DNA from: a virus | Length of the DNA: 64,000 nt | Strand: one strand, 5' to 3' | Virus record (IMG/VR): IMGVR_UViG_3300045988_164340 | Span: 96,001-160,000 of that record | Part shown: one piece after another, positions 1 through 64,000 of the stretch | Layout: each line of letters starts with the position of its first letter | How positions within the stretch are numbered: the first letter of the stretch is position 1 | Notes under the pieces: generated by a model | The model's database searches: none | The model's input: the letters and a program-made list of their open reading frames with translations, nothing else | What the model was told of the DNA's origin: nothing | Made by a program: the position numbers and the translations under genes

Positions 1-2
1 CA

Positions 3-680
3 GATGGTTCTGGTTCTATGTGCGCTACTGTTGGTCGTACTCGTATGACTGCACTTGAAGTAGCTAATTCTCTCGCAATTTACTTTGCCGAGCGTGCTAA
101 GGGCGCATACAAGGGTCGTTACATTACTTTCTCTTCCCGTCCTCAGATGGTTAATGTTAATCATGACTCTTTGCGTGCAAACCTTGCCGAAGCTGCCCGT
201 CATAGCGAGGTTTCTAATACCAACCTTGAAGCAGTGTTTGACCTGATTCTTGATACCGCAATTAAGAACCATTCTCCCCAGAGTGATTTGCCCAAGAATA
301 TTCTGATTATCAGTGATGGTGGTTGGGATTCTATGGTAAATATTCGTAATGTTAGCACTGGCAGTGGTTATAGTTATTGGGGCTATAACAGCACTCGTGC
401 TACTGCTAAGGAAGCTCCTGCTTTCCTTAAGTCCATTGAGCAGAAGTATAAGAACGCTGGATATGAGATGCCTATGATTATCTACTGGAATACTACGGGA
501 AATGGTAACACAAATAACGGTCTTCCTATGACCAAGAATGATTATGGTATTATGGTTAGTGGTTTCAGTGTAAATACGCTTAAGATGGTAATGTCTGGTA
601 AAACTAATCCTTGGGATGCGCTTATGGATGTTCTTCTGACTAAGCGTTATGACGCTGTTGAGACTAAGGCTTTTGCCTAA
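3..680 (+). CDS. vWA-domain protein, DUF2828/TROVE-like; 5' end outside window
   Basis: Frame open to window edge; nt 3-20 read DGSGSM (MIDAS DxSxS motif); TAA 678-680 followed by terminator. Confidence 0.6.
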   Translation, partial: DGSGSMCATVGRTRMTALEVANSLAIYFAERAKGAYKGRYITFSSRPQMVNVNHDSLRANLAEAARHSEVSNTNLEAVFDLILDTAIKNHSPQSDLPKNILIISDGGWDSMVNIRNVSTGSGYSYWGYNSTRATAKEAPAFLKSIEQKYKNAGYEMPMIIYWNTTGNGNTNNGLPMTKNDYGIMVSGFSVNTLKMVMSGKTNPWDALMDVLLTKRYDAVETKAFA

Positions 681-695
681 GTTAAAAATAAATTA

Positions 696-725
696 AGAGA
701 GGGGTAATTCCCTCTCTTTTTTTTA
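696..725 (+). terminator. intrinsic terminator
   Basis: agagagggg / tccctctct hairpin followed by T8. Confidence 0.75.
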
Positions 726-735
726 TTGTTTTCTA

Positions 736-764
736 TTGACAAGAAAGGAAAATTGTGTTATTCT
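736..764 (+). promoter_or_regulatory. sigma70-type promoter
   Basis: TTGACA 736-741, 17 nt, TATTCT 759-764, TGTG just upstream of -10. Confidence 0.6.
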
Positions 765-806
765 TTATATACAATCACAATTATATTAAGTGAAAGGTGT
801 ATTATT

Positions 807-1049
807 ATGGGCTATTTTCGTAATTTAACTAATGCAGAACTTTGGTCGGCTTGTTCAGAGCTAAAAGAGATTGAAAAAAAGAATCCTCCAAAAAACAAAG
901 AGAATTGGCCTATTAAGTACGGAAGCTATTTTTCTAAGGCAGTAGATTATTATGACCATTTCGTATCTATGCCAGTTACAGTAGCAGTAAGCGAACTTAA
1001 ATTTGAGGTAGAAAGACGAGGTATTATTAATGACTGTAAAAGAGTATAA
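807..1049 (+). CDS. hypothetical protein
   Basis: ATG 807 after GAAAGGTG SD; the track start at 726 lies inside the promoter. Confidence 0.6.
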   Translation: MGYFRNLTNAELWSACSELKEIEKKNPPKNKENWPIKYGSYFSKAVDYYDHFVSMPVTVAVSELKFEVERRGIINDCKRV

Positions 1050-1458
1050 TGAATGGCGTAAAGAGTTTGGTCGCGTTCAAGTTTTACTTTATGCTTTTCC
1101 AAATGTTTTAAAGAAAATTGGCAATGAAGATTTAATCAAAGAGCTTAAGATTTTAGGTTATGATGAGCATACTCTTGACTTTCTTAATTCAGCCATGGAT
1201 GCTTTAGAGAAAGCTGAAAAAGAAGAACTTATGAAAGATATGAATGTTCAACCTGACCCAAATACTACTACTCCTAAGAAAGCACCTGTTGCACCTGAAG
1301 AGCCTAAAAATCCTTCTATTTCTAATTATCATATTCAACCTTTTTATTGTGATAAGTGTATTCATAGTTGGGGCGTAGATTGTTTTAGAGACCCTGTAAA
1401 TGATATACCTTGTCCTAATTATAGAAGAGACCCGCCCGATGGAGGTTTTTACGGATAA
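1030..1458 (+). CDS. hypothetical protein, Cys-rich C-terminus
   Basis: Track ORF, GAGG upstream, tiles with neighbours. Confidence 0.6.
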   Translation: MTVKEYNEWRKEFGRVQVLLYAFPNVLKKIGNEDLIKELKILGYDEHTLDFLNSAMDALEKAEKEELMKDMNVQPDPNTTTPKKAPVAPEEPKNPSISNYHIQPFYCDKCIHSWGVDCFRDPVNDIPCPNYRRDPPDGGFYG

Positions 1459-2399
1459 TGAGAGTTTTATCTTTGTTTGATGGTATTTGTTGCGGTCATC
1501 TTGCACTTGAGAGAGCTGGAATTAAGATTGATTCTTATGATGCTTATGAAATTGAAAAGAATGCAATTAAAGCCACAGAAACAAATTTCCCTGATGTAGT
1601 TCAGCATGGAGATGTAACCATAGAAGATTTTACCAAATACAAAGGTAAAATTGATTTACTTATTGGGGGTTCTCCTTGTACAAATTTGAGCATGGCTGGT
1701 AATGGTCAAGGATTAAAAGGTTCTCAAAGTAAATTGTTTTATGAATATGCTCGTGCAATAAAAGAAGCCCAACCAAAATATTTTTTGCTTGAAAATGTAA
1801 TTATGAAAAAAGAATGGGAAGATATTATTACAAATATTCTTGGAGTAGAACCCATTGAGATTAATTCTTCTTTTGTTTCAGCACAGAACAGACGTAGACT
1901 TTATTGGACTAATATTCCTAACGTAACACTTCCCGAAGATAAAAACATTACTCTGGAAGATATTCTTGAAGATATTGAATTTTCTAATCCTGCGGCGATT
2001 AGAGGTCGTAGATTAAATAAAGCCACTATTGTTGGTCGCAGATTAGATAAAAATGGCCATAGAAAAGATACGGATAAAACAATTCCTATTACACAATGTC
2101 TTGAAGTCCGCGCTACAAACACAGACAAATCAAATTGTCTCACTACTGTAGACAAGGATAATGTTCTTACGCCACTTCCTATTGGTAGACATCCAGATGC
2201 TTTTAAAAATAATTTACCTTTTAGATATTACACTACAAAAGAAATGTGTCGTTTACAGACTGTTCCTGATGATTTTCTTAATATGATTCCAGATAGTGCA
2301 GCAAGAAAGGCATTAGGTAATGGATGGACAGTAGATGTAATTGCTCATATCTTTAATTTTCTTCCAGATGAATATAAGATTCCAGAGGTAGACACATGA
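1458..2399 (+). CDS. DNA (cytosine-5)-methyltransferase
   Basis: Motif I LSLFDGICCG, motif IV GGSPCTNLS, motif VI LLENV, motif VIII QNRRRLYW, motif X GNGWTV. Confidence 0.9.
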   Translation: MRVLSLFDGICCGHLALERAGIKIDSYDAYEIEKNAIKATETNFPDVVQHGDVTIEDFTKYKGKIDLLIGGSPCTNLSMAGNGQGLKGSQSKLFYEYARAIKEAQPKYFLLENVIMKKEWEDIITNILGVEPIEINSSFVSAQNRRRLYWTNIPNVTLPEDKNITLEDILEDIEFSNPAAIRGRRLNKATIVGRRLDKNGHRKDTDKTIPITQCLEVRATNTDKSNCLTTVDKDNVLTPLPIGRHPDAFKNNLPFRYYTTKEMCRLQTVPDDFLNMIPDSAARKALGNGWTVDVIAHIFNFLPDEYKIPEVDT

Positions 2400-2587
2400 A
2401 ATTTATTGTAACTGAATTACCCGCTTATTGCGGAGATTGCGTTTTTTGTTCTGATTTTTATTATGATGTGTGTAACATTAGTAAAAGGGATTGCCCATTA
2501 TCAAGATTAGAAGACTGTCCTTATCTTGTAACTATAAACGAATATTTAGCTTCTAATAATGGTGAAAAAGGATTGGAGAATAATTAA
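2396..2587 (+). CDS. small Cys-rich protein
   Basis: Track ORF overlapping upstream stop (ATGA); several Cys pairs. Confidence 0.55.
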   Translation: MKFIVTELPAYCGDCVFCSDFYYDVCNISKRDCPLSRLEDCPYLVTINEYLASNNGEKGLENN

Positions 2588-2953
2588 ATGAGCTACGATA
2601 TTAGTTATAGAGTCCAATGTAAAGATGACCCCAAACTTTGGGCTGATGTTGGAAACTGTGAAGCAAATACAACTTGGAATTTGCGTGAAATGATTCGAAA
2701 GTCAACAGGCTTAGAATGGAAAAATGAAGAAGATAACGGTCTTGTAAAAGATGTTATTCCTTTTATCATTCATGGTTTAGAAGAGCTTGAAAGATTCCCA
2801 AATAAGTATAAACAGTACGAATCTCCTAACGGTTGGGGTACAATTAGCGGATGTAAAAATTTCTTTACTCGATGTATTTTAGATTGGACTACTTTTACAG
2901 AAGATAGTTGGACTTCTCCATATAAAGACATCGTACATTTTTGGATTGTATGA
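2588..2953 (+). CDS. hypothetical protein
   Basis: Track ORF, GGAG upstream. Confidence 0.6.
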   Translation: MSYDISYRVQCKDDPKLWADVGNCEANTTWNLREMIRKSTGLEWKNEEDNGLVKDVIPFIIHGLEELERFPNKYKQYESPNGWGTISGCKNFFTRCILDWTTFTEDSWTSPYKDIVHFWIV

Positions 2954-3150
2954 AATCAAATCGACATTTAGTAAATCTAAATTTGGCAAATTGTTTATTT
3001 TATTTATATTATTTTATTTTAATTGGAATAGCAGGATTAGATAATTCAACTGGAGAAATATTAACTCCTTTTTGTTTATTTATAAGTGGTTGTTTATTTA
3101 TGATTGCTGTTCATTTTTTCAAACTTTATTTAAAGGACAAAGAAAAATGA
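2941..3150 (+). CDS. small membrane protein
   Basis: Track ORF; two hydrophobic segments. Confidence 0.5.
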   Translation: MDCMKSNRHLVNLNLANCLFYLYYFILIGIAGLDNSTGEILTPFCLFISGCLFMIAVHFFKLYLKDKEK

Positions 3151-3374
3151 CGATTGAAAGACTAAGAGATATTCTCAATGATATAGCAAATGGTGCAAAT
3201 TGGGAATTATACAAAAACTCATTAGTAGTAATTAGCGTAGAAGATTCTAGAAACACTGTGGGAAGTAGACCTTATACAAAAGTTCGCTCAGTAGGCATGG
3301 GCTTTGATTGGGAAACAGGTCAATTTAGAATTGAACCTGAAAATAAATTAATGGAGGTTAGTAAAAGAAAATGA
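3147..3374 (+). CDS. hypothetical protein
   Basis: Internal ATG 3147 (MTIERLRD) overlaps upstream stop; track start 3072 would overlap the previous gene. Confidence 0.55.
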   Translation: MTIERLRDILNDIANGANWELYKNSLVVISVEDSRNTVGSRPYTKVRSVGMGFDWETGQFRIEPENKLMEVSKRK

Positions 3375-3622
3375 ACACTACTCAAGTTGCTTTGTGCATC
3401 ATTCTTGCTATCGGAGTTTTAACAATTTTCTTTTTAGCAGGAACTATTATTGGTGGTATCCACGCTTATTCAAAAGCTTTTGCAGAAGCCGAAGAAACCC
3501 ATAAAAATTTAGATGAGGCTAAAGAAAGTCTTATCAAATCTTTAGAAGATAAAGCAGAAGCACAAAAAGAACTTATTAAATCCTATGAAGAGCTGGTAAA
3601 AACTCTTCAAGAAAAAAAATAA
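3371..3622 (+). CDS. membrane-anchored coiled-coil protein
   Basis: N-terminal TM segment then K/E-rich helix; ATGA overlap with upstream gene. Confidence 0.6.
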   Translation: MNTTQVALCIILAIGVLTIFFLAGTIIGGIHAYSKAFAEAEETHKNLDEAKESLIKSLEDKAEAQKELIKSYEELVKTLQEKK

Positions 3623-3629
3623 TAAACCC

Positions 3630-3658
3630 TTGACAGGAAACTAATCTTATGGTATATT
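3630..3658 (+). promoter_or_regulatory. sigma70-type promoter of large ncRNA
   Basis: TTGACA 3630-3635, 17 nt, TATATT 3653-3658. Confidence 0.7.
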
Positions 3659-3664
3659 AAGATT

Positions 3665-4248
3665 GTCCCAAGGGAAAGGATGAAAAAAGTGCGGAAAGGA
3701 TTCCCACTGATTTGTACTACACAGGCCTGATAGACAAATCACGTTTTTACCTGTAAGACATACAATTGAATATTCAATAATAGCTGAGATGCAATGACTT
3801 CGAAAGAAGCACCCTTCATAGGAATAGGAACTATGAAGATACTAAGAGCGGCAAGCTCTCCATTTGAAAGTTAATGGTGGAAATTCTTGCAAGAATCACG
3901 AAATCCTACCTTCCGAATTCTTGCTCGGTAGTGTAGGTTGATTGCTAACTAAAGATGTTGGACAAAGAGCGTCGCATTTCTTTAAATGCTAGGACCGGAG
4001 GCTCATAGTGAGGTGAACGTTGTCTATTCCTCACCTTTAATAAGAATCCGATGGGGGTCGGAGCGCTTATTATCGTATTTGAATAACCTACGGGTAGGTT
4101 GTTCGCAGTTTTACAGAAGACTTATAAACACTTGTCCGTCGAAATGGGTAGACGCCAGAGGAAAAAGTCTCAATGAGTGTAGGAAGTAATATAACGGGGA
4201 ATAACTTCTAAGTCTTCACAATTTATTGAATTAGCTAATTTAATAAAA
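3665..4248 (+). ncRNA. large structured non-coding RNA, class unknown (ROOL/GOLLD-like size)
   Basis: About 580 nt between consensus promoter and terminator; no credible ORF or SD; visibly G+C-richer than flanks; hairpins 3814-3838, 3845-3859, 3883-3896, 4008-4034, 4085-4100. Confidence 0.6.
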
Positions 4249-4293
4249 GGTCTCATAATTAATTTAATATTGATTATGAGACTATTATTTTTA
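4249..4293 (+). terminator. intrinsic terminator
   Basis: ggtctcataat / attatgagac stem then tattattttt. Confidence 0.65.
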
Positions 4294-4308
4294 TAATAGA
4301 GGTGTAAC

Positions 4309-4794
4309 ATGGAAAATTTCTGGAAGACATCACTGGAAAATAAGAAGAAAGAACTATCTGAGATTAACAAGGATTTAAATAATCTCACAAGAAAATCTTA
4401 TGATGAATATATTATGAAAGAACTCGCTCCAAAGCTGATTGGGAATTGTTATATTCATCGAGGACATTATATTATGATTGTTCAACCTCCCAAATTGTTA
4501 GAAGGAAGATGTGAGGTTAATTATTCTTCTTCATGGGGTTGTATTGAGATTAACAATTTTGAAGATGAAACACCTTATGGTTGTTATACAGATTCAGAAA
4601 TTGATGTAGCTCCTTATTATAATGAAGACATTGATTTGTTTTTCCTTTTAAATTATCCGAAAAATTTTGACCATTTTCAACCTATTTCTCGTAACGAATT
4701 TAATGCAAGAATGGATGAAGCGGTTAGGAAATCTAGGGAACTAATTGAAAAAATGGAGAAAAATATTACTCCTCGCAAATTTTATAGGTTTTAA
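4309..4794 (+). CDS. hypothetical protein
   Basis: Track ORF, GAGGTG SD. Confidence 0.65.
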   Translation: MENFWKTSLENKKKELSEINKDLNNLTRKSYDEYIMKELAPKLIGNCYIHRGHYIMIVQPPKLLEGRCEVNYSSSWGCIEINNFEDETPYGCYTDSEIDVAPYYNEDIDLFFLLNYPKNFDHFQPISRNEFNARMDEAVRKSRELIEKMEKNITPRKFYRF

Positions 4795-4810
4795 GAAAGG
4801 GGAATAAAAT

Positions 4811-5824
4811 ATGTTTTTTAAGAAGCCCGAAAAAAAGGTTGTTCTCGAATATGAATCTTACCCTGCATCTGGTGTAGATTTTGAAGAATCTTCCAGTGAA
4901 TCTTACACAAATAATCTTCCTAACCATACAATTATCGACAATCATACTTGGGAATATGAAAAAATGGAAGATGTTCCTTTTCCTATTGGAGAAGATTGGG
5001 AATGGATTGATTGTTACAAAGCTCTTTATAAGACCTATTACCTTTCTAATGACAAAGTAGAATATGTAGGTCCCAATCAAAACTTTGTATACGAACTTAA
5101 CAGAGTCTATTCCTTACCAGAAGAAGGAGAATTTGGCAAAATTGATTACTGTGGTAATGGTTTTCATGCTTGTTTAACTGTAAAAGATGCTTTAACTTGG
5201 TATAATTACATTTCTTATGATACATTTGCTATTGATAGTTATAACTATGGGGTTGCTGTTAAACTAGTTGTTGTTGCTAAAGCAAAACTTTTAGTTAACA
5301 AAAAAGATTTGGCAAATTGCTATGGTAAAACCAAACTTGACGATGGTAAAGTTGTAGGAAAAGCTATTATCTTAACTGGTTTTGTTAATCCAAAAGAAGT
5401 TTATGATAACCGAAAAGAAGACAGATGTTGGAGCATTGGCGTTCTTAATGGTTACGCTTATGATTATTTAAAAGCCATCTGCAAAAAAGAAGGCATCAAT
5501 CTTAATGTTTTAAAGAAGTTAATCGAAAAGCTTGAAATTACTTGTCCCTACTATGAGAAAATGCTTGGCTTTATTGATGATAAAAATATCTCTACAATGG
5601 CTTATGTTAAGGCTATGTTAGATGCCTACCGTATTAATAGCAAAGAAATTTATCAATGCTTAAATATGAATTACGGCAAAGTATTGACGGAAGAAATCGT
5701 AAACAACCTTGACTATCAATTTGCAATGCGTTTGGCTGATAATGATGATGCTTATAACAGAAGTTTATCTGTAGCAGAAAAGATGCAGATTCTTTATTCT
5801 CATCAGATGCTTTCTAAAAAATAA
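4811..5824 (+). CDS. hypothetical protein
   Basis: Track ORF, AAGGGG SD. Confidence 0.65.
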   Translation: MFFKKPEKKVVLEYESYPASGVDFEESSSESYTNNLPNHTIIDNHTWEYEKMEDVPFPIGEDWEWIDCYKALYKTYYLSNDKVEYVGPNQNFVYELNRVYSLPEEGEFGKIDYCGNGFHACLTVKDALTWYNYISYDTFAIDSYNYGVAVKLVVVAKAKLLVNKKDLANCYGKTKLDDGKVVGKAIILTGFVNPKEVYDNRKEDRCWSIGVLNGYAYDYLKAICKKEGINLNVLKKLIEKLEITCPYYEKMLGFIDDKNISTMAYVKAMLDAYRINSKEIYQCLNMNYGKVLTEEIVNNLDYQFAMRLADNDDAYNRSLSVAEKMQILYSHQMLSKK

Positions 5825-5836
5825 ATTAATAAGTAG

Positions 5837-5865
5837 TTGACAAACTCGAAAGAGTATGCTAATAT
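5837..5865 (+). promoter_or_regulatory. sigma70-type promoter
   Basis: TTGACA 5837-5842, 17 nt, TAATAT 5860-5865. Confidence 0.65.
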
Positions 5866-5871
5866 AATAAT

Positions 5872-5997
5872 AAGAACTGTGGTACAATTTACCTCCTTAT
5901 AATAGACTGGATTTGCTAATAAGGCCACCTCCTTTTTCGTATTTTGTTCATGTTTGTTTCCTCCAAAAACAAATTTTGTACCACAGTTCTTTTTTAT
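5872..5997 (+). ncRNA. about 125-nt hairpin RNA or leader with three CCUCC motifs
   Basis: 14-bp closing stem gaactgtggtacaa / ttgtaccacagttc plus T-run; CCTCC at 5892, 5929 and 5960, the last in a hairpin loop. Confidence 0.5.
5889..5951 (-). CDS. possible 20-residue basic micro-ORF with in-frame TAG (MNKIRKRRWPY*QIQSIIRR)
   Basis: GGAGG, 8 nt, ATG on minus strand inside the hairpin RNA; no minus-strand promoter seen. Confidence 0.25.
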
Positions 5998-6019
5998 TCC
6001 TTTGCAAAGGAGCTTACCA

Positions 6020-6244
6020 ATGAGATTGAATGATGTATCTCTAATAGGTTTTGCTCTTTATCTTTTATGTGGGCTTGCAGTAACATATAATGTTTATAAT
6101 TGTCCTGCTAATAAAAATGATAAAGAAGTAACCTTGTTGCATTATTTAACTTTGATTTTTTGTTGGCCTATTGCTCTTGTTATGGCAGCAATTTATTGGT
6201 TTAAGATTCAAAGTGAAATAAGAAAACAAAAGAAAATTAAATAA
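6020..6244 (+). CDS. small membrane protein
   Basis: ATG 6020 after AAAGGAG; two TM segments. Confidence 0.6.
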   Translation: MRLNDVSLIGFALYLLCGLAVTYNVYNCPANKNDKEVTLLHYLTLIFCWPIALVMAAIYWFKIQSEIRKQKKIK

Positions 6245-6249
6245 AGCTC

Positions 6250-6278
6250 TTGACAACAGACTCTTTTTGGTTTATACT
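6250..6278 (+). promoter_or_regulatory. sigma70-type promoter
   Basis: TTGACA, 17 nt, TATACT 6273-6278. Confidence 0.7.
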
Positions 6279-6315
6279 ATTGATAGTAAATTAGACTGAA
6301 AGGAGTCTTTTCTAT

Positions 6316-7128
6316 ATGTGTAAATGGTGTGAGAATTACAGATTCACTATTAACGCTACAAGTAAAAAGAATCTTATTGACCATGACGATTTTTATGTTC
6401 CTGCTAATTATTGCCCTGTATGTGGAAAGTTGTTGAACGAAAATCTCAAAAAGGACAATGATTCAAACAAGCGCTATATTATTCATATTAAGCCTAACGT
6501 AACAGGATTGGGAGTTCCTGTAAATGGACAAAACTATTATTATGCTGCGGAAGGTTTGACCCGCAAAGAAGTCATTTTTGAAACAAAAAATGAAGCTCGT
6601 TCTTTTAAAACTTATTTTGAAGCAAAATGCACGGCTGATTGGTTCTTCAAAGAAGAAGATTATGAAATTGAAGAAATTACAGTCCGAAAGCCTCTAAAAA
6701 AAGAGACAGAAACAAAAACAGAAGAGCAAGTTTATATTGCTAAAATTAATTCTGAGTTTGTTAAAGGTTCTAATCCCGAAGAGTGCTATTATAAAGGAAT
6801 GAGTACTTTTGGAGATACGCCACTTGTTACAGATAAAGATGGAGCTAAATATTTCACTTCTATTAAAGCTCTCAAGAAAGAACTGAATTGGTTTTATAAT
6901 CCAGAAGATTATGAGATTTTTACTACAACTCGTGTTGTTGTAGAAATGCCTGTTAAAGAAGCTAAGGCAAAACTTCCTCGTTTTACAAAAGAAGATTTTT
7001 ATCTTCGTTCTGATTCTGGTAGTGTAATTAGTACAATTTACGATAGAAACACGAACAAAAAATACGAATTCTCTTCTAAGACAATTGATAAGTTTAATCA
7101 AATCATAGATAAACTTAACAGTCTATAA
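6316..7128 (+). CDS. hypothetical protein with N-terminal zinc ribbon
   Basis: CKWC...CPVC; AAAGGAG SD. Confidence 0.65.
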   Translation: MCKWCENYRFTINATSKKNLIDHDDFYVPANYCPVCGKLLNENLKKDNDSNKRYIIHIKPNVTGLGVPVNGQNYYYAAEGLTRKEVIFETKNEARSFKTYFEAKCTADWFFKEEDYEIEEITVRKPLKKETETKTEEQVYIAKINSEFVKGSNPEECYYKGMSTFGDTPLVTDKDGAKYFTSIKALKKELNWFYNPEDYEIFTTTRVVVEMPVKEAKAKLPRFTKEDFYLRSDSGSVISTIYDRNTNKKYEFSSKTIDKFNQIIDKLNSL

Positions 7129-7154
7129 TTAAAACAAAGTAAAGGAATGATAAT

Positions 7155-7649
7155 ATGATTAGTCCGACTTATGGACGAGTAAATATGAGACAAATAGCCA
7201 AAATTATTTTTGACTATATTAGAGAACGTACAGATGTAGCAGAACATAATCATATTGTCATTGGTACTGATAGTCAAAATCACAAAGATGAAACAAAAGC
7301 CGTCATTGTCATTGCTGTCTATACCGATGGCAAAGGTGGTAAGTTCTTCTATGAGATTCAAAAACTACCCATTATCTTAAATTTGAAGGTTAAAATTCAC
7401 AAAGAAACTGAATTAAGCATTGCTTATGCTGACCAGTTAATTGATGAATTAGCAACTTTGTCCATTCAAGAAAATTTTGACTATGAAAAGTATACTAGCA
7501 TTGGGATTCATGTAGATGCTGGATATGCTGGACCAAGTGGTCAAGTAATTCCAGAAATTGTTGGGTGGTTGAAAGGTGCTGGTTACGAACCAACTGTTAA
7601 ACCAGATAGTTTTGTAGCAAGTACGATTGCAGATAGGATTAGTAAATGA
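7155..7649 (+). CDS. RNase H-like YkuK/DUF458 family protein (tentative)
   Basis: IGTDSQ motif followed by VIVIAVY...GKG strand pattern recalled for DUF458. Confidence 0.45.
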   Translation: MISPTYGRVNMRQIAKIIFDYIRERTDVAEHNHIVIGTDSQNHKDETKAVIVIAVYTDGKGGKFFYEIQKLPIILNLKVKIHKETELSIAYADQLIDELATLSIQENFDYEKYTSIGIHVDAGYAGPSGQVIPEIVGWLKGAGYEPTVKPDSFVASTIADRISK

Positions 7650-7948
7650 AAAATTCAAAAGATTTTTATTCTAATTGTTTACTTGAAGCTATTAAAGCTA
7701 AAATAAAAAATCCTAAAATTAAAATAATGTATCTTCCTGCTTTTTTGAATGAAGTTCCTTGCCCACATTGGATGTGGCTTGATGAAGAAGGAGAGCATGA
7801 TTTTCATTACAAGGGATGCTTACCTTGGTATAAATGGATTTGGCATAAAGGCTGTATCCGTACAGTCCATCGAGGATGCTACAAAGGCTGTATCAGCCAG
7901 ATGATTGAGAAGAAATACTACAAAGGAGAAAAACAAGATGGCAACTAA
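7646..7948 (+). CDS. hypothetical Cys/His/Trp-rich protein
   Basis: Track ORF, ATGA overlap. Confidence 0.55.
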   Translation: MKNSKDFYSNCLLEAIKAKIKNPKIKIMYLPAFLNEVPCPHWMWLDEEGEHDFHYKGCLPWYKWIWHKGCIRTVHRGCYKGCISQMIEKKYYKGEKQDGN

Positions 7949-8123
7949 ATGTTTTTGTGATAGATGTGGAATGCCTATTTCAAATCTTTTCAATATGAAG
8001 GTTTTGAAAATTAAAAGACATTTTGAACGTGGCGGCGAAATTTGGGATGATTATCAATCTTATGATTTATGTAGTAATTGTTTAAAGAATGTGGAAGAAT
8101 TTCTTCAAAAAAGCAATTCTTAA
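7938..8123 (+). CDS. small zinc-ribbon protein
   Basis: ATG 7938 after AAAGGAG; CDRCG...CSNC. Confidence 0.55.
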   Translation: MATKCFCDRCGMPISNLFNMKVLKIKRHFERGGEIWDDYQSYDLCSNCLKNVEEFLQKSNS

Positions 8124-8138
8124 AAATACTTTCGAATA

Positions 8139-8456
8139 ATGGAAAAAGAAGCCATGGAAAATTTTAAAAATAAACTTCTTGGTTTTTGGTATTATATTAA
8201 ATTCTATTATATTCATCCTAATAAACCTTATATGGATAAATTAAAGCGAGCAAGCGAAGTAATGAAAGCAAGTCCTTATTCATATAAGCAGTGGGCTGAA
8301 TTTTTAAATAGGTCAGAAAAAGATGTAAGAAAGATTTTTCATAAGAGATTTTTCTTAACATGGAGAGATTACCAAATTATTGCAAATAAAACTAATACTA
8401 CAGTAGCATATTTAATGCAAGGGACTACTGCTAGTGTATATATTAAAAGGAGTTAA
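8139..8456 (+). CDS. hypothetical protein
   Basis: Track ORF. Confidence 0.5.
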   Translation: MEKEAMENFKNKLLGFWYYIKFYYIHPNKPYMDKLKRASEVMKASPYSYKQWAEFLNRSEKDVRKIFHKRFFLTWRDYQIIANKTNTTVAYLMQGTTASVYIKRS

Positions 8457-8462
8457 TTTAAA

Positions 8463-8843
8463 GTGAATTTGAAGAAAAGCTATACTTATTATATTGTATA
8501 TATGGGCTTGAAACCCGAAGCAACTATTACAACTTATGGTAACGAAGAACGCACTCTTGATAAAGAAATTGACAGCATGGATGATATTGTTGCAATTCAA
8601 ACAAAGCTCAATGAAGAATACGGCTTTGCTGATTGCGTAATTATGTTTTATAAACTCCTTAGAACTTCTTACAACACTGTTCAGAATAATCCTAATGGTA
8701 TAGCTAATATGATGAGCGCTATGGCAGGAATGATGGGTAATGGACTTCCTCAGACTGCTACAGAAGTTTCTGCTGATGAAGTAAAGGATGAAGAAAATGT
8801 CGAAGAAACAAAGGAAGAAGATAAAGCAAGCAAAATTCAGTGA
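8463..8843 (+). CDS. hypothetical protein
   Basis: GTG start after AAAGGAG. Confidence 0.5.
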   Translation: MNLKKSYTYYIVYMGLKPEATITTYGNEERTLDKEIDSMDDIVAIQTKLNEEYGFADCVIMFYKLLRTSYNTVQNNPNGIANMMSAMAGMMGNGLPQTATEVSADEVKDEENVEETKEEDKASKIQ

Positions 8844-9186
8844 TTATCAATATAATGATAACGACCCTCGTTTTAAAGTTCTATTCCGTAATGGAGATTG
8901 GCTTGTAATTAAATTTATCAATGACGGAGCTTTTTATTCTTGTTGTTTAAACTGTAGAGAATATCTTCATGCTACCTCTATTTTGGACAACTTGGAATTT
9001 ATTACAAGATACTCTCCTGAAAGAGAATTTACTTATTGCCCATTATACGGAAGTAAAAATCTCAAAAATAAAAAATCGGCGAAAAAGAAAAATTATTCTT
9101 ATCTAATTGAAGAAAAAGCTATTCAATGGAAAGATTTACCAGAAGAATTAAAGTTGTATCCTTACAAAATTGGTAAGAAAACTTAA
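8797..9186 (+). CDS. hypothetical Cys-containing protein
   Basis: ATG 8797 has better SD spacing than the track start 8788. Confidence 0.5.
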   Translation: MSKKQRKKIKQAKFSDYQYNDNDPRFKVLFRNGDWLVIKFINDGAFYSCCLNCREYLHATSILDNLEFITRYSPEREFTYCPLYGSKNLKNKKSAKKKNYSYLIEEKAIQWKDLPEELKLYPYKIGKKT

Positions 9187-9193
9187 TAACCAC

Positions 9194-9222
9194 TTGACAA
9201 CTCTCTTTGCTTGTAGTATTAT
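9194..9222 (+). promoter_or_regulatory. sigma70-type promoter
   Basis: TTGACA, 17 nt, TATTAT. Confidence 0.7.
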
Positions 9223-9261
9223 ATAAATACAAATTGAAAAAGTAAGGAGAGTTGTTTAACT

Positions 9262-9798
9262 ATGTTTACTAAACAGGAATATCTTGAAGAATATAAAAAC
9301 AATAACAAAAAAGCCAACATTACTAAACTTTTTGGCTATATTGAGGAACGTCTTGACCATAATTCCAGTTTAGGCTGTAACGTGGCTCGTTTTGAAAATT
9401 TTCAGCTCAGTCCGACTTTATGGAAAATTCTAACCAATGATAAACAATTTAAAGTGATTTGTAAATGTAGAGGATACGACCTTGCTTTTCAGAAGAATGA
9501 AGATGGTTCTTGGGTTGATATTACCAGCGCCAAAGCAAAAGAAAACGCAGAAATTTGGAATCAGCTTTTTAAAGATAATGATGTAAGTTATTTCTTTAAT
9601 GTTATTATGGGGCGTCTTTTTGCTGTTGGTCGTAAAAAGAACATCAAACATCCTTATTATACTATTCATAAAGATTGCTGTAGTTCTATTGTTTGGGAAT
9701 TGGCAAACAATAAAACTTTTCTTGAAAAGATTGTTGAAAATGGATGGGACTTTGATTGTGGTACTGATTCTATTCCTTATATTCAAATTAAGGGATAA
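9262..9798 (+). CDS. hypothetical protein
   Basis: AAGGAG SD. Confidence 0.65.
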   Translation: MFTKQEYLEEYKNNNKKANITKLFGYIEERLDHNSSLGCNVARFENFQLSPTLWKILTNDKQFKVICKCRGYDLAFQKNEDGSWVDITSAKAKENAEIWNQLFKDNDVSYFFNVIMGRLFAVGRKKNIKHPYYTIHKDCCSSIVWELANNKTFLEKIVENGWDFDCGTDSIPYIQIKG

Positions 9799-9823
9799 TT
9801 AAATAATGTGGATAGGAGAAAAA

Positions 9824-10039
9824 ATGTATATTCCAAAAAGTAATAGATAGATATCTTTACTTCCTTTTACTGGTTGTGATGAAAAGAAATGCCCATGGAA
9901 GGATTGTGTAAGGCATCCTGAAAGTGGATTTACATATAATTCCATGGGACATTTATCTTATCTTTGTAAAAAATTTAAAGAAGTCCCGAAAGAGGTTGAA
10001 GAAACGAAGGAGAAAGAAACAAAGACAAATGATTCTTAA
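9824..10039 (+). CDS. hypothetical protein with in-frame TAG (codon 9)
   Basis: TAGGAG SD, ATG 9824; TAG 9848-9850; frame stays open 62 more codons to TAA 10037. Confidence 0.55.
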
Positions 10040-10385
10040 AATTATTATTAACCTTTGGCGATTTGTTTTTATTCTGGATGTTTTAGTTTTCTTTTATCTT
10101 GTCAGAGAAGTTACAAAATATGTAAACGATTTCTTTGACGCGAGAAATGTTAAGATTAAAGTATCCAGTACTGGTTCTGCAATTCCAATCATTCAAATTC
10201 TTATTCTAAGTGCTCTTCCAATCATTAATATTATTTTAGGTTGGACATGGATATTTAATTACCAAAAATTTATGAAATTAACTTGCATTAAGCTAAATGA
10301 ACATCTTTATAAGATGGGCATCATTTCTGATGAATTAAAAGATGAATTTTATCATAAAGTCATTAAAGATTTTGAAGGGTCTTAA
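10029..10385 (+). CDS. membrane protein
   Basis: ATG 10029 (MILKIIINLW) overlaps upstream stop; TM segments. Confidence 0.55.
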   Translation: MILKIIINLWRFVFILDVLVFFYLVREVTKYVNDFFDARNVKIKVSSTGSAIPIIQILILSALPIINIILGWTWIFNYQKFMKLTCIKLNEHLYKMGIISDELKDEFYHKVIKDFEGS

Positions 10386-10390
10386 TTGAT

Positions 10391-10882
10391 ATGAAAACTG
10401 AAAAAGAAGTAATTCCTGCTCAAGAAAAAACATATTGGGTTGCAGATGACGGTCGTAGATTTTCTACCGAAGAAGAATGTTTCGCTTATGAAAAAAGAGC
10501 AAGTATTCGTGATGTAATGGTTGAGCGCTCCTTCTTGGTTCCTAACCTTTACGAAGATAAAGTAGAGTTTTGGTTTATTTTAGGCGAAGAAGCTACTCCT
10601 ACTTATCTTATTAGTTACCTTGAATATTTTTTAAGAATTTATATTAGCTCTTGGCAAAAAAAGACTTTGGCTCAAGTTTGTTTAGAACAGAAAAAAGACC
10701 AGAAGTATTATCTTATCGGTTTAAAAATTGATAATAACGGAGATAATTCTACTTTTGAAGTTCTTACCATTGATTTCGCAGAAGAAGAAACAAAAGAAGC
10801 CATCACTGATTACGAAAAAATCTTGAAAGAATACTCTGCTCTTAGAGAAAGACTGTCTATTTTTCCTGAAACAAATCAATAA
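10391..10882 (+). CDS. hypothetical protein
   Basis: Track ORF. Confidence 0.6.
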   Translation: MKTEKEVIPAQEKTYWVADDGRRFSTEEECFAYEKRASIRDVMVERSFLVPNLYEDKVEFWFILGEEATPTYLISYLEYFLRIYISSWQKKTLAQVCLEQKKDQKYYLIGLKIDNNGDNSTFEVLTIDFAEEETKEAITDYEKILKEYSALRERLSIFPETNQ

Positions 10883-10886
10883 ATAC

Positions 10887-10915
10887 TTGACAACTCTTTT
10901 TAGGTCTGGTATACT
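10887..10915 (+). promoter_or_regulatory. sigma70-type promoter
   Basis: AAATACTTGACA, 17 nt, TATACT. Confidence 0.7.
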
Positions 10916-10955
10916 TTGAATATAAAGTAAATCGTTCCTGAAAGGAGTTGTTTAA

Positions 10956-11294
10956 ATGTATAATCGTAATTTTCATAATAAGATTGGCTCGGATAAAATC
11001 AAGCTCACTTTCCACTCTCGTGACCGTGGTTTGGAAAGATTGGGTATTAAGAATGAAAGAGAACTTCGTCAGTTAGCTTGCAATGCTCGTAATAAAGGCA
11101 TCAATCTTGATGCTGTAACTATTTACAACTACGAAAAGATTGGATTAACCAATGAAGAAATGTATGCTTTTAAGCGTCGTTTCCGTACCAAGTCCAACAG
11201 CGAACGTATTTATTATCACAAAGGTTTTGTCTTTGTATTCGCTGATAAAAATGCTTGCACACTTAAAACTGTAATTGAATTAAAAAATATTTGA
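10956..11294 (+). CDS. hypothetical protein
   Basis: AAAGGAG SD. Confidence 0.65.
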   Translation: MYNRNFHNKIGSDKIKLTFHSRDRGLERLGIKNERELRQLACNARNKGINLDAVTIYNYEKIGLTNEEMYAFKRRFRTKSNSERIYYHKGFVFVFADKNACTLKTVIELKNI

Positions 11295-11303
11295 GGTGGT
11301 ATT

Positions 11304-11699
11304 ATGATTTATAGTGCTAAAAACAATGTAGCAGAAAACAAAATTGTTACTTGCTTCCCTGTTCTTGTGGTTAAGTTTGATAACCATAAATGTGTTTATT
11401 TTATTAAGCATGACTATCTGTATTGTGTTGACAATTATTTCTTTTCACAAATTTGTGAAGAAGACAATATTCTCTGTGCTAATTCTGAAGGAGAAGCTTT
11501 GGCCTTGATTGGAGAAATTAAATCTCACCCAAATAGTGAACAACTAATTAACACTTTTATTAAAGCAGTTAAATCTTACAATAATTCTCCTAATGACCCT
11601 CAATATCTTGAACATTATTTTTCTGTTGTTCGAAAAGAACATGTTATTACCACTTCTTTAATGGACAATAAATACCACACTTCCCCTGAAAACTTTTAA
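11304..11699 (+). CDS. hypothetical protein
   Basis: GAGGTGG SD. Confidence 0.65.
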   Translation: MIYSAKNNVAENKIVTCFPVLVVKFDNHKCVYFIKHDYLYCVDNYFFSQICEEDNILCANSEGEALALIGEIKSHPNSEQLINTFIKAVKSYNNSPNDPQYLEHYFSVVRKEHVITTSLMDNKYHTSPENF

Positions 11700-11710
11700 G
11701 GAGGTTTAAC

Positions 11711-12220
11711 ATGGATAACTATGAAGCTATGAAGCCTTGGGAGCATGGAAAGATTGTTGAAATTCATCATGATATTAAGTCTATTTCTGTGTATCCTGTC
11801 GTTTATGAAAACAAAGATTTGTATGTCTGTCGAGTATCAGGTTCTACAGAAGTAATTATAATTAGAAAAAATTCTTATCAAAATTACGTCTTTGAATCTT
11901 ACGAAAAGTATATGAGTTGGAGACGAAACAACCCTTTTGCTAGTCTTAATAGCAGACGTTTCTTTGTATATATCCCCAAGAATGGGAAAATTTCTTTCGC
12001 TGATAATTTTCCTGTTAGAGATTCTCTTGATGAAGCATTGGCTAAAGCTGAACACGCTTATGATGAAGAGGAGAAATCTTTTAAGCATTTGCAAACCAGC
12101 TTTGAATATTATGCCAATAGAATTGAAGACACAAAAGAAACTTTAAAACAGAAAATGTCACGTATTGAAAATATTAAGGCTCAAATTGCGGAAAGGGATA
12201 AGAATAAAAATGGTATTTAA
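11711..12220 (+). CDS. hypothetical protein
   Basis: AAGGAGG SD. Confidence 0.65.
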   Translation: MDNYEAMKPWEHGKIVEIHHDIKSISVYPVVYENKDLYVCRVSGSTEVIIIRKNSYQNYVFESYEKYMSWRRNNPFASLNSRRFFVYIPKNGKISFADNFPVRDSLDEALAKAEHAYDEEEKSFKHLQTSFEYYANRIEDTKETLKQKMSRIENIKAQIAERDKNKNGI

Positions 12221-12542
12221 TATTACTGATAATGGTCTTGCTCATTCTAATATGGAGACTTATTATTGTATTGGTATTCCCCGAAAGAAACTCCCTCTTA
12301 ACTATGGTGAATCACCGTCTTATGGTTTTGCTAATAGAGGTTGGTCTAATATGCCTTATCTCATTGCAGAAAATTTCACTCTTTCTTGTTTTTCTTTTGA
12401 CAATGAAAAATGTGCTAAGGAATGGTGGAGTAAAAATAAAAAGTTTTTCCTTGAAAATAGAACTTATACCAAGGAATATGACTTTAATTATGCAAAGATT
12501 ATCAAGGTAGAAATTGGTAGTAAGTATACTATTATGCGTTAA
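12210..12542 (+). CDS. hypothetical protein
   Basis: ATG 12210 overlapping upstream stop. Confidence 0.55.
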   Translation: MVFNITDNGLAHSNMETYYCIGIPRKKLPLNYGESPSYGFANRGWSNMPYLIAENFTLSCFSFDNEKCAKEWWSKNKKFFLENRTYTKEYDFNYAKIIKVEIGSKYTIMR

Positions 12543-12553
12543 AGGAGAATACT

Positions 12554-12946
12554 ATGGTTAACCTTAAAAATCAGCCTGTGTATTATATTACCATTAAAGC
12601 AAACCGAGATTCTGAAATTAAGACTCTTTATGCTGGTGAACACTTTAGTGAAGGTGGTTTTTTCATCAATTTCGATTCAGCAAAACGCTTTAGTTGCCCT
12701 CTTTCCGCCGAAAAGTGGTTTAAGTTTAATTTCGATGAAACCAATCTTCCTCCTGAATATTATGATTGGACAAGCATCACTATTGAAGAGCTTAAACTCG
12801 TTCCTGTTATGAATATCTATCTTTCTAAGGAAGAGACAGTTTCAAATTCTGTAACTCTTGAAACCACCACAAAGCGAGAAAAGCCTAAGCGTACCTACAA
12901 GAAGAAAAAGGTAGAAGACAAAACTGACACCATTCCAGATAACTAA
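12554..12946 (+). CDS. hypothetical protein (YAG...AKRF paralog family)
   Basis: AAAGGAG SD; shares the TxYAG...F..AKRF pattern with 27852 and 28259. Confidence 0.65.
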   Translation: MVNLKNQPVYYITIKANRDSEIKTLYAGEHFSEGGFFINFDSAKRFSCPLSAEKWFKFNFDETNLPPEYYDWTSITIEELKLVPVMNIYLSKEETVSNSVTLETTTKREKPKRTYKKKKVEDKTDTIPDN

Positions 12947-12972
12947 TTCATAAAAATTTAACAACTTAAATA

Positions 12973-13001
12973 TTGACAAGTATCTTTTTTTATGTTAAAC
13001 T
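12973..13001 (+). promoter_or_regulatory. sigma70-type promoter embedded in a terminator-like hairpin
   Basis: TTGACA, 17 nt, TAAACT; gacaagtatc 12975-12984 pairs with gatacttgtc 13015-13024, then T-rich tail. Confidence 0.55.
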
Positions 13002-13077
13002 AATAACAGAAAAGGATACTTGTCCTTTATTTTAATTTAAATTAATCTATTGAAATATATAGAAGAATGGAGATAAC

Positions 13078-14109
13078 ATGGCAACTGTTTAGTATCATTA
13101 TGGTAAAAATAATTCTTTGCTTCGTTGGTATCATCCTATTGTAAAAGGGGTTACTTATAACAATGTGGTGGTAATTGATTGGCCTAAGAGTGAACTAAAG
13201 AGCGCAAGTATAGATATGTGTACGCAACCAAAGCTTAGTCCTGAAAAAATGTATAACCTTTATGGTTATAAGCCTGATGTTGTAACAAACGCTTTCTTCT
13301 TTGATACTGCAAGCGGAACTTCTATCTGGAATTTGAAAAGTAATAATAATGTTTATGCCAAGGATGGTAATTTCTCTAATGGCTGGGGCATTACAAATTC
13401 TGGAAAGATTATGAATGGCGTATTTAACAATGGTGTTGGTTGGAGAGATTTTGGTACAGAATATCCTGCTTTATTTAAAAATAAACAGCCTCAATCTGTA
13501 AAAAACTATGCTGACATTGATTATGAAGCCAAAAGACAGATGTTCGGTTGGACAAAGACAGATGGCAATCCTAAAAACGAAAAGTATTTTATTGTTTCTG
13601 TTGTGTCTGGTGGTATGAAACTTTCCACTGCTCAGAACTTCATTAAATCTCTTTTTCCTGATGTAGATTATTGTTGCAATCAAGATGGCGGAAATTCTAC
13701 TTATACAAACTTTGAAGGAAAGCGTCTTTCTGCGTCTAGTTGGTTAAGACCTGTTGATTCTATTCTTGCTTTCTGGCTTCGCTCTAATGCTGAAAGAGAA
13801 AAAGCAGAAATAGAAGAAAAGAAGCAAGACAAGGCTAACAAGAAAGAAGAAAACCGTCCTAAGAAAACTGGTTATCGTTGTCAGTTAGGAGCATTTAGTA
13901 ATGTAGCTCGCGCAATTACTTATAGAAATGAAATTAGAACTCTTACTGGCGTAATTGATTATTCAACTGCTTTTTGTATTTACGACCGCAAGACCAATCT
14001 CTATAAAGTTCAAGTAGGATTCTTTGCTAAAAAGTCTGGTGCTGAAAAGGTTAAGGCTGATTTGGCTGAAAAGGGATATAATTGTTATATCTGCTATGTG
14101 GAGGAATAA
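13078..14109 (+). CDS. cell-wall hydrolase: phosphodiester glycosidase (DUF2233/NAGPA-like) plus C-terminal SPOR domain; TAG at codon 5
   Basis: GGAG SD and ATG 13078; TAG 13090-13092 in frame with track ORF 13117-14109; NAFFFD and NQDGGNST motifs; SPOR-like YRCQLGAFSN...YKVQVGFF. Confidence 0.65.
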
Positions 14110-14112
14110 ACA

Positions 14113-14328
14113 ATGTCTACCATATTTACTATGCGAGAAGTAACTGAAAAATTAGATAAAATAGCTCAAGATTATAATTCGTTAATTATTTCAGCTTATC
14201 AAAACAATGATGAGTAGAAACAAAAGTATTACAAGGCAGAATTCTACAGGTTAACTTTTGCTTCATCTGAATTGAAAAAATTTGAAGATTGGGGATTCTG
14301 TGCTATAACTTATACTCCTGTCTTTTAA
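14113..14328 (+). CDS. hypothetical protein with in-frame TAG (14215); frame stays open past TAA 14326 to TGA 14484
   Basis: ATG 14113; manual translation. Confidence 0.4.
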
Positions 14329-14476
14329 AGATGGGCTTGTTTATTCCCTAGAAACTATAAATATATAGGTGGTAGAAGCTATCCTTATTCCGAAGATGAC
14401 CCTCCTATCCTTTTTGTTAGCGGAGTAGTTGATGGAATTTTAGACGAATATTTATATAAGGAGTACACTCAAGGAC

Positions 14477-14782
14477 ATGAATGAGAAGAAGTATGAAGTG
14501 ATTTCTGATATTACCTCTCTTATTGATTAGGAAATTGCAGATTTTATCCAACGTATTATTGACAACGATGAAACTTTAGCTACTTTAACTGATACTTTTT
14601 TTATCAGTTATGATTATGAGTATGAAAATGTTTATATTTGCACTACCTATCCACAGTATTTAACTGTAATTAATCACCAACTTTTTAAAGATTTGTGTGA
14701 TATAATTAACGAGTATTATGGATTTTCTGTCTTTGTTAGAAAAGTTGATTCAATTATTAGCATTAAATCTAAGGAAAGCTAA
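14477..14782 (+). CDS. hypothetical protein with in-frame TAG (14528)
   Basis: ATG 14477 (ATGAATGA overlap); open to TAA 14780 only if TAG is read. Confidence 0.5.
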
Positions 14783-14802
14783 CAATTTAATTTAATAAAT
14801 AG

Positions 14803-14831
14803 TTGACAACACCTCTCCTTTATGGTATATT
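14803..14831 (+). promoter_or_regulatory. sigma70-type promoter
   Basis: TTGACA, 17 nt, TATATT. Confidence 0.7.
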
Positions 14832-14859
14832 AAATATACTAAAAAAGAGAGGTGCTTTT

Positions 14860-15420
14860 ATGTTTGAGATTTTGTATGTTATTAGCGGATTTCTTTTTAT
14901 TGTATTTGTTATATTTTCTTTTTGTCTTGCCCATATTGTTTATAAAGATGAAGATGATGGATATCAAAACACAATAATTGATTGGATTAAAGAATATCGT
15001 AAAGATTGGCGTAATTGGACGCATTTAAAGTTTAACGAATGGAAAAAATATTATATTTTAGCTCCTGATGAATGGAGATTAACATGGTTTGCTCCTAAGC
15101 GAACAATTAGAGACAAAAAGGGTCGTTGGGATACAGTTTATATTAACTTTGGTTTTATTGGAAATATTAGATATGTCCTTTTTAAGCATAACATGGAAAA
15201 TAGACGCAGAAAGAATAAAGCTGCTCAAAGTTCTCAAGATAATTTAAGATATGTTCTCGAAGCTGTTCAAGGAGATATTAATAAAATCCAAAAGAAAGCC
15301 GAAGAGGAAATCAATAAAGCCAAAGAAGAAACAAATAAGATTCGAGAATCTTATTTAACCGAAGAATCTTATTTAAATAAAGAAATTGAATTAAAATCTA
15401 CTGATAAATGGGAGAATTGA
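14860..15420 (+). CDS. membrane protein, tandem paralog A
   Basis: ATG 14860 after GAGAGGTG; FGFIGN...KKAEEEINKAKEE shared with the next gene. Confidence 0.65.
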   Translation: MFEILYVISGFLFIVFVIFSFCLAHIVYKDEDDGYQNTIIDWIKEYRKDWRNWTHLKFNEWKKYYILAPDEWRLTWFAPKRTIRDKKGRWDTVYINFGFIGNIRYVLFKHNMENRRRKNKAAQSSQDNLRYVLEAVQGDINKIQKKAEEEINKAKEETNKIRESYLTEESYLNKEIELKSTDKWEN

Positions 15421-15421
15421 T

Positions 15422-16051
15422 ATGCCACTATTAAAAATTGCTATGATTTTACTTTTAGTTACTTTGGTTGGACTTTTTATTTGGTTTCTTTGCTTTCTTT
15501 TGCTTGGTCCACTTGTTTTAAAAGGAATCTTTGATGCTGATTTAGATAATATCAATGAAAAGCGCGAGCACGAAGAATGTACCAAGATGGATTTTGATAA
15601 GTGGTACGACATTTTTTGTTTAAACAATGAGAAATGGAATTTAGGTTGTCTTCCATATTGTCGTCTTGATACAACAAGACAAAGATTTGGAGAAATTATT
15701 ATTACTTCAAATTATTGGAATCATAATTATTGTGTTAAAAATATTTATGTGGATTTTGGTTTTATTGGCAATCTAAAATATTCTCGTTGGCGTCATAAAT
15801 ATCTTAAAAATAAAAAGACCCAAGAAACTCAAGAAAGAGAATTAAAAAATCTTAAATTTATTCTTGAAAGCGCTCAAGAAGATATTGAAATTCTCAAAAA
15901 GCAATCCGAGGAAGAAATTAACAAAGCAGCAGAAACCACTAAAAAAGTCAAAGAGAATCTTGACAAACAAAAGTTACGAAAGATGAAAACAGGGTATGAT
16001 AATGACCCTCCAATGTATTCCATCTTTAGATATGATGACGTAGAGTTTTAA
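15422..16051 (+). CDS. membrane protein, tandem paralog B
   Basis: FGFIGN...KKQSEEEINKAAE. Confidence 0.65.
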   Translation: MPLLKIAMILLLVTLVGLFIWFLCFLLLGPLVLKGIFDADLDNINEKREHEECTKMDFDKWYDIFCLNNEKWNLGCLPYCRLDTTRQRFGEIIITSNYWNHNYCVKNIYVDFGFIGNLKYSRWRHKYLKNKKTQETQERELKNLKFILESAQEDIEILKKQSEEEINKAAETTKKVKENLDKQKLRKMKTGYDNDPPMYSIFRYDDVEF

Positions 16052-16097
16052 ATAAAAGATTTCTTTTATTTGATTAAAATGCTAAGGAGAATATTTA

Positions 16098-16319
16098 ATG
16101 TTTATTTGTTATAATAATTGTTTATTTAATTCCGATAATATTAATTTTATGAGAGTTAATGAAAGAGATATCATAATTGGCTTGATGGGTGAAAATCATA
16201 TTTTGAAGTATGAAAATAAAGACCTTGTAAAAAAGGCTTGCTCTAAAATTCGTGTTGCTATTACAAAGAATTCTTCTATTGTAGATATCTCTGAAAGTAA
16301 ACTTAAGGAGACAACTTAA
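16098..16319 (+). CDS. hypothetical protein
   Basis: AAGGAG SD; N-terminus similar to the next gene. Confidence 0.6.
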   Translation: MFICYNNCLFNSDNINFMRVNERDIIIGLMGENHILKYENKDLVKKACSKIRVAITKNSSIVDISESKLKETT

Positions 16320-16625
16320 ATGATTATTTGTTATGATAATCAAATTATTAATTTAGATATGGGCTGGAGAGCTATTCACATTACTGCCTGTAGAGATTTT
16401 GGCTGGGAAATTTCTCCCTCTGTTTATTCTCTTACTATTGAGCTTAATGATAAATCTTCTTATAACTTGGGTGTTTTTACAGAAGATGAATATTGTTTGG
16501 CAAAAATGATGATGGATAAAATTAAAGAGGGTTTAGCTAATAATATTTCTTTCCTTGACCTTGATGATTACTTGAAAATGTGGAAGAAGAAATTAGAAAA
16601 AGAAAAGGAAGCTAAGAATGGATAA
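16320..16625 (+). CDS. hypothetical protein
   Basis: AAGGAG SD. Confidence 0.6.
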   Translation: MIICYDNQIINLDMGWRAIHITACRDFGWEISPSVYSLTIELNDKSSYNLGVFTEDEYCLAKMMMDKIKEGLANNISFLDLDDYLKMWKKKLEKEKEAKNG

Positions 16626-17307
16626 TGGTTTTAATTTAAAAGAAGATAGAATTACTTTTGACTGTATGCCAGAAGATATGCAAATGAGTGATGCAGGGTT
16701 TAACGCTCTCATGGGATGTACTATTCTTTGGGGATTGATTTGTAATTTCTTCATCTGTATGTTCCTTGAAACACAGGTCTTTAGCTTTGTATCGTCTCAT
16801 CCTCTTCTCTTTATTTTGGGATATTTTGCTCTGGCTTTTCTTGGAGCTGTTATTATTAGTGGTACAGAAAACGCTGTAATTGCTTTCCTCGGATTTAATC
16901 TCATTTGTTTACCTATTGGAGCACTTCTAAGCGTTTATGTAAGTCAGTATACAGTGTTGAGTATTAGCTATGTATGTCTTCTTACTGCTATTATTGTAGT
17001 AATTATGATTGTTGTTAGCACAGTATTTCCAGAGTATTTTTGTTCTCTTGGACATATTCTTCTTGTATTTTTAATTAGTATTATTTTTATTGAGGGAATT
17101 TTAATATTCTTCCTTGGATATGAAGGCCATGTAATTGATTATCTTGTAGTAGCACTATTTTCTCTTTATATTGGTTATGATTGGTACTGTTCTCAGAGAT
17201 ATGCTGCTACACCTTATAATGCCATTAGTTGTGCAACAGACCTTTATCTTGATATTATTAATATCTTTGTTCGTTTGCTCGCAATTCTAGGCAAGAAAAA
17301 AGATTAA
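16618..17307 (+). CDS. Bax inhibitor-1/YccA family membrane protein
   Basis: Multi-pass TM protein; C-terminal DLYLDIINIFVRLLAILG matches the family signature. Confidence 0.7.
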   Translation: MDNGFNLKEDRITFDCMPEDMQMSDAGFNALMGCTILWGLICNFFICMFLETQVFSFVSSHPLLFILGYFALAFLGAVIISGTENAVIAFLGFNLICLPIGALLSVYVSQYTVLSISYVCLLTAIIVVIMIVVSTVFPEYFCSLGHILLVFLISIIFIEGILIFFLGYEGHVIDYLVVALFSLYIGYDWYCSQRYAATPYNAISCATDLYLDIINIFVRLLAILGKKKD

Positions 17308-17311
17308 ATAC

Positions 17312-17340
17312 TTGACAACTCCTTATTTTTTTGGTATTAT
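17312..17340 (+). promoter_or_regulatory. sigma70-type promoter
   Basis: AAATACTTGACA, 17 nt, TATTAT. Confidence 0.7.
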
Positions 17341-17370
17341 TTAAGTATCAAAGATAAGGAGTTGAATTTT

Positions 17371-17640
17371 ATGGAAAAGAAAAAGTACACTTATGATTTA
17401 ACTTTTGAGGAAGTCCTTGAAGAAATTTGGTATAAAAATTGTTGGTATCAGGGTAACAATTTTGCTGATGGTTCTGTTCTTGAAGTTACGCCTGATAAGG
17501 AAATTTATATAAAGACCTTTGTACGTACCGTTTCTCATTCTACTCGTGTATTTAGCTCCCCTCTCATTCTTACTGAGGGAGTTTATGAACAAATGTATCG
17601 TCGTGTATATACTCAACCTGATGCTGAAAGGAGAGTTTGA
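17371..17640 (+). CDS. hypothetical protein
   Basis: ATG 17371 after TAAGGAG. Confidence 0.6.
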   Translation: MEKKKYTYDLTFEEVLEEIWYKNCWYQGNNFADGSVLEVTPDKEIYIKTFVRTVSHSTRVFSSPLILTEGVYEQMYRRVYTQPDAERRV

Positions 17641-17680
17641 TGTTATATCATCTCTCTTTTGAATAGGAGGAACATTATTA

Positions 17681-17995
17681 ATGGAACGCATTAAAAAGGG
17701 ACGCAGAGAACCTACCCGCGACAAGAGAGAAAATTGCAACGTCGTAACCTCTCTTCTTGATGTCAATGGTAACAATATTATTACTGGCAATTTATATGAA
17801 ATTAAGGGTAAGAATCATTCCTATATGGGAAGGGTGTTTTATAATAGGTATCAGAAAGCCTTTGGCGTTTTTATGGGTTGCTGGTACGGAGATAGGAATA
17901 TCTACAATCCCGATAGTTATGGTAAATTCGTAGCCATCCCTAAAGATAATGGCATGAAGAATCAAATTTTTCCTGTTGAAGAAATGGAGCTTTGA
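17681..17995 (+). CDS. hypothetical protein
   Basis: AGGAGG SD. Confidence 0.6.
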   Translation: MERIKKGRREPTRDKRENCNVVTSLLDVNGNNIITGNLYEIKGKNHSYMGRVFYNRYQKAFGVFMGCWYGDRNIYNPDSYGKFVAIPKDNGMKNQIFPVEEMEL

Positions 17996-17996
17996 T

Positions 17997-18203
17997 ATGA
18001 AAATTAAACATATTAAATCTAGAGTTGTTTTACCAGAAGAAAATTACTGGTATGACATTAATTATAATACAGAAATTGCAACTTGTTCTCGTTGTAAACG
18101 TAGAGGAAAAATTAGAACCACAATTACTAAGTGGGGTGGTTACGCAATCAGTAATCCTTATTGTCCCGCTTGTGGTGCTTTTATGAAAAACGGCTGTAAT
18201 TGA
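17997..18203 (+). CDS. zinc-ribbon protein
   Basis: ATG 17997; CSRC...CPAC. Confidence 0.55.
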   Translation: MKIKHIKSRVVLPEENYWYDINYNTEIATCSRCKRRGKIRTTITKWGGYAISNPYCPACGAFMKNGCN

Positions 18204-18211
18204 GGTATAAT

Positions 18212-18514
18212 ATGTCAAAAATTGTTTGTGCTGCTATTAAATTTACAAGCAAAGCAGATGAAGATAACATTATTGTTCTTCCTTGTATTCGTCATGGTGA
18301 TGGATACAAGCAGTTTGCTTATCTTAATTTTGTATTAGCTGGAAATTATTCTCGTGGTGATTGGAACAAAGAAGAAGGCTTCGTTGACAACAATGGAAAA
18401 TTTCATTCCAGAGAAGAAGCATTTCAGCTTGTAAAAGATTCTCTTCCTACTTCTCTTATTTACTTTAAAGAACAGCATAAAGAAACCGAACTTTACTCGG
18501 AGGACTTATATTAA
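18212..18514 (+). CDS. hypothetical protein
   Basis: ATG 18212 after GAGG. Confidence 0.55.
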   Translation: MSKIVCAAIKFTSKADEDNIIVLPCIRHGDGYKQFAYLNFVLAGNYSRGDWNKEEGFVDNNGKFHSREEAFQLVKDSLPTSLIYFKEQHKETELYSEDLY

Positions 18515-27782: not shown

Positions 27783-27811
27783 TTGACCTTTACTTTGTAA
27801 TTTGCTATACT
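27783..27811 (+). promoter_or_regulatory. sigma70-type promoter
   Basis: AAATACTTGACC, 17 nt, TATACT. Confidence 0.65.
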
Positions 27812-27851
27812 GTAAGTACAAAAAGAAAGGAAAGGAAACTGGTGAAGCAAT

Positions 27852-28247
27852 ATGTGCAAAATTTGCCCTCAGTGCGGTGCTATCGCTGAATTTAATGCTT
27901 ACTATGGTCGAGTAACATGTACTCGATGCAACTGGGAAAGTGAAGAAAGCAAATTAACTGTACAGTCTAAATCTGTGACTCATTACGTTATTAAGTTTGT
28001 TTGGAAGGATTTTAATAACTTCATTCAGACCACTTATGCTGGTTATGATTATAATATGACTCATTATAATTGGGGACCTACTCCTTCTTGTGACTTCAAT
28101 GAAGCTGAAAAATTTGACAATATTGAAGCTGCTAAGAATTTCTATAAAAAGTATAATAGTTACTTCAAATTTATCACTGAGAGGGAAAATTCTTCCACTT
28201 ATATTTCCAAAATCGTCATTAACACCGAAGACGTAGAGAAGATTTAA
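27852..28247 (+). CDS. zinc-ribbon protein (YAG...AKxF paralog family)
   Basis: CPQCG...CTRC; TTYAGYDY...EAEKFDNIEAAKNF. Confidence 0.6.
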   Translation: MCKICPQCGAIAEFNAYYGRVTCTRCNWESEESKLTVQSKSVTHYVIKFVWKDFNNFIQTTYAGYDYNMTHYNWGPTPSCDFNEAEKFDNIEAAKNFYKKYNSYFKFITERENSSTYISKIVINTEDVEKI

Positions 28248-28258
28248 AGGAGATTAAA

Positions 28259-28579
28259 ATGAAGAATCAGTTTATCATTGAGTTTACTTATTATGAAAAA
28301 GGTAAAATTCGTACCACTTATGCTGGCTATATCCTTTCTCTTCCTTTTCCTTTCCGTTCTTTCGACCAAGCAAAAAGATTTAAAACTATTGATGATGCAA
28401 GAGAATGGCTTGCAAATATCTTAAAAGACATTAACAACAATCCTGATTTTGCTTTTCCAAGAAGAAAGATAGAATCTGTTCAGTTCCTTTGTATTCAGGT
28501 CTTTGCTGCGGAAGATATTACCGAAAAATATATTTCTAATTCTGAGCGTTTTCTTGAAAAAAATTATCAGCTTAGATAA
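28259..28579 (+). CDS. hypothetical protein (same paralog family)
   Basis: RTTYAGYIL...FDQAKRFKTIDDAREW. Confidence 0.6.
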   Translation: MKNQFIIEFTYYEKGKIRTTYAGYILSLPFPFRSFDQAKRFKTIDDAREWLANILKDINNNPDFAFPRRKIESVQFLCIQVFAAEDITEKYISNSERFLEKNYQLR

Positions 28580-28611
28580 TAAACATTAACAATTATAAAG
28601 AGGGTACTACA

Positions 28612-28836
28612 ATGATTGAAGAGTATGGTTATGAGGAATATTTGAGAAACGCTAAAAACAATCCTACTAAGGAGAACCTTTCTAAGCTCGCTAATTGGTT
28701 TAATTTCTTTGGCGTTGAATATTGGAATGGAGAAGGCTTTGTCATTGATAATAACCATCTTCTTAAACCAATTTTTGACATTAATTCCAAAGAAGAATAT
28801 AATTGCCTTCTTATTATTGGTTGGGAAATTGTTTAA
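28612..28836 (+). CDS. hypothetical protein
   Basis: AGAGGG SD. Confidence 0.55.
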   Translation: MIEEYGYEEYLRNAKNNPTKENLSKLANWFNFFGVEYWNGEGFVIDNNHLLKPIFDINSKEEYNCLLIIGWEIV

Positions 28837-28854
28837 TCTAAAGGAGCTAAAACA

Positions 28855-29148
28855 ATGAAAACTAATTATTATATTGGCGTTCCTGTTAAAAATGATAAAA
28901 AAAGATGCTACTTCCTTTGCAGTAATGATTGCTTTATTACAGAATACTTCTTTGAATCTGATAAATTCCATGCGCTCTCTTTTTCTGATGAGAAGTCCGC
29001 TCGTGAGTGGATTGAAGAATATTATCCCTTCCCTAATAATAGAGAAATCAATATTGTTTGGGACGATTTGTCTACAGAAGAAAAAGAAAACTTCGATTGG
29101 GCTACTTTCTGTATCCTAAAGGAAACTTGGGAAGTAATTGAACCTTAA
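28855..29148 (+). CDS. hypothetical protein
   Basis: AAAGGAG SD. Confidence 0.6.
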   Translation: MKTNYYIGVPVKNDKKRCYFLCSNDCFITEYFFESDKFHALSFSDEKSAREWIEEYYPFPNNREINIVWDDLSTEEKENFDWATFCILKETWEVIEP

Positions 29149-29175
29149 CTGCAAATTATTTTTATAACTTGTTTT

Positions 29176-29218
29176 AAACTTGTTTATCTCATATCGGATA
29201 AACAAGTTTATTTTTTTA
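29176..29218 (+). terminator. intrinsic terminator
   Basis: aaacttgtttatc / gataaacaagttt 13-bp stem then T-run. Confidence 0.8.
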
Positions 29219-29231
29219 TTTTAAATTGTAC

Positions 29232-29260
29232 TTGACAGCTTGACTTTTATATGTTATACT
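29232..29260 (+). promoter_or_regulatory. sigma70-type promoter
   Basis: TTGACA, 17 nt, TATACT. Confidence 0.7.
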
Positions 29261-29328
29261 ATATATGGATTAATAGAATTCGCCATATTGTGCAACTATT
29301 AATACTACTTATGTAAAGGAGATAATTT

Positions 29329-30756
29329 ATGGCTGATTAGAAATAGAGCCTTTATCTTAGAGTTTAGGAAAAATTATCTAATGTTTCTACTGTTAATAGT
29401 TATAAAGAACTTTGTAAATTACTGGACGAACCTGATTATTCTCGTCCTTCAAAAGCTGCTCAACTTAAAAGACAAGAAAAAGAATGGAAGAAATGTTTTA
29501 CATGGAGAAGAAAAAAAGAAAAATATACTTCAATAAAAATAGTTTCTCCTGATGAATATTATTTGGCTATTTTAAAACAGCTTTATCAAAATAGCTCTAT
29601 TTGGGCTTTCTTTTCTTTTTTGAATGTTTATAGTCAATATACTAATAACGCAAGACTTTGTGTTTCTAAAGGAGATATTGCTTTAGCCGTTGGTTTACAA
29701 AATGAAAACTATAAAAATTTTCATGTTTCTTCTTATAGTTACGGTAGAAGATTAGAAGAATATACTTTAGGTTTAAAAGATTCTAAATATCCTTTTGTTA
29801 CTACTCCTAAAAAAGAAATTAGAGAACAAAGAAAAAAAGATGATGAATCTGCTTACGGTTTAACTAAACGTACACAAAATTTACTCGATGATTATGATTC
29901 TCATACTTCTAAGCAAAATTATTATCAAGTTGAATCTATGTTAAACAAACTTGAAGAAGAAGGCGCTATTCTTCTTCATAAAACCTTTGTGGGAGGATTT
30001 ATTGATAAAAAAGCACTTCCTTTTGATGCAGATTATTTAACTATATATGAAGAAAATGGTAATTTTTATTTACCTGTTAAAAATGGAGAACCTTTATTAG
30101 TTACTTATTATGAAAGAGCTTTAACAGATGAAGAATTGGCTAACTTCCTTAACTTGCGTGGTTCTATAATGGTTGATTTAAAATGTCATGGATTATCAGA
30201 AGTTTTCATTTCTGGTCAACAAGATGATTTTAATAAGAAACTTTCTAAATCTTAGTTAATAGAATTTGGTGCTTTATTTATTTACCCTTCTTATTTAATA
30301 AATTATTCTTCTGACCTTGTAGCATTAAATCAATCTTATTATAAAACTCTTATGGCTAATTTTTATAATGAATAGCTACTCAAGAAAAATTTAACAGCTA
30401 ATAATAAAGAAACACAACAAAAAATACTTAAACTAAAAACTGAAAGATAGTCTAAAGAAAAAGGCAAGTGCCGAAATACTTTTACTAAGCATGACGGAAC
30501 TGTTGTATTTTCTGATAAAAAAGAAGAAGAAGCAGTACAGCTTTCGCAATATTATGAAGCTTTCTTATACGAAAAGCTAAATAAAGACCTTATTCAACTT
30601 AATTTAGATAAACTTATACCTCAAAATCTTGAATCTCTTTCTTCTAATTCTACAGAAAAAAGCTCTACTTGGGAAAGCTTGTTTAATAAATCTTGGACTA
30701 AAATTAAAAATACTGAAAATTATTAGAAAAATTAGATTATGGTTCCAGACACATAA
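29329..30756 (+). CDS. 475-residue hypothetical protein containing eight in-frame TAG codons
   Basis: AAAGGAG SD and ATG 29329; TAG at 29338, 29344, 29365, 30253, 30373, 30448, 30724, 30733; no TAA or TGA in frame until TAA 30754; absorbs track ORF 29563-30255. Confidence 0.65.
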
Positions 30757-30812
30757 CTCGTGAGCCTCTTTAATTGTCATTTTTCCCTTGTTTTTCCTAT
30801 ATTTAATTTTCT

Positions 30813-30889
30813 AAAAGTGTCCTGACTTTCGTAAGTATAATAACTATTTATAATAATAGAGAAAGTCAAGACACTTTTAAAATTTTTTT
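30813..30889 (+). terminator. long-stem terminator
   Basis: aaaagtgtcctgactttc / gaaagtcaagacactttt (17 of 18 bp) then aaaattttttt. Confidence 0.6.
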
Positions 30890-30940
30890 AGTAGATAAAA
30901 TAAGGCTTTAATGAACTTTTTAAAGGCTCAAGAGTTTTTA

Positions 30941-31190
30941 CTTCGGCACCGTTATTTTAAAAACCACACGACAGAAAATGAAAGAAAGGTTAGAGTTTGT
31001 TGAAGTGAGCCTTGCGAACGATTACAAACTCTTACTCCTTTCTTCATTTGGCAGTCGTAACCGCGAGAGGATGTTTGCATTATGAAAGAGAGAGCATTAG
31101 CGACGAATGGAGCGTAATGCGACCATCTTTCATAATGATACAAACACCGCATCACGGTGGATTATCGGCGAAGCACCTTTGTAATTATAA
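30941..31190. ncRNA. candidate structured RNA, about 250 nt, strand and class unknown
   Basis: G+C-richer island without SD-led ORF; stems gagtttgt 30993 / acaaactc 31024; cattatgaaaga 31078 / tctttcataatg 31126; tgaaagaaagg / cctttcttca enclosing stem. Confidence 0.4.
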
Positions 31191-31255
31191 ATAGTTACTC
31201 AGAAGTACCATTGTATACTTTTCTTAGTTTTTATTATCTTTTTCTTATTAAACTA

Positions 31256-31284
31256 TTGACTTTTTGCTCTATATCTGTTATTAT
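31256..31284 (+). promoter_or_regulatory. sigma70-type promoter
   Basis: TTGACT, 17 nt, TATTAT. Confidence 0.6.
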
Positions 31285-31422
31285 ATCTATGCTGAGAAAG
31301 ATAATTGATAAAATATAAATATCTATCTTTCGTAACACCAAAATTCTGGAAGTTCTTATGTGAAGTGGAGTGCTTGCACGAACACTGAACTTAGAACTTC
31401 CCCTGTGAATGGAGTTTGTATT

Positions 31423-31575
31423 ATGAAAAATATTAAGTTGAATTCTTCTCTACAATATAAAAATAAGAAATATAAAATTAAATTTATTAGACAATTAAGA
31501 TATAATATGCTTGTAGATGTTACTGCATTTTATGGTTATAAAGCTAATCTAAATACTCTTTTAAAGGAAGTGTAA
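31423..31575 (+). CDS. small protein, paralog of the N-terminus of the next gene
   Basis: ATG 31423 after GGAG; MKNIKLNSSLQYKNKKYKIKF versus MKSMKLNTSAKYKNNKFQIKY. Confidence 0.55.
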   Translation: MKNIKLNSSLQYKNKKYKIKFIRQLRYNMLVDVTAFYGYKANLNTLLKEV

Positions 31576-31579
31576 TATT

Positions 31580-31897
31580 ATGAAGTCTATGAAGCTTAAT
31601 ACCTCTGCTAAATATAAAAACAATAAGTTCCAGATTAAGTATCTTAAATATGAGAGATATAATATGGTCTTATTTGCCACTTACTCTACAGGATATAATA
31701 ACGATAATGTTTTTTTACATAGATACGAGCCTTTTATCTATTTTAATAGAACTTCAAGAACTCTTCATTATGTAAGTGATATTGACTATATTACTTACTA
31801 TGGTGCTGATATTAATATTAGACCTCTTATGATTCGCTTTGGTATTAATGCTTGGAGATATCTTACTCAGGAATATAATGAGAATAATCATGAGTAA
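31580..31897 (+). CDS. hypothetical protein
   Basis: AAAGGAAG SD. Confidence 0.6.
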   Translation: MKSMKLNTSAKYKNNKFQIKYLKYERYNMVLFATYSTGYNNDNVFLHRYEPFIYFNRTSRTLHYVSDIDYITYYGADINIRPLMIRFGINAWRYLTQEYNENNHE

Positions 31898-31946
31898 TGC
31901 TCACGCAACAATAATGTGCTTGATTAAAAATAAAGGAAGTGTAATT

Positions 31947-32045
31947 ATGGGTTCTATTCTTACTCATACGTTTGGTACTTATACTGTATTTCGTACTATT
32001 CATTCTATCTATGAAAATACTAATGAAGTCGCTCCCTTTGTCTAA
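31947..32045 (+). CDS. possible 32-aa peptide
   Basis: Same aaaggaagtgtaatt SD context as 31580. Confidence 0.3.
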   Translation: MGSILTHTFGTYTVFRTIHSIYENTNEVAPFV

Positions 32046-32239
32046 GTTTACTTCTCTTATTCAAGTTTGCAGTGATGGATTTTTTCTTGATAGTACTTAT
32101 GCTGTTATCTCTTGCCTATATACTTTGTGTAATGGCTTGAGTGTTCCTTTGGTTACTGAGAGCGGGTTTAAGTTGGAAAAGTTTACTATTTCCTAATTGG
32201 TATTAAAAATTTTTTAGAATTATTTAAGGGGATACTTTT

Positions 32240-32926
32240 ATGAAGTGGTTTGTTGATGGATATATTCTCAATGTTCATTTTGTCTATGATGCATTATCTG
32301 ATACTCTTACATTTGATGGACAGAGTAATAGTATTGGTTTAACTGGTGATAAAAGCCATGCGTGTGATGTTGTAAAAGAAAAAATTTATTGTGGTACTGA
32401 ATATGTGCGTGATGTTAAAATTAGTAATGCTGAAATTGTAAAGGATAATTGTGAGCATTACCCACGCAATGATTATTTTACTTTTAACTTTTCTAAAACT
32501 GTCACGATTATTAAGGCTATACAGATTAAGAACTTTACAAGTACTTTATATAATAGATGGCAGAAATTTGAGAAAATTAAGCCCAATGAAAATCCTATCA
32601 ATGAATCTTGGACTGATTATTATGATTATTATACTTGGTACATTTCTTTAGTAGCTACCTTTAGTAATTTCCTTATGCAGAATTATATTAAGGTTCAAGG
32701 TAAAAAGCCTTATAAAGAACTTGAATCTGATATTAATGCTTGGTTTGATTATATTAAGCGAAAGTATAAAGGTGAGACTAAAGTTAAAACTTTTGATAAT
32801 ATTATGAATATTGAAGATTTCTTTAGAGCTTTGATGTTCTTCTGCTCTGATTTTAAAATTTTTGGCTACATTGATGGCGGTTGGAATGAAGAGTTAAAGT
32901 TCGTTGACAGAGGTTTAATGTTGTGA
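32240..32926 (+). CDS. hypothetical protein
   Basis: AAGGGG SD. Confidence 0.6.
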   Translation: MKWFVDGYILNVHFVYDALSDTLTFDGQSNSIGLTGDKSHACDVVKEKIYCGTEYVRDVKISNAEIVKDNCEHYPRNDYFTFNFSKTVTIIKAIQIKNFTSTLYNRWQKFEKIKPNENPINESWTDYYDYYTWYISLVATFSNFLMQNYIKVQGKKPYKELESDINAWFDYIKRKYKGETKVKTFDNIMNIEDFFRALMFFCSDFKIFGYIDGGWNEELKFVDRGLML

Positions 32927-33024
32927 AAGAAGATACTTTATTTAAAATTGTTTGTTTAATGGTAAGTTTTTTCTTTTTGGGTATGTATGGATATGCTTAC
33001 TGGTATATATTTTTAATGAGGTAA
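32923..33024 (+). CDS. 33-aa hydrophobic peptide
   Basis: GTG overlapping upstream TGA; MKEDTLFKIVCLMVSFFFLGMYGYAYWYIFLMR. Confidence 0.35.
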   Translation: MKEDTLFKIVCLMVSFFFLGMYGYAYWYIFLMR

Positions 33025-33028
33025 AATT

Positions 33029-33091
33029 ATGGTTGTTATTAGTATTATTTTTTGTTGTGTATTAGCTTTGGCTATTGCGGCTGGAATGTGA
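33029..33091 (+). CDS. 20-aa hydrophobic peptide
   Basis: GAGG SD; MVVISIIFCCVLALAIAAGM. Confidence 0.35.
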   Translation: MVVISIIFCCVLALAIAAGM

Positions 33092-33104
33092 AAGGTAATT
33101 GCAA

Positions 33105-33167
33105 ATGAATTATGATATTGCGCTTGCTATGGCGTTATTTGCTGTGGCTATTTTGTTGTTTTTGTAA
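33105..33167 (+). CDS. 20-aa hydrophobic peptide
   Basis: AAAGG SD; MNYDIALAMALFAVAILLFL. Confidence 0.35.
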   Translation: MNYDIALAMALFAVAILLFL

Positions 33168-33218
33168 TTGTTGATATTTGTTTGTTATGTAAAATGTAAA
33201 ACAGGAGAATAATAGATT

Positions 33219-33419
33219 ATGATATATAATAATGATTTACTTAAAACCAAAGTTGTTCCTATTGACACAGAAAATAGAAAGAAGTTTATTCTCCCTTCAC
33301 GTTATAGTAAAGTTACTGATAGCGCTTCTTTTTTAGAAGCTTTGTCAAACTGTGAACATAATAATGAAAAGGAAAATTTTATTATTATTGATAGTATTGA
33401 TTTTCCTGTGAAAAGGTAA
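33219..33419 (+). CDS. hypothetical protein
   Basis: CAGGAG SD. Confidence 0.55.
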   Translation: MIYNNDLLKTKVVPIDTENRKKFILPSRYSKVTDSASFLEALSNCEHNNEKENFIIIDSIDFPVKR

Positions 33420-33437
33420 AGTGGAGTGAAATTATAA

Positions 33438-33935
33438 ATGGATAAATTGGAATACCTTAAGCATAAGAAAGAGCAATTTGAGAAAAATCTTGCAAGTGCT
33501 TTTGATGAAAATAATTTACATGTAGTTATTTTTACTGATAATCAGCAGTCTTCTTGTTATGGGCATCATGAGTACTGTGATATGTATGGTGGTTGTGATA
33601 ACACTTGGAGAGATAACATTAGAAATTTATTGACAGGAAAACTTAAATATTATAAGATGACTGTTAATAAGTGGATTACTTATAAATGTGATTGTGGTTG
33701 TAATACTTTTTATATTTATAAGGATTGGTTTGTGTGTTCTGAATGTTTTTCTGAACATATTATGAATGACTTTGTTATTACTTATAAAACTAAAGAAGAT
33801 GTTGAAAAAGTAACTATGCCGATGACTGGAACAGTTGGAATGAATACATGGCATAGATTTGGTTTAATTAGTAAATATGAGTTTGATGAATTTATGAAGG
33901 ATTGTACTAACCCTGAACAGGTTGTGTACTGGTAA
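33438..33935 (+). CDS. Cys-rich protein, paralog A
   Basis: MDKLEYLKHKKEQFEKN; CDCGC...CSEC. Confidence 0.6.
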   Translation: MDKLEYLKHKKEQFEKNLASAFDENNLHVVIFTDNQQSSCYGHHEYCDMYGGCDNTWRDNIRNLLTGKLKYYKMTVNKWITYKCDCGCNTFYIYKDWFVCSECFSEHIMNDFVITYKTKEDVEKVTMPMTGTVGMNTWHRFGLISKYEFDEFMKDCTNPEQVVYW

Positions 33936-33994
33936 ATAAATTTATCAGAAATATACTATCAAATAAATTTACTAGAACAGAAGGTTTACTGGTA

Positions 33995-34573
33995 ATGGAT
34001 AAGATTACTTATTTAAGAAAAGCTAAAGAGAAAATTAACAAAGAGTATTTAGAAAAATTGCATGGAATAGATGAGATATTTAAGAGTGAAAATGTTCAGA
34101 TTGCAATTTATGTCGGGAAGAATATTATTTGTAGTAATCTTTATCATGCTATTAAAAATGACGGGACTGTTTCTTTTGAAATTAATGAATTGAAGAGTTT
34201 ATTGAGAGGTAAACTTATTCATACTTCTGATTGGTTTGTTAGTAGATGTCCTAAGTGTGGATGCTATTTATATTATCCATGTGCAAGTACAAGTAAAGGT
34301 TATCCTGAGTATAATAAACATGGCTTTGGTGGTATATGTGCTAATTGCTTTGAGGAAAGATTGATTGAGAATACTAAGGCTATTAATTTTCCTACTGAAA
34401 AGTCTGGTCAGCTTGTGAACTATAAATATTATATTAAAGCTGGTACTATGAATAGAAATGAACTTGAACAGTTTATGAAAGAACTTGGGAATAAAAAGTA
34501 TTGCAATGGCACTTTAATGAGTATTGATAAGGATTTGAATATGTTAGAATTGGGAGCAATGCTCCCGCATTGA
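33995..34573 (+). CDS. Cys-rich protein, paralog B
   Basis: MDKITYLRKAKEKINKE; CPKCGC...CANC. Confidence 0.6.
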   Translation: MDKITYLRKAKEKINKEYLEKLHGIDEIFKSENVQIAIYVGKNIICSNLYHAIKNDGTVSFEINELKSLLRGKLIHTSDWFVSRCPKCGCYLYYPCASTSKGYPEYNKHGFGGICANCFEERLIENTKAINFPTEKSGQLVNYKYYIKAGTMNRNELEQFMKELGNKKYCNGTLMSIDKDLNMLELGAMLPH

Positions 34574-35334
34574 AATTATGTGATACTATTGATAGTGTGG
34601 AATGAAAAGTTTGAGTACTGATTTGTGTTTAGGGTAAAGAATATATGGAGAAAAACGTAGAAAAGTACATTTTGGACAGGGTGTGCAGATATTGGACAGT
34701 TGTGTAAAGTTTTTGGGGTGAAATGATATTAAGGCTTAAATTGTATGGGGAAAATTGAGAATATATCGGTAGTCGATATAGGATAGATATAGCTAATAAG
34801 ATTCTTGTGAAAGTTTGAATAAAGCACAAGAAAGTTGTAAAGTTTGAGAGGGAATTATTGTTTAATTATGATTTTAAATAGGAAAAAACATAAGTGATAT
34901 CACTTTGAAATCATTGTGAGGTTGTTGATAACTTTAAAGAATTTATTAGCGAGATTATTAGTGAGATTAAAAGATATTGAAAAACTTATTAAGAATTATG
35001 ATTGATAAAGATGGAATAGTTTGAAAGATGACCTTGATTTGAGCCTTGAATGATATGGGAAAAATTGAGGTGTCTTGACACCTAACTTGACAGGTGTATA
35101 GTAAATTGTCTTGTCAGCCTTGACGTTTCGAAGGCCAATTTTGCCCATTTTCCCATTCTGGTGCTCCTTTAGGTAAGGAGAGGTAGGCACAAACACAATC
35201 TTTTTTTAAAAAATTTACAAAAAATTCATAATTTGTTCACAATTTAAACAAACCACCTCAAAATGTTCAAAAATTCACATTTCCTCCCTCATGCCCAAAA
35301 AGTAACAATCTGTAACCAAAATCTCATTAACTTC

Positions 35335-35363
35335 TTGACAACACCTCCTTCCTATGTTATAAT
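35335..35363 (+). promoter_or_regulatory. sigma70-type promoter
   Basis: TTGACA, 17 nt, TATAAT; about 125-nt leader before ATG 35497. Confidence 0.7.
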
Positions 35364-35496
35364 ACTCTCATGGTTGTATAAAGTAGGTAATAAACATTAT
35401 TGCCAACGACCTAAGCGTTAAGGGTGAGTAATCTATTAAGAATCCGTATCTTAATATAAGTTATTCATCATATAGACTTAAGGAAGGAAACGATAA

Positions 35497-36477
35497 ATGA
35501 AAAACAAGAAATATACAATTAAATATAGCAACACAAACATAAACACAAACACACCCACACATGAAGTACAACTCGCAAATACACATCCTCTAATTAAGAC
35601 AAGTATTCGTAAAGCGATTGCAACTTGTCTCACATTCAGTTTAGTGGTAAGTGTAGTAGGGTATGCTCAAGCCTTAAATAAAACAGGCGAAGATAACTTT
35701 TCTAAAGATAATGCTTCAACTTTGAGTGAAACTGAAATCTCATCTCCTCATTATATCGCCATTAAGAACTTTCAAACACACAAAGAAAATTATTGGGACA
35801 CAAACAATATTGGAAATATTAGTCTTGATAGAATTTTTTATGTGGACATGAGTAAAATGGTTGAGAACAATGCTGAAAATAATGATGAGCCTGTTTATAT
35901 TTTTTCAGACATGAGCGTACAGTATTCTGGAAATCAAACTTCTGGAAACCAAACTTCTAAACCTGAGCACACAGAACCTAAAACCTCAACTTATCGCTAC
36001 GCATATTTAATTCATCTGACTGATTCTGAACGTCATGTAGTAGAAAGCATTGTAGCTGGCGAGAGTGGTAATCAGCCCTTTGATGGTAAAAAGCTCGTCG
36101 GACAAGCCGTTTACAATGCGATGCTGAGAGACAATATGTCCCCCTCACAAGTAAGAAAGCAATACTCCTATGATGGATATAAGGACATTGATGAATTTGA
36201 AAAAGAATGTCTTAAAGCCTATGGCAACACAAATGCTGCTGATGAATGTAGACAAGCAGTAAAAGAGATATTCGATAATTATAGTATGCCTACAGATGAT
36301 TTTGTATTATTCTTCTATGCTCCTGCACATAGTAAAGGCACATGGCATGAGAATGCTAAGACTTTAAAGCCTATTACTTATGTAAATGAAGATGGAAGTA
36401 CTACTAATTATATTGGTGGTCATAAATTCTTTGCTTTGAAGAATGAACCTGTAATCAATTATACCAGAGAAGGTTAA
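35497..36477 (+). CDS. SleB/CwlJ-like cell-wall hydrolase with N-terminal membrane anchor
   Basis: TM segment CLTFSLVVSVVGY; SERHVVESIVAGESGNQPFDGKKLVGQAVYNAMLRD resembles the Hydrolase_2 core. Confidence 0.55.
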   Translation: MKNKKYTIKYSNTNINTNTPTHEVQLANTHPLIKTSIRKAIATCLTFSLVVSVVGYAQALNKTGEDNFSKDNASTLSETEISSPHYIAIKNFQTHKENYWDTNNIGNISLDRIFYVDMSKMVENNAENNDEPVYIFSDMSVQYSGNQTSGNQTSKPEHTEPKTSTYRYAYLIHLTDSERHVVESIVAGESGNQPFDGKKLVGQAVYNAMLRDNMSPSQVRKQYSYDGYKDIDEFEKECLKAYGNTNAADECRQAVKEIFDNYSMPTDDFVLFFYAPAHSKGTWHENAKTLKPITYVNEDGSTTNYIGGHKFFALKNEPVINYTREG

Positions 36478-36924
36478 CAGATTTTAATAAAGCCAAAGAT
36501 TTATAATAATATAATTTATTTGTAAGCAAGCTTAGGACTTGAGTACGGTCTGAATATAGTTTGAATATAATTTAATTCTAAAATATGGCGAACTTAATTT
36601 AGACTGAAAAGTAATAATAATTATAATTAAATTAAAAGAAAAAGAAATAAAAAGTAAAATAAATAAAAAAACAAATAAAAAATAAATAGTCAAAAAACTA
36701 TTAATAATTTAATTATAATACATTACAAATACAAAAGTACAAAGCTACTAAAAATTAGTAGTATACTTTTACCCAAATGATGATGCAACAAAAAACAGAA
36801 CGAAATTTATAAGTAATTAATATATAATTAATCCATAATTTTGTTTAGTTGTATATCTATTGCTCAAGTATGCTTTATACAGCCTAATAATGTCTGTAGT
36901 AAGTCAAGAAAAGTTATTAAACTC

Positions 36925-36953
36925 TTGACAAGCTACAGGCATTTTGTTATAAT
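36925..36953 (+). promoter_or_regulatory. sigma70-type promoter
   Basis: TTGACA, 17 nt, TATAAT. Confidence 0.7.
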
Positions 36954-36995
36954 AATTAATATAAAGAATGTGAAATGTAAAGAGAGGTGCATGTG

Positions 36996-37451
36996 ATGCC
37001 AAGAGGTAGACCGAGGAAAAATCCTCTACCTGTTACTGATACTGTCACGACAAACTCTAGTGGGAATGTTGTAAAGGAAGTTTCTAGTGAGACTACCAAG
37101 ACAGAAGACGTTAATAAAATGGGATTAGAAGTAGAGACTGTCAATAAAGGCAGACCCAAGAAGGATGACACACCTCGATGCGTATGTTGTAAAGAACCTG
37201 TTTATTCAGGGCGTAGATTAAATCTATCTTTGCTTACAACACTTGCATCTTATCATTTTGCTGTAGAAGAAATGCAGCCTTATATTTGTAGTAGGTGTGC
37301 TTCGGATTTAGGTGAGGTTATTAATAAATGGCTCATTAATCATGGAGTAGAAGTTAAGCCATACTATAAGCCAGAATATATGGCTAAGAACTATGATGAG
37401 AATTTAAATAATTCAACTAAAAGTTTGAAGGAGGATAATTTAAATGGCTGA
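36996..37451 (+). CDS. AT-hook DNA-binding protein with zinc ribbon
   Basis: PRGRPRKNP and KGRPKKD AT-hook cores; CVCC...CSRC; AGAGAGGTG SD. Confidence 0.55.
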   Translation: MPRGRPRKNPLPVTDTVTTNSSGNVVKEVSSETTKTEDVNKMGLEVETVNKGRPKKDDTPRCVCCKEPVYSGRRLNLSLLTTLASYHFAVEEMQPYICSRCASDLGEVINKWLINHGVEVKPYYKPEYMAKNYDENLNNSTKSLKEDNLNG

Positions 37452-37743
37452 GACCAGTATTGATTTCATTCATGGAGAAGACGTTGCTGTATGGAGTTCT
37501 GATTATTTTACAGTAATTAGAATTATGGAGGAATATCTCAAGAATTATCCTGACGAAGTAAGTGTTGTATCTGATTACAGTGACAGTGATGGGCAGAATA
37601 GATGTTTGACTATTAAGATTCCTGCTAAGTGGATGAGAAATCCCAAGCCTCCCAAGAGTCGTAATTTGACTGAGGAACAGAGAGAAGCCATGGTAGAACG
37701 TGGCAAGAGAATTGCTGCTTCAAGATGGGGAAATAAGGAATAA
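37444..37743 (+). CDS. hypothetical protein
   Basis: AAGGAGG SD; last plus-strand gene. Confidence 0.6.
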   Translation: MAETSIDFIHGEDVAVWSSDYFTVIRIMEEYLKNYPDEVSVVSDYSDSDGQNRCLTIKIPAKWMRNPKPPKSRNLTEEQREAMVERGKRIAASRWGNKE

Positions 37744-37767
37744 TATATAAGAATATATAGATATAAG

Positions 37768-37804
37768 AAGACCTGACTTTTATAAGTTGGGTCTTTTTTG
37801 TTTT
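37768..37804 (+). terminator. intrinsic terminator
   Basis: aagacc / ggtctt stem then T-run. Confidence 0.5.
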
Positions 37805-38028
37805 GCAATTACGCTTCGAGGGCGTAAGATTGACGAAAGATGGGGGACTTATAGATAAATTATTTATATTTGAGCTTCAGTTTTAAAAAATAGGGATTGG
37901 GTGGTGTAATTTGATGGGTGGAAAAAGAAGTTGATTTTAAGATGAAATTTATAAAGAATTGATTATAATGAAATGGGGAGATGAAATTGCTGAATATTTG
38001 CTGGGAAGAGGTGAAAGTAGCGAAGCGG

Positions 38029-38317
38029 GAAAAAGATTCCCCTTTGGTGATTTAAAAAAACTTCCCCCGTTGCATTTTAAAAAGGGTGGGTGGGTTGGGA
38101 GATTAAAGTGAGAGAGAAACATAGTGGGACCTTCGCATCCGACGAACCTGAAAAAGTTTTGCCCTTTGATGAGGGTTTATTGAAAGGAAGGCGTTTTTCC
38201 TTTCGATTATCAATTTTAAATTTTCTGGGGTGGTGGTGGGGAAAACTAAAAAATCTCCCCCTTGGAAATTAGAAAAATCCCCCCTTTGAATAAGGAAAAA
38301 GTTCCCCATTAAAAGGG
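38029..38317 (+). repeat. six direct copies of GAAAAAnnTnCCCC(n)TTTG
   Basis: Copies at 38029, 38054, 38150, 38248, 38272, 38294. Confidence 0.6.
38084..38099 (+). other. G-quadruplex motif GGGTGGGTGGGTTGGG
   Basis: Four G3 tracts with 1-2 nt loops in an AT-rich genome; second G-run block GGGGTGGTGGTGGGG at 38227-38241. Confidence 0.5.
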
Positions 38318-38412
38318 AAATAGATTCTCACTGAGTAAGAATCTTAACTTATAGCCACTGAGTAACTATAAATGCTAAGAAGTCTAACCCACCCTCCCTA
38401 CCAAGACTTCAC

Positions 38413-38862
38413 TTAACGGACACAAATTGAACCAATGTCTTCATAACGAACGACTTTGTATTCTTCTCGATTATTGTCACGAAGATGAATTTCCTGAAGT
38501 CGTTCATTCCATGTTACATAATCGCACCACATATCAGTGCCATCTTTAAGATAAACCTGAGTCACTGGATGTTCCCTCCTTATTTTCTTCCAAAAATATT
38601 TTTGCTGTTCACAGAAATGCTCGTATTCATATTTTTCATCCCTTCGACGGTATTCTTCATAATACTTTTTAGCCATAGCTAAAGAGTCGATAGATTTACC
38701 ATCTTTAAACTTTCTTGCTGCTAAGATTGAAGTTTCATCCATTTTAGCAATTCCAATGAATGTGAGAATTGTAATAGGAATTACAATAAACCAAAACAAA
38801 GGAACTCCTGCAAACAGACGAATTAGAATTGCAATGGGAAGACCAATTGCGAAGTAAGCCAA
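38413..38862 (-). CDS. membrane protein
   Basis: TTG start after AAAGAAAGG; N-terminal TM segments. Confidence 0.55.
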   Translation of the reverse strand: MAYFAIGLPIAILIRLFAGVPLFWFIVIPITILTFIGIAKMDETSILAARKFKDGKSIDSLAMAKKYYEEYRRRDEKYEYEHFCEQQKYFWKKIRREHPVTQVYLKDGTDMWCDYVTWNERLQEIHLRDNNREEYKVVRYEDIGSICVR

Positions 38863-38895
38863 AGTATCACAACCTTTCTTTAATTTTGATTATAC

Positions 38896-39216
38896 TTAGG
38901 TTTCATCAGTAATTTTCCCTCCTCTCTTTTCTTTAACTACCTGAGCATAATCCATTTCATAACACCAAATAGAGCCATTGTCATACAAAGGCTTGACAAC
39001 AACACTATCAGGATTCTGCAAATTATCTCTGACATAATTTACTTCTTTCATGGAAAAGAAATAGCGACTGGTTTCATCCTTACGCTTACGCATACAAAGC
39101 TTGTTGAAATGACAGATGCACTCTGTAAAATAAGAGTCAAGCATTTCAGACATAACTTCGGCGAAAATAGCAGCAGAAGAGATAGGAGTAGTGTTGTTGT
39201 TAAGACTCGTTTTCAT
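38896..39216 (-). CDS. hypothetical protein
   Basis: Track ORF, AGAAAGGA SD. Confidence 0.6.
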   Translation of the reverse strand: MKTSLNNNTTPISSAAIFAEVMSEMLDSYFTECICHFNKLCMRKRKDETSRYFFSMKEVNYVRDNLQNPDSVVVKPLYDNGSIWCYEMDYAQVVKEKRGGKITDET

Positions 39217-39257
39217 GACAATAAATCCTTTCTAAAATAAATAATTTGGTTGTTGAA

Positions 39258-39289
39258 GTTAATTTAAGAAAGGGGAGATTTCTCTCCCC
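39258..39289 (-). terminator. minus-strand intrinsic terminator
   Basis: ggggaga / tctcccc hairpin followed on the minus strand by TTTCTT. Confidence 0.5.
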
Positions 39290-39393
39290 AATCTTATTTA
39301 GCTCTACCAATGAGCAACAGGATTGCAATTGCAATCTCGAAACAAAGTAACACACCTTCGACGGTTATACACTTCACCTCCTTTCATTAGATT

Positions 39394-39408
39394 TTAAAGA
39401 ATCTACAT
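39394..39408 (-). CDS. mini-ORF ATG-TAG-ATT-CTT-TAA
   Basis: GAAAGGAAG SD, 8 nt, ATG TAG. Confidence 0.25.
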
Positions 39409-39436
39409 ATACATCACTTCCTTTCTTATTATAACA

Positions 39437-40138
39437 TTAATGCTGCTGAAACACAACTGTTTTCACCTTCTTATTCCAACATTTTTGACAAATTGTACAA
39501 GTGACAGTCTTATCGTGCTGGTTAGGACAAGTCGTATAATTCTTGGGAAAATCAGGATTTTTAGACTTATCTTTAAAATCAACATAAGCCACAGGAAGGT
39601 TATACGGATTAGGAACTTTCCAATCCTTATCCCAAGCAGAGAAAATAATGTTTAAGTTTTTGGGAAGCTTTTCATTTTCAGAAAGCCATTCATTCACGAT
39701 GAAATACTTCTTCGTAAATGCCATAAATTTAACTTTGGGATTCTTCAAAGCAATGTTAACCATTCCATCGAAGAAATCGTAATCAGGAATATCACCAGCG
39801 TCAAAAAATCTACAAAGACCAAGACCAGAATGCTTGAGTTTAAAATCAACCTGATTCCAGAAATCCTCATGGTCATTGTTGTAAATACGAAGATTGCGCA
39901 GATACGAAGCCTGAACGACAGCAATCTGCTGACAACCTTTCATACAATAACAACCACCCTTCTTACAAGGAGCATCTTCACGACAACAACAAGTCGGAAC
40001 TGCCAAATCAATGACTCCCATACCAGTCTTGGAGTTCTTAGTAGTCATGTGAATCTCATTCGTTCTCATAGAAAGATGCTGAATGTATTCTTCACGAGAC
40101 ATGGTGAATTCCTTCTTGTTGTTAACAGACTTAGCCAT
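39437..40138 (-). CDS. Cys-rich (metal-cluster?) protein
   Basis: CCCREDAPCKKGGCYCMKGC cluster and C-terminal CPN...CTICQKC. Confidence 0.6.
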   Translation of the reverse strand: MAKSVNNKKEFTMSREEYIQHLSMRTNEIHMTTKNSKTGMGVIDLAVPTCCCREDAPCKKGGCYCMKGCQQIAVVQASYLRNLRIYNNDHEDFWNQVDFKLKHSGLGLCRFFDAGDIPDYDFFDGMVNIALKNPKVKFMAFTKKYFIVNEWLSENEKLPKNLNIIFSAWDKDWKVPNPYNLPVAYVDFKDKSKNPDFPKNYTTCPNQHDKTVTCTICQKCWNKKVKTVVFQQH

Positions 40139-40193
40139 AATTAAAACTTCCTTTCAAAAATAAAATGTTTGTTGGTGTGTTAGGGACTATATA

Positions 40194-40724
40194 TTAACAG
40201 TGCTCGTGGGTGGTTTTGTCTTCATCCATAGCACTGATTGCCTTAGTAGAAAGGCATAAAAGGTCTTCATTTGTAAAAGTATGAAGCTGATTTTGTGCTT
40301 TGTGTTTGGCATCATCAAAGCTCTTTGCTTCAACGACAACTTCGAGAGTGCCTTTAACCTCAAGAAGAACGTCATATTTTTGAAACTTAGAAGACTGCTT
40401 GAGTTCTGTTGCATAATATTCTTTAAGAGTACTTATAGCCAGAATGAAACTAGACCTAAAAGCAAGACCAGACCAAAGGGTAATGTTTGTTTTAAGGTCA
40501 ACAATCCAATAAACAGGAGGATGTTCAAGCTCCTCCTTCATTTCAGACTGCTCCTTGAGATACTTCATAAAATCTCGAAGATATTCGTACATATAAGCCT
40601 CTTTGATATGTTTGCCATCATAACGAGAAGTAGGCAAAGAAATGTTATCATAATACTCAGGGTCTCCAAAAGCAATCATGACAACGGGCTTATTAATATG
40701 GTCTCCACAGAAATAAGTTAACAT
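40194..40724 (-). CDS. hypothetical protein
   Basis: ATG at 40724 after AAAGGAG, TAATG overlap. Confidence 0.6.
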   Translation of the reverse strand: MLTYFCGDHINKPVVMIAFGDPEYYDNISLPTSRYDGKHIKEAYMYEYLRDFMKYLKEQSEMKEELEHPPVYWIVDLKTNITLWSGLAFRSSFILAISTLKEYYATELKQSSKFQKYDVLLEVKGTLEVVVEAKSFDDAKHKAQNQLHTFTNEDLLCLSTKAISAMDEDKTTHEHC

Positions 40725-41050
40725 TACGCACACTCCTTTTCAATTTCTTTGATGTGAGACAACATGGAATTTACAACATAGACAAAATTATGCGTATAAG
40801 AAAGCGCATAATGATTTTTCCAATCACGGCTATCCCAAATCCACTTGATAGAAAGCTTTTCAGTTTCAGGGTTATAGATAGTCATGATTCCAAGACATCT
40901 CTCAGGACTTTCATCAAGGATATCAACTTTGGGAGGATAAAACTCGATATAATATCTATGTTCTACGTTTGCCCAAGGTGTAAAGATTTTAAACTTGCCA
41001 TACTTATTTTCGATATTGGTACGAACAGAACGAAGATTTAAGGTTGACAT
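40724..41050 (-). CDS. hypothetical protein
   Basis: Track ORF. Confidence 0.6.
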   Translation of the reverse strand: MSTLNLRSVRTNIENKYGKFKIFTPWANVEHRYYIEFYPPKVDILDESPERCLGIMTIYNPETEKLSIKWIWDSRDWKNHYALSYTHNFVYVVNSMLSHIKEIEKECA

Positions 41051-41083
41051 AGTTATACTCCTTTCAATTTTAAACGGTTTAAC

Positions 41084-41644
41084 TTAAATGATGTAGGACT
41101 TATATTTTTCGTTTGTAAGCACTTTCTTTTTAATCACATCCTTATAATTCATGATATAGGATTCGATAGGCTTATTCCACTGCCAACAATCTTTACGAGT
41201 TTCCTGACCGATGCAAGATTTTGTTCCCTCGTAAACAGTGATAAAGAAGGGTCTATACTGATTACGAAGCATCTGAGAGATACGTTTCACCTCTGTCCAA
41301 TCACAGATTACATTAAGGACATTGGAACAGATAAAGACATCTGCACTGGGAAAGCCATAACCCTCATCAGGGTAGTTTCTATATCCATCAGGATACCAAT
41401 ATGGGTCATAGCCAATATATTTGATATTCTTACATTTAAGGAAATCTCCGACAACTTCAGGATAACGACCACACCCCCAATCATAAACAATCAGAGGAGT
41501 CCCGAAAGTCTCACAATAGCTGAAGGCGTTTTTACACCAAATCTTGTCATATTTTAACTGACTCCAATCAATATGATTGTAGATACGGGGAAGTTTGGAG
41601 CTATTAACGGATGTGAACTTAGAAGTGATAAGCTGATTTTTCAT
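41084..41644 (-). CDS. class I SAM-dependent methyltransferase (tentative)
   Basis: Motif I-like IVYDWGCG, then DVFICSNVLNVI. Confidence 0.5.
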   Translation of the reverse strand: MKNQLITSKFTSVNSSKLPRIYNHIDWSQLKYDKIWCKNAFSYCETFGTPLIVYDWGCGRYPEVVGDFLKCKNIKYIGYDPYWYPDGYRNYPDEGYGFPSADVFICSNVLNVICDWTEVKRISQMLRNQYRPFFITVYEGTKSCIGQETRKDCWQWNKPIESYIMNYKDVIKKKVLTNEKYKSYII

Positions 41645-41677
41645 AATTTAGACTCCTTTCAATTTTAAAAAAGTTTT

Positions 41678-42322
41678 TTATTGTTTAAAGGTAAGTAGGA
41701 GAATTTCGTAGCAATCTACTTGATTGGCTTCATGAATTTCGTTAATGTAAACTCCTGCATCCATAATTGCTTTGCAAGCTTTTAATTCTCCTTCTGATAA
41801 ACATTCCTTATTAAACAAGGGATTTTCAGTGGGGAAATAAGCTATATAACATAAAGCAAGCTTAGGGAAGAATTCATATTTATGAACCTTAAAATCAACT
41901 TTGCCCTCCTTTACTAAAGAATTAAAGATATTAGCGTCCATACAAACTGCTGTGGACATACACTCACAGCTATTGTCTCCAACGCAGATATCTTCCCAAG
42001 AATCAATAGAATCTCCATTCTTGTCATAATAGAAAGTTATCTCCAAAACGCAAGTTACACTAAAAGGTTGAGGAAGACAAGCGTTTTGAAGTTGTGCCTG
42101 TTCATTACAGTAGCTGATACAAAGTTCAATAGCACTATCATCATCTTCCTCATCAATTTCTTCATCTTTTTTAATTAGTTCTTTGTCGTAGAAGAAGATT
42201 TCTTTCCCCTTTGCACAAATCCAAGGATGGACAATAGGGGTAGATTTTTCCACCCCATATTCCCCATTGATAATAGGCTCGATAGCAGATTCAACGCAAC
42301 CATGATATAAAGTGTAAGACAT
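41678..42322 (-). CDS. hypothetical acidic protein
   Basis: Track ORF. Confidence 0.6.
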   Translation of the reverse strand: MSYTLYHGCVESAIEPIINGEYGVEKSTPIVHPWICAKGKEIFFYDKELIKKDEEIDEEDDDSAIELCISYCNEQAQLQNACLPQPFSVTCVLEITFYYDKNGDSIDSWEDICVGDNSCECMSTAVCMDANIFNSLVKEGKVDFKVHKYEFFPKLALCYIAYFPTENPLFNKECLSEGELKACKAIMDAGVYINEIHEANQVDCYEILLLTFKQ

Positions 42323-42357
42323 AATTCATAACTCCTTTCAAATGTGTGTTGATTTAA

Positions 42358-42633
42358 TTAGCAATCAACAGTTACAGTTTCTTCAATGACAAGAAAATCA
42401 CCCATGAGTTTACAATCATAGGAGGTAAACTCACTACCAGCAACGCATTCAATAGGGACTTTATCGCTATGATAATTAAGACGTTTAAGAATTTTGTCTC
42501 CTTTGCCTTCATCAAGCATAGCGCTGAGTTCAAGATATTCTTCTTCGCTTTCAACTGCATAGATATGAAGTTGAGTTTTAGAGCAGGAATCATCACTGAG
42601 CCAATTGTAGAGAGTGGAAGAATTGTATTTCAT
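42358..42633 (-). CDS. hypothetical protein
   Basis: Track ORF. Confidence 0.6.
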   Translation of the reverse strand: MKYNSSTLYNWLSDDSCSKTQLHIYAVESEEEYLELSAMLDEGKGDKILKRLNYHSDKVPIECVAGSEFTSYDCKLMGDFLVIEETVTVDC

Positions 42634-42672
42634 AGTTAAACTCCTTTTAAGTTAAAACAAATTGTTTTATTA

Positions 42673-42933
42673 TCAGTTGTAGTTATTGGAATGAAGGGGG
42701 TTAGCGACATAGTTTTTTGCAGCCTTGAGCGAAGAGAATGCTTTGATAAAAGTGTAAACAACCACACCATCAATAACACTTCTTTTACTCAATTCCCAAC
42801 CTTTACGGGAGAAAATAGGACGAGAAATATAATATTTCTCATCCTTAGACATATAAAAGTTTTCTCCCTTTGTGCCAGTTACAGGCTTCCAACGAACGAC
42901 GTTGTGAGAATCAGTAAGAATAATATTAGACAT
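42673..42933 (-). CDS. hypothetical protein
   Basis: Track ORF. Confidence 0.6.
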   Translation of the reverse strand: MSNIILTDSHNVVRWKPVTGTKGENFYMSKDEKYYISRPIFSRKGWELSKRSVIDGVVVYTFIKAFSSLKAAKNYVANPLHSNNYN

Positions 42934-42965
42934 ACAAGCACTTCCTTTCTTTTTGTTAGATTAAT

Positions 42966-43526
42966 TTAACTCAAAAGCTTAAGAGTTCCTGTTTTGCCAC
43001 AGCCACCACATCTCCAAGCAGAAGGATTAGACCTGATACCTTGAACCGTGCTACAATTACGCTGATAAGTTTTCACCACCTTTTTACAGCAATCACAATA
43101 GATTTTGTAATTGCCACTTAATTTAGCTTGCTGGTTAAGATATTTGTGATAATTGGGGTCATAACTGCATCTTTGAATATGTGTACCATAAACAGCATTG
43201 TATTTGGTAATGGCTTTATACCAGCCGCCTGAATGTTCATGGTTTAACCCATTGTTAACACAATGAGCTACTTCATGGATAATTGTACCCTGTACATTGC
43301 TATCATCTCCAACCTCAAAATATTTCTTGTTGAAATTGAGGAGAAAATAGCGCTTACCATCAAGTGACCGTTTAGGACAGCACTGCCCAAGTCGATTTTT
43401 AGCTCTTGTGTTCCATTCCGTCACAATTTTTGTATCGAACAATTCATGAAATCCAAGGTTGATTAGCTGTGTTCTTGCGAGCTCGATGTAATTTTTAACA
43501 GCTTCAATATTGGTGTACTTAGACAT
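42966..43526 (-). CDS. SprT-like zinc metalloprotease
   Basis: HEVAHC (HExxH) plus C-terminal CDCC...CGGC zinc ribbon. Confidence 0.6.
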   Translation of the reverse strand: MSKYTNIEAVKNYIELARTQLINLGFHELFDTKIVTEWNTRAKNRLGQCCPKRSLDGKRYFLLNFNKKYFEVGDDSNVQGTIIHEVAHCVNNGLNHEHSGGWYKAITKYNAVYGTHIQRCSYDPNYHKYLNQQAKLSGNYKIYCDCCKKVVKTYQRNCSTVQGIRSNPSAWRCGGCGKTGTLKLLS

Positions 43527-43561
43527 AATTCTTAAATCCTTCCTTTTTATAAATGTTGTTG

Positions 43562-43750
43562 TTAGTGCTCCAAAGCTTCTTGGTCTTTAATGTCCTGCAT
43601 AGTGGTCTCGACTGTATTACCACATTCCCAAGAATAAAGAAATTGACCACATTCAGGACAAATGTAGTCAAATTCGCCATTAAAGGCAAGATTTACTTCA
43701 ACTCCACAATCAGGACAACATTTGCCACTACCATTAATAATTCGCAACAT
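43562..43750 (-). CDS. zinc-ribbon protein
   Basis: ATG at 43750 after GGAGGTG; CPDCG...CPECG. Confidence 0.55.
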   Translation of the reverse strand: MLRIINGSGKCCPDCGVEVNLAFNGEFDYICPECGQFLYSWECGNTVETTMQDIKDQEALEH

Positions 43751-43769
43751 ATTATTCACCTCCTTTTGA

Positions 43770-44486
43770 TTAATCCATGTGACCACAGTACCATTCAATT
43801 TCAGTACAGCCAACAATGGATAGATAATTCTTGATTTTATCAACCCACTGTTCCCAACTCCATTCGCCCAGTTTATTAGAGCGAGGAATCATTTTGTACT
43901 TCTGGTCCTCGTATTTAAAAATCATACCATATCCAATTGCACAACATCCCTTGTCCTCAGACATTTTACAAAGGTCTTCCCAAATCTGAGCAATTGCTTT
44001 AATAGCGGGGATTTTATTGTCATCATAATCTTCAGGACTGAAAAGGATAATAGGATAATTTTTATGCTCTTCGGTATCATCAGTTTCATAATCACTCCAA
44101 ACATTACAAGGAGCGAAATAGAAGAACCAAGATGTAGCACACTCAATGTACATACCATACTTAAGAGCAAATTTCTCAAGCCATTCAGGAGCACCTGAAT
44201 ACATATAATCACACAAAGTTCCCTCAGAAGAGAAACTGATAATATTAGTAGAAGGAGCGTACTCGCAATACTTGGTGGGATGAACACCTTCAACATCATC
44301 AATCCAAGTATTCAGGGGGACATATTTCTTTTCTTCCTTATCCCATAAATTACGAATATAACGAGTACGCTTGTTGTTGTAATAAATACAAACATCATCA
44401 ACGCATTCATGCTCGGCAAGTAATGCCTTAAACTCCTCAACGATATTGGCGATATCGGACTTGCTGTAATCATACTTCTTAGACAT
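43770..44486 (-). CDS. hypothetical protein
   Basis: Track ORF. Confidence 0.6.
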   Translation of the reverse strand: MSKKYDYSKSDIANIVEEFKALLAEHECVDDVCIYYNNKRTRYIRNLWDKEEKKYVPLNTWIDDVEGVHPTKYCEYAPSTNIISFSSEGTLCDYMYSGAPEWLEKFALKYGMYIECATSWFFYFAPCNVWSDYETDDTEEHKNYPIILFSPEDYDDNKIPAIKAIAQIWEDLCKMSEDKGCCAIGYGMIFKYEDQKYKMIPRSNKLGEWSWEQWVDKIKNYLSIVGCTEIEWYCGHMD

Positions 44487-44525
44487 AATTATAATTCCTT
44501 TCTAAATAAAAAGTTTTAAAAGTTG

Positions 44526-44554
44526 TTGACAAAAATGAATTTGTGTGTTACAAT
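44526..44554 (+). promoter_or_regulatory. plus-strand promoter firing against the minus-strand block (module 1)
   Basis: TTGACA, 17 nt, TACAAT, TGTGT upstream. Confidence 0.65.
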
Positions 44555-44560
44555 ACACAC

Positions 44561-44803
44561 AGAGTTAAGAGACCCGTAACCTCTCAACTCTGTGTATTAT
44601 GTTTTAGTTTCCTTATAGCTCAAGGAAACCAGTTAACACTATTACATAGTAATAAATGTTAAATTTGTAGTTTATTTGTTTTATTTTCTACATGGTCTTT
44701 CATCTCCTTTCTTCCTTAAGACAAGGGTTTCATTTATATGAACAGTTTACGGGGCTGGAGTTTTAGATAGGAACAGGGTCACTCCTGTTCCTTTTCTTTT
44801 TCT
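44561..44803 (+). ncRNA. antisense RNA of module 1 (about 240 nt)
   Basis: 5' hairpin 44557-44595; covers micro-ORF and SD; terminator ggaacagg / cctgttcc 44770-44791 then T-run. Confidence 0.5.
44613..44693 (-). CDS. micro-ORF M*KIKQINYKFNIYYYVIVLTGFLEL (TAG codon 2)
   Basis: AAAGGAGA SD, ATG TAG; paralog of 53459-53539. Confidence 0.5.
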
Positions 44804-45255
44804 TCGTAAGGCTTAAGAGGAATATGATTGCAAGTGGAATATTCGCCTGTGTTAATATTCATCAAGAAATCTTGACCACTTTTGTAACAAAGAAACTTGA
44901 TTTCATCTCCAAAATCATCCACTTCATATACACTCTTATCTCCACAATAAGGACAGCGAGGCTCACGATACTGGCCAAAGCGAATATCTTTCTGATACTC
45001 TTCAGACTGAGGTTTACTCCAAACCTTGACAGAGAAAGTATTACCAGATTTATCATCAGGGTCAATCTCTGCCATGCAAATATCCTGTTCCACATCCTGT
45101 CCATCACGAACAAAGACAATGTTTACACCATGATACCCTTCTTCCTGTTCATAATAGATTCTGAACTGACCATTGGGAGTATCGACAGAGACGTAAGGAT
45201 AGGAATTATTCTTTGCAGAGTGGATAATCATTTCGTTAAAATTCTTGTTAGACAT
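44779..45255 (-). CDS. hypothetical protein
   Basis: Track ORF. Confidence 0.6.
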   Translation of the reverse strand: MSNKNFNEMIIHSAKNNSYPYVSVDTPNGQFRIYYEQEEGYHGVNIVFVRDGQDVEQDICMAEIDPDDKSGNTFSVKVWSKPQSEEYQKDIRFGQYREPRCPYCGDKSVYEVDDFGDEIKFLCYKSGQDFLMNINTGEYSTCNHIPLKPYEEKEKEQE

Positions 45256-45292
45256 AGTTTTCTTTCCTTTCTTAAATCAAAAATGTTTGTAG

Positions 45293-45835
45293 TTACCAGC
45301 CGTAAACATTGCGAACTTGCTTACCAATAGCGCGGGTATACTTGGTAATATCCTTGGAAGTTGCTTTACCACGATATAGCTTCCAACAGAACTTGTCAAG
45401 CTGGTCAGAAGAGATTTCAGGTTTCACCTCCCTATATAAAATATAATTAGTGCCATCATGGTGAGTTTGCTTAGAGCGAAGATTGTTATGAGAATCAACC
45501 CACCATTCTCCATAACCACAATCAGCATCAAACGAAAGACAAGCTCTGATATTCTTTTCATCTTTAAGCTTGTAGCCTGTTCTTCTACCGTTCCATAAAC
45601 CCAAATCAACGATGGCAATAATACGTCCTTCGGTGGGGATATTAAGATTAGCCTGTTCATCGTGAAAATATTCAGAGCTCAAAAGATACATTTCTTCAAT
45701 GTAATCATCTTCGGTTTTAGTGGAAGAGTCAATTTCATTCATCTCCCACATCTCTTCAATACCTTCACGCCAGTCTTCAAGATTGAGGTCGTAGTTGCTC
45801 CAAATGATGTGCTTGTTAGGGTTCTTCTTAGCCAT
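45293..45835 (-). CDS. hypothetical protein
   Basis: ATG at 45835 after AGAAAGGAA. Confidence 0.6.
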   Translation of the reverse strand: MAKKNPNKHIIWSNYDLNLEDWREGIEEMWEMNEIDSSTKTEDDYIEEMYLLSSEYFHDEQANLNIPTEGRIIAIVDLGLWNGRRTGYKLKDEKNIRACLSFDADCGYGEWWVDSHNNLRSKQTHHDGTNYILYREVKPEISSDQLDKFCWKLYRGKATSKDITKYTRAIGKQVRNVYGW

Positions 45836-45896
45836 AATCACAATTCCTTTCTTTTTTGCTATAATTAGAATGCTTTGATATAGAAAAAGCTGGGGA

Positions 45897-46451
45897 TTAT
45901 TCCCCAGCAAATCCTTTGAAAGTTTCAACAATCTTGTTCTTTTCTTCAATGACCCTCTTAGTTGTACTTTTGATGCTGTAAATAAGATTATCCCTCAATG
46001 TAGAATAGATTCCATATTCATCCCATTTAGCAAGCCAACCATCTTTGTCTTTAAGCAGAGAATCAGGACAACACTCAGGAGAAGCATCAAGCACAACAGA
46101 ATCGCAAACATAATTACCATTTCTCCAAGTGATATAATAACGACTACCTTGTTTGTTAACTGCGATACTTTCATCATTACCATAATCTCTATAATAATGA
46201 GCATGAAGATTTGTTCTTGAAAAGAGATTAACTTCTTCAGCGATTTTCACCAAAGAAAGAATTTGGTTAACAATCACAGTCCACTTAGCTCTACCGATTG
46301 CTTCTGTACGAGGGATATAATATTCCTTTGTAGCTTCACAAAGAGTTTTGGCATTCTGATAACGCTGAAGAAGTTCCAGCATTTCGGTGTCTTCGTTTTC
46401 CTTGCAAGTAACGGTAACGGTCATGTTTTCATAAGTCTTAGTGTTAGTCAT
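45897..46451 (-). CDS. hypothetical protein
   Basis: Track ORF. Confidence 0.6.
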   Translation of the reverse strand: MTNTKTYENMTVTVTCKENEDTEMLELLQRYQNAKTLCEATKEYYIPRTEAIGRAKWTVIVNQILSLVKIAEEVNLFSRTNLHAHYYRDYGNDESIAVNKQGSRYYITWRNGNYVCDSVVLDASPECCPDSLLKDKDGWLAKWDEYGIYSTLRDNLIYSIKSTTKRVIEEKNKIVETFKGFAGE

Positions 46452-46519
46452 AATATAAACCTTTCTCCCCGTATAGCCGTTGGGACAGCTTAATTTTATT
46501 ATTTTCCTTAAAATAAAGA

Positions 46520-46720
46520 TTAACCGATGATAGAAAGAATTGTGTTATAGATATTTTCTGTGTCTAAATCAGAGTCGTTTGACGGATAAGCATTACAAAT
46601 AGCATCTTTTTCTGTAATAGTTAGCTCATCCCACTTCTTGTTGAAAGGATAGTTCAAAGAAGTTTCTTCTTCAAAAATCATATAATCTTTTACAGCTTGT
46701 TAAATTTCTTTTTTGTTCAT
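46520..46720 (-). CDS. hypothetical protein with in-frame TAA at codon 7 (46700-46702), or 6-codon uORF plus reinitiation at ATG 46681
   Basis: GAAGGAGATATAAAA-ATG at 46720; frame open 59 codons beyond the TAA. Confidence 0.4.
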
Positions 46721-46786
46721 TTTTATATCTCCTTCAAGTTATTTGGTAAGGGTGGAAGATTTGCTTCCACCCATATACCTTAGATA

Positions 46787-48403
46787 TTAGTCACGAGGAG
46801 TAACACGAACTTTGAGCTTGTTTTTCTTGGCATACTCACAAATAGCTTTGTACTCATCCTCAGTGATACTACGGTTGGAAGCTCCTCTTGCCTGAACAAT
46901 AGCTTCGTTTTCAAGCTCAATAGTAACCAAAGGCTTATCAGTATCTTTTGTCTTACGAAGGAAAACAATCAGGCAATTTCTCTTGATTATTTTGCTCAGG
47001 TAACTGTACACACAATGATTCAACGCAGAACCTTCGTGCTTGACATCATCTGCATTCTTAGGACGAACAATACTGTATGTCTTATCCTCCGTGACAAAAG
47101 ACTTGAAATCTTTGTAAGCATTTTCAAACATCTCAGCCTGTTCCTCAGTAAGCTTAACTTCATAGTTGCGAGAAGTGATATCATGAGTCTGCTTAAGGTA
47201 AGAACTATAAAGAGTAGGCTTGATATCCATTGAAACGCACATATCAAGATAGTCACGAAGTTCACCCATAAACGAGTTTAAAGTTTTAAAGCCTTGATTG
47301 ACAGCCTCTTCACAAACATAATCCATAAACTTACCAAAAGTGTAGAACTGATAAAATTTGGAATTTCTATAATAATTATTATTCCTAAGATAAGCCTGTA
47401 AAGTGCTAGAAAAAACTTTCCCACCATATCCGCCAATTTCAACATGATTGAATTCAAATTCTTCATCCCAATACTTTGCTTTTTCAATAATGTCAAACCA
47501 TTCCTGATTGGTGTAATGACAGAAATCTTCTAAAGTCATGTTGCCATTATTACCGTAGTAGTAATTTTTACTATCCTCTTTAAAAGCGGAAGTGACAATG
47601 TTTTGTAAATTCATCCAATCATCAAGGATATTTCTATCATTAGCTTCTTTATACTCTGCTTTGGTAAGATGAATAAGTTTATAAACAGGTTCAGCGGTTT
47701 CAACTTTAAAACTAAGAAGAGCATTTTGAATGGATTTAGGAGCAGTGCGAAAGATGATTTCAGTGGATTTGTTTCTGCTTAATGCGAATCTCAATTCTCT
47801 GAAAGTATATTTAACCCCGATATTTTCGATAGGAATATCCCAGACTTGAGAGATAAAATCAATTGCGCTATCTCCCATTCCAGCTTCATAAACAGGGCCA
47901 TCACCATCACTGACTGGGGTAGCATTAGGCTCAAGGATAGGAATTAACTGTTCACCATTCATAATAAAGTTGCAACAGGCGTTATTGGTGGCAATTCTAT
48001 ATCTGTAATGACGAGATACAATAGCACCAAGAGGGAAACAATAACCAACATTGACCCAGAAATCACCGCCTTTCAAATTTACTTCCTTAATGATAAAAGT
48101 ATTAGGCGTAAGATAATCACGACTGGTAGGAGCACCAGTGAGCAAATCGAAATACAGCTCGACATCAGAACGGTTCGAACTATAGTGAACAATGATTTTC
48201 TTTCCATGAGAAGTAAAATCGCTGTTGTAACGATTGTTCTGAACCTTAGTCATTTCAACTCTTGCTTCTTTGAGTTGGTCAGAGAGATGTTTGATACGAG
48301 CATTGATTTCCTTTTCTTTAGCGGAGACTTCGTAGTTCTTAAAGAAGCTTTCATAATCATGAGTGGTAGACTTGTAGAAGTTAGCGATAGCAGTGTTAGA
48401 CAT
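46787..48403 (-). CDS. PcfJ-like protein
   Basis: C-terminal LNHCVYSYLSKIIKRNCLIVFLRK...PLVTIELENEAIVQARGASN pattern. Confidence 0.6.
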   Translation of the reverse strand: MSNTAIANFYKSTTHDYESFFKNYEVSAKEKEINARIKHLSDQLKEARVEMTKVQNNRYNSDFTSHGKKIIVHYSSNRSDVELYFDLLTGAPTSRDYLTPNTFIIKEVNLKGGDFWVNVGYCFPLGAIVSRHYRYRIATNNACCNFIMNGEQLIPILEPNATPVSDGDGPVYEAGMGDSAIDFISQVWDIPIENIGVKYTFRELRFALSRNKSTEIIFRTAPKSIQNALLSFKVETAEPVYKLIHLTKAEYKEANDRNILDDWMNLQNIVTSAFKEDSKNYYYGNNGNMTLEDFCHYTNQEWFDIIEKAKYWDEEFEFNHVEIGGYGGKVFSSTLQAYLRNNNYYRNSKFYQFYTFGKFMDYVCEEAVNQGFKTLNSFMGELRDYLDMCVSMDIKPTLYSSYLKQTHDITSRNYEVKLTEEQAEMFENAYKDFKSFVTEDKTYSIVRPKNADDVKHEGSALNHCVYSYLSKIIKRNCLIVFLRKTKDTDKPLVTIELENEAIVQARGASNRSITEDEYKAICEYAKKNKLKVRVTPRD

Positions 48404-48468
48404 AATCAATTTTCCTTTCTTAATTAGACGAAATGTTTGTAGTGACTATATATTAAAGGGAGGAGGGA

Positions 48469-49155
48469 TTAACCCTCCATCACCTTTTTACAGAAAGCTT
48501 TGTATTTCTGACTATTGAGTACACCAAGAATTTTTTCTTTAGCTTCGGGCTTACTCTTATAGTAGTCAGAGTAGTAGTCAGAGTTATAACCAAAATGTCT
48601 CTGATAAATGATATCAGGATTTTTCTTAAGCAACGCTTCAAGAGGACAATAAAGGCTTACAGTAACCTCTTCGCCCTTGTACTTGTAAGGCATCTTGATG
48701 TAGATATCGCAAGAGCCAGAACCACAAGTAGGAACATAAGCATCAAACTTATATTTTTTCAGATAAGGATAAGCCATGAGAATTGCTTCATTGAAAACTT
48801 TTCGAAGATAGACACTCTGATAATCACGAGAAACAATATACTGGTAAGCATCTTCGTAATGGTCTCTTTTCCAACCATTACGTTCTTTTGTGAATCTAAA
48901 ATTTCTCTTGATTTCAGGGAGACGTGTGTAATGGGCTTCATAGTAGCTAACACTATTTGTAGACACAGGAATATACTTGATACCACAGATATCTTTCATC
49001 TTGATTTTCTCATTTACAAGCCAAAGAAGGACATGAGTTGGGAAACACTTTTCCCACACATCCCATTCTTTGATGAACTTTTTAGCTCTTTCGTAGCCGA
49101 CAAATTTCTCGTTGAGATAAGTACCCTGATACTGAGCATAGATAGCCATAGTCAT
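48469..49155 (-). CDS. hypothetical protein
   Basis: Track ORF. Confidence 0.6.
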   Translation of the reverse strand: MTMAIYAQYQGTYLNEKFVGYERAKKFIKEWDVWEKCFPTHVLLWLVNEKIKMKDICGIKYIPVSTNSVSYYEAHYTRLPEIKRNFRFTKERNGWKRDHYEDAYQYIVSRDYQSVYLRKVFNEAILMAYPYLKKYKFDAYVPTCGSGSCDIYIKMPYKYKGEEVTVSLYCPLEALLKKNPDIIYQRHFGYNSDYYSDYYKSKPEAKEKILGVLNSQKYKAFCKKVMEG

Positions 49156-49215
49156 AATTCCTTTCTTTTCAATAGATGTGTTGTTGTTTATGTTGTTGTT
49201 TATATTTAAGTAGAG

Positions 49216-49464
49216 TTATTTCTCTACATCAAAGATAACATGAGCACCAGCGATTTTTGTGCGACTTGGAAGCTTATAAAGCTCAGTAATTAAGTTTGTA
49301 TCTCTAGGCTTAAAATGAGGCATAAACGCAAAGTAAAACACTTTGCTATCAAGAGCTTTGTTTTTATAATCGAAACGAGTAACAATAAATAAATAATATA
49401 CTTTGTTACTTTCCGAGTCTGTAGAAATTCCTTCAAAAGTGATAGTAAAATTACCGATAACCAT
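49216..49464 (-). CDS. hypothetical protein
   Basis: Track ORF. Confidence 0.6.
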   Translation of the reverse strand: MVIGNFTITFEGISTDSESNKVYYLFIVTRFDYKNKALDSKVFYFAFMPHFKPRDTNLITELYKLPSRTKIAGAHVIFDVEK

Positions 49465-49477
49465 GTTATTCTCCTTT

Positions 49478-49675
49478 TTAATAAGTTGGATTAGTTTTAG
49501 AAAGTTCCCATGGTTCTTTTTTCAACAGCGCATGGGCTTCTTCATAAGCAGTAAAGAATTCTTGGTCAGTTTTGTAATCATCCATGCTATGAACAAGTTC
49601 TCTGATATAGTCATCCATGAGGGGAATAGATGCTTCAAAATTAACCAGAGTTCCACTGAGATTTTTTACTAACAT
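49478..49675 (-). CDS. hypothetical protein
   Basis: ATG at 49675 after AAAGGAGG. Confidence 0.55.
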   Translation of the reverse strand: MLVKNLSGTLVNFEASIPLMDDYIRELVHSMDDYKTDQEFFTAYEEAHALLKKEPWELSKTNPTY

Positions 49676-49689
49676 ATTTTTACCTCCTT

Positions 49690-49884
49690 TCAAACATCTA
49701 TGGCAAAATTAGCCACACAGAATCCATATTCTTCTTCAAGTCTTTCACAAATAGAGTCTTCCATATCTCTTAAAAAACTGGTACAAAGGTCATCGTACTC
49801 AAGGTCAACTTCAGAGGGAAGGCTTTCACTGGGGACATCGTTTTCATCAATGTCCCATTCAATATTGGTAACGTGAACAATCAT
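49690..49884 (-). CDS. small strongly acidic protein
   Basis: Track ORF; D/E-rich. Confidence 0.55.
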   Translation of the reverse strand: MIVHVTNIEWDIDENDVPSESLPSEVDLEYDDLCTSFLRDMEDSICERLEEEYGFCVANFAIDV

Positions 49885-49962
49885 ACTTAATCTCCTTTTG
49901 TTTTAATTTAAGGGAGAGAGATATTTCACTCTCTCCCATGTTGATGTGTTGAACAGTTGACG

Positions 49963-50454
49963 TTAAATCGAGGGCTGACCGAGCCATTCAATATTGTCTG
50001 CCTTGATAGTCATACAGCCAGTCTCATTGGAAGATGTGAAATAACTATCAGGAACAAAGCCAGTCTTGCGAAGGTCTTCCTTGGAAATTTGCTTTCCATT
50101 TAAATAGTGCTGCACGCGAGGCTTATTGGGAGTGTCATACACACGGAGGTACTCATTGTATTCGCCCTTCTTATTAGTGTGGCAGATGATGCGATTGCTA
50201 CCATCCTTCCACTGACCCCAAGGGAGCTTAGAAGCGGTATCAATAGGAACATTCTTCTCAGCAGCCTTTGCAATTGCCTTCTTGGTGTGCTTGTAGTTGA
50301 CACCGATACGGTAAGTACCGATAACACGCTTAAGAACAGAGACACCAGCTTTACGACCGAGGGCAGAGAGAGTCACATCGGAAACGTAAGCCATTTTGAA
50401 GAACTGACCAGCGGGGATGGAGTTGACCTTGAGGTTGAAATAAGTGTTATTCAT
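49963..50454 (-). CDS. hypothetical protein
   Basis: Track ORF. Confidence 0.6.
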   Translation of the reverse strand: MNNTYFNLKVNSIPAGQFFKMAYVSDVTLSALGRKAGVSVLKRVIGTYRIGVNYKHTKKAIAKAAEKNVPIDTASKLPWGQWKDGSNRIICHTNKKGEYNEYLRVYDTPNKPRVQHYLNGKQISKEDLRKTGFVPDSYFTSSNETGCMTIKADNIEWLGQPSI

Positions 50455-50534
50455 GATATTTCCTTTCTGCCCGTAAACCCGATAGCACAGGATAATAAAT
50501 TGGTTTGTGATAAAAGAGTTATATAGATTCGGGA

Positions 50535-50834
50535 TTAAATTTCGACTTCGATGATTTTACTATCCCAGTTATCATGGTTTAGAGTAGTACCATAAGCCAA
50601 AAGACTTTCGATATCCACCATGTTCTCATCATCCATGAGCTCAAGCTCTTCAAGAATAGACAAAGCTTCTTTTAAAGTTTTCTCATCAATGACAAGAGGA
50701 ACAATATCAATGCCAATGTCTCTGACTGTGCAGAAATCATTAACCATGTGGTAAATGGCTTTTTCCTTCTTATCAAAGAAAGTAGGTTCGTTAATTTCAC
50801 GTTCACAAACGTCAATGTACATGTATTTCTTCAT
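50535..50834 (-). CDS. acidic hypothetical protein
   Basis: Track ORF. Confidence 0.6.
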   Translation of the reverse strand: MKKYMYIDVCEREINEPTFFDKKEKAIYHMVNDFCTVRDIGIDIVPLVIDEKTLKEALSILEELELMDDENMVDIESLLAYGTTLNHDNWDSKIIEVEI

Positions 50835-50836
50835 GC

Positions 50837-50986
50837 TTATTCTCCTTTAATCACATTTACGAGCAGATGATAAATCATTTCATCCGCAGCTTCGGCATCC
50901 TGCATCATAACAGTTACTTCGTCAAAAGCAACATCGTTAATCACTCTGAATGTGGCTCTATCCTTATTCTGGATAATTGTAATCAT
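50837..50986 (-). CDS. 49-aa hypothetical protein
   Basis: GGAGGTG SD and ATG at 50986; below the track size cut-off. Confidence 0.5.
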   Translation of the reverse strand: MITIIQNKDRATFRVINDVAFDEVTVMMQDAEAADEMIYHLLVNVIKGE

Positions 50987-50999
50987 TTATTTCACCTCC

Positions 51000-51332
51000 T
51001 TAGAAATCAAGTGTGATATATTCAGAACAATGAAATGCTCTGTCAAGATTATTGCAGATAGATTTGAGAAGATTGGCTCTCTTTCTCTGTTTATCAGCAA
51101 TTTCTTCATAGAAGAGCGATTCTTCCTGTGTGCTACTACCCAATGCCCAAAGATGATTATTGCGTGCATCCAGAAGAAGCTCTTCAATTTTGTTCTGCAA
51201 TGCACGATAAACAAGAGTTGCTTCCTCAAGAGAATCAAACTCAAGGATAGCTTTCCAACTGTCATGGCTTGCTTTCTTAATCATGTGTTCGTCAATGATA
51301 TTGGTAATGGGCTTGTAAGCGATAGTGTTCAT
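51000..51332 (-). CDS. hypothetical protein
   Basis: Track ORF. Confidence 0.6.
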   Translation of the reverse strand: MNTIAYKPITNIIDEHMIKKASHDSWKAILEFDSLEEATLVYRALQNKIEELLLDARNNHLWALGSSTQEESLFYEEIADKQRKRANLLKSICNNLDRAFHCSEYITLDF

Positions 51333-51388
51333 AGTTAAATTCCTTTCTTAATTAGACATGTTGTTTGTAGGTATTATGTGAGTGTGGA

Positions 51389-51814
51389 TTACGGAGTCGC
51401 AATCCACACAACAGTAATGTAATCATCAGATGTTTCCTTAGTCCCATTATTATCCATAGTGAGAATATAAGGAGCATCTTCATATACAGCCATATTGGTT
51501 TCAAGAGTATAAATACCATCGAAACCATTATCCTGAGTTACATTGAGAACTCTGAAACGATATTCCCCATGTTCCTCATCAGAATCTACAAGTTCTGCAT
51601 AAACAGGATAAGTGTTTTCTTCAAACTTTACTTCAGGAAGGTTGCTGGGAGGAACAGGAACATTAGTCTTAGCCAACTGTTCCTGCAATTCCTCTACTTG
51701 TATGAGGTAATCCTTTACAGAATCGCCCAAAGCAGAAACTCTTTCTCTGCTGTTAATGTACATAAAAGTCATGAGGATTGCGATGATAAGGACAAACAGA
51801 TTAATCTTTTTCAT
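51389..51814 (-). CDS. secreted or membrane-anchored protein
   Basis: N-terminal MKKINLFVLIIAILMTFMYI signal/TM. Confidence 0.6.
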   Translation of the reverse strand: MKKINLFVLIIAILMTFMYINSRERVSALGDSVKDYLIQVEELQEQLAKTNVPVPPSNLPEVKFEENTYPVYAELVDSDEEHGEYRFRVLNVTQDNGFDGIYTLETNMAVYEDAPYILTMDNNGTKETSDDYITVVWIATP

Positions 51815-51832
51815 TTTTTATTCTCCTTTCGA

Positions 51833-52843
51833 TTAAGCTGCAATGCGATTCCAAACAGAGTTCAGAATAGGCATGGTGTTAACTGCAACAGCCGTGAATG
51901 CTCCTGTGGTGGTAGACTTGGAAGATTTACGCATCTGAGTAGGATGACTTTCAAAGTCAGAGATAGCGTTCAAAGCCTTCCAAGCCGTGTCATTGAAGTT
52001 CTGAAGGTCATCCTGATTGTAAGCCGTCATAAGCTTTTCAATCATAGCCAGATTACGAATCTGGAGAATCTCAGAATCCTCAGTTTTGACAGGGAAGAGT
52101 TCACGAGCAAGAGCTTCGAATGCTTCCTTGGAGTAAGGAGTAACTGCAAGCTTTTCAGCTTCAACCTTAAGACGCTCAAGATAGTTGGTATTCTGAAGCA
52201 AGATAGTCTTAGCCTGTTCCAGCTTAGCCTGCATGGAATTGCTGTGACGAATACTGACACGATTCTCAGCTCCTCTGGTTGCACGAGCGATGCAATTGGA
52301 GCAGAAGATACGGATACTGATGAACATCGCCTGAATTGCCTTAGAACCATCATGGCTATTAAGGAACATCATGGTAGGCAAGAATTCATCATCCAGAATC
52401 TTCATAGGTTCGGTAGACATGGTGATGAAACTCTTAGCTCCATTAGGTCCATAGCTACCAGCAGTTTCAAATTTAGCACCTCCCAGAGCAAGAGAGTCAA
52501 GGAAGTCAAAAGCCTCACGATTCTGAAGAATGTTGTAATTCTTACCGACAATACCCAAAGGAGCATTAGTGTCAGTACGAATGGTTGCAAACTGGTCAGG
52601 GATGATAAAAGGAGTATCAACCAGAATCTTCTGACCATTCCATTCCTGCTCAACCTTATTTACGAACTGGACAGGACGCTTTTCAACGGAGTAATCCAGA
52701 CCACTGAGCTTGAGAGCGGATTCAAGAGAGTGGACATTCTCAAGAGTGATGCCCATATCTTCGTAGTACTTTTTACGAGGAGTATTCTCAACAGCTTCCA
52801 TAACAGCGTTGACTTTCTTAGTATCATAAGCAGCGATTCCCAT
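51833..52843 (-). CDS. DUF932 (phage/plasmid-like TIGR03299) protein
   Basis: Size and FISIRIFCSNCIA core, LDYSVEKRPV N-terminal region. Confidence 0.6.
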   Translation of the reverse strand: MGIAAYDTKKVNAVMEAVENTPRKKYYEDMGITLENVHSLESALKLSGLDYSVEKRPVQFVNKVEQEWNGQKILVDTPFIIPDQFATIRTDTNAPLGIVGKNYNILQNREAFDFLDSLALGGAKFETAGSYGPNGAKSFITMSTEPMKILDDEFLPTMMFLNSHDGSKAIQAMFISIRIFCSNCIARATRGAENRVSIRHSNSMQAKLEQAKTILLQNTNYLERLKVEAEKLAVTPYSKEAFEALARELFPVKTEDSEILQIRNLAMIEKLMTAYNQDDLQNFNDTAWKALNAISDFESHPTQMRKSSKSTTTGAFTAVAVNTMPILNSVWNRIAA

Positions 52844-52920
52844 AAGATTTCCTTTCCGAGCTTTAAGCTCTAAACAAAAAAGTTTTTGATATAATGTGTT
52901 GTTTGATTTAAGATGAGATT

Positions 52921-52949
52921 ATTATAAATCTCAAATCCGCAAATGTCAA
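52921..52949 (-). promoter_or_regulatory. minus-strand sigma70-type promoter
   Basis: Reverse complement reads AAATACTTGACA, 17 nt, TATAAT. Confidence 0.7.
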
Positions 52950-52976
52950 GTATTTAAACCAAATAAAGTAAATTAT

Positions 52977-53141
52977 TTAGTAAGAATACTTCCAAAGTAA
53001 TGCAAAGAGTTCTTGCGTAAGTTTTTTGGCTTTATCACGGTCTGTTTTAAGCATACAGGTATCTGAACCAATATCCTCTTTTAACTTAGTGAGGATGTCA
53101 AGATAGCTGAGGTCAGTTTCGACGGTGGTTTTAATTTTCAT
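52977..53141 (-). CDS. 54-aa hypothetical protein
   Basis: GAAAGGAAA SD and ATG at 53141. Confidence 0.5.
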   Translation of the reverse strand: MKIKTTVETDLSYLDILTKLKEDIGSDTCMLKTDRDKAKKLTQELFALLWKYSY

Positions 53142-53169
53142 TTTGTTTCCTTTCTGTACTAAAAAGTAC

Positions 53170-53198
53170 TTGACAAGATTTATGTTGTGTATTAATAT
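53170..53198 (+). promoter_or_regulatory. plus-strand antisense promoter (modules 2 and 3)
   Basis: TTGACA, 17 nt, TAATAT. Confidence 0.65.
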
Positions 53199-53267
53199 AT
53201 GTATAGATGATAAGAAGAATCCTATACTTCTTACTTACCATCTATACATCTTCGTAATTAACGGCTA

Positions 53268-53339
53268 TTAATTACGGTTATAGATTATCATAATCTACGA
53301 GAGATTATAATAGTAACTTACAAAGAAGATTCTCTACAT
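53268..53339 (-). CDS. micro-ORF M*RIFFVSYYYNLS*IMIIYNRN
   Basis: GGAGG-rich SD, ATG TAG; second TAG at codon 15. Confidence 0.45.
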
Positions 53340-53458
53340 GGCTTTCAACTCCTTTCCTCCTTAGACAAGGGGCAATTATATAACAGTTTATAGGAACTGG
53401 TTATATCGAGCTAAAGAGAATTGCCTATACAATCCTCTTTAGGAATTAATTTAAGTTA

Positions 53459-53539
53459 TTAAAGTTCGTACATCCGGCCAAGAATGATAGAACAATAATA
53501 AACATTAAACTAATAGTTTATTTGTTTGATTGTCTACAT
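53459..53539 (-). CDS. micro-ORF M*TIKQINY*FNVYYCSIILGRMYEL
   Basis: AAAGGAGA SD, ATG TAG; second TAG at codon 10. Confidence 0.5.
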
Positions 53540-53615
53540 AGACATTCTCCTTTCCATTTAGCGTTAATATATAAACAGTTTATAGGAACTGAATATATCA
53601 AAATAGAGCAGGATT

Positions 53616-53795
53616 TTATTCCTGCTCTTTTTGTATTGTGTACAAATACTGCTTTCGCTTTTCTTTGTACTGTTTGTTAATTTTGTACCGATAACTGCCA
53701 TGAGTCTTACGCTGAATTCCTTCACAGCGGTCATAGTACATACCATCGTACTGGGGATACTCTGTGATAGCATTGTTAGGTGTACGTTTAGACAT
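53616..53795 (-). CDS. 59-aa basic protein
   Basis: ATG at 53795 after GGAGGG, overlaps upstream stop. Confidence 0.5.
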   Translation of the reverse strand: MSKRTPNNAITEYPQYDGMYYDRCEGIQRKTHGSYRYKINKQYKEKRKQYLYTIQKEQE

Positions 53796-56115
53796 AACTT
53801 TTACCCTCCAAACCATATTCTTTAGCATCAAGTTTACTGCTACTTGCGCTATAACCTTGACCTTTGTTGAGCACAATGTTTACAGGACATTTAATTCCCT
53901 TTTCATGAATCCAGTTAATTACAAACTTAACTGCATCAGGTTCATTTCCAAGCCAACGGTTGTAAAGGCCGTGAATTTGAATGATTTCATTGTGGTTGTT
54001 AACCTCAATCGTGAAGAAAGGAATATCAATTTCTTCATTCTTTCTTAAGAACAGAATGTTTGTTCTACCTTCTGCAACACGACTGATATAACCACCAACA
54101 CAATGATGAAGATATACACCTTCCTTTGTAATCTTGTTCATCTCTTTAGGAACAACAATGGAGAAATTATCATCGGCATACTCAAATTTTTCTTTGCGTT
54201 GGTCATAAAGTTTAGCTGCTAACTTGTTTAATCTTTCCTGCTCTTCTTTGTTTCTTGCTTCTTTGTCTGTAATGTTGATTTCAATCAGCATGTTATGATA
54301 ACGATGAAGCTCATTCACATCTTTACATGTGTATAAATCAATATCAGGACGGTTGGTGTTTGAGATTTGTTTGAACAAATTTAAGGTATCAGAAAAGATT
54401 TTAAATACATCCTCGTCAAGACCTTTCTTATCAGTTTTTTCTTGAAGACGTATAAGCTTGAGAAGATTCTTTCTATCCTTTTCATTTTGTTCAGGAGTTA
54501 ATGGTTTAATTCTTCTTTCTTTGTTCATACAACGCCAACCATTCTTAATTCTATAATAAGTGTACACACTGTTGTTTGCTTCAACAAAATGCAAAAACTC
54601 ACGATAGTCAGAACGAACATTATTCATTCTTTTTGCCATGCTAAAGTAAAAGTCGGAATCTTTGTCAGTAATAGAAGAAAGATTTTTAACGCCAGCAACA
54701 AATTGAACGGTTTCAATTACACATCGAGGAGTATAGGTCAGACCGCCGTAAATATAAGTCGGACTATTAGGGTTCTTTTTCTTTTCCTCAAACATCTTAT
54801 CTACTAATTTAAGCTGGTACTTATTCATGCCACTAAGCTCGTAAATGCTTGCAGATTTGGAATACTTTTTATATCCAAAAAGATGTTCAACATCAGATTT
54901 TGCAGATACACTCATGAGATAATTGGCGATGTATTTATATCCAGCTTTATAAAATTGTTCGATAGTAGGACATCTAAGAGTGTAAATAATCCTAAGAATT
55001 AAGGAATTTGTTTTAGTCATAATGTCACTATCATTGATGATAGAAGAGATATAAAACAATCTCTTAAACTTAAACATATCCTCAAAACCTCTGAAGAAAC
55101 AGACGTTATCAGCAGGAATTCCAATATCAGAAGAACTGGACACTCTAAATACAACATTTCCATTAAGAATTGTATTGGGTTTGAAGATTGTTACTTTTCC
55201 TTTGTTATCAATAAGAATACGTGACTGTTCTTCAAACTCGAAATACCCACCGAACTGACGAATGACACAATAATTATCATTTAAGATATTAAATGTCCAA
55301 ATTATATCTTTGTATTCAGTGTGATATTCATTGTTCCAAGAGTTCTTAACATCAATGGCTTTCTTGGGATATAACTGACGAAGCTCATTTAAATTAACAG
55401 TTGGCAAGCTATTAACGATTTCAGAAATATCCGCTGAAGATTTAGAACTGGTACGAGGATACATTACTTTATAGTAATCAGCAAATGTGTAAGGAGTCCA
55501 TTGCGTCCACTTGATTCTTGGATTACATCCTTTTCTAGTAAATTCTTCAATTGCTTGAGAAAAGTAGAAATGGAAAACAGCCTTGTACAAATCATGCTGG
55601 AGAAAATTAACAAATCCTAAACTATAGAACTTGCCTCCTTTAGATTTAAACGCAATGTCTCCATTGACATCAAATGGAGCAGGGCAGTTTCTGAAAAGGA
55701 AATAACGCTCCATAAAATAGTAGTTTCTTTTCTCTTCAGGAATCTTTCTGGTGTTGATTGTCATTATTCCAAATACAAGCATTTCAAATTCAGGGTAATA
55801 TTTGGCATAAGCAACTTTTGCATTTTTACCAGAACCAACAACGATTGTGTGAGATTGAATATTACTCACATTGAAATGGTCAGCTACCTTTTTACGATAC
55901 TGCGCAATAGTATCGTTAGGTTGAATAATTTCATACTCACCTCTCAGCAAGTGGAAAGCTTTACCATTTGCTTTCTGTTGCCAATATACAGTGATATCAG
56001 GGCAACTATTAGGATTGGGATTAATACTCTCTTTAGTTGAGAGGAACTTTTTCACAGTAGCTCTGTTCTTTTCAATGACTTCGTTAGGAATGTTATCAAT
56101 ATAAGTGGTGTTCAT
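53788..56115 (-). CDS. large PcfJ-like protein
   Basis: C-terminal VYLHHCVGGYISRVAEGRTNILFLRK...PFFTIEVNNHNEIIQIHGLYNR. Confidence 0.6.
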   Translation of the reverse strand: MNTTYIDNIPNEVIEKNRATVKKFLSTKESINPNPNSCPDITVYWQQKANGKAFHLLRGEYEIIQPNDTIAQYRKKVADHFNVSNIQSHTIVVGSGKNAKVAYAKYYPEFEMLVFGIMTINTRKIPEEKRNYYFMERYFLFRNCPAPFDVNGDIAFKSKGGKFYSLGFVNFLQHDLYKAVFHFYFSQAIEEFTRKGCNPRIKWTQWTPYTFADYYKVMYPRTSSKSSADISEIVNSLPTVNLNELRQLYPKKAIDVKNSWNNEYHTEYKDIIWTFNILNDNYCVIRQFGGYFEFEEQSRILIDNKGKVTIFKPNTILNGNVVFRVSSSSDIGIPADNVCFFRGFEDMFKFKRLFYISSIINDSDIMTKTNSLILRIIYTLRCPTIEQFYKAGYKYIANYLMSVSAKSDVEHLFGYKKYSKSASIYELSGMNKYQLKLVDKMFEEKKKNPNSPTYIYGGLTYTPRCVIETVQFVAGVKNLSSITDKDSDFYFSMAKRMNNVRSDYREFLHFVEANNSVYTYYRIKNGWRCMNKERRIKPLTPEQNEKDRKNLLKLIRLQEKTDKKGLDEDVFKIFSDTLNLFKQISNTNRPDIDLYTCKDVNELHRYHNMLIEINITDKEARNKEEQERLNKLAAKLYDQRKEKFEYADDNFSIVVPKEMNKITKEGVYLHHCVGGYISRVAEGRTNILFLRKNEEIDIPFFTIEVNNHNEIIQIHGLYNRWLGNEPDAVKFVINWIHEKGIKCPVNIVLNKGQGYSASSSKLDAKEYGLEGKSYV

Positions 56116-56164
56116 TTTTCTGAATTTCCTTTCATTTTAAAATTGATTGATTGTGTTAGCTGAG

Positions 56165-56506
56165 TTATTCTTCATCTTTCCATTTGTCGTATTCAGGCAT
56201 AGGTTCAACTCCTTCCATTTCTTTTGTTTCTGGATTCCAATAAATTCTTTTGCCACACACGCGGGGAGAATAAAAATTGTTACGCCACTCCTTAGTTGCT
56301 TTGTGTTCTGCTCCCATTTTTACAATTAAAACAGGCAAAACAATAAAAATTAATGTGAACAAATCTATAACAATAATAGCGATTACTGGTGCAAAAACAA
56401 TGATTGGTGGAATATTATAACCACCAATGTATTTGATTATACACATAATAACTGTAGCTACACCAAGGATGTAATTAAAAATAGCTCTGATATTATTGTT
56501 ATTCAT
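56165..56506 (-). CDS. membrane protein
   Basis: ATG at 56506 after AGAAAGGAAA; TM segments. Confidence 0.55.
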   Translation of the reverse strand: MNNNNIRAIFNYILGVATVIMCIIKYIGGYNIPPIIVFAPVIAIIVIDLFTLIFIVLPVLIVKMGAEHKATKEWRNNFYSPRVCGKRIYWNPETKEMEGVEPMPEYDKWKDEE

Positions 56507-56603
56507 TTCTAAATTTCCTTTCTTTAAGGTGGAGAGGGTATATTTCAACCCTCTCCTATTTTGTTGTTAATTTGATGAGAATTTATGAATAATTGGTTAA
56601 AGA

Positions 56604-57122
56604 TTACTCCCAATCTTCCTCACAATCCTCATCCTCATCTTCATCTTCGTAGTCATTGTACTTACCCGCCAAGTCATCACGAAGAGCATTGACTGCACGA
56701 GCTTCAAGGAGAGCCTTAAGAGCCCGTTCATCCAGTTCACAATCAATGTCACGAGTGTTGCAGATTTCCTCACCAGCCTCATCAAACAAAGCCTTCTTCT
56801 CATAGCTAAGAACGCAAGGATAAGTGATACCATCAACCTTGACTTCGAGGACTTCATCAGGGTTGATTTCCTTCTCATTCATGGAAGACTCAAACTGAAC
56901 CTGAGCCATAACCTCCATAACGAGAGCCATGCCAGTTTTGTTACTGTTATCCACAATGCGCTGAATAACAGCAAGACCAGCTTCACGGTCGCGGTCATTG
57001 ACAGAACCCATGACACCCACTCGAATATTATCAATGTACAGATACTCAAGATTAGTGTCGTTTTCCTTCATAATCTGAACGCGATTGAGGGACTTCTTGG
57101 TGTTGATGTTGATGTTAGCCAT
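56604..57122 (-). CDS. protein with poly-acidic C-terminal tail
   Basis: ATG at 57122 after GGAAAGGAG; tail DYEDEDEDEDCEEDWE. Confidence 0.55.
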   Translation of the reverse strand: MANININTKKSLNRVQIMKENDTNLEYLYIDNIRVGVMGSVNDRDREAGLAVIQRIVDNSNKTGMALVMEVMAQVQFESSMNEKEINPDEVLEVKVDGITYPCVLSYEKKALFDEAGEEICNTRDIDCELDERALKALLEARAVNALRDDLAGKYNDYEDEDEDEDCEEDWE

Positions 57123-57228
57123 AGTTTGGCTCCTTTCCGTTTTAACGTCTTGAACGTGACGTAAATTTATTGAGCTTAAAGGCTCATTGAAGTGCAGGAT
57201 ATATTTCAATCCTGCACTCTATCAACCT

Positions 57229-57435
57229 TTACGGCTTTTCAATCAGGTCTTTTATTTGAGCTCTTAAACAAATTAGAGTGCCGATTCTTGTGCAACAATA
57301 ACTAATATCTGCATTGTTACCTTGGGACTTAGCTTCTTTTGCATTTTCAATTTCAATGTCCGTTGCTTGTAACAGTTCATATGCTGCTTGCTTGAGGAAA
57401 TAGTCTGCTCTACCCTGATGGGTTTTGTTATTCAT
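57229..57435 (-). CDS. small helical protein, paralog A
   Basis: DISYCCTRIGTLICLRAQIKDLIEK. Confidence 0.55.
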   Translation of the reverse strand: MNNKTHQGRADYFLKQAAYELLQATDIEIENAKEAKSQGNNADISYCCTRIGTLICLRAQIKDLIEKP

Positions 57436-57450
57436 GTTAATTGTCCTCCT

Positions 57451-57630
57451 TTACAGCTTATCAATCAAGTCTCTAGCCTGAATTTTAAGAGTCACTAGGA
57501 GGCCAATTTCAGTGCAACAATGAGAAATATCAAAGTTATCCCTTAGCTCCTTGATACGCTCAATTTCAGCATCAATTGCCTGTTGAAGAAGGTATTCCGT
57601 TCTGCGCTGGAGGTAAAGTTTGTTGTCCAT
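57451..57630 (-). CDS. small helical protein, paralog B
   Basis: DISHCCTEIGLLVTLKIQARDLIDK. Confidence 0.55.
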   Translation of the reverse strand: MDNKLYLQRRTEYLLQQAIDAEIERIKELRDNFDISHCCTEIGLLVTLKIQARDLIDKL

Positions 57631-57677
57631 AATATTACATTTCCTTTCTTTATTGAGATACAAGATATATTTTAACC

Positions 57678-58004
57678 TTAGAAGTTAACAGCAGGGAAAG
57701 TGAGCAGAAACATATTCCAACAATCCCAATTCTTATCAAGTTCTTTCAAGAGATACGAAGGAGAAATTCTCCAATCAGGATATGAAGGAATACCTTTATC
57801 TTCCAATTGGTCAACAAGTTTAATCCTGTTAAGAGTAAGAAATTCTTTTAACTTTTTCCTGTCGATTTTGTTGAATCCATCTTTTTGAATACATACAGCC
57901 CACATAATATTTTCCAAAACTGTTTTGTCATTAGAAGAATAAACAGGGTAGAAATTGACCCCATCATGGGCAATGAGGACATAATTGTAAGTCCGATTAA
58001 TCAT
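57678..58004 (-). CDS. hypothetical protein
   Basis: Track ORF, GGAGGAGG SD. Confidence 0.6.
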   Translation of the reverse strand: MINRTYNYVLIAHDGVNFYPVYSSNDKTVLENIMWAVCIQKDGFNKIDRKKLKEFLTLNRIKLVDQLEDKGIPSYPDWRISPSYLLKELDKNWDCWNMFLLTFPAVNF

Positions 58005-58006
58005 GA

Positions 58007-58165
58007 TTAAAAATCCTCCTCTTCCTGAGCAACATCAGCTTCAAAGTCATCAGACCAAGTAATATCTTCTTTGCCATAGTCCTTGACCTTAGCAAGAGCC
58101 TCAGATTCAGAATTAGCTTCAACTTCAACGGAGCCATAACGAATGAACAGAACATTGTATTTCAT
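58007..58165 (-). CDS. 52-aa acidic protein
   Basis: AAGAAAGGAAAG SD and ATG at 58165. Confidence 0.45.
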   Translation of the reverse strand: MKYNVLFIRYGSVEVEANSESEALAKVKDYGKEDITWSDDFEADVAQEEEDF

Positions 58166-58194
58166 ATTATACTTTCCTTTCTTAATGGTGTCAA
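58166..58194 (-). promoter_or_regulatory. minus-strand perfect-consensus promoter
   Basis: Reverse complement reads AAATACTTGACA, 17 nt, TATAAT; -10 abuts ATG 58165. Confidence 0.55.
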
Positions 58195-58223
58195 GTATTT
58201 AAAAAGAAATTTTTACAAACTAC

Positions 58224-58252
58224 TTGACAAGTGTTATCATTTGTGTTATATT
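58224..58252 (+). promoter_or_regulatory. plus-strand antisense promoter (module 4)
   Basis: TTGACA, 17 nt, TATATT. Confidence 0.65.
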
Positions 58253-58258
58253 ACACTC

Positions 58259-58490
58259 ATCAAGCAAAGTAGCCTGTAACTTTTACTTGATGAGTGTTGT
58301 TGATTATCATCTTTGGTTAGTTACGATGATAAATGATACGAATAATTGAGATTTGTCTATCCATATCAACATGTAAAATTTTCTACATATTAATTTCTCC
58401 TTTCGTGAGTAGTTATGTAAACAGACTTTACAGGAGTCTGGAGTCTTAAGTAAGACTGGTAGTTGGTAGCTACCAGTCTTTTCTCTTTTA
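58259..58490 (+). ncRNA. antisense RNA of module 4 (about 230 nt)
   Basis: 5' hairpin 58254-58294; terminator agactggtag / ctaccagtct 58453-58479 then T-rich. Confidence 0.5.
58317..58388 (-). CDS. micro-ORF M*KILHVDMDRQISIIRIIYHRN
   Basis: AAAGGAGA SD, ATG TAG. Confidence 0.45.
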
Positions 58491-59420
58491 CTTCTTGTAA
58501 ACCATGTAGGTAAGAAGATAATCACGAATCTTTTCAGCAGGATGACCTTCGTGTTCTTCAATCTTGTCCTGAGCAACACGAACAAACTCATCACAGCTCT
58601 TGTACTGCTTAAGATTCAACAGAAAATAGTTGAATGCCTTGGTATCTTCACAGTGCTTGTAGCAAGCAGAAATTCCTGCTAACATGCGCTGAGTATAAAC
58701 CATATCATCCTTCCAACCAGTCCCCTGAAGAACAGCGAACACAAAACGAAGAGCGTTTTCACCGTCACGTTTAACAATACGATACAGCTCTTCAACTGCA
58801 TTGATGTTATTATAACGATTGATGGTGCTATTGCGATTGGTCTTAACAGTCAGACCAAATTCCTTTGTGACCTGATTGATAATCACTGCTGTGGGCTTCT
58901 TGGCGCAAAGTTCAGCTTTATATCTTTCGTAGCCACGAAGATTAGTTTTACCTTCATTCTGGCTAGCAAACAAATCTGCTTCTTCTTCCAGAGTAAGGTT
59001 GATAAATACTTTGCAAGTGATAGCATAGATGGGGAAGCCTTTACTCTGCATATAAAGCAGAGCACTCAAGGTATGAGCACCATCCATCAAGAAGAGATGC
59101 CAAGTATTACCAACCTTGCGAATAGAAGCTGCTTTAATTTCAACCTTGTTGATATTGAAGTTATTGGTAATTTTAGCTACTTCATAGTTTTTGGGTTCGC
59201 GCTGATAGTGCAAGTCGATTTCAGGCATAAAAAGAGGAATGTCTCTAATTGCCCAGTTACGACCATCCTCTCTCTTTTCAATCTCCCTTTCCACAGAGAG
59301 CTTGAAGGCATAAACGGACTTGGACTGCTCGTTAGTGATTGCCTTGGGCTTAAGTGCATCGAGCAGGACTTCGCTGACGGACTTTTCGTTCTTAATGTTG
59401 GTGAGATTAATCTTCTTCAT
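58488..59420 (-). CDS. ParB N-terminal-domain-like (DGxH) protein
   Basis: LMDGAHTLSALL resembles the ParB/DndB DGQHR box. Confidence 0.45.
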   Translation of the reverse strand: MKKINLTNIKNEKSVSEVLLDALKPKAITNEQSKSVYAFKLSVEREIEKREDGRNWAIRDIPLFMPEIDLHYQREPKNYEVAKITNNFNINKVEIKAASIRKVGNTWHLFLMDGAHTLSALLYMQSKGFPIYAITCKVFINLTLEEEADLFASQNEGKTNLRGYERYKAELCAKKPTAVIINQVTKEFGLTVKTNRNSTINRYNNINAVEELYRIVKRDGENALRFVFAVLQGTGWKDDMVYTQRMLAGISACYKHCEDTKAFNYFLLNLKQYKSCDEFVRVAQDKIEEHEGHPAEKIRDYLLTYMVYKK

Positions 59421-59465
59421 AATTCTAAATTCCTTTCATAACTCAAAAAAGTTTGTAATTATTAC

Positions 59466-59494
59466 TTGACAGATATTATCAAGTGTGCTAAGAT
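59466..59494 (+). promoter_or_regulatory. plus-strand antisense promoter (module 5)
   Basis: TTGACA, 17 nt, TAAGAT. Confidence 0.6.
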
Positions 59495-59500
59495 AAACAC

Positions 59501-59755
59501 AAGTAGAAAGCCTACACTCTCTACTTGTGACGCAATTAAGTGGGATTAATTACGATTGTAAATGATAAAGACTATTATTATGGACCAATAATAGTCAACT
59601 GCTAAGATTTTCTACATAGCAAAGCTCCTTTCTAATTTAATAATACATTAATTCATTGTAGGCTGAATTAATGTGCGAGTGAATAAGTTGGGCTTAAACA
59701 CTCTATTGAGGGATGGAAGTTATTTTCCATCCCTCTAACAATGTTTAAACTTTTT
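59501..59755 (+). ncRNA. antisense RNA of module 5
   Basis: 5' hairpin 59500-59529; ends at conserved element 59693-59750 followed by T5. Confidence 0.4.
59546..59617 (-). CDS. micro-ORF M*KILAVDYYWSIIIVFIIYNRN
   Basis: AAAGGAGC SD, ATG TAG. Confidence 0.5.
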
Positions 59756-59939
59756 CAACTTTGTATGGCCTGCAAGTAACAATATCGAAATTGTTTACAA
59801 GCCATTCAGGTTTGGTTTTTTTAGTATTGAGGAATTTGCAAACAATGTTTGCAAGCACTTCACTGTTAAATACAGTTTTTTCCTTCATACTCATTGTGAC
59901 TGTTACGGATTTTCCGTATTTGTTTACAATCTTAAACAT
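59745..59939 (-). CDS. 64-aa hypothetical protein
   Basis: ATG at 59939 after CGGAGGTG. Confidence 0.55.
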   Translation of the reverse strand: MFKIVNKYGKSVTVTMSMKEKTVFNSEVLANIVCKFLNTKKTKPEWLVNNFDIVTCRPYKVEKV

Positions 59940-60246
59940 GCCACACCTCCGTTTTAACACCTTTGCCATTGTAATAACGACGAGCACCATAATTGGCTCT
60001 ATCACTAAAACATTCAGCACAAGGAATTAATTCCTTACGCTTTCCCTCTTTGATTTCCTTGAGTGAAAGGTTGAAGCACTGCTCAACCTCGCATTTTTCA
60101 CACGTCTTACAGGATTTACCCTTGCAGATATTTTCGCAGAAGTTGTTTTTAACTTTGCAGAGATGCTTAACACCCCAAGAGGAATTCATCTCAGCTAAAG
60201 TCTGGTCGAGAGTGTAATTACGACCCATAACACTAATCTTTTTCAT
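59932..60246 (-). CDS. Cys-rich protein
   Basis: CKGKSCKTCEKCEVEQC. Confidence 0.6.
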   Translation of the reverse strand: MKKISVMGRNYTLDQTLAEMNSSWGVKHLCKVKNNFCENICKGKSCKTCEKCEVEQCFNLSLKEIKEGKRKELIPCAECFSDRANYGARRYYNGKGVKTEVWHV

Positions 60247-60309
60247 TTTACTTTGACTCCTTTCAAGTCTGTATTAAATTTGATTTTGAATTTGTCTTAA
60301 ACTATATGG

Positions 60310-60642
60310 TTAAAAACAAACACGTTTCTTTTTGATTTTGGTAAGCATCCAACACCAAGGATTTCCAAAATCATCTTCAAGAGGAGTAACCTTAATGGTT
60401 ACAAGCACCTCAGTACTGAGATGTTCAAGCACATATTCGAGATTTTTAAGAGAGAAAACATATCTCTCTTTTGTATCATCTTTGGTACTTTTTGCGCACC
60501 ATTTGATGATTTCTTTCAAACTTGAATCAATCAAGCAGTTCAAATTCCCATACGTATCAAGCGCTCTACTAAGAGAAGGCGCTTCTAAATAAGTAGGGTT
60601 GTTTGTAATGGAGCGAATATTGTTTTTCATTTTCTTAGACAT
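60310..60642 (-). CDS. hypothetical protein
   Basis: Track ORF. Confidence 0.6.
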   Translation of the reverse strand: MSKKMKNNIRSITNNPTYLEAPSLSRALDTYGNLNCLIDSSLKEIIKWCAKSTKDDTKERYVFSLKNLEYVLEHLSTEVLVTIKVTPLEDDFGNPWCWMLTKIKKKRVCF

Positions 60643-60679
60643 GACTTTAATTCCTTTCTTTTGTCAAATTGATTAATAC

Positions 60680-60871
60680 TTATACTTGCTTGAGATATTT
60701 AAGGTTTAACTCTAATTTGGAATCCATGATTAAACCCTTTTCTCTTTTGATGCGACCTCTGAGATTATTCAGCGCTTGTTTCTCAGAAGAGGCCATTGTG
60801 TAACCAGAATAATGACAATAATAGTCATGCCATCTGGTTACTGGGCCCTCATAATAATATTTGAGCTTCAT
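60680..60871 (-). CDS. hypothetical protein
   Basis: Track ORF. Confidence 0.55.
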   Translation of the reverse strand: MKLKYYYEGPVTRWHDYYCHYSGYTMASSEKQALNNLRGRIKREKGLIMDSKLELNLKYLKQV

Positions 60872-60888
60872 ATATACCTCCTTTCAAC

Positions 60889-61134
60889 TCAAATAAACTC
60901 TGAGACTTTACCCTCTTCATGGACATAGCCTCCAAGAACTTCAGGACATGACTGGAAATAACCAGACGCATCCTGAATGTGTACGAGAATGGTATCATCC
61001 ATATTCAATGAGCCATTTCGTACTTTCATTCTGAGAGAATTGCGAATTCGTTTCCAAATTTCGCTTCTTTCTTCGAATACATCATAGATGACTTTGCCAT
61101 CTTTTTTGATGTATCCTTTGTACCATCTTGTCAT
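60889..61134 (-). CDS. hypothetical protein
   Basis: Track ORF. Confidence 0.55.
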   Translation of the reverse strand: MTRWYKGYIKKDGKVIYDVFEERSEIWKRIRNSLRMKVRNGSLNMDDTILVHIQDASGYFQSCPEVLGGYVHEEGKVSEFI

Positions 61135-61595
61135 TTGTTTTCACCCCCTTTCTCATGATTCAGGGCAGCTCTTCTTAATTCATCCTGAGAATTATAATAC
61201 TGCTCAAAAGCATCACAACCTTCCCAAGAAATTTTAGATTGAAGCTTTGCAAGCTTTTCAGAGACTTCTGCCAAGTTTTTTTGTGCCTCTTCAAGAGCAG
61301 ATTCCTGTAATGCAATATATGTATCCATTGCAACATTCTTTGCCATAAGAATGGCAGTGAATTCATCTTTGAAGTAACCTTCATAATGTTGAGGCATAAT
61401 ATGTGTTTTCATTTCATTAAAGGTGCTTTCGCGGATGAATTGTTCTCTCAATTCGCCTGAAGCTAGAAAATATACAGGATTTTCATTAGTATTATGAATA
61501 TTCTGAATTTTGTACACTACCATGGTGTTCATGGTAGTAGGCTGACGGTAAATCACGGTATATACATACCCATCTAACGTTGTAATCTTTTTCAT
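61131..61595 (-). CDS. hypothetical protein
   Basis: ATG at 61595 after AGAAAGGAAAA. Confidence 0.55.
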   Translation of the reverse strand: MKKITTLDGYVYTVIYRQPTTMNTMVVYKIQNIHNTNENPVYFLASGELREQFIRESTFNEMKTHIMPQHYEGYFKDEFTAILMAKNVAMDTYIALQESALEEAQKNLAEVSEKLAKLQSKISWEGCDAFEQYYNSQDELRRAALNHEKGGENK

Positions 61596-61623
61596 TTCTT
61601 TTTTCCTTTCTGCTCTTTTGAGC

Positions 61624-61652
61624 TTGACAAATCTTTGTTTGTGTGTTATACT
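61624..61652 (+). promoter_or_regulatory. plus-strand antisense promoter (module 6)
   Basis: TTGACA, 17 nt, TATACT. Confidence 0.65.
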
Positions 61653-61658
61653 TGCTAT

Positions 61659-62010
61659 TGTAATAAGAAAAGTGGTTGACCAATCCACTCTTCTTATTAA
61701 ATTGATTAGTCTAAGTCTAACTTAGATATATCTATCTGGAAGAATTCAATCAGCTATTCAACACTTAGGTGTTGCATATACCAATTAAACTCAAATTCAG
61801 AAGTGATATACTACTTCAGAATAGAACCAATCTTTGCTTTATTACTAAAACTATCCTACATGAATTCCTCCTTTCTTTTAACTTGTTAGTGCTGGTGACT
61901 AACTTGTTATTCATTATCTTATTGGTCAGATAAGATAGAGAGCTTATTCCCATTAAGCACTCTATGAAGGGTAGGAGCATATGTTCCTGCCCTTTAACAA
62001 TGCTTAACCG
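61659..62010 (+). ncRNA. antisense RNA of module 6 (3' end uncertain)
   Basis: 5' hairpin 61660-61698; conserved element 61953-62007. Confidence 0.35.
61706..61861 (-). CDS. 51-residue ORF starting ATG-TAG with two more TAG codons
   Basis: AAAGGAGG SD; M*DSFSNKAKIGSILK*YITSEFEFNWYMQHLSVE*LIEFFQIDISKLDLD. Confidence 0.4.
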
Positions 62011-62339
62011 ATGTAACGTTCCTTGAGAGAACGTGCTTCCATAATGAAAGATTCAAAATCTTCGTTGGAAGTAATTTGTATTCTTTTTTCTTTGATTGGT
62101 CTAGCTATCATATTAAGTTTAGATAGTGTGTATTCACAATACAACTTTATATAATAAGTTGTGTTGTTTTCATTTAACACTCTATCAGGAGAGACATATA
62201 CGTGAAGCCAATAATCTTTCCCAAAGTGTGACTGAGCAAATGCTCCTCTATCTTCCCACTGAGCGAATACTTCAGTATCTTCCCAAGGTTTTGCAATACC
62301 AACTAACATATTGCAGATATCATGGACGGCTAATTTCAT
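62004..62339 (-). CDS. hypothetical protein
   Basis: Track ORF. Confidence 0.6.
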   Translation of the reverse strand: MKLAVHDICNMLVGIAKPWEDTEVFAQWEDRGAFAQSHFGKDYWLHVYVSPDRVLNENNTTYYIKLYCEYTLSKLNMIARPIKEKRIQITSNEDFESFIMEARSLKERYIG

Positions 62340-62366
62340 TTTCTTTGATTCCTTTCTATTAAACCA

Positions 62367-62395
62367 TTGACAAGTACAACTTTATATGTTATACT
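62367..62395 (+). promoter_or_regulatory. plus-strand antisense promoter (module 7)
   Basis: TTGACA, 17 nt, TATACT. Confidence 0.65.
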
Positions 62396-62401
62396 TATTA
62401 T

Positions 62402-62628
62402 TAGAATAAGAGAAGTGCCTACACACCTCTCTTATTAATGAGCTTTTATTCTTCTTAGAAGTTATAGTTCTTTAGAATTACAACTACAACGACGTTTAAA
62501 GAATAATCGACTGAAATAATCTTCTTCATTATTTATTACCTCCTTAAGAAGATAAAAGCAAACAAGAATGTAGGTCCTTATTTACTACAGAGGAGAGATA
62601 GGGGGATATCTCTCCTTCTGTTATGTTT
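62402..62628 (+). ncRNA. antisense RNA of module 7 (about 225 nt)
   Basis: 5' hairpin 62405-62436; terminator ggagagata / tatctctcc 62592-62615 then T-rich. Confidence 0.5.
62455..62529 (-). CDS. micro-ORF MKKIISVDYSLNVVVVVILKNYNF (AAG at codon 2)
   Basis: AAGGAGG SD; synonymous divergence from 63184 and 63396 copies. Confidence 0.6.
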   Translation of the reverse strand: MKKIISVDYSLNVVVVVILKNYNF

Positions 62629-62660
62629 GAGTAGTTTAACGACTTGCTCAGGTCGAGGAG

Positions 62661-63062
62661 TTAGTTCTGATAATCGTCACTTACCAGAACCCATTCTTCT
62701 CCATTACCATCAATGAGATGAATTGTTGTTCCATCTTCACCGATAGTAACTGACTGAAGATTACTAAACCAATTTTCAGTAGTGGTATAGGCTTCTTCAG
62801 TGCCTTTGTCGTAACCAGCGTTGTATGCGCCAGTTACGTCTTCATTAGTGCAGACCTCTGCGGGAGTGCTCTTACTGTAATCAATGTTACAGATAAGAGT
62901 AATGATGCTAATGGCAAGAATAGTCATGATAATGAACATGGCACGAGGATTCATGCTCTTCTTATGCACGATTGCTTCGATATTAATGATAACACCGTAT
63001 ACAATCATGATAATCATGATAGCCACGGCAATGATAACAATAGAATTCATGGTAATAAACAT
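62661..63062 (-). CDS. membrane protein
   Basis: GAAAGGAAA SD; two TM segments. Confidence 0.6.
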   Translation of the reverse strand: MFITMNSIVIIAVAIMIIMIVYGVIINIEAIVHKKSMNPRAMFIIMTILAISIITLICNIDYSKSTPAEVCTNEDVTGAYNAGYDKGTEEAYTTTENWFSNLQSVTIGEDGTTIHLIDGNGEEWVLVSDDYQN

Positions 63063-63095
63063 CTTTATTTCCTTTCTGGTTTTAGTGTCTTTTCC

Positions 63096-63124
63096 TTGAC
63101 AATAGTTGTTTGGTGTGTTATAAT
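63096..63124 (+). promoter_or_regulatory. plus-strand antisense promoter (modules 8 and 9)
   Basis: TTGACA, 17 nt, TATAAT with TGTGT. Confidence 0.7.
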
Positions 63125-63183
63125 GTTTTTAATAAGAGAAGCACCTATATACTTCTCTTATCTGTGTATCTTATTACACTTTA

Positions 63184-63258
63184 TTAGAAGTTGTAATTCT
63201 TAAGGATGATTACTACAACCACATTAAAAGTGTAATTGACAAATGTTATCTTCTACAT
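63184..63258 (-). CDS. micro-ORF M*KITFVNYTFNVVVVIILKNYNF
   Basis: AAAGGAGG SD, ATG TAG. Confidence 0.55.
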
Positions 63259-63395
63259 TTATTTACCTCCTTTAGAAGATAGAAGTATTTAATTGTATAG
63301 GCAACTAAATACTGAGAGCTTATTGCGACTAAGCACTCTATAAGATAGAGGAAGATATTTCTACCTTCCTCTATCCTAACAATGCTCAGTTATGC

Positions 63396-63470
63396 TCAGA
63401 AGTTATAATTCTTCAGTATCGCAACTGTTACAACATTAAGAGCATAATTTACGGAAATTATTTTCTACAT
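63396..63470 (-). CDS. micro-ORF M*KIISVNYALNVVTVAILKNYNF
   Basis: AAAGGAGG SD, ATG TAG. Confidence 0.55.
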
Positions 63471-63614
63471 GGTAATTTCCTCCTTTCCGAGTGCGATTTG
63501 GATTACTAAGCACTCTATTAAGCCCAGTATCAACTCCTTTTGGGGCGGATATTGGGCTTTAACAATGCTTAGGTATTGAGCAGTTTATTGTCATACTCAG
63601 GACAAAAGAGTGGA

Positions 63615-63956
63615 TTAGTTCTTAATCATCCACCCTTCACAACCGTATTTCTCATGGACAATCTTTCTGTTCCAGCAGTAATTTGTGCTGCCACCATCAG
63701 ACTGAGGAAAAGTGATACAAGTTTTCTGCATTAAAGTAAGAATGCCCTTCCATGCATCTTCGGTTTCTTCATTGAAAATCTCATTGAAAACGGTTTCCAG
63801 TGCTCTCCACTGGAGGAAAATTGCTCCCTGATAGCGGAAACGGTCGTAGACCTTTACAAAGGTCTCCGTGAAGGACGGGGTATTGAAGCTGTCTACTAAC
63901 TTGTCCAACCATTTATTGTTGTTGCTGATAGTAATGTTGATGTTGTTGATATACAT
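63615..63956 (-). CDS. hypothetical protein
   Basis: Track ORF. Confidence 0.6.
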   Translation of the reverse strand: MYINNINITISNNNKWLDKLVDSFNTPSFTETFVKVYDRFRYQGAIFLQWRALETVFNEIFNEETEDAWKGILTLMQKTCITFPQSDGGSTNYCWNRKIVHEKYGCEGWMIKN

Positions 63957-64000
63957 AGCTTTGACTCCTTTTTGTTCCTTTCTTTTAGAAAATCTGTTGA

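What the first reader, a model, noticed from the sequence alone, without database searches (positions are those of the whole stretch)
3630..4293. Stand-alone transcription unit of about 600 nt for a large, highly structured non-coding RNA
A consensus promoter (TTGACA-N17-TATATT, 3630-3658) and a strong terminator (4249-4293) bracket about 580 nt. The segment has no SD-led ORF, is visibly richer in G+C than the flanks, and contains many local helices (3814-3838, 3845-3859, 3883-3896, 4008-4034, 4085-4100). I could not recognise RNase P, tmRNA, 6S or group I intron cores. The size, ornate folding and phage context recall the ROOL and GOLLD classes of giant RNAs found in Firmicute prophages. I cannot confirm membership by eye.
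Basis: partly seen in the sequence, partly recalled or inferred. Interest (0 to 1): 0.66.

Follow-up and report, generated by a model that had tools for sequence, protein, structure and literature searches.

The report
New large structured RNA in gut jumbo phages
A 625-base stretch of a human-gut jumbo phage is made into a highly folded RNA that does not code for protein and matches no catalogued RNA family; such large structured RNAs are rare, and what this one does is still unknown.

Summary
A near-consensus promoter (3630-3658) and a strong terminator (4249-4293) bracket about 625 nt that are richer in G+C than the flanks, lack a conserved ORF, and fold far better than shuffled sequence (z = -5.7).

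Forty-one related copies (33 distinct) were recovered from human-gut jumbo-phage contigs. They keep about 21 helices through compensatory changes. Hairpins are swapped, inserted or deleted as units. Substitutions show no codon periodicity, although the flanking genes show it strongly. So this is a real structured RNA read from the + strand.

No Rfam 15 family matches, including ROOL, GOLLD, OLE, raiA, introns, RNase P and pRNA. It is a new family, not a ROOL or GOLLD member.

The RNA has three parts:
- a variable, decorated 5' two-thirds;
- a 97-nt three-helix module present in one to three tandem copies;
- an almost invariant 180-nt 3' core.

One related phage lacks the RNA and has the same promoter directly in front of the downstream gene. 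The RNA plus terminator is therefore an optional cassette in the leader of an early operon.

Function is inferred only. The most likely role is a trans-acting scaffold or decoy RNA. A cis-acting attenuator and an RNA-only oligomer are the main rivals.

The parts
3630..3658 (+). Early promoter of the sigma-70/sigma-A type: TTGACA, 17-nt spacer ending in TG, TATATT.
   Evidence: 11 of 12, TG present. Both hexamers are invariant and the spacer is variable in 28 distinct homologues. It is one of 26 such sites in the window against 3.2 expected. The RNA-less relative L099 retains it.
3665..4290 (+). Body of the non-coding RNA, about 625 nt. The 5' end is inferred as about 7 nt after the -10 hexamer, and the 3' end as lying in the U-tract. 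Homologues are 635-853 nt when measured from window position 3661 to 4296.
   Evidence: MFE z = -5.66. 145 curated pairs are 98.1% paired in 28 sequences, against 36-45% when the partners are slid. No codon periodicity: 52/55/53, p = 0.96. All three stop codons occur in all six frames.
3689..3939 (+). Variable, decorated 5' domain made of serial stem-loops: Ha 3689-3707, Hb 3709-3740, Hc 3745-3758, Hd 3765-3778, Hf 3795-3811, Hg 3814-3838, Hh 3846-3858, Hi 3859-3881, Hj 3883-3896, and Hk 3902-3939 enclosing Hl 3910-3931.
   Evidence: Coordinates. Ha, Hb, Hc, Hg, Hh, Hi and Hl show changes on both sides of a pair. Elements are swapped as units: the GAAA loop of Hf is replaced by a 27-30-nt helix extension, Hi is absent in 7 sequences, and Ha is extended by about 45-52 nt in 4 sequences.
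3939..4035 (+). Three-helix module of 97 nt. It consists of hairpin H1 (3942-3965), stem H2 (GAGC/GCUC, 3967-4004) enclosing the hypervariable hairpin H2b (3974-3989), and hairpin H3 (4008-4034). The window has one copy; homologues have one to three tandem copies.
   Evidence: 22 distinct copies are 97.4% paired against 38-46% when slid. Nine of 23 pairs change on both sides, and the covariation score is 0.296 against at most 0.115. Model R1 finds a single hit in the window (110.6 bits). Copy-number variants are shown.
4038..4217 (+). Nearly invariant 3' core. Hm (4038-4072) encloses Hn (4047-4062). Then come junction UCGUAUUU, Ho (4081-4104) and junction GCAGUUUUACA. Hp (4116-4217) encloses Hq (4129-4179), a short hairpin that exists in two alternative forms, and Hs (4182-4209).
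   Evidence: 4001-4100 is 98.5% identical across 13 loci, among the most conserved 100-nt blocks in 10 kb. Only 13% of stem positions and 27% of loop positions vary, against 40% and 49% in the 5' domain. The one variable Hn pair is compensatory: U:A becomes C:G in 3 sequences.
4222..4247 (+). AU-rich hairpin Ht (11 bp, AGCU loop) just before the terminator.
   Evidence: All changes are wobble-compatible, and it lies within a 12-nt palindrome.
4249..4293 (+). Intrinsic terminator: 15-bp stem, 5-nt loop and U-tract.
   Evidence: It is conserved in every RNA-carrying locus, with one-sided wobble changes only. Its G+C-rich stem base is absent from the RNA-less relative.
4299..4311 (+). Shine-Dalgarno GAGGTG and the ATG of the first downstream gene (4309-4794). 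This gene has no consensus promoter of its own.
   Evidence: the next consensus promoter is at 6250. In L099 the same SD and ATG follow the promoter after about 50 nt.

Best explanation
SHOWN: window 3665-4290 (+) is the gene for a structured non-coding RNA that matches no catalogued family. It is conserved in one clade of human-gut jumbo phages.

A promoter of the host sigma-70/sigma-A type lies in an early region that is full of such promoters. A strong intrinsic terminator follows the RNA. The RNA plus terminator forms an optional cassette between an early-operon promoter and the operon's first gene.

The RNA folds into about 21 helices arranged mostly in series. It has three parts:
- a fast-evolving, modularly decorated 5' domain;
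- a 97-nt three-helix module in one to three tandem copies;
- an almost invariant 180-nt 3' core.

INFERRED: host RNA polymerase transcribes it early, and the terminator releases the RNA as a discrete, probably abundant species. It most likely works in trans as a scaffold or decoy. In this model the invariant core and the repeated modules bind a protein or RNA partner, as an accessory host-takeover or counter-defence function. As a side effect, the terminator limits read-through into genes 4309-6244.

My confidence that it is a real structured ncRNA is about 0.9. My confidence in the trans-acting scaffold/decoy mechanism is about 0.4.
For: Transcription signals.

Structure:
- MFE z = -5.66 on the + strand against -2.56 on the - strand.
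- 17 of 145 pairs change on both sides, against 7.7 +/- 1.8 in shuffles (0 of 500 reach 17) and 1-6 in slid controls.
- The module's helices covary.
- More divergent copies add compensatory changes in Hn and H3.
- 274 G-U cells against 29 A-C cells fix the transcribed strand.

Not coding:
- The start codon is missing in 11 of 28 sequences, and there are frameshifting indels and in-frame stops.
- No 3-nt periodicity, whereas four flanking genes show p = 1e-8 to 3e-3.
- All stop codon types occur in all frames.

Accessory cassette: relative L099/L102 keeps the promoter and the downstream genes but has a 78-nt gap instead of the RNA.

Modular, repeat-bearing and fast-evolving 5' part against an invariant core.

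Too large and ornate for known attenuators, and the invariant part is not adjacent to the terminator.
Against: There is no expression data.

No partner has been identified. The nearest RNA-related gene encodes a Ro-like DUF2828+vWA protein, annotated 'RNA-binding' in PHROGs. It lies 3 kb upstream behind another promoter, and the link is untested.

The family is narrow: mean identity is 92% and it occupies one phage clade. The invariant core therefore has almost no covariation to test, and its conservation could partly reflect recent ancestry.

Its position inside an operon leader is equally what a cis-regulator would show.

One short contig (L098) lacks the whole core, so either the core is dispensable or that copy is decaying or misassembled.
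Confidence: 0.45

Rival explanations
1. It is a cis-acting leader or attenuator. The folded RNA senses a metabolite, protein, tRNA or the polymerase itself. It thereby sets how often the terminator at 4249-4293 is read through into the early operon 4309-6244. The mechanism would be riboswitch-like or put/nut-like antitermination.
For: The RNA lies exactly between the operon promoter and the first gene. The RNA-less relative has the same promoter directly in front of that gene. No other consensus promoter occurs before 6250. The only weaker candidate (4270-4297) would start transcription at or after the Shine-Dalgarno. Expression of the downstream genes therefore needs read-through.
Against: The RNA is 625-853 nt with about 21 helices, several times larger than known attenuators. 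I found no terminator/antiterminator alternative with support. The best candidate is the 5' strand of Ht pairing with the AU-rich upper terminator, seen by eye only, and it is low-complexity sequence. The invariant core is separated from the terminator by Ht. Module copy number and hairpin decorations vary freely. The operon exists without the RNA in L099.
Confidence: 0.25
2. It is an RNA-only homo-oligomeric assembly, analogous to ROOL, GOLLD and OLE. Palindromic hairpins or loops would join several copies into a defined multimer.
For: There are three perfect palindromes of at least 12 nt: ATTGAATATTCAAT at 3765, ATTCTTGCAAGAAT at 3883 and AATTAGCTAATT at 4229. Only 0.22 are expected (p about 0.004). 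Each is a hairpin with a self-complementary tetraloop that could also form an intermolecular duplex. An 8-nt palindrome (CAGGCCUG, 3722) sits in the 20-nt loop of Hb. The two variants of the 3883 palindrome are wobble-compatible in RNA. ROOL, GOLLD and OLE form homo-oligomers (PMC12286853).
Against: The palindromes are equally explained as ordinary hairpins. There is no covariation for any intermolecular contact. There is no sequence or structural similarity to ROOL or GOLLD. The supported fold is serial hairpins, not the nested junctions of those RNAs.
Confidence: 0.15
3. It is a ribozyme, or an RNA with another catalytic or processing function, located in the invariant 3' core.
For: About 180 nt are extremely conserved in sequence, including junction strands. 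This is typical of active sites. The large size also fits.
Against: No match to any ribozyme or intron model was found. No processing-site signature or substrate is evident. I noticed a resemblance to RNase P CR-I/CR-V strings, but they occur in the wrong order and are explained by helix Hp.
Confidence: 0.07
4. It is not an RNA gene. Instead it is a decayed or recoded protein gene, or a DNA-level element such as an origin or operator palindromes.
For: A 67-aa ORF exists at 3986-4189. This phage group does contain a gene with 11 in-frame TAG codons. The DNA contains 14-bp perfect palindromes.
Against: The ORF is not conserved. There is no periodicity. TAA, TAG and TGA occur in all six frames. 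Indels are not multiples of three. Compensatory and G-U-tolerant changes are specific to the + strand, with 274 G-U cells against 29 A-C cells. The variants of the palindrome break DNA symmetry but keep RNA pairing.
Confidence: 0.03

Closest known systems
ROOL RNA (Rfam RF03087)
   Same: Similar size (ROOL averages 581 nt). Both occur in phage-associated DNA of anaerobic gut or rumen communities, both have many helices, and the function of both is unknown.
   Different: No covariance-model match even at E <= 10. ROOL has six multi-stem junctions and three pseudoknots and often lies near tRNA genes (PMC5737381). Here the supported helices are mostly serial, no pseudoknot is supported, and there is no tRNA within 64 kb.
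GOLLD RNA (Rfam RF01998 clan of large ornate RNAs)
   Same: Both are large phage-borne structured RNAs with variable peripheral elements. The longest variants here (853 nt) reach GOLLD size.
   Different: No model match, no nearby tRNAs and no similarity in architecture.
Sponge or scaffold RNAs built from repeated modules (CsrB/RsmZ type; ToxI-type repeat RNAs)
   Same: It carries a repeated structural unit whose copy number differs between strains. This is the hallmark of RNAs that titrate several copies of one partner.
   Different: The unit is a 97-nt three-helix domain, not a short GGA hairpin or a 36-nt direct repeat. GGA motifs are not enriched (by my own count, about 14 against about 10 expected). 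No cognate toxin or CsrA-like gene is adjacent.
Phage leader RNAs that act on transcription (HK022 put, lambda nut, riboswitch attenuators)
   Same: Its position is the same: directly after an early promoter, before a terminator and the rest of the operon.
   Different: It is five to ten times larger. No antiterminator alternative was found. Close relatives can lack it.
Y RNA with Ro60/Rsr (TROVE + vWA) proteins
   Same: A DUF2828 + vWA protein lies 3 kb upstream (PHROG 'RNA-binding protein'; the Ro-like reading is my inference from its architecture). Ro-family proteins work with a dedicated structured RNA encoded nearby.
   Different: Y RNAs are about 100 nt. There is no Rfam Y_RNA or YrlA match. 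The two genes lie behind separate promoters. No co-variation of presence and absence could be tested.
phi29 pRNA
   Same: Both are phage-encoded structured RNAs made from an early promoter with their own terminator, and both have potential intermolecular loop contacts.
   Different: pRNA is 174 nt and there is no model match. Packaging in jumbo phages is not known to need RNA.

Membership tests
ROOL RNA | Scores against the Rfam ROOL covariance model | tested here: not met
   No match at gathering score in the window. No ROOL match at E <= 10 with permissive filters on the 901-nt region or on the 853-nt variant.
ROOL RNA | Architecture of six multi-stem junctions and three pseudoknots (PMC5737381) | tested here: not met
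   The curated, covariation-supported structure is about 21 mostly serial helices with three enclosing stems. A scan for long-range helices found none with support beyond chance.
ROOL / GOLLD | Frequent proximity to tRNA genes or location in a prophage | tested here: not met
   No tRNA or tmRNA in the 64-kb window or in five flanking loci. The contigs are phage genomes of 108-220 kb, and no integrase or attachment context was seen.
GOLLD, OLE, raiA, HEARO | Scores against the respective Rfam model | tested here: not met
Group I / group II introns, RNase P, tmRNA, 6S, SRP, pRNA, Y RNA | Scores against the respective Rfam model | tested here: not met
   ARAGORN also finds no tmRNA.
Structured non-coding RNA (generic) | Base pairs maintained by compensatory substitutions above controls | tested here: met
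   17 pairs change on both sides, against 7.7 +/- 1.8 in shuffles and 1-6 when slid; 9 of 23 pairs in the module; new compensatory pairs in Hn and H3.
Structured non-coding RNA (generic) | No conserved reading frame | tested here: met
Structured non-coding RNA (generic) | A stable transcript exists | not testable with these tools
   No transcriptome data are available. Only the conserved promoter and terminator support it.
Cis-regulatory attenuator / riboswitch | Lies in the 5' leader of the regulated gene, followed by a terminator | tested here: met
Cis-regulatory attenuator / riboswitch | Conserved, mutually exclusive antiterminator pairing | tested here: inconclusive
   By inspection of the sequence, only a low-complexity AU-rich alternative exists (5' strand of Ht with the upper terminator). 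It has no covariation.
Repeat-based sponge or antitoxin RNA (CsrB, ToxI) | Tandem repeats of a short binding unit, plus a cognate binding-protein gene | tested here: not met
   The repeats are 97-nt domains in one to three copies. No adjacent protein has a recognisable family.

The most novel reading that the evidence does not exclude
This is the founding member of a new class of giant modular phage RNAs. In this reading, the invariant 180-nt core is a functional centre (catalytic or a specific binding site). The copy-number-variable 97-nt modules and palindromic hairpins drive assembly into a multimeric RNA or RNP particle. The phage would use that particle early in infection to neutralise a host defence or capture a host factor.
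Probability: 0.25. Interest if true: 0.85.

Novelty: new variant of a known kind. Interest (0 to 1): 0.62.

Why it matters
Structured bacterial or phage RNAs longer than 500 nt are very few: rRNAs, group II introns, GOLLD, ROOL, OLE and HEARO. Each has opened new biochemistry or structural biology.

This one offers features that make it experimentally tractable:
- natural length variants from 635 to 853 nt;
- a module present in one to three copies;
- a natural RNA-less relative;
- an invariant core.

These give ready-made constructs for cryo-EM, for partner pull-downs and for comparisons of phages with and without the RNA. It also shows that abundant human-gut jumbo phages carry large RNA genes that current RNA-family libraries do not detect.

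Tried and rejected
**Searches that found nothing beyond the clade**
- Rfam at gathering score and at E <= 10 found nothing relevant.
- INPHARED phages gave no match with blastn on the RNA or megablast on 12 kb.
- Exact or degenerate core patterns found only the same clade in IMG/VR, metagenomes and GTDB genomes. All other pattern hits were chance matches in unrelated sequence, including two Clostridia MAG contigs.
- Protein-anchored searches with the downstream 161-aa protein and with the DUF2828 protein found the same 15 IMG/VR contigs. The 161-aa protein has no relative below 78% identity among 5.8 billion proteins.
- No paralogous copies exist. The module model R1 and an nhmmer profile of the core find one copy per locus.

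**Structural ideas dropped**
- RNAalifold proposed long-range closing helices: the 5' end with GCAGUU, GAUUUGCACUAC with GUAGUGUAGGUU, and the 5' leader GGGAAAGGAUGA with the H3 loop. All were dropped because their variants break the pairs, or because local hairpins carry the true compensatory changes.
- Pairing of CUGUAAGAC (Hc) with GUUUUACAG was dropped because five or more sequences give C-A mismatches.
- RNase P-like strings (ACAGAAGACUUAU and GGGAAAGUUUCA) occur in the wrong order and are explained by helix Hp.
- The 10-nt identity to the sarcin-ricin loop strand (AGGACCGGAG) is expected by chance and absent from most homologues.
- A C/D-box-like GGAUGA...CUGA was dropped because the CUGA is not conserved.
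- CsrA-type GGA enrichment is absent.

**Coding and neighbours**
- Short leader ORFs (a 13-codon GTG ORF) are not conserved where Ha is extended.
- TAG recoding cannot open a frame across the RNA.
- PDB sequence searches of the neighbouring proteins were uninformative.
- Literature searches found no description of this RNA.

Full report
**1. The observation**

- The promoter at 3630-3658 (TTGACA, 17 nt ending in TG, TATATT) matches 11 of 12 consensus positions. It is the best site between 2500 and 5500.
- A 15-bp stem at 4249-4283 followed by a U-rich tail is the strongest terminator-like site there. The region has 5 such sites against 1.3 expected.
- G+C rises to 0.42-0.435 at 3801-4200, against 0.24-0.35 on either side. 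Comparable peaks occur inside coding regions elsewhere, so composition alone proves nothing.
- Only two ORFs of at least 30 aa overlap the interval.
- The + strand folds at -176.2 kcal/mol, against -144.9 +/- 5.5 for dinucleotide shuffles (z = -5.66). The - strand gives z = -2.56.

**2. Known families**

Rfam 15 (4227 models) gives no match at gathering score anywhere in the window. With permissive filters and E <= 10 there is still nothing relevant, either on the 901-nt region or on the longest homologue. ARAGORN finds no tRNA or tmRNA in the window or in five flanking loci.

The RNA is therefore not ROOL, GOLLD, OLE, raiA, HEARO, an intron, RNase P, 6S, SRP, pRNA or a Y RNA by the standard test. 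Literature searches found no description of it.

**3. Homologues**

The INPHARED collection of deposited phage genomes has nothing similar.

- The downstream 161-aa protein led to 15 IMG/VR contigs of 108-220 kb. Fourteen come from one metagenome and one from a second. All carry the RNA directly upstream, at 76-98% identity.
- A core pattern found 24 more loci in human-gut metagenome assemblies, 20 of them full length.
- Look-ups by protein added five more divergent distinct copies, with whole-query blastn matches at 82-83% identity.
- In total this gives 41 full-length copies. They comprise 33 distinct sequences of 635-853 nt.

The family looks narrow. The flanking protein has only eight cluster representatives in 5.8 billion proteins, none below 78% identity. 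The DUF2828 gene finds the same 15 contigs. In GTDB genomes the only true hit is one of these phage contigs, binned as 'uncultured Clostridium sp.'. That label is a weak hint of a Clostridia host. The extended -10 promoters are consistent with it.

**4. It is a structured RNA and not a gene for protein**

I curated 21 helices (145 pairs) and counted them on the 28-sequence alignment.

| Measure | Curated structure | Shuffled control | Slid partners |
|---|---|---|---|
| Cells forming a standard pair | 98.1% | 96.9% | 36-45% |
| Pairs changed on both sides | 17 | 7.7 +/- 1.8 (0 of 500 reach 17) | 1-6 |
| Covariation score | 0.091 | 0.068 | at most 0.033 |

Further points on structure:
- The more divergent copies add compensatory changes in Hn (U:A to C:G) and H3.
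- Whole hairpins are exchanged as units. A GAAA tetraloop is replaced by a 27-30-nt helix extension. Hairpin Hi is absent in seven sequences, together with a compensated change in its neighbour Hh. Ha is extended by about 45-52 nt in four sequences.
- G-U cells outnumber A-C cells 274 to 29, so the + strand is the one that folds.

Evidence against coding:
- The 67-aa ORF loses its start codon in 11 of 28 sequences and suffers 1-nt, 8-nt and 88-nt indels and in-frame stops.
- Variable sites in the RNA fall 52/55/53 over the three phases (p = 0.96). Four flanking genes show a third-position excess with p between 1e-8 and 3e-3.
- TAA, TAG and TGA each occur in all six frames. This matters because this phage group contains a gene full of in-frame TAG codons (section 9).

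**5. Anatomy** (coordinates)

*(a) The 5' domain.* After a purine-rich 5' leader come serial stem-loops Ha to Hl (3689-3939). About 40% of stem positions and 49% of loop positions vary here.

*(b) The 97-nt module (3939-4035).* It consists of hairpin H1, a GAGC/GCUC stem enclosing the hypervariable hairpin H2b, and hairpin H3.
- In 22 distinct copies, 97.4% of cells are paired against 38-46% when slid. Nine of 23 pairs change on both sides.
- The window has one copy. Other phages have two or three in tandem, sometimes with a nested elaboration.
- The string AAGAGCG...GCUC recurs at Hh, and the order Hg-Hh-Hi mirrors H1-H2-H3. This suggests growth by tandem duplication. It is seen in the sequence only and is not statistically supported.

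*(c) The 3' core (4038-4217).* It consists of Hm enclosing Hn, Ho, and Hp enclosing Hq, Hs and a small hairpin that exists in two alternative forms.
- It is almost invariant. Positions 4001-4100 are 98.5% identical across 13 loci.
- Only 13% of its stem positions vary.
- Because it hardly varies, its helices rest on thermodynamic prediction plus one compensatory pair.

*(d) The 3' end.* Hairpin Ht and the terminator follow.

No long-range helix or pseudoknot gained support.

Three perfect palindromes of 12-14 nt occur where 0.22 are expected (p about 0.004). Each is a hairpin with a self-complementary tetraloop. The two natural variants of one of them keep RNA pairing through G-U.

**6. Genomic setting**

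TTGACA-N17-TATAHT sites number 26 in the window against 3.2 expected. Fourteen lie on the + strand between 700 and 37,000 and sit between ORFs there, which marks an early region read by host polymerase. After 3630 the next such promoter is at 6250. Genes 4309-6244 therefore have none of their own.

The decisive comparison is a relative whose flanking proteins are about 78% identical (L099/L102).
- It has the same promoter (TTGACA, 17 nt, TACATT), and the same Shine-Dalgarno and start codon about 50 nt downstream of it.
- It has no RNA and no G+C-rich terminator stem.
- The RNA plus terminator is thus an optional cassette in the leader of an early operon. The operon can be expressed without it.

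A 1-kb contig (L098) carries a version that lacks the 3' part of the module and the whole core. It needs confirmation.

**7. How it probably works**

Shown:
- It is a conserved, structured, non-coding sequence whose folding strand is the + strand.
- It is flanked by conserved transcription signals.
- It is optional among relatives.
- It has a fast-evolving, repeat-bearing periphery and an invariant core.

Inferred:
- The terminator releases it as a discrete early RNA, with partial read-through feeding the downstream genes.
- An early, accessory, rapidly diversifying element with a copy-number-variable binding-type module fits best with a trans-acting scaffold or decoy. It would engage a protein or RNA partner for host takeover or counter-defence. 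I put this at about 0.4.

The rivals are:
- a cis-acting attenuator (about 0.25), favoured by position but disfavoured by size, modularity and dispensability;
- an RNA-only oligomer like ROOL, GOLLD and OLE (about 0.15), hinted at by the palindromic hairpins (PMC12286853);
- a ribozyme (about 0.07);
- a coding or DNA-level element (about 0.03).

A DUF2828 + vWA protein is encoded 3 kb upstream. PHROGs annotates it as 'RNA-binding', and I read its architecture as Ro-like. It is a candidate partner, but nothing links the two beyond proximity.

**8. Comparison and novelty**

The RNA resembles ROOL and GOLLD in kind: it is large, ornate, phage-borne and of unknown function. It fails every membership feature I could test (model score, junction and pseudoknot architecture, tRNA proximity).

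I file it as a new family within the known kind 'large structured phage RNAs'. I rate interest at about 0.6 for these reasons:
- RNAs of this size are rare and have repeatedly led to new biology.
- The natural variants make it tractable.
- Against that, the family is confined to one phage clade, covariation in the core is untestable so far, and function is conjecture.

**9. Seen in passing**

- Several relatives carry a 1.4-kb insertion after the DUF2828 gene. It reads as a 447-codon protein with four DUF4379 zinc-finger repeats only if 11 in-frame TAG codons are translated.
- A TnpB-like gene lies at 20860-22179, followed by an ORF-free stretch that contains a G+C peak.
- A second ORF-poor, strongly folding stretch lies at 30255-31580.

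Noticed in passing
L002 1099-2436 (also in L005, L006, L088 and others; absent from the window between 680 and 726): A 1.4-kb insertion lies between the DUF2828 gene and the next gene. Under the standard code it has no ORF of at least 60 aa. One frame reads 447 codons with 11 in-frame TAG, no TGA, and a TAA at the end. With TAG read as Q it has four DUF4379 treble-clef zinc-finger repeats (E = 1e-56). This is a homing-endonuclease-like gene that implies TAG recoding or suppression in this phage group. In the window, TAG ends only 5 of 56 ORFs of at least 100 aa.
   Followed up: partly
window 20860-22590: A TnpB-like gene lies at 20860-22179 (OrfB_IS605 and Cas12f1-like TNB domains; PHROG 'transposase'). 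It is followed by an ORF-free stretch, 22180-22590, that contains a G+C peak at 22351-22551. This stretch is a candidate omega/reRNA. Rfam gave no match.
   Followed up: partly
window 30255-31580: A 1.3-kb stretch has no standard-code ORF above 71 aa. Positions 30270-31250 fold with z = -6.3 on both strands and contain a long near-perfect inverted repeat (about 30830-30900). Part of it (to 30756) becomes an extension of ORF 29563-30255 if TAG is read through. It could be a second non-coding element or a recoded gene.
   Followed up: partly
window 700-37000, + strand: Sites matching TTGACA-N17-TATAHT, mostly with an extended -10 TG, number 26 in the window against 3.2 expected. Fourteen lie on the + strand in this stretch and sit between ORFs. 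This suggests a long early region transcribed by host sigma-70/sigma-A polymerase, which would fit a Firmicute-type host.
   Followed up: partly
window 1-680 (complete in L001 587-2356): A 589-aa DUF2828 + DUF7788/vWA protein (PHROG 850 'RNA-binding protein'), whose architecture I read as Ro/TROVE-like, lies 3 kb upstream of the RNA. It is a possible protein partner. The PDB sequence search was uninformative.
   Followed up: partly
L099/L102 1503-1580 and L098 1-240: Natural variants exist. One relative lacks the RNA altogether: the promoter is followed after about 50 nt by the Shine-Dalgarno and start codon of the downstream gene. A 1-kb contig lacks the 3' part of the module and the invariant core. 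The second may be an assembly artefact.
   Followed up: partly
L072 (GTDB species representative 'uncultured Clostridium sp. UMGS1616', contig of 123,382 nt): A phage contig with the same length as IMG/VR contig 3300045988_166421, and with identical RNA blast matches, sits inside a bacterial MAG that serves as a species representative. This is either a binning artefact or a hint of the host.
   Followed up: no

Follow-up and report, generated by a model that had tools for sequence, protein, structure and literature searches.

UAG is very probably decoded as glutamine (genetic code 15) in the phage analysed here, with UAA and UGA as sole terminators, a phage-encoded tRNA(CUA) as the most likely decoder and TAG as a probable translational timer. 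The window, i.e. the whole stretch of 64,000 nucleotides under analysis, comes from the interior (record positions 109,722-173,721) of the 216,183 bp genome of a gut phage recovered from a metagenome (ENA ERZ28577511, COST17-1_SAMEA4545300_METAG-scaffold_13). Genetic code 15 is known in phages and the recoding itself is a further example of a described phenomenon. Six ORFs, for which an earlier note had proposed that TAG is a sense codon, carry it in frame:

9824-10039, plus strand: small gene of 71 codons, no assigned function; TAG at codon 9 (9848)
13078-14109, plus strand: gene for a SPOR-domain protein, 343 codons; TAG at codon 5 (13090)
14113-14328, plus strand: 5' part of a truncated gene (full gene about 122 codons); TAG at codon 35 (14215)
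14477-14782, plus strand: gene for an acidic protein, 101 codons, no assigned function; TAG at codon 18 (14528)
25583-27733, plus strand: large gene of 716 codons, no assigned function; TAG at codon 664 (27572), 3' of which the frame stays open for 52 codons up to TAATGA
29329-30756, plus strand: 8-TAG gene encoding a protein of 475 codons, no assigned function; monocistronic cassette

Their starts, ends and in-frame TAG positions were all confirmed, and all six are free of TAA and TGA in frame.

TAG is a sense codon and not a terminator

TAG corresponds to glutamine and is never used as a terminator. It ends none of the 110 genes called in the window. Under code 11, it would terminate only two window genes, which are the two claimed read-through genes. 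When both flanks are included, none of 135 genes ends in TAG (P <= 1e-3 even if TAG made up 5% of stops). The earlier note described the recoding as confined to particular transcription units. This does not hold: TAG ends no gene in 81.6 kb of the source contig and the reassignment is therefore genome-wide. Furthermore, 9824-10039 and 25583-27733 sit behind promoter-like sites that they share with TAG-free genes. The only units of the window that by appearance consist entirely of TAG genes are 13078-14782 (three genes) and the monocistronic 29329-30756. The expectation that coding gaps vanish under code 15 was borne out in part: coding density rises from 79.8% to 82.1%, but the gain is small and thus not every gap is closed.

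In the 8-TAG gene, TAG occupies codons 4, 6, 13, 309, 349, 374, 466 and 469 (positions 29338, 29344, 29365, 30253, 30373, 30448, 30724 and 30733), so that every in-frame stop (8/8) is TAG (P = 1e-7). With an out-of-frame frequency of TAA plus TGA of 8.6% per codon, the probability that the 167 codons past its first internal TAG stay open by chance is 3e-7. Coding potential remains in frame across the TAGs and full-length homologues keep the sequence downstream of each of them. Among close relatives, TAG interchanges with CAG or CAA at 29578, 30373 and 30538, and in the 8-TAG family (homologues down to 40% identity) it faces CAA or CAG at eight alignment columns. Moreover, AlphaFold returned a confident model of the full-length 475 aa protein (pLDDT 86.8, pTM 0.82), in which the fold looks like several winged-helix-like domains.

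Database gene calls on the source contig already span in-frame TAGs and the stored products of homologues disagree with a code-11 translation; this is therefore not a hidden feature. Standard-code gene calling on this genome breaks or shortens real genes. For instance, public databases contain pieces of the 8-TAG protein (e.g. 32, 73 and 122 aa, or 170 and 102 aa in 'Siphoviridae sp. ctLqe90') which by appearance are standard-code calls interrupted at TAGs.

Conservation and limits of the other TAG genes

Thirteen relatives keep the TAG of 9824-10039, and L016 has a Glu codon in its place. The N-terminal peptide MYIPK..R of this gene is also kept, and there is no usable start 3' of the TAG under code 11. 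The TAG of the SPOR-domain gene is kept in 14 of 14 relatives. Homologues of its product (45-55% identity) have the equivalent Met as their start and share a YxYGKxNSLL motif, located after the TAG but ahead of the next possible start. The earlier note called this product a cell-wall hydrolase. This label was overstated and is only plausible. A SPOR peptidoglycan-binding domain is the sole match of the protein itself; homologues (35-55% identity) bear in addition a phosphodiester glycosidase domain (PF09992).

The next gene, 14113-14328, has the TAG and the coordinates that had been claimed for it but is not intact. It is ended by a lineage-specific TAA at 14326, which is CAA in relatives, six of which read through this position with Gln. 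The frame 3' of this TAA is still intact in the window to about 14479, and what remains of the C-terminal half of the gene fills the gap 14329-14476. Its TAG at 14215 is a Gln codon in the relative L006. The TAG of 14477-14782 is kept in 14 relatives, and L016 has an additional TAG where other relatives have Gln. These three consecutive TAG genes follow a promoter-like site, the next strong one being found at 14803:

12973-13001, plus strand: promoter-like site ahead of 13078-14782, consensus matched at 10 of 12 positions, with TG

The in-frame TAGs might alternatively be assembly or sequencing errors or marks of pseudogenes, or UAG might encode pyrrolysine. All this is extremely improbable. 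More than a dozen assemblies, made independently in several projects, have the same TAGs, and the interruptions are exclusively TAG, with no frameshifts. The case for pyrrolysine is limited to the label 'tRNA-Pyl' given to the tRNA(CUA) of relatives by ARAGORN, which attaches it automatically to any CUA anticodon. Pyrrolysine decoding was rejected since TAG aligns with Gln codons; no pyl genes (pylS, pylBCD) were found among the scanned proteins, a minority of those of the window.

The 3' extension of gene 25583-27733 is less clear. As claimed, this gene has a TAG and a TAATGA near a terminator:

27743-27769, plus strand: terminator-like hairpin directly 3' of the TAATGA, also found in the relatives L001 and L008

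The claimed 52-codon extension is only weakly borne out, its coding potential being near zero (score -0.02 vs 0.47 for the body of the gene). It is conserved in one of the four relatives compared, L008, which has both the TAG and an intact extension. In the three others (L001, L023 and L010), the orthologues have short, differing C-termini and stop within about 10 residues of the TAG point. Furthermore, where the extensions of the window and L008 differ in nucleotide sequence, about one difference in two alters the amino acid. These data could mean that the TAG at 27572 is mainly a leaky terminator, at which RF1 competition would give a main product of 663 aa and a minor read-through product of 716 aa, or that the extension is untranslated open junk. 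We consider this rather unlikely: no other gene is ended by TAG, the window and L008 each keep the 52-codon frame open (chance probability P = 0.009 in either case), and the extended ORF stops directly before the hairpin.

A putative suppressor tRNA upstream of the window

In agreement with the earlier note, no tRNA gene was found within the window. Evidence for the tRNA(CUA) comes from relatives that share 77-91% identity in a marker protein. Nine of 11 close relatives have an array of tRNA genes that ends with an intact tRNA(CUA); the remaining two (L071 and L072) have a copy at the same place, but split in the anticodon loop. The array is co-oriented with the plus-strand genes of the window and the corresponding position would lie about 13 kb upstream of it, suggesting that the phage's own genome also encodes a tRNA(CUA). 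Among the few proteins scanned, there was no release-factor or aminoacyl-tRNA synthetase gene; about 100 kb of the genome lay outside the sequence covered.

In L072, about 220 nt interrupt the tRNA(CUA) after U35. This insert ends in G and matches the Rfam family Intron_gpI end to end, with a score (35.6 bits) below the gathering threshold of 50. The insert of L071 has no Rfam match. Group I introns occur in anticodon loops of bacterial tRNAs such as cyanobacterial tRNA-Leu(UAA) and tRNA-fMet. The tRNA(CUA) of L072 resembles them by the place of the split and by its Intron_gpI-like insert, but differs by the score below threshold, by the lack of a match for L071 and by being a predicted intron located outside the window.

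The promoters and Shine-Dalgarno sites of the window look Bacillota-like and the host is probably a member of the Bacillota. A search of genome contigs with the TnpB of the phage gave no useful match. We assume that the host uses the standard code.

TAG is rare in early-type genes and frequent in presumed late genes

The window and its surroundings have 1.04 TAGs per 1000 codons. By contrast, the late region, read from relatives with a marker protein 99% identical, has 6.0-7.6 TAGs per 1000 codons; 15 of its 21 genes carry TAG, which makes up about one fifth of glutamine codons. This region starts about 8 kb beyond the right end of the window, opens with a YonO-like RNA polymerase gene (PF05183) and includes a CHAP and PG_binding_1 endolysin, the terminase large subunit and tail-fibre-like proteins. 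Judging from gene content, we refer to the regions as early-type and late. The window genes are accessory or early-type (C5 methylase, PcfJ-like proteins, DUF932, TnpB and many small ORFs) and TAG is almost absent from them. In the window, the minus arm has 131 CAG and no TAG versus 81 CAG and 13 TAG in the plus arm (Fisher P = 7e-6). With the late region of relatives taken in, the recoded codon is frequent in structural and lysis genes and rare elsewhere. No lysis gene is recognisable among the six TAG genes of the window, four of which have no known function.

The earlier note had also linked the recoding to the published model of recoded phages, and the pattern fits this model (Borges et al., 10.1101/2021.08.26.457843): relatives have a tRNA(CUA) at a syntenic upstream place and TAG-rich late and lysis genes. 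In this reading, host ribosomes would be unable to complete TAG genes before the suppressor tRNA accumulates, and TAG would therefore act as a translational timer, controlling when these genes are expressed.

The uneven TAG load could also reflect the origin of the genes, those stand-alone genes that are richest in TAG being homing-endonuclease-type mobile cassettes that move among code-15 phages with their own codon usage and are silenced by TAG until late. The 8-TAG gene has features of such a cassette, being monocistronic with its own promoter-like and terminator-like sites:

29175-29210: terminator-like hairpin preceding the promoter-like site of the 8-TAG gene
29232-29260, plus strand: promoter-like site of the 8-TAG gene

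Moreover, the N-terminal 70 aa of its product are 72-79% identical to those of two 316 aa proteins (P0005 and P0006), the remainder of which shows, by eye, a putative GIY-YIG-like motif. TAG is also frequent in an HNH / endonuclease VII-like gene of 460 aa that lies just beyond the window (5 TAGs) and in a GIY-YIG-like ORF adjoining the suppressor tRNA of L071 (7 TAGs), and preferential recoding of an intron endonuclease was described by Borges et al. (10.1101/2021.08.26.457843). However, neither Pfam, PHROGs nor a fold search detected a nuclease domain in the 8-TAG protein, and its gene occupies the same locus in all relatives seen. Furthermore, a GIY-YIG gene within the TAG-rich terminase has no TAG, which shows that TAG load is not set by position alone and also goes against an origin of TAG in mobile cassettes. 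Such an origin is thus unlikely as an explanation of the uneven load.

In the TAG-poor region, TAGs cluster close to gene starts

In the TAG-poor region, TAGs lie mainly in the first 20 codons, where an unsuppressed stop would abort the product at once. Ten of 23 TAGs fall within codon 25, versus 2.3 expected (P = 1.6e-4), for instance at codons 4, 6 and 13, at codons 8, 13 and 17, at codon 5 or at codon 9. These 5'-proximal TAGs are invariant in 12-14 relatives (85-97% nucleotide identity), the one exception being a Glu codon in L016. At codon 13 of the 8-TAG gene, all five sequences compared have TAG, although they range from at least 96% identity in nucleotides to 40% identity in protein. 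Late genes have no such bias (5 observed vs 4.1 expected).

We tentatively propose that the conserved clusters in the first 20 codons are 'abort-at-once' gates that tie genes to the suppressor. In the same proposal, the tRNA(CUA) locus would be hypervariable and often replaced, with a group I-type intron in some members, in which the code switch would depend on RNA self-splicing. Both the 5' clusters and the intron-split suppressor tRNAs are possibly new points, being absent from the text of the Borges et al. preprint and from the top results of a literature search. If true, they would provide simple, testable means of studying how a phage switches its host cell to another code, and at what time.

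A neutral variant has to be weighed against these gates. Once the suppressor is present, TAG would be a rare synonymous Gln codon arising from CAG by C-to-T change and purged only from genes needed before the tRNA, without adaptive regulation of window genes. In sequences with an identity of 96% or more, internal TAGs do exchange freely with CAG (three variable sites in 29329-30756), TAG positions in late genes look uniform, and low GC together with CAA as the main Gln codon of the plus arm would keep TAG rare anyway. However, the over-representation and invariance of 5'-proximal TAGs, including that of codon 13 of the 8-TAG gene, are at odds with neutrality, as is the absence of TAG from the CAG-rich minus arm, for which selection is therefore needed. 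A purely neutral origin is rather unlikely.

Comparison with known recoded phages

Borges et al. (10.1101/2021.08.26.457843) described code-15 gut phages (TAG to Gln), including the Jade and Sapphire clades of about 200 kb; 26% of Sapphire genes have an in-frame TAG. The present phage resembles the latter clades by its large genome (about 216 kb), low GC and TAG aligned with Gln, and by its genome size and code it may belong to one of them. It also shares with the phages of that study a minority of genes with in-frame TAG, recoding of structural and lysis genes and not of other regions, a phage-encoded suppressor tRNA (here in relatives), a heavily recoded homing endonuclease and a terminase into which a mobile element is inserted. 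The text of that preprint describes neither conserved TAG clusters near the 5' end nor a hypervariable locus with intron-split suppressor tRNAs. It therefore appears to be one more large code-15 phage lineage, probably infecting Bacillota, and its more than 20 related contigs can be used for studying genes under suppressor control.

Lak megaphages and phAss-1 (PMC10607447), with genomes of >500 kb and 136 kb, showed no visible sequence relationship to this phage, for which the GenBank phage collection gave no match; like it, they are uncultured gut phages with tRNA arrays (here in relatives) and TAG reassigned in part of their genes. The crAss-like code-15 phages (Peters et al. 2022, PMC9523058), validated by metaproteomics, have genomes of about 100 kb and Bacteroidota hosts, whereas the phage described here has Bacillota-like signals and is known from sequence alone. 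Both read TAG as Gln and have recoded late genes, with a suppressor tRNA present (here in relatives).

In-frame TAG codons in the window

The earlier note had read TAG as a sense codon in six ORFs; their starts, ends and in-frame TAGs all match exactly in our analysis, and none contains an in-frame TAA or TGA:

9824-10039, plus strand, TAG-bearing ORF
13078-14109, plus strand, SPOR-domain protein
14113-14328, plus strand, TAG-bearing ORF (gene 14113)
14477-14782, plus strand, TAG-bearing ORF
25583-27733, plus strand, ORF ending in a 52-codon extension
29329-30756, plus strand, 475 aa protein with eight TAGs (8-TAG protein)

A codon-usage score, with the window's long ORFs as training set, is positive in an unchanged frame on either side of the TAGs, the only exception being the tail of 25583-27733 (-0.02). 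Inside called genes, TAA and TGA together occur out of frame at a rate of 8.6% per codon and TAG makes up 13% of out-of-frame stop triplets. For 29329-30756, the probability that the 167 codons past the first internal TAG are open by chance is 3e-7, and that all eight stops are TAG by chance is 1e-7; for the 52-codon tail of 25583-27733, chance openness has P = 0.009. Assembly error and pseudogenisation as sources of the TAGs are excluded, since identical TAGs were found again in more than 12 independent assemblies. The observation holds, with solid statistics behind it; the interpretation made from the sequence was correct in substance, and the phenomenon itself was already known. The collection's gene calls for this contig already run across the in-frame TAGs, and the products stored for the homologues consulted do not correspond to a translation with TAG as stop (code 11). 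Searches of the window by megablast and tblastn against GenBank phages, and against Rfam, gave no match, and self-BLAST revealed no dispersed repeat.

Amino acid aligned with TAG

Relatives were gathered through exact DNA matches and protein-guided scans. In 29329-30756, the TAG at 30373 is CAG in three relatives and, conversely, the CAGs at 29578 and 30538 are TAG in relatives. Across the family of this protein, with homologues down to 40% protein identity, CAA or CAG stands opposite TAG at eight columns; at codon 13 the protein alignment has Gln throughout, and each of the five sequences compared has TAG. Furthermore, the TAG at 14215 in gene 14113 is Gln in one relative (L006), and another (L016) has a second TAG in the 14477 gene, at a Gln position.

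Full-length homologues keep the sequence downstream of every TAG, and the whole 475 aa of the 8-TAG protein yield a confident AlphaFold model (pLDDT 86.8, pTM 0.82). Homologues of 13078-14109 (45-55% identity) start at the equivalent Met and have a YxYGKxNSLL motif in common, which in the window is reachable only via read-through of the TAG at codon 5.

Absence of TAG terminators

With TAG as a sense codon, a simple gene caller combining coding score and Shine-Dalgarno predicts 110 genes in the window, ending in TAA (89), TGA (21) and never TAG. Under code 11, TAG ends just two genes, both of them claimed read-through genes. Reading TAG as sense was said to make the apparent coding gaps vanish; coding density increases, but only from 79.8% to 82.1%, and gaps remain, e.g. 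14329-14476. This leftover gap is accounted for by an intact frame behind the TAA of gene 14113: codon 72 is TAA in the window and CAA in six relatives, whose ORF runs about 50 codons further, into an overlap with the start of the 14477 gene, and the conserved C-terminal half stays in frame at 14326-14479. Hence 14113-14328 covers just the 5' portion of a gene with some 122 codons, and the TAA at 14326 apparently reflects a recent nonsense mutation or a strain variant. An alternative start at 14432 proposed by the gene caller was discarded because the start at 14477 is kept in all relatives.

When the source contig's flanks are included (81.6 kb in total), none of 135 genes ends in TAG (P <= 1e-3, even assuming that TAG makes up as little as 5% of stops). 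Therefore, TAG is no terminator across this genome segment: its reassignment is genome-wide, and what is restricted is where TAG serves as a sense codon.

The proposed confinement to particular transcription units was assessed with the following signals:

9194, 10887, 12973, 14803, 22594, 27783 and 29232, plus strand, strong promoter-like sites
27743 and 29175, terminator-like hairpins

One small block consists of three genes (13078, 14113 and 14477), all with TAG, and 29329-30756 is monocistronic. However, 9824-10039 and 25583-27733 share their apparent units with TAG-free genes, so that confinement is just partly right.

Uneven TAG load along the genome

The window corresponds to positions 109,722-173,721 of an ENA metagenome scaffold 216,183 bp in length (ERZ28577511, COST17-1_SAMEA4545300_METAG-scaffold_13), and IMG/VR includes upwards of 20 related contigs, 108-221 kb long. 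Besides numerous small ORFs without known function, the window encodes:

20860-22179, TnpB/Cas12f-like (IS605 OrfB) gene, with a long hairpin downstream (22566-22611)
C5 DNA methylase
two PcfJ-like proteins
DUF932, DUF6551 and GP88-like proteins

Among bacterial genome contigs, the closest relative of the TnpB has just 32% identity, which is uninformative on the host.

The late region, to the right of the window, was read in relatives with a 99% identical marker protein. It contains:

L004:1-1296 and L026:10001-12793, PF05183 RNA polymerase (RdRP, YonO-like single-subunit), at the head of the region
L026:18464-21038, terminase large subunit split by a GIY-YIG/NUMOD3 homing endonuclease gene
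CHAP + PG_binding_1 endolysin, four TAGs
tail-fibre-like proteins

The polymerase (930 aa) starts about 8 kb right of the window end, and the genes that follow it have 2-7 TAGs apiece. In the gene calls, the homing endonuclease gene has no TAG and the flanking terminase parts have five and two. Per 1000 codons this region has 6.0-7.6 TAGs, which account for about 20% of its Gln codons, and 15 of its 21 genes have at least one; around the window the density is 1.04, with TAG in 8 of 135 genes. This uneven pattern agrees with what Borges et al. (10.1101/2021.08.26.457843) described for gut phages with alternative codes. Since the polymerase heads the TAG-rich region, the arrangement suggests dual control of late genes, by phage-polymerase transcription and by a TAG gate.

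Within the window, the plus arm (1-38300; about 31% GC) has 81 CAG, 137 CAA and 13 TAG, whereas the minus arm (38300-64000; about 36% GC) has 131, 57 and 0, respectively (CAG vs TAG, Fisher P = 7e-6). Just past the window, on the minus strand, L004:6976-8358 (about 64705-66087 in window coordinates) encodes a 460 aa Cys-rich HNH/endonuclease VII-like protein with five in-frame TAGs, in an arm otherwise without TAG.

Products of the TAG-bearing genes

Pfam and PHROGs searches with the six proteins gave the SPOR domain of 13078-14109 as sole match. This gene had been called a cell-wall hydrolase: its homologues have an additional PF09992 phosphodiester glycosidase domain, but its own sequence matches SPOR alone. 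On these domains, the gene plausibly encodes a wall-directed enzyme.

The extension of 25583-27733 is whole in L008; short, unrelated tails replace it in L001, L023 and L010, and protein alignment refuted an L001 orthologue sharing it. The extension shows no trace of purifying selection; translation by default is probable, and a function for it is unsupported.

The family of the 8-TAG protein is small, with 45 representatives in a set of 1.8 billion proteins, and no match to the protein came from Pfam, PDB or annotated viral sequences. A fold search gave no PDB match at E < 0.78 and otherwise uncharacterised viral proteins alone; the weak fold matches are winged-helix DNA-binding domains. Residues 1-70 are found again in proteins that, judged by eye, resemble GIY-YIG proteins. 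Beside its gene lies a GC-richer element of about 270 nt with long hairpins (30925-31195; MFE -82.4 kcal/mol, z = -5.2); no Rfam family covers it. Four relatives share it at 98-99% identity, among them L023, where the adjoining 8-TAG protein is just 65% identical. A 27-mer of the element matches exactly in a single IMG/VR contig, which itself carries the family locus (L008).

TAG codons near gene starts

Of the 23 TAGs in the TAG-poor region, 10 fall in codons 1-25 vs 2.3 expected (Poisson P = 1.6e-4), a count reached by 0 of 20,000 permutations, from few genes and with an effect possibly inflated through start-site choice. Late genes have 5 vs 4.1 expected. The 5' TAGs of the TAG-poor region are kept in 12-14 relatives, and L003:6915-7385 has TAG at codons 8, 13, 17 and 44, with at least 90 residues past the cluster without Met. 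This pattern fits a gate at which translation would abort immediately in the absence of the suppressor, a tRNA with CUA anticodon. Such 5' gates, together with an intron-split, hypervariable suppressor locus, may be novel.

The suppressor tRNA locus

As noted earlier, the window contains no tRNA; neither do the 10 kb on either side, nor the late region of relatives. To the left, all 11 close relatives have an array of 4-12 tRNA genes, which in nine is closed by a tRNA(CUA) directly after tRNA-Arg(UCU). The syntenic site lies at about record position 96.8 kb, which places it some 13 kb ahead of the window's start, on the strand of the plus-arm genes; we infer a putative suppressor there in the window's own genome. 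The remaining two relatives carry a tRNA(CUA) whose anticodon loop is interrupted by some 220 nt:

L072:3353-3645, split tRNA(CUA)
L071:3366-3680, split tRNA(CUA)

For the L072 insert, Rfam gives a full-length match to Intron_gpI that scores 35.6 bits (E = 1e-7) and so stays under the gathering score of 50; for the L071 insert it gives none, to group I or any other family. Removal of either insert at splice sites predicted by group I rules (exon end U, intron end G) would restore the CUA anticodon.

The locus is hypervariable (L066-L076, positions ~100-4700): the suppressor tRNAs are mutually 52-87% identical, in phages 80-95% identical elsewhere. At least two unrelated types occur, one of 71 nt without CCA and one of 75 nt with U1.U72, G73 and CCA. 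Similarity to tRNA-Gln is weak (67%), too little to assign identity from the nearest neighbour. Upstream of tRNA-Arg(UCU), Rfam tRNA matches of 133 nt are possibly further interrupted tRNAs. Just downstream of the two split tRNAs lie TAG-rich, GIY-YIG-like ORFs.

What the first reader, a model, noticed from the sequence alone, without database searches (positions are those of the whole stretch)
44526..63571. Nine-copy family of SD-ATG-TAG micro-ORFs, each overlapped by a convergent antisense RNA: a type I TA-like module gated by stop-codon recoding?
Every long intergenic gap in the minus-strand block holds the same module. On the minus strand there is a strong SD (AAAGGAGG-like), 6-9 nt, ATG, then TAG as codon 2 in 8 of 9 copies: 44613-44693, 53268-53339, 53459-53539, 58317-58388, 59546-59617, 61706-61861, 63184-63258, 63396-63470. 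The ninth copy, 62455-62529, has AAG at codon 2. Eight of the ORFs are 23-26 codons and fall into three peptide families. Family 1: M*KIISVNYALNVVTVAILKNYNF, M*KITFVNYTFNVVVVIILKNYNF, MKKIISVDYSLNVVVVVILKNYNF. Family 2: M*KILAVDYYWSIIIVFIIYNRN, M*KILHVDMDRQISIIRIIYHRN, M*RIFFVSYYYNLS*IMIIYNRN. Family 3: M*KIKQINYKFNIYYYVIVLTGFLEL, M*TIKQINY*FNVYYCSIILGRMYEL. The remaining copy (61706-61861) has 51 residues and belongs to none of them. Within family 1, many nucleotide differences are synonymous third-position changes (AAA/AAG, GTA/GTC, TAT/TAC, AAT/AAC, GTT/GTG/GTC, CTG/CTT/CTA). This argues the peptide, not only the RNA, is under selection. On the plus strand, seven near-consensus TTGACA-N17-TAtAaT promoters (44526, 53170, 58224, 59466, 61624, 62367, 63096) point against all surrounding genes. 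Each predicted transcript opens with a stem-loop whose stem varies while most loops keep a similar CCTA/CCGTAA-like core. It then runs antisense across the whole micro-ORF and its SD. Four end at plus-strand-specific hairpin plus T-run terminators (44770-44803, 53606-53633, 58453-58490, 62592-62628). A tiny hydrophobic peptide fully covered by a cis-antisense RNA in multiple copies recalls Ibs/Sib-type type I toxin-antitoxin loci. Under the standard code, eight of the nine are start-stop ORFs, so the peptide can be made only when TAG is decoded. Inference: the modules may couple peptide production to the element's TAG-recoding state.
Basis: partly seen in the sequence, partly recalled or inferred. 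Interest (0 to 1): 0.92.

Follow-up and report, generated by a model that had tools for sequence, protein, structure and literature searches.

The report
Amber-gated, antisense-guarded micro-protein gene cassettes
A large gut phage-like element that reads the stop codon TAG as glutamine carries nine tiny genes, most starting ATG-TAG, each faced by a strong opposing promoter and flanked by two hairpins with matching loops, so the peptides can probably be made only once the element has switched the cell's genetic code.

Summary

The ORFs look translated. In relatives the lengths stay 23/24/26/51 codons, and variable sites by codon position are 28:21:65 (p=4e-7).

TAG is read as glutamine in this element:
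- No genuine gene ends in TAG.
- TAG swaps with CAG/CAA in a 475-codon gene and in the micro-ORFs, once at codon 2 itself.

Codon-2 TAG is nevertheless held in about 164 of 177 distinct family copies. Sense TAGs in the minus-strand block occur only in micro-ORFs.

New finding: each module has one hairpin upstream of the SD and one after the stop codon. Their loops are complementary and covary, with at least 11 loop types.

The antisense promoter hexamers are conserved while their spacers drift. One module is a clean 380-nt indel.

The toxin claim is untested. Only 4 of 9 peptides are hydrophobic enough, one is acidic and soluble, and none resembles a known toxin family. No suppressor tRNA was found and there are no expression data.

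Verdict: a new variant of cis-antisense (type I TA-like) small-gene control, with a two-condition gate of amber suppression plus antisense relief.

The parts
44613..44693 (-). Micro-ORF, 26 codons, MxKIKQINYKFNIYYYVIVLTGFLEL (x = TAG). SD is AAAGGAG.
   Evidence: Ortholog L004 has ATG CAG at codon 2 and L001 has a TTG start. Variable sites by codon position are 5:2:18.
44743..44757 (-). Upstream hairpin (5'SL) with loop CCCGTAA, complementary to the loop of the 3'SL.
44557..44595 (-). Downstream hairpin (3'SL) with loop TTACGGG. Its complement forms the 5' hairpin of the predicted antisense RNA.
44526..44554 (+). Antisense promoter, TTGACA-N17-TACAAT with TG.
   Evidence: Hexamers are invariant and the spacer varies across relatives.
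44769..44803 (+). Plus-strand-specific intrinsic terminator. It would end a predicted antisense RNA of about 245 nt.
   Evidence: In L007 it is replaced by a different, bidirectional terminator hairpin.
53268..53339 (-). Micro-ORF, 23 codons, MxRIFFVSYYYNLSxIMIIYNRN.
53384..53399 (-). 5'SL with loop (T)CCTATA.
53199..53249 (-). 3'SL with loop TATAGGA.
53170..53198 (+). Antisense promoter, TTGACA-N17-TAATAT. The predicted RNA of about 430 nt covers both the 53.3k and 53.5k ORFs.
53459..53539 (-). Micro-ORF, 26 codons, MxTIKQINYxFNVYYCSIILGRMYEL.
   Evidence: Present in only 4 of 13 genomes compared.
53576..53591 (-). 5'SL with loop CCTATA.
53411..53442 (-). 3'SL with loop TATAGG.
53605..53636 (+). 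Terminator for the 53k antisense RNA. It scores on both strands.
58317..58388 (-). Micro-ORF, 23 codons, MxKILHVDMDRQISIIRIIYHRN. The peptide is polar, not transmembrane-like.
   Evidence: Codon 12 is CAA, CAG or TAG among orthologs.
58422..58440 (-). 5'SL with loop CCTGTAA.
58253..58297 (-). 3'SL with loop TTACAGG.
58224..58252 (+). Antisense promoter, TTGACA-N17-TATATT.
58452..58490 (+). Plus-strand terminator for the antisense RNA.
59546..59617 (-). Micro-ORF, 23 codons, MxKILAVDYYWSIIIVFIIYNRN. The stop codon lies in a hairpin, CGTAATTAA-N6-TTAATTGCG.
   Evidence: Relatives carry a second, very different ORF allele inside near-identical flanks.
59645..59674 (-). 5'SL with loop AGCCTACA.
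59498..59529 (-). 3'SL with loop TGTAGGCT.
59466..59494 (+). Antisense promoter, TTGACA-N17-TAAGAT with TG.
61706..61861 (-). Micro-ORF, 51 codons with three TAGs. The peptide is acidic and soluble. It sits in the same cassette architecture as the short ORFs.
61915..61937 (-). 5'SL with loop GACCAAT.
61661..61699 (-). 3'SL with loop ATTGGTC.
61624..61652 (+). Antisense promoter, TTGACA-N17-TATACT.
61615..61994 (-). The whole 61.8k cassette: hairpin, 5'SL, ORF, 3'SL and antisense promoter. It is a clean 380-nt insertion/deletion unit.
   Evidence: Absent in L001 and L006, which have a precise empty site.
62455..62529 (-). Micro-ORF, 24 codons, MKKIISVDYSLNVVVVVILKNYNF. It is TAG-free and is the most hydrophobic paralog.
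   Evidence: Codon 2 is AAG in all 9 distinct orthologs.
62561..62582 (-). 5'SL with loop CCTACA.
62405..62436 (-). 3'SL with loop TGTAGG.
62367..62395 (+). Antisense promoter, TTGACA-N17-TATACT.
62590..62628 (+). Plus-strand terminator.
63184..63258 (-). Micro-ORF, 24 codons, MxKITFVNYTFNVVVVIILKNYNF.
63284..63313 (-). 5'SL with loop CCTATAC.
63131..63161 (-). 3'SL with loop TATAGG. It starts at the predicted antisense transcription start site.
63096..63124 (+). Antisense promoter, TTGACA-N17-TATAAT (12/12, with TG).
63396..63470 (-). Micro-ORF, 24 codons, MxKIISVNYALNVVTVAILKNYNF. It is the first of a tandem pair and has no loop hairpins or promoter of its own.
59695..59747 (-). Long hairpin of the T(A/G)A(G/A)CATTGTTA...ATAGAGTG(C/T)TTA family, at the boundary between the upstream gene and the module.
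   Evidence: It carries a compensatory G-C to A-T change relative to the other copies.
61954..62004 (-). Second copy of the same long-hairpin family.
63330..63386 (-). Third copy of the same long-hairpin family.
63507..63569 (-). Fourth copy of the same long-hairpin family.

Best explanation
These are self-contained small-gene cassettes in the leftward, host-promoter-driven gene block of a roughly 210-kb gut phage-like element that decodes TAG as glutamine.

Each cassette encodes a 23-26-residue peptide (51 residues in one case) that is under purifying selection. Synthesis appears to need two conditions at once.

Lock 1 is the amber codon. TAG sits at codon 2, often with one or two more TAGs inside the ORF. 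Under the host's standard code the ORF is therefore a start-stop that makes nothing and leaves the mRNA fold intact. The peptide is made only when amber suppression is efficient.

Lock 2 is an antisense RNA. A near-consensus host-type promoter on the opposite strand would make a 230-430-nt cis-antisense RNA. It begins with a hairpin, covers the stop, the ORF, the start and the SD, and ends at its own terminator or at a long hairpin.

Two hairpins bracket the SD-ORF unit and carry complementary, module-specific loops. They most likely form a kissing contact that closes the RNA end to end and/or seeds cognate sense-antisense pairing. This would give each paralog its own address.

Shown computationally:
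- coding selection on the ORFs;
- TAG read as Gln;
- selective retention of TAG at codon 2;
- conserved antisense promoters and terminators;
- loop-loop and stem covariation;
- the cassette behaving as an indel unit.

Inferred:
- that both RNAs are actually made;
- that the loops kiss, and in which RNA;
- that the peptides are harmful or late-acting effectors, which would explain why two locks are needed.
For: Coding selection:
- ORF lengths are fixed at 23/24/26/51 codons in 87 copies from 13 genomes.
- Variable sites by codon position are 28:21:65, p=4e-7. Diversity at third positions is 0.2-0.33, against 0.04-0.07 in the 5'UTR.
- Codon alignments show mostly synonymous changes.

TAG read as Gln:
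- Only 2 of 83 ORFs of at least 90 aa end in TAG, and both continue in frame beyond it.
- TAG swaps with CAG at 3 codons of the 475-codon gene, and synonymous drift continues after the TAGs.
- CAA, CAG and TAG interchange at one codon of the 58.3k micro-ORF.
- One 44.6k ortholog has CAG at codon 2.

Gating:
- No genuine minus-strand gene has an in-frame TAG, whereas the nine micro-ORFs hold 12.
- Codon 2 is TAG in 70 of 83 distinct viral-contig copies.
- Codon 2 is TAG in all 93 intact metagenome copies, from a pattern that accepted CAG equally. The 40-odd other hits, nearly all chance matches, split about evenly.
- The 475-codon gene also has TAG at codons 4, 6 and 13 behind a strong promoter and SD.

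Antisense RNA:
- Promoters and terminators are recovered by the scan.
- Hexamers are invariant while spacers vary.
- The promoter is present in about 75/85 and 86/93 copies.

Loops:
- At least 6 nt of loop-loop complement is found in 66 of 82 modules, against 22% of mismatched controls.
- The three variable core pairs show 9, 6 and 14 double-sided changes with a single unpaired cell.
- There are at least 11 loop types.

Other structure:
- The 3'SL folds better on the sense strand in 67 of 71 copies.
- The stop-codon hairpin shows compensatory changes.
- The SD is partly sequestered.

Cassette behaviour: a clean 380-nt indel and an ORF allele swap inside conserved flanks.
Against: - There are no transcript, ribosome or proteome data, so both RNAs are predictions.
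- No suppressor tRNA was found in any of the sequence fetched for this clade that was tRNA-scanned: the 64-kb window plus 57 fetched loci.
- Recoding in this element is sparse: most genes, including those in 10 kb beyond the window, have no in-frame TAG.
- No convincing sense promoter was found. A weak candidate overlaps the 5'SL in four modules, which would remove that hairpin from the sense RNA.
- Loop complementarity is symmetric between strands, and G-U counts do not decide which RNA uses it.
- The windows used for the formal covariation count were chosen by complementarity.
- The 62.5k paralog has no TAG at all.
- Five of nine peptides fail a hydrophobicity screen, so harmfulness is a guess.
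Confidence: 0.55

Rival explanations
1. These are classical type I toxin-antitoxin addiction modules. A stable mRNA encodes a membrane toxin and an unstable antisense RNA is the antitoxin. Cells that lose the element are killed, which stabilises a plasmid-like or lysogenic state.
For: - Small ORFs are fully overlapped by a convergent RNA, in many copies and in tandem pairs.
- The C-termini are polar or aromatic, and 4 of 9 peptides pass the Fozo hydrophobicity screen (PMC2887945).
- The SD is partly sequestered and the mRNA is highly structured.
- Modules show presence/absence polymorphism.
- Paralog-specific recognition elements recall Sib/Ibs (PMC2943612).
Against: - Five of nine peptides are not transmembrane-like, including the well-conserved polar 58.3k type and the acidic 51-aa copy.
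- No known toxin family matches.
- A toxin that needs the element's own amber suppressor is a poor killer of cells that have lost the element.
- No evidence was looked for, and none seen, that the element is maintained as a plasmid or prophage.
Confidence: 0.2
2. The ORFs are cis-acting sensor ORFs. Translation through the micro-ORF, which is possible only with amber suppression, melts the stop-codon hairpin and the 3'SL. This changes processing, stability or transcription of the neighbouring early genes. The peptide is conserved for its action as a nascent chain.
For: - The modules sit in the intergenic gaps of one gene block.
- The stop codon is buried in a covarying hairpin just upstream of the 3'SL.
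- The architecture recalls antisense-controlled leader peptides with a loop-to-distal-site pseudoknot, such as R1 tap/CopA and ColIb-P9 repY/Inc RNA (from my own knowledge).
- The 5'UTR is more conserved than the ORF.
Against: - The 3'SL is not a terminator.
- The next gene starts at least 70 nt further on, with the antisense promoter in between, and at 58.2k a perfect sense promoter as well.
- A completely different 51-codon ORF uses the same cassette.
- Two very different ORF alleles occur in identical flanks.
- Genomes without the 61.8k cassette simply join the two flanking genes.
Confidence: 0.15
3. These are RNA-only elements. The plus- or minus-strand RNA is the product, and the ORF and its ATG-TAG are incidental.
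For: Hairpins and loops covary strongly, and the non-coding flanks are very conserved.
Against: - Three-base periodicity of substitutions (p=4e-7).
- Fixed ORF lengths with no frameshifts.
- In-frame stops are only ever TAG.
- An ATG-to-TTG start change and a TAG-to-CAG change both keep the frame.
- Only one of about 94 metagenome copies has a real internal stop.
Confidence: 0.03

Closest known systems
Ibs/Sib type I toxin-antitoxin repeats of E. coli (PMC2943612, PMC2887945)
   Same: Both have a very short ORF wholly covered by a cis-antisense RNA. Both occur as several paralogous copies, some in tandem. In both, each antisense RNA discriminates its cognate mRNA through short recognition elements, one near the translation start.
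   Different: - There is no sequence similarity.
- Most peptides here are not strongly hydrophobic.
- The antisense RNA here is longer (230-430 nt).
- The recognition elements here are two hairpin loops that are also complementary to each other on the same strand.
- Translation here needs amber suppression.
- The host here is a phage-like element, not a chromosome.
Prophage-borne type I TA systems of Firmicutes: bsrG/SR4 (PMC3834814) and the C. difficile systems (PMC5961336)
   Same: Convergent sense and antisense transcription, loop-loop initial contacts, effects on SD accessibility, and location in phage-derived DNA.
   Different: In those systems the overlap is at the 3' ends only, the toxins are 34-53-aa transmembrane peptides, and there is no stop-codon gating.
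hok/sok and AapA1/IsoA1 toxin mRNAs with 5'-3' long-distance pairing (from my own knowledge)
   Same: End-to-end closure of a toxin mRNA that keeps it inert, and kissing loops that start antisense pairing.
   Different: Here the closure would be a 6-8-bp loop-loop contact rather than an extended helix. It is inferred from covariation only.
Stop-codon recoding as a timer for late genes in TAG-recoded phages (Borges et al., bioRxiv 10.1101/2021.08.26.457843; proteomic validation in PMC9523058)
   Same: TAG is read as Gln in an element whose host presumably uses the standard code. In-frame TAG is proposed to delay expression until suppression is established.
   Different: In those phages TAG is spread through structural and lysis genes. 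Here recoding is sparse and concentrated at the very start of a few ORFs (codon 2; codons 4, 6 and 13), and it is combined with antisense RNAs. That paper mentions neither antisense RNA nor second-codon placement.
Start-stop (AUG-stop) elements and lambda bar minigenes (bacterial start-stops in bioRxiv 10.1101/520783; bar minigenes from my own knowledge)
   Same: Under the standard code the modules are an SD followed by AUG-UAG, that is, a minimal ORF.
   Different: Here the frame continues for 21-49 codons under purifying selection once TAG is decoded.

Membership tests
Type I toxin-antitoxin system (criteria of Fozo et al. 2010, PMC2887945) | Protein under 60-70 aa. | tested here: met
   The ORFs are 23, 24, 26 or 51 codons.
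Type I toxin-antitoxin system (criteria of Fozo et al. 2010, PMC2887945) | Transmembrane-like stretch: at least 10 of 15 residues from I, V, L, F, C, M, A. | tested here: inconclusive
   Four of nine window peptides reach exactly 10, and five fail with 7-8. Kyte-Doolittle 19-residue means are below 1.6 for most, and the 58.3k type has GRAVY -0.2.
Type I toxin-antitoxin system (criteria of Fozo et al. 2010, PMC2887945) | Polar or bulky C-terminus; tandem or multicopy arrangement. | tested here: met
   The C-termini are KNYNF, YNRN, YHRN or FLEL. There are nine copies, including two tandem pairs.
Type I toxin-antitoxin system (criteria of Fozo et al. 2010, PMC2887945) | [quoted passage not shown] | tested here: inconclusive
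   Conserved promoter and terminator on the opposite strand predict such an RNA. Its expression cannot be tested here.
Type I toxin-antitoxin system (criteria of Fozo et al. 2010, PMC2887945) | Toxic when overproduced, and neutralised by the sRNA. | not testable with these tools
   Needs expression experiments.
Type I toxin-antitoxin system (criteria of Fozo et al. 2010, PMC2887945) | Homology to a described toxin or antitoxin family. | tested here: not met
   Pfam gave no toxin-family match at E up to 10; its only hit was a weak sub-threshold CH_2 match (E = 0.031, 14.7 bits against a cutoff of 27) on the 51-aa peptide. NCBIfam gave no hits at E up to 10. Rfam gave nothing at gathering threshold, and at E up to 1 only a chance miRNA match.
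TAG-to-Gln (code 15) recoded phage | TAG is not used as a terminator. | tested here: met
   Stops among 83 ORFs are 65 TAA, 16 TGA and 2 TAG. Both TAG cases run on in frame.
TAG-to-Gln (code 15) recoded phage | In-frame TAG aligns with Gln codons in homologs. | tested here: met
   TAG swaps with CAG at codons 6, 271 and 326 of the fragment compared, which starts at 29563. TAG swaps with CAA/CAG in micro-ORFs, and at codon 2 in L004.
TAG-to-Gln (code 15) recoded phage | Element-encoded suppressor tRNA(CUA), and/or RF2 or GlnRS. | tested here: inconclusive
   ARAGORN found no tRNA in the window or in 57 related loci. More than half of the roughly 210-kb genome was not available.
TAG-to-Gln (code 15) recoded phage | Recoded codons concentrated in late structural and lysis genes. 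| tested here: not met
   Most genes have no TAG. Sense TAGs cluster in the micro-ORFs and in one 475-codon gene of unknown function.
Antisense-controlled leader peptide (R1 tap/CopA; ColIb-P9 repY/Inc RNA) | Leader ORF overlaps or is translationally coupled to the regulated gene. | tested here: not met
   There is a gap of at least 70 nt that contains the antisense promoter, and at 58.2k a consensus sense promoter as well.
Antisense-controlled leader peptide (R1 tap/CopA; ColIb-P9 repY/Inc RNA) | Hairpin loop pairs with a distal site on the same RNA, in competition with the antisense RNA. | tested here: inconclusive
   Loop-loop complementarity on the same strand is shown. Its role and the RNA involved are unknown.

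The most novel reading that the evidence does not exclude
The element uses an amber codon placed immediately after the start codon as a sensor of genetic-code state. A family of address-labelled micro-protein genes, each closed by a kissing-loop pair and guarded by its own antisense RNA, stays a silent start-stop under the host code. It fires only after the element has imposed TAG-to-Gln decoding and host-driven antisense transcription has faded. This would be a previously undescribed class of code-gated, type I TA-like effectors. It would also be a direct natural demonstration that stop-codon recoding is used as a regulatory switch.
Probability: 0.3. Interest if true: 0.92.

Novelty: new variant of a known kind. 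Interest (0 to 1): 0.8.

Why it matters
Whether phage stop-codon recoding is a regulatory timer is still a hypothesis based on where recoded codons fall. These cassettes offer a compact natural test object of about 250 nt:
- a strong SD and an ATG;
- a TAG that evolution keeps at codon 2 even though CAG is synonymous in this element;
- a short reading frame that is easy to fuse to a reporter.

They also add a new design to cis-antisense and type I TA biology: two hairpin loops that are complementary to each other, and to the antisense RNA's loops, with paralog-specific sequences. If the peptides prove to be effectors, they are among the smallest phage-encoded proteins under clear purifying selection. 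Standard gene callers miss them completely, because the ORFs are short and are start-stops under code 11.

Tried and rejected
- Known RNA families: Rfam found nothing on the whole window at gathering threshold. At E up to 1 on 44-64 kb it found only a chance miRNA match.
- Known protein families: NCBIfam gave nothing at E up to 10, and Pfam only a weak sub-threshold CH_2 match (E = 0.031) on the 51-aa peptide. The 475-codon TAG-rich gene has no Pfam hit.
- Close relatives: GenBank phages by megablast gave no match. GTDB genomes searched with the 775-aa PcfJ-like protein gave none. The exact-protein contig index does not hold it.
- Suppressor tRNA: none in the window or in 57 loci, including 10 kb beyond the window's left end.
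- Transcription attenuation: rejected. The 3'SL lacks a U-tract except at 59.6k, and promoters lie between the module and the next gene.
- Terminal inverted repeats of a MITE-like element: rejected, because only the loops are complementary and the stems are not. No target-site duplication is seen at the 380-nt indel.
- Deciding which strand uses the loop pairing from G-U pairs: inconclusive. The 3'SL favours the sense strand, the 5'SL favours neither, and single variants point both ways.
- A start-codon hairpin (AUGUAG pairing with UUACAU): present at 58.3k only, so not general.
- A sigma-70-type sense promoter: only weak candidates, (T/A)TCCA-N16-19-TATAAT-like, overlapping the 5'SL in four modules. 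This is unresolved.
- Structure prediction of 23-aa peptides: judged uninformative and not run.

Full report
**1.

Reading the minus strand shows nine small ORFs at exactly the stated coordinates. Each has an AAAGGAG-type SD 6-9 nt before ATG. Eight have TAG as codon 2, and 62455-62529 has AAG. All internal stops are TAG, and the real stops are TAA (8) or TGA (1). In the whole window a strong SD followed by ATG-TAG occurs only at these eight sites, apart from one trivial 4-codon case.

The promoter and terminator scan recovers all seven plus-strand promoters. They score 12/12, 11/12 (four) and 10/12 (two), and six of the seven have a TG extended -10. Five of the seven best-scoring promoter-like sites in the 20-kb region are these. 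The four plus-strand terminators are also recovered.

**2. Relatives.**

GenBank phages and GTDB genomes hold nothing close. IMG/VR holds at least 17 contigs of 108-221 kb with the same gene block at 75-96% protein identity.

The neighbouring genes are two PcfJ-like proteins, a DUF932 protein, a ParB-like DUF6551 protein and many unknowns. The element is a large, poorly characterised phage-like replicon. Its promoters and SDs are of the Firmicute/sigma-A type. One 28-kb copy sits in a 'Bacteroidaceae' MAG bin, which I do not trust as a host call.

**3. The ORFs are coding.**

Across 87 copies the lengths are strictly 23, 24, 26 or 51 codons. Summed over ortholog groups, variable sites fall 28:21:65 by codon position (chi-square p=4e-7). 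Nucleotide diversity at third positions is 0.2-0.33, against 0.03-0.1 at positions 1 and 2. Codon alignments show runs of synonymous changes. One ortholog starts with TTG in place of ATG and keeps the frame. Only one of about 94 metagenome copies has a true internal stop. An RNA-only reading is therefore very unlikely.

**4. TAG is a sense codon (Gln) here.**

- Of 83 ORFs of at least 90 aa, 65 end in TAA, 16 in TGA and 2 in TAG. Both TAG cases continue in frame.
- The gene at 29329-30756 has its own TTGACA-N17-TATACT promoter and AAAGGAG SD. It carries TAG at codons 4, 6 and 13 and five more downstream.
- Among four genomes, TAG and CAG interchange at three of that gene's codons, and synonymous drift continues past the TAGs.
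- In the micro-ORFs, one position is CAA, CAG or TAG in different genomes.
- One 44.6k ortholog has ATG CAG.

The peptides therefore begin MQ(K/R)I....

**5. TAG at codon 2 is selected, not neutral.**

- No genuine minus-strand gene has an in-frame TAG. The nine micro-ORFs, about 250 codons in total, hold 12.
- Codon 2 is TAG in 70 of 83 distinct viral-contig copies. Nine of the exceptions are the TAG-free 62.5k paralog, and the other four (three AGT, one CAG) keep an internal TAG.
- A metagenome pattern that accepted TAG or CAG at codon 2 returned 93 intact family copies plus one copy with an internal stop. All 94 have TAG. The 40-odd other hits, nearly all chance matches, were split about evenly between CAG and TAG.
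- Because CAG is synonymous in this element, this amounts to selection for the stop-codon identity itself, at the earliest possible position.
- The base after TAG is always a purine. From my own knowledge, that context favours suppression over release.

**6. A new RNA feature.**

Every full module has a hairpin 15-35 nt upstream of the SD (5'SL) and a longer one 7-25 nt after the stop (3'SL). The stems differ between paralogs, but within each module the loops are complementary to each other:

- CCCGTAA/TTACGGG
- CCTGTAA/TTACAGG
- CCTATA/TATAGG
- CCTACA/TGTAGG
- AGCCTACA/TGTAGGCT
- GACCAAT/ATTGGTC

Relatives add CCCACA, ACCCGTAT, TCCGTG and a 12-nt pair.

With hairpins called independently, 66 of 82 modules have at least 6 nt of loop-loop complement, against 22% of mismatched pairings. 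On an anchored alignment the three variable core pairs show 9, 6 and 14 double-sided changes and one unpaired cell. A caveat applies: those windows were picked by complementarity.

The predicted antisense RNA starts at the base of the 3'SL. Its 5' hairpin therefore carries the same loop as the sense 5'SL. Each RNA would have loop X near its 5' end and loop X' near its 3' end. Complementarity between the two strands is automatic, but complementarity within one strand is not, so something selects for it. I infer an end-to-end kissing contact and/or cognate recognition.

Which RNA uses it is open. The 3'SL folds better on the sense strand in 67 of 71 copies, the 5'SL shows no strand preference, and single variants point both ways.

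**7. Further anatomy.**

- In the ...YNRN family the last codons and the stop lie in a hairpin (GTAAYTAA-N-TTARTTAC) with three compensatory changes.
- The SD is partly sequestered by an upstream CTTCT/CCTT element.
- The 5'UTR is nearly invariant, more conserved than synonymous sites.
- The antisense promoter hexamers are invariant while the 17-nt spacers vary.
- In L007 the 44.6k terminator is replaced by a different hairpin.
- In three modules a long hairpin of a second repeat family (AGCATTGTTA...ATAGAGTGCTTA) occupies the place of the terminator.
- The 61.8k module is a clean 380-nt indel.
- The 59.6k module carries two unrelated-looking ORF alleles in near-identical flanks.
- The 51-codon acidic ORF uses the same cassette. 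The cassette is therefore a general expression device, not tied to one peptide.

**8. What it most likely does.**

I read each module as a two-condition (AND) gate.

- Under the host code it is a start-stop. The ribosome never enters the ORF, so the closed fold and the antisense pairing are undisturbed.
- A strong host-type promoter supplies antisense RNA from the moment the DNA is transcribed.
- The peptide appears only when amber suppression is efficient. This dependence is steeper for copies with two or three TAGs.
- It also requires that antisense supply falls or is outcompeted.

Two independent locks, plus SD sequestration, suggest a product that must not appear early. That is the argument for a harmful or late-acting peptide, and it is inference only.

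**9. Comparison with known systems.**

The architecture is closest to Ibs/Sib-type cis-antisense type I TA repeats, which also show cognate discrimination (PMC2943612). It also resembles prophage type I systems of Firmicutes (PMC3834814, PMC5961336).

Membership is not established:
- only 4 of 9 peptides pass the published hydrophobicity screen (PMC2887945);
- there is no homology to known families;
- toxicity is untested.

The TAG logic extends the recoding-as-timer idea (bioRxiv 10.1101/2021.08.26.457843). That work mentions neither antisense RNA nor second-codon placement. No paper in the library combines type I TA with suppressor tRNAs.

**10. Limits.**

- There are no expression data.
- No suppressor tRNA was found in the window or in the 57 tRNA-scanned loci fetched for this clade.
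- Recoding is sparse.
- The sense promoter is unresolved.
- The host is unknown.

Noticed in passing
window 29232-30756 (+): A 475-codon gene of unknown function has its own TTGACA-N17-TATACT promoter (29232-29260), an AAAGGAG SD and an ATG at 29329. TAG sits at codons 4, 6 and 13, conserved in four genomes, with five more TAGs downstream. TAG swaps with CAG at three positions. It is a second case of amber codons placed close to the N-terminus behind a strong host-type promoter.
   Followed up: partly
window 25583-27733 (+): A 663-aa ORF 'ends' at TAG (27572) but stays open for 53 more codons up to 27733. It is probably read through as Gln.
   Followed up: no
window 59695-59747, 61954-62004, 63330-63386, 63507-63569 (-): A second repeat family: a conserved imperfect stem, T(A/G)A(G/A)CATTGTTA / ATAGAGTG(C/T)TTA, encloses a variable hairpin. 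It contains sense-strand G-U pairs, and the 59.7k copy has one compensatory G-C to A-T change. It lies between the upstream gene's stop and the module, where other modules have the antisense terminator. In genomes that lack the 61.8k module, the 5' arm remains on its own.
   Followed up: partly
window 58166-58194 and 52921-52949 (-): Two perfect 12/12 sense-strand promoters. At 58.2k the -10 box abuts the ATG (58165) of a 52-codon acidic ORF, and that ORF's SD lies inside the promoter spacer. Transcripts from this promoter would therefore start inside the ORF.
   Followed up: no
window 20860-22179 (+): A TnpB / IS605 OrfB-like (Cas12f-like TNB domain) gene lies inside the plus-strand block.
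   Followed up: no
L001:6933, L006:6725, L007:7478, L008:6810 compared with window 59546-59617: The 59.6k module carries one of two very different ORF bodies, KILAVDYYWSIIIVFIIYNRN or RIIFVDLINxIIAIRIIYNRN. The 5'UTR, the hairpins and the promoter around them are about 98% identical. This looks like cassette-style allele replacement or diversifying change confined to the ORF.
   Followed up: partly
L101 (CAVKBM010000181.1, 28 kb, 'Bacteroidaceae bacterium' MAG): This is the only GTDB contig returned that carries family members. It has four modules: three start ATG-TAG and one (MSKIIHIDYTYNTCxVLIVKHRN, position 1104) has AGT at codon 2 with an internal TAG. The three examined for it have antisense promoters. 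The Bacteroidaceae binning conflicts with the sigma-A-type promoters and strong SDs, so it may be a binning artefact.
   Followed up: partly
L022, L028, L033, L048, L052, L061, L089; also L049, L060, L079: Unrelated IMG/VR contigs repeatedly carry other SD-ATG-TAG ORFs, for example MxKIRYLQLDLIHRVVLFYHSRLIYTHFYRYRNQN in 7 contigs and MxKISLVTLCFFALILF in 3. I did not check whether these are real amber-started genes in other recoded phages or chance matches.
   Followed up: no
window 44720-44745, 53365-53385, 53555-53577, 58405-58425 (-): A conserved CTGTT(T/C)A(T/C)ATA motif directly follows the 5'SL in four modules and in distant relatives. Together with an upstream (T/A)TCCA it could be a weak sense promoter whose spacer contains the hairpin. 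If so, the 5'SL would be present only in the antisense RNA or in read-through sense RNA.
   Followed up: partly
L282:7078 (+): One metagenome copy (MxRIFFVSYYYNLS*IRIIYNRN) has TAA or TGA where its relatives have the internal TAG. It is the only apparent pseudogene among about 94 copies.
   Followed up: no

What the first reader, a model, noticed from the sequence alone, without database searches (positions are those of the whole stretch)
59693..63571. Conserved bipartite element CTAAGCACTCTAT-[variable hairpin]-TAACAATGCTTAG with covarying inner stem
Four copies exist: 59693-59750, 61953-62007, 63329-63389 and 63505-63571. They share nearly identical flanks (cttaaacactctat...taacaatgtttaaac; ttaagcactctat...taacaatgcttaa; ctaagcactctat...taacaatgctcag; ctaagcactctat...taacaatgcttag). 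The outer bases pair (CTAAGCA with TGCTTAG). The flanks enclose hairpins of unrelated sequence that each still pair perfectly: gagggatggaa/ttccatccctc, agggtaggagcat/atgttcctgccct, gatagaggaag/cttcctctatc, aagcccagtatc/gatattgggctt. Conserved internal-loop sequences plus a covarying stem indicate a selected RNA or ssDNA structure. The element sits just 3' of a minus-strand gene. In two copies (59745 and 62004) the right arm contains that gene's TAA stop. It also lies upstream of the micro-ORF SD. Three other modules carry a different conserved core, ACAGTTTAYRGGRMCTG, at 44741, 53380 and 53572. Possible roles: protein-binding or processing site, non-canonical terminator/antiterminator, or phage-polymerase signal.
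Basis: seen in the sequence. Interest (0 to 1): 0.62.

Follow-up and report, generated by a model that had tools for sequence, protein, structure and literature searches.

The report
Conserved RNA hairpin between phage genes
A 55-75-base hairpin with an invariant, slightly imperfect core sits between genes of this gut phage and of several unrelated phages. It matches no catalogued RNA family and most likely marks where the long phage messenger RNA is cut and stabilised.

Summary
The four copies are real. They are the only full copies in the 216-kb phage genome. The element belongs to a wider family: about 80 distinct copies in some 30 phage contigs from at least four unrelated lineages. One phage has eight copies in 5 kb.

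Covariation is strong. In 56 distinct copies, 92.7% of cells pair and 20 of 24 pairs show compensatory changes.

On that strand the "internal loop" is mostly paired: A-U, U.G, U-A, G.G mismatch, U-A, bulged U, U-A. The result is one irregular helix of 20-32 bp.

Two features are new:
- The upstream gene's stop codon usually lies inside the 5' arm.
- The 3' half can instead pair with a CUCUA-type segment just downstream, forming an alternative hairpin.

The element matches no Rfam family. It is not an intrinsic terminator, a promoter or an attC site. The carrier phages share no protein.

My best reading (confidence about 0.4) is an intercistronic double-stranded RNA processing and stability signal of the RNase III type. 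Function is inferred.

The parts
63502..63574 (-). Element copy W4. On the minus strand: CCUAAGCA-UUGUUA-[inner stem-loop]-AAUAGAG-UGCUUAG.
   Evidence: Covariance model hit, 64.1 bits. Minus-strand fold -30.1 kcal/mol, z -6.8.
63325..63391 (-). Element copy W3.
   Evidence: Covariance model hit, 61.8 bits. Minus-strand fold -38.1 kcal/mol, z -8.0.
61949..62009 (-). Element copy W2. The TAA stop of ORF 62004..62339(-) lies in its 5' arm.
   Evidence: Covariance model hit, 64.6 bits. ORF list. Fold -25.2 kcal/mol, z -5.4.
59690..59750 (-). Element copy W1. The TAA stop of ORF 59745..60020(-) lies in its 5' arm.
   Evidence: Covariance model hit, 64.7 bits. ORF list. Fold -30.5 kcal/mol, z -8.0.
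63489..63515 (-). Alternative hairpin of W4: GAGUGC (the 3' half of the element) pairs with GCACUC just before the Shine-Dalgarno sequence.
   Evidence: It is the minimum-energy fold once the 5' arm is blocked. -8.1 kcal/mol against -4.6 for shuffles.
63314..63340 (-). Alternative hairpin of W3: GAG-u-GCUUA pairs with UAAGC-u-CUC.
   Evidence: -9.0 against -4.5 kcal/mol.
61935..61965 (-). Alternative hairpin of W2: AUAGAG-u-GCUUA pairs with UAAGC-u-CUCUAU, 11 of 12 positions paired.
   Evidence: Read from the sequence. The relatives L041 and L044 give -12.8 and -13.2 kcal/mol, z -4.4 to -4.6.
59677..59703 (-). Alternative hairpin of W1: GAGUG pairs with CACUC, with an inner UUAAG/CUUAU stem.
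   Evidence: -9.9 against -3.0 kcal/mol, z -3.4.
63396..63470 (-). Micro-ORF after W4 (ATG TAG AAA ATA ...; 24 codons). Context, not part of the element.
   Evidence: Synonymous differences among the paralogues show it is coding.
63184..63258 (-). Micro-ORF after W3 (ATG TAG AAG ATA ...; 24 codons). Context.
61706..61861 (-). Micro-ORF after W2 (ATG TAG GAT ...; 51 codons if TAG is read as sense). Context.
   Evidence: In relative L158 the internal TAG is CAG.
59546..59617 (-). Micro-ORF after W1 (ATG TAG AAA ATC ...; 23 codons). Context.
57174..57232 (-). Weak partial relative: AUAGAGUGC followed by a 10-bp hairpin. It has the alternative-hairpin half only.
   Evidence: Covariance model hit, 28.6 bits, E 1e-5. 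Sequence.

Best explanation
The element is an RNA structure on the gene-sense strand of polycistronic early or accessory-gene transcripts.

Structure. It folds into one long irregular helix of 20-32 bp:
- a covarying outer stem;
- a near-invariant core, 5'-AUUGUUA-3' opposite 5'-UAUAGAGU-3', containing a U.G pair, a G.G mismatch and a bulged U;
- a free-sequence inner stem-loop.

Proposed mechanism. It works as intercistronic punctuation. A double-strand-specific endoribonuclease, most likely the host's RNase III, cuts at or near the irregular core. The upstream cistron keeps the inner hairpin as a 3' shield against exonucleases. The freed 3' half (UAGAGUGCUUA...) snaps onto the CUCUA-type segment just downstream. 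That gives the downstream cistron a 5'-terminal hairpin that shields it from 5' exonucleases.

Because the arms are conserved, they also act as short homology patches. Gene modules are swapped between phages at these patches.

Shown: the structure, the strand, the family, the position relative to genes, the alternative hairpin and the mosaic joints.

Inferred: that it acts as RNA, that it is cleaved, which enzyme cleaves it, and the protective roles of the two hairpins.
For: Structure and strand.
- In the MAFFT alignment of 26 copies, 94.3% of cells pair (shuffles 67.7%, slid partners 32-46%) and 17 of 19 pairs show double changes.
- In 56 distinct copies, 92.7% of cells pair and 20 of 24 pairs are compensatory. 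This includes core pair 13:87, which changes U-A to C-G.
- G.U cells on the gene-sense strand number 35, against 13 A.C cells.

Orientation.
- Every copy inspected lies in the same sense as its flanking genes, between a stop codon and the next Shine-Dalgarno sequence and start codon.
- This is repeated in 24 new metagenome copies: the longest upstream frame is on the same strand in 18 of 24.

Co-transcription.
- Contig L079 has 8 copies in 5 kb. The next start lies only 35-39 nt after the core, which leaves no room for a promoter.

Helix length.
- The helix is always at least about 20 bp: inner stem 8-17 bp, plus 5 core pairs, plus 7-10 outer pairs. This is the size RNase III needs (established knowledge).
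- The irregularity sits at a fixed place, as in the T7 R1.1-type sites that are nicked on one strand only (from my own knowledge).

Alternative hairpin.
- It is present in 33 of 37 distinct copies, at -8.2 against -3.6 kcal/mol for shuffles. Different lineages build it in different ways.
- It starts exactly at the bulged U and mismatched G of the core. A cut there would leave it 5'-terminal.
- It becomes the minimum-energy fold whenever the 5' arm is unavailable.

No dedicated phage protein.
- No protein family is shared by 3 or more of the 4 carrier lineages. This fits a host enzyme.
- B. subtilis RNase III is described as a narrow-specificity enzyme that cuts phage SP82 early RNA (PMC4838370).

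Host.
- The carrier phages look like phages of Firmicutes. They use GGAGG Shine-Dalgarno sequences and sigma-A-type promoters. The G003 large terminase is 46% identical to those of Clostridium perfringens phages.
Against: - No RNA ends, cleavage or transcription data exist.
- RNase III is not known to need a specific 7-8-nt sequence. The near-invariance of AUUGUUA/UAUAGAGU across unrelated phages is therefore more than this model requires, and points to a sequence-specific reader.
- The stop codon is placed inside the 5' arm in more than half of the copies. A stop triplet survives there in 52 of 56 copies. A pure processing model does not explain this.
- In the window itself, two copies (W2, W4) fold slightly better on the + strand.
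- The copies are not phylogenetically independent. Alignment A2 was fitted to the model's structure.
Confidence: 0.4

Rival explanations
1. Translation-termination-gated RNA switch. The upstream gene's stop codon lies in the 5' arm. A terminating ribosome therefore melts the outer stem and core but leaves the inner hairpin at the mouth of the mRNA channel. The freed 3' half then flips into the alternative hairpin. The element would report whether the upstream cistron is being translated, and would set the fate of the downstream RNA (decay, processing or re-initiation).
For: - The stop codon ends 1-2 nt before AUUGUUA in 23 of 41 copies and in 9 of 24 new copies.
- A stop triplet is kept in the 5' arm in 52 of 56 copies, as TAA, TGA or TAG, with the partner arm covarying.
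- The inner stem begins about 9-11 nt after the stop codon, just beyond a ribosome footprint (sequence).
- Blocking the first 16 nt makes the alternative hairpin the minimum-energy fold in nearly all copies.
Against: - About 40% of copies have the real stop 16-55 nt upstream, out of reach of a terminating ribosome.
- The predicted accessibility of the next gene's Shine-Dalgarno sequence and AUG does not change between the two states: 0.60 against 0.63 over 39 copies. No output is visible.
- The complementary 3' arm also holds a stop triplet in 36 of 56 copies, so the background for AT-rich arms is high.
Confidence: 0.2
2. Operator for a sequence-specific RNA-binding protein, host- or phage-encoded. 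Examples would be a translational repressor, an early-gene shut-off factor or an antiterminator. The protein would read the invariant U.G / G.G / bulged-U core.
For: - The core is near-invariant in 56 distinct copies while everything around it covaries.
- Purine-purine mismatches next to a bulged U are classic protein or peptide docking sites, such as the Rev response element and TAR (from my own knowledge).
- Copies cluster in blocks of small early or accessory genes, which suggests coordinate control.
Against: - No protein family is shared by 3 or more of the 4 carrier lineages.
- No candidate gene is linked to the arrays.
- The element was not found in 151 sampled Bacillota genomes, nor in bacterial chromosomes in the species-level scan. 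A host protein would thus have no known cellular target of this sequence.
Confidence: 0.15
3. DNA-level recombination joint. The conserved arms, possibly with the hairpin extruded in single-stranded DNA, exist mainly to let gene cassettes be exchanged between phages. This would resemble the PeSL cassettes of T4-type phages or integron attC sites.
For: - Among relatives of the window phage, the same downstream module is joined to three different upstream genes, and to two different inner hairpins, exactly at the arms (W3, L037, L044, L060).
- ORF-then-element arrays with the stop codon in the site look like integron cassette arrays.
- The family is patchy across unrelated phages.
- Tyrosine recombinases occur in all three complete carrier genomes.
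Against: - Breakpoints fall in either arm. The hairpin travels with the upstream gene in one case and with the downstream gene in another. That fits ordinary homologous exchange, not a fixed crossover point.
- The three recombinases are unrelated to each other and do not lie next to the arrays.
- The arms do not match the attC cores RYYYAAC/GTTRRRY.
- The coding strand folds best, not the bottom strand.
- Recombination alone does not explain the compensatory changes in the inner stem, nor the alternative hairpin.
Confidence: 0.1
4. Transcription signal. Either a non-canonical terminator (for the sense operon, or for the + strand antisense RNAs of this phage), or a T7/SP6/K11-like promoter on the + strand. 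The + strand reads GCACTCTATAG; the K11 promoter reads GCACACTATAG.
For: - In the window the element occupies the place where other micro-ORF modules have a canonical terminator followed by a TATAAT-like box, or a plain hairpin (62590-62617).
- The + strand sigma-A-type promoters at 63096, 61624 and 59466 fire towards W3, W2 and W1.
- The + strand core matches the K11 promoter at 10 of 11 positions and resembles the SP6 promoter (recalled from memory).
Against: - There is no U-tract. None of the four copies is listed by the terminator scan.
- Eight copies in a row have about 25 nt to the next Shine-Dalgarno sequence, so read-through must happen.
- The putative promoter points antisense to every flanking gene in every phage.
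- A promoter cannot explain the outer-stem covariation.
- No T7-type polymerase gene was found in five carrier records (that search had no positive control).
- Most carrier phages show no + strand promoter nearby.
Confidence: 0.07
5. A new small self-cleaving ribozyme, with the invariant core as its active site.
For: - The core is invariant, has non-canonical pairs, and is flanked by helices of free sequence.
- Its position between phage cistrons is like that of several known phage ribozymes (from my own knowledge).
- It matches no known family.
Against: - It is a single, nearly continuous helix. Apical loops vary from 3 to 8 nt and more, so no conserved tertiary contact or pseudoknot is available.
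- All known natural self-cleavers need more architecture than this (from my own knowledge).
Confidence: 0.03

Closest known systems
RNase III processing signals between early genes of phage T7 (R0.3, R0.5, R1, R1.1, R1.3) and the Bs-RNase III sites in phage SP82 early RNA
   Same: - Hairpins of about 50-75 nt lie between cistrons of a polycistronic early transcript, in the sense orientation.
- There are two helical segments separated by a conserved irregularity, more than 20 bp in all, in several copies per genome that resemble each other.
- In T7 the cut leaves a 3' hairpin on the upstream RNA (from my own knowledge; the SP82 sites are cited in PMC4838370).
   Different: - No sequence likeness was shown.
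- The core here is near-invariant across unrelated phage lineages, not only within one phage group.
- The stop codon is embedded in the 5' arm.
- A conserved second conformation uses the 3' half.
- Cleavage is untested.
PeSL cassettes (promoter-early stem-loop) of T4-type phages (PMC2839356, PMC4122927)
   Same: - They are short conserved intergenic motifs containing a stem-loop of variable sequence.
- They are concentrated in plastic regions of small accessory genes.
- They lie at the joints where related phages differ by gene insertion or replacement.
   Different: - A PeSL is a stem-loop followed by a sigma-70 promoter (TTGACA-N17-TATAAT).
- Here no promoter lies in or after the element on the gene strand.
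- Here conserved blocks flank the stem on both sides and pair with each other.
Integron attC sites
   Same: - The architecture is a conserved paired outer box, a small imperfect central part with an extra-helical base, and a variable terminal stem-loop.
- One site follows each small ORF in an array, often overlapping its stop codon.
   Different: - The arms are not RYYYAAC/GTTRRRY.
- There is no integron integrase.
- The coding strand folds best, not the bottom strand.
- The central part is invariant in sequence, whereas in attC it is conserved only in shape.
REP/BIME and Correia (NEMIS) elements of bacteria
   Same: They are short intergenic palindromes that are co-transcribed with genes, placed just after stop codons, and act on mRNA stability. 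NEMIS hairpins are cut by RNase III (from my own knowledge).
   Different: - Those are whole-sequence repeats spread by transposition in bacterial chromosomes.
- Here only the flanks are conserved and each inner stem is unique.
- The carriers here are phages only.

Membership tests
RNase III intercistronic processing signal (T7 R-sites, SP82 sites) | Double-stranded RNA helix of about two turns (20 bp or more). | tested here: met
   Outer stem 7-10 bp, plus 5 core pairs, plus inner stem 8-17 bp.
RNase III intercistronic processing signal (T7 R-sites, SP82 sites) | Lies between cistrons of one transcript, in the sense orientation. | tested here: met
   All inspected copies lie between a stop codon and the next Shine-Dalgarno sequence and ATG on the gene strand. 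L079 has arrays with about 25 nt to the next Shine-Dalgarno sequence. Transcription itself was not observed.
RNase III intercistronic processing signal (T7 R-sites, SP82 sites) | Cleaved by RNase III in vivo or in vitro. | not testable with these tools
No carrier phage is cultured.
PeSL cassette | Stem-loop directly followed by a sigma-70-type early promoter on the gene strand. | tested here: not met
   The promoter scan lists no minus-strand site at or after the four copies. The conserved 3' block carries no -35/-10 pair. In L079 there is no room before the Shine-Dalgarno sequence.
PeSL cassette | Marks insertion or replacement joints between related phages. | tested here: met
   The contexts of W3, L037, L044 and L060 differ on one side of an arm and agree on the other.
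Integron attC | R''/R' core sites RYYYAAC ... GTTRRRY. | tested here: not met
   The consensus arms are yTAAGCA ... TGCTTAr.
Integron attC | An integron-type tyrosine recombinase next to the array. | tested here: not met
   The Phage_integrase hits in G000, G003 and G004 are mutually unrelated and lie far from the arrays. None was found in G001 or G002.
Integron attC | The bottom (non-coding) strand is the folded, recombined strand. | tested here: not met
   There are 35 G.U cells on the coding strand against 13 on the other.
Intrinsic (Rho-independent) terminator | G+C-rich hairpin immediately followed by a U-tract. | tested here: not met
   None of the four copies appears in the terminator scan. 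The tail is UAUAGAGUGCUUA.
Any Rfam 15 family | Score at or near a family's gathering threshold. | tested here: not met
   There were no hits at gathering thresholds over the whole window. At E up to 10 only a chance miRNA-type hit overlaps a copy: 24 bits, against the 86 needed.
T7/SP6/K11-type single-subunit RNA polymerase promoter | A 23-bp promoter pointing into the genes it serves, and a cognate polymerase gene in the phage. | tested here: not met
   The likeness is on the strand antisense to all flanking genes. PF00940 was not found in five carrier records, but that search had no positive control.

The most novel reading that the evidence does not exclude
The element is a ribosome-operated, two-state RNA device. 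With no ribosome on the embedded stop codon, it is one long helix and a target for a double-strand nuclease. Each terminating ribosome opens the 5' arm. The 3' half then re-pairs downstream, turning the junction into two short protective hairpins. The survival of each cistron's RNA in a phage operon would then be tied directly to translation of the gene before it. The same portable module would be shared by unrelated phages.
Probability: 0.15. Interest if true: 0.8.

Novelty: new variant of a known kind. Interest (0 to 1): 0.64.

Why it matters
- Structured RNA signals between phage genes are well known only for a few model phages, such as the T7 RNase III sites and the T4 PeSLs.
- This is an uncatalogued motif with unusually clean covariation. 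It has an invariant non-canonical core, a built-in second conformation and an embedded stop codon.
- It is shared by unrelated gut and anaerobe phages, including a TAG-recoded jumbo phage.
- If it is a processing and stability signal, it gives a handle on how uncultured Firmicutes-type phages shape their early transcripts. It would also be a compact, portable part for separating cistrons in synthetic operons.
- If the stop-codon coupling is functional, it would be a new way of linking mRNA fate to translation.
- It also marks the points at which these phages exchange accessory genes.

Tried and rejected
Searches that found nothing useful:
- Rfam at gathering and at permissive thresholds: nothing.
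- Full-text search for the sequence words: only chance primer and miRNA matches.
- blastn of the region against GenBank phages: no match.
- Two human-faecal phage records related to carrier proteins: no copy.
- Element in bacterial genomes: the only hits were two phage-like contigs binned in Bacteroidales MAGs. None was found in 151 sampled Bacillota genomes.

Readings considered and dropped:
- Shine-Dalgarno-sequestering translational coupling. The predicted accessibility of the next Shine-Dalgarno sequence and AUG is the same with the 5' arm free or blocked, 0.60 against 0.63.
- Pseudoknot instead of an alternative fold. In several lineages the linker between the 3' arm and CUCUA is only 1-5 nt, too short to span the outer stem (sequence).
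- K-turn, loop E, boxA (the + strand CUCUAACAA against rrn boxA) and an SPO1 late promoter. I considered these by eye. I dropped them for the wrong strand, the wrong spacing or missing G.A pairs.
- Dedicated partner protein. All-against-all blastp and phmmer of five carrier genomes found no family in 3 or more lineages.
- Phage-encoded RNase III: none.
- T7-type polymerase: none, but the search had no positive control.
- Integron-like recombinase: only generic, mutually unrelated integrases.
- MITE or REP-type repeat: rejected because the inner stems share no sequence, even within one genome.

Full report
**Observation.**
The exact bipartite pattern occurs three times in the window, against 0.01 expected by chance. 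Allowing up to three substitutions per arm gives exactly four copies in the whole genome, all on the + strand: window 59694-59748, 61953-62007, 63329-63389 and 63506-63572. The window is bases 96001-160000 of a 216,183-bp IMG/VR phage record with direct terminal repeats and 33% G+C. The genes of this block are on the minus strand. Each copy folds far better than shuffles on either strand, with z from -5.0 to -8.0.

**A family, not a local duplication.**
A scan of IMG/VR with the two conserved blocks returned many chance hits and a clear set of true ones. Some are in relatives of this phage (contigs of 150-220 kb). Others are in contigs that share no genes with it: L012/L033, L022, L026, L035, L079, L088 and L106.

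- A MAFFT alignment of 26 copies in gene-sense orientation (A1) gave 94.3% paired cells. Column shuffles gave 67.7%, and sliding the partner by 1-3 columns gave 32-46%. Seventeen of 19 pairs showed changes on both sides.
- A covariance model built from A1 finds only the four copies plus one weak partial match (57174-57232, 28.6 bits) in the phage's own genome.
- In other records the model finds:
  - 7 copies in G001 (the L079 contig; 8 copies within its first 5.9 kb at the laxer threshold);
  - 6 in G003, a complete 57-kb phage;
  - 2 in G002;
  - 1 in G004;
  - 2 in G005.
- It also finds 52 matches in 47 metagenome loci.
- On 56 distinct copies, 92.7% of cells pair and 20 of 24 pairs show compensatory changes. 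Caveat: that alignment was fitted to the model.
- The family is nevertheless rare. The commonest subtype occurs in about ten of 2.9 million IMG/VR contigs.
- In 185,579 species genomes it occurs only in two phage-like contigs binned in Bacteroidales MAGs. It was not found in 151 sampled Bacillota genomes.

**Strand and true shape.**
Read in gene sense, the element is 5'-yUAAGCA-UUGUUA-[stem-loop]-nAUAGAG-UGCUUAr-3'.

- Wobble pairs favour this strand: 35 G.U cells against 13 A.C cells.
- On this strand the supposed internal loop pairs: A-U, U.G, U-A, G.G mismatch, U-A, bulged U, U-A, and A-U in half of the copies.
- Pair 13:87 changes from U-A to C-G in three copies. The U.G pair becomes U-A in two.
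- The whole is one irregular helix. The outer stem is 7-10 bp, the core has 5 pairs and the inner stem is 8-17 bp.
- In the window alone the strand cannot be decided. W2 and W4 fold slightly better on the + strand.

**Position relative to genes.**
- The longest upstream frame ends 1-2 nt before AUUGUUA, that is, inside the 5' arm, in 23 of 41 copies. The same holds in 9 of 24 new, distinct metagenome copies.
- A stop triplet is present in the 5' arm in 52 of 56 copies. It varies among TAA, TGA and TAG while the partner arm covaries. The complementary arm has a stop triplet in 36 of 56, so the background is high.
- The next Shine-Dalgarno sequence and ATG follow 31-200 nt after the core. In G001 and G003 the distance is 35-39 nt. 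That leaves no room for a promoter, so the L079 array must be read through.

**A second conformation.**
- A segment complementary to the 3' half of the element begins 0-15 nt after the 3' arm. It is CUCUA in the short form and UAAGCnCUCUAU in W2.
- The resulting hairpin is present in 33 of 37 distinct copies. Its mean energy is -8.2 kcal/mol, against -3.6 for shuffles of the downstream part. It is present again in 18 of 24 new copies.
- Different lineages build it differently. G001, G003, L022 and G002 use a 5-7-bp stem with a 4-6-nt loop. The jumbo-phage clade uses a composite stem.
- It uses the bulged U and the mismatched G as ordinary Watson-Crick partners. It becomes the minimum-energy fold whenever the first 16 nt are made unavailable.
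- It excludes the outer stem. In several lineages the linker is too short for a pseudoknot.
- The predicted accessibility of the next ribosome-binding site does not differ between the two states: 0.60 against 0.63.

**What it is not.**
- It matches no Rfam family.
- It is not an intrinsic terminator. There is no U-tract, and none of the copies is listed by the terminator scan.
- There is no sigma-70-type promoter on the gene strand at the copies.
- On the + strand the motif resembles K11- and SP6-type promoters (GCACTCTATAG against GCACACTATAG, recalled from memory). That orientation is antisense to all genes, it cannot explain the outer-stem covariation, and no T7-type polymerase gene was found (no positive control).
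- The arms do not match attC cores.
- Tyrosine recombinases occur in the three complete carrier genomes. They are mutually unrelated and not adjacent to the arrays.
- None of the carriers encodes an RNase III.
- All-against-all comparisons of five carrier genomes show that G002 is a distant relative of the window phage. Otherwise no protein family is shared by three of the four lineages.

**Mosaic joints.**
Among relatives of the window phage, the same downstream module (the micro-ORF of W3) is joined to three different upstream genes. The inner hairpin stays with the upstream side in one comparison (L037 against L060) and with the downstream side in another (L044 against L060). Exchange therefore happens in either conserved arm. 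This is what short homology would give. It is what PeSL motifs do in T4-type phages (PMC4122927). It does not look like a fixed site-specific crossover.

**Mechanism.**
The best-supported reading is an RNA signal that punctuates polycistronic early or accessory transcripts.

- The size, the position, the sense orientation and the fixed irregularity fit the RNase III sites of T7 early RNA (my own knowledge). They also fit the SP82 sites cut by the narrow-specificity RNase III of B. subtilis (PMC4838370).
- A cut at the core would leave the inner hairpin on the 3' end of the upstream RNA. It would place the alternative hairpin at the very 5' end of the downstream RNA. In Firmicutes that position protects against RNase J1 (my own knowledge).
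- A host enzyme would explain why unrelated phages can share the signal without sharing a protein.
- The carriers look like phages of Firmicutes. They use GGAGG ribosome-binding sites and TTGACA-17-TATAAT promoters. The G003 large terminase is 46% identical to those of Clostridium perfringens phages and 54% identical to that of a human-faecal phage.

The model leaves two things unexplained: the near-invariance of the 7-8-nt core and the embedded stop codon. These keep two rivals alive, a sequence-specific binding protein and a switch worked by the terminating ribosome. I put the processing model at about 0.4. The broader statement, a gene-sense RNA structure acting after transcription, I put at about 0.7.

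**Surroundings in the window.**
- On the minus strand, each copy is followed by a Shine-Dalgarno sequence and a micro-ORF that starts ATG TAG. Synonymous differences among the paralogues show that the micro-ORFs are coding.
- The phage reads TAG as sense in many late genes. The longest frame grows from 919 to 3,864 codons when TAG is read as sense.
- In relative L158, an internal TAG of the 61.8-kb micro-ORF is CAG.
- Near-consensus promoters on the + strand (63096, 62367, 61624, 59466) fire antisense through the micro-ORFs and the elements. This gives a layout like a type I toxin-antitoxin pair.
- Other micro-ORF modules of the same phage have something else where the element sits. Some have a canonical terminator followed by CAGTTCCTATAAACTG and a TATAAT-like box. 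One has a plain hairpin at 62590-62617.
- These features are specific to the jumbo-phage clade. In G001, G003, G004 and others, the element precedes ordinary genes.

**Limits.**
- No transcript, RNA end or cleavage was observed.
- The copies are related by descent and by exchange, so the counts and p-values overstate independence.
- The comparisons with T7, SP82, RRE/TAR and K11/SP6 rest on my own knowledge, except where a paper is cited.

Noticed in passing
window 63396-63470, 63184-63258, 61706-61861, 59546-59617 (all minus strand); also 62464-62538: Conserved micro-ORFs with a strong Shine-Dalgarno sequence whose second codon is TAG (AAG in the 62.5-kb copy). Synonymous changes show they are coding. 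In relative contig L158, an internal TAG of the 61.8-kb micro-ORF is CAG, so TAG is read as Gln on the early strand too. A micro-ORF that is 'start-stop' under the standard code and a peptide under the recoded one could sense the code switch.
   Followed up: partly
window 63096-63124, 62367-62395, 61624-61652, 59466-59494, 58224-58252 (+ strand): Near-perfect TTGACA-17-TATAAT promoters, mostly with an extended TG. Each is followed by a 5' hairpin and points against all flanking genes, antisense through the micro-ORFs and the elements. The layout resembles a type I toxin-antitoxin pair.
   Followed up: partly
G000 whole genome (tRNA cluster at genome 69-83 kb, outside the window): ARAGORN in several settings finds 15 tRNAs and none with anticodon CTA. 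TAG is nevertheless clearly sense in late genes. I could not reproduce that.
   Followed up: partly
window 53383-53399, 53575-53591, 44742-44758: A second junction type sits before other ATG-TAG micro-ORFs. On the minus strand it consists of a canonical terminator hairpin with a U-tract, then the inverted repeat CAGTTCCTATAAACTG, then a TATAAT-like box. It occupies the place that the bipartite element holds in the 59-63-kb modules.
   Followed up: partly
window 62590-62617: In the module whose micro-ORF starts ATG AAG, the bipartite element is replaced by a plain 11-bp hairpin (GAGGAGAGATA/TATCTCTCCTT).
   Followed up: no
window 57174-57232 (minus strand): AUAGAGUGC followed directly by a 10-bp hairpin (AGUGCAGGAU/AUCCUGCACU). 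It looks like the alternative-hairpin half of the element without the 5' half.
   Followed up: no
G001 (contig of L079), 9406-10665: The 27-kb phage fragment that has eight element copies also encodes a 419-aa TnpB-like protein (RuvC-like motifs and a C-terminal zinc ribbon), about 4 kb from the array.
   Followed up: no
G002 (contig of L081/L135): This 71-kb fragment is a distant relative of the window phage (proteins 25-64% identical). It also appears to read TAG as sense: the longest frame grows from 1,351 to 2,589 codons. Near-identical DNA is binned in a Bacteroidales MAG. That conflicts with the Firmicutes-like Shine-Dalgarno sequences and promoters.
   Followed up: partly
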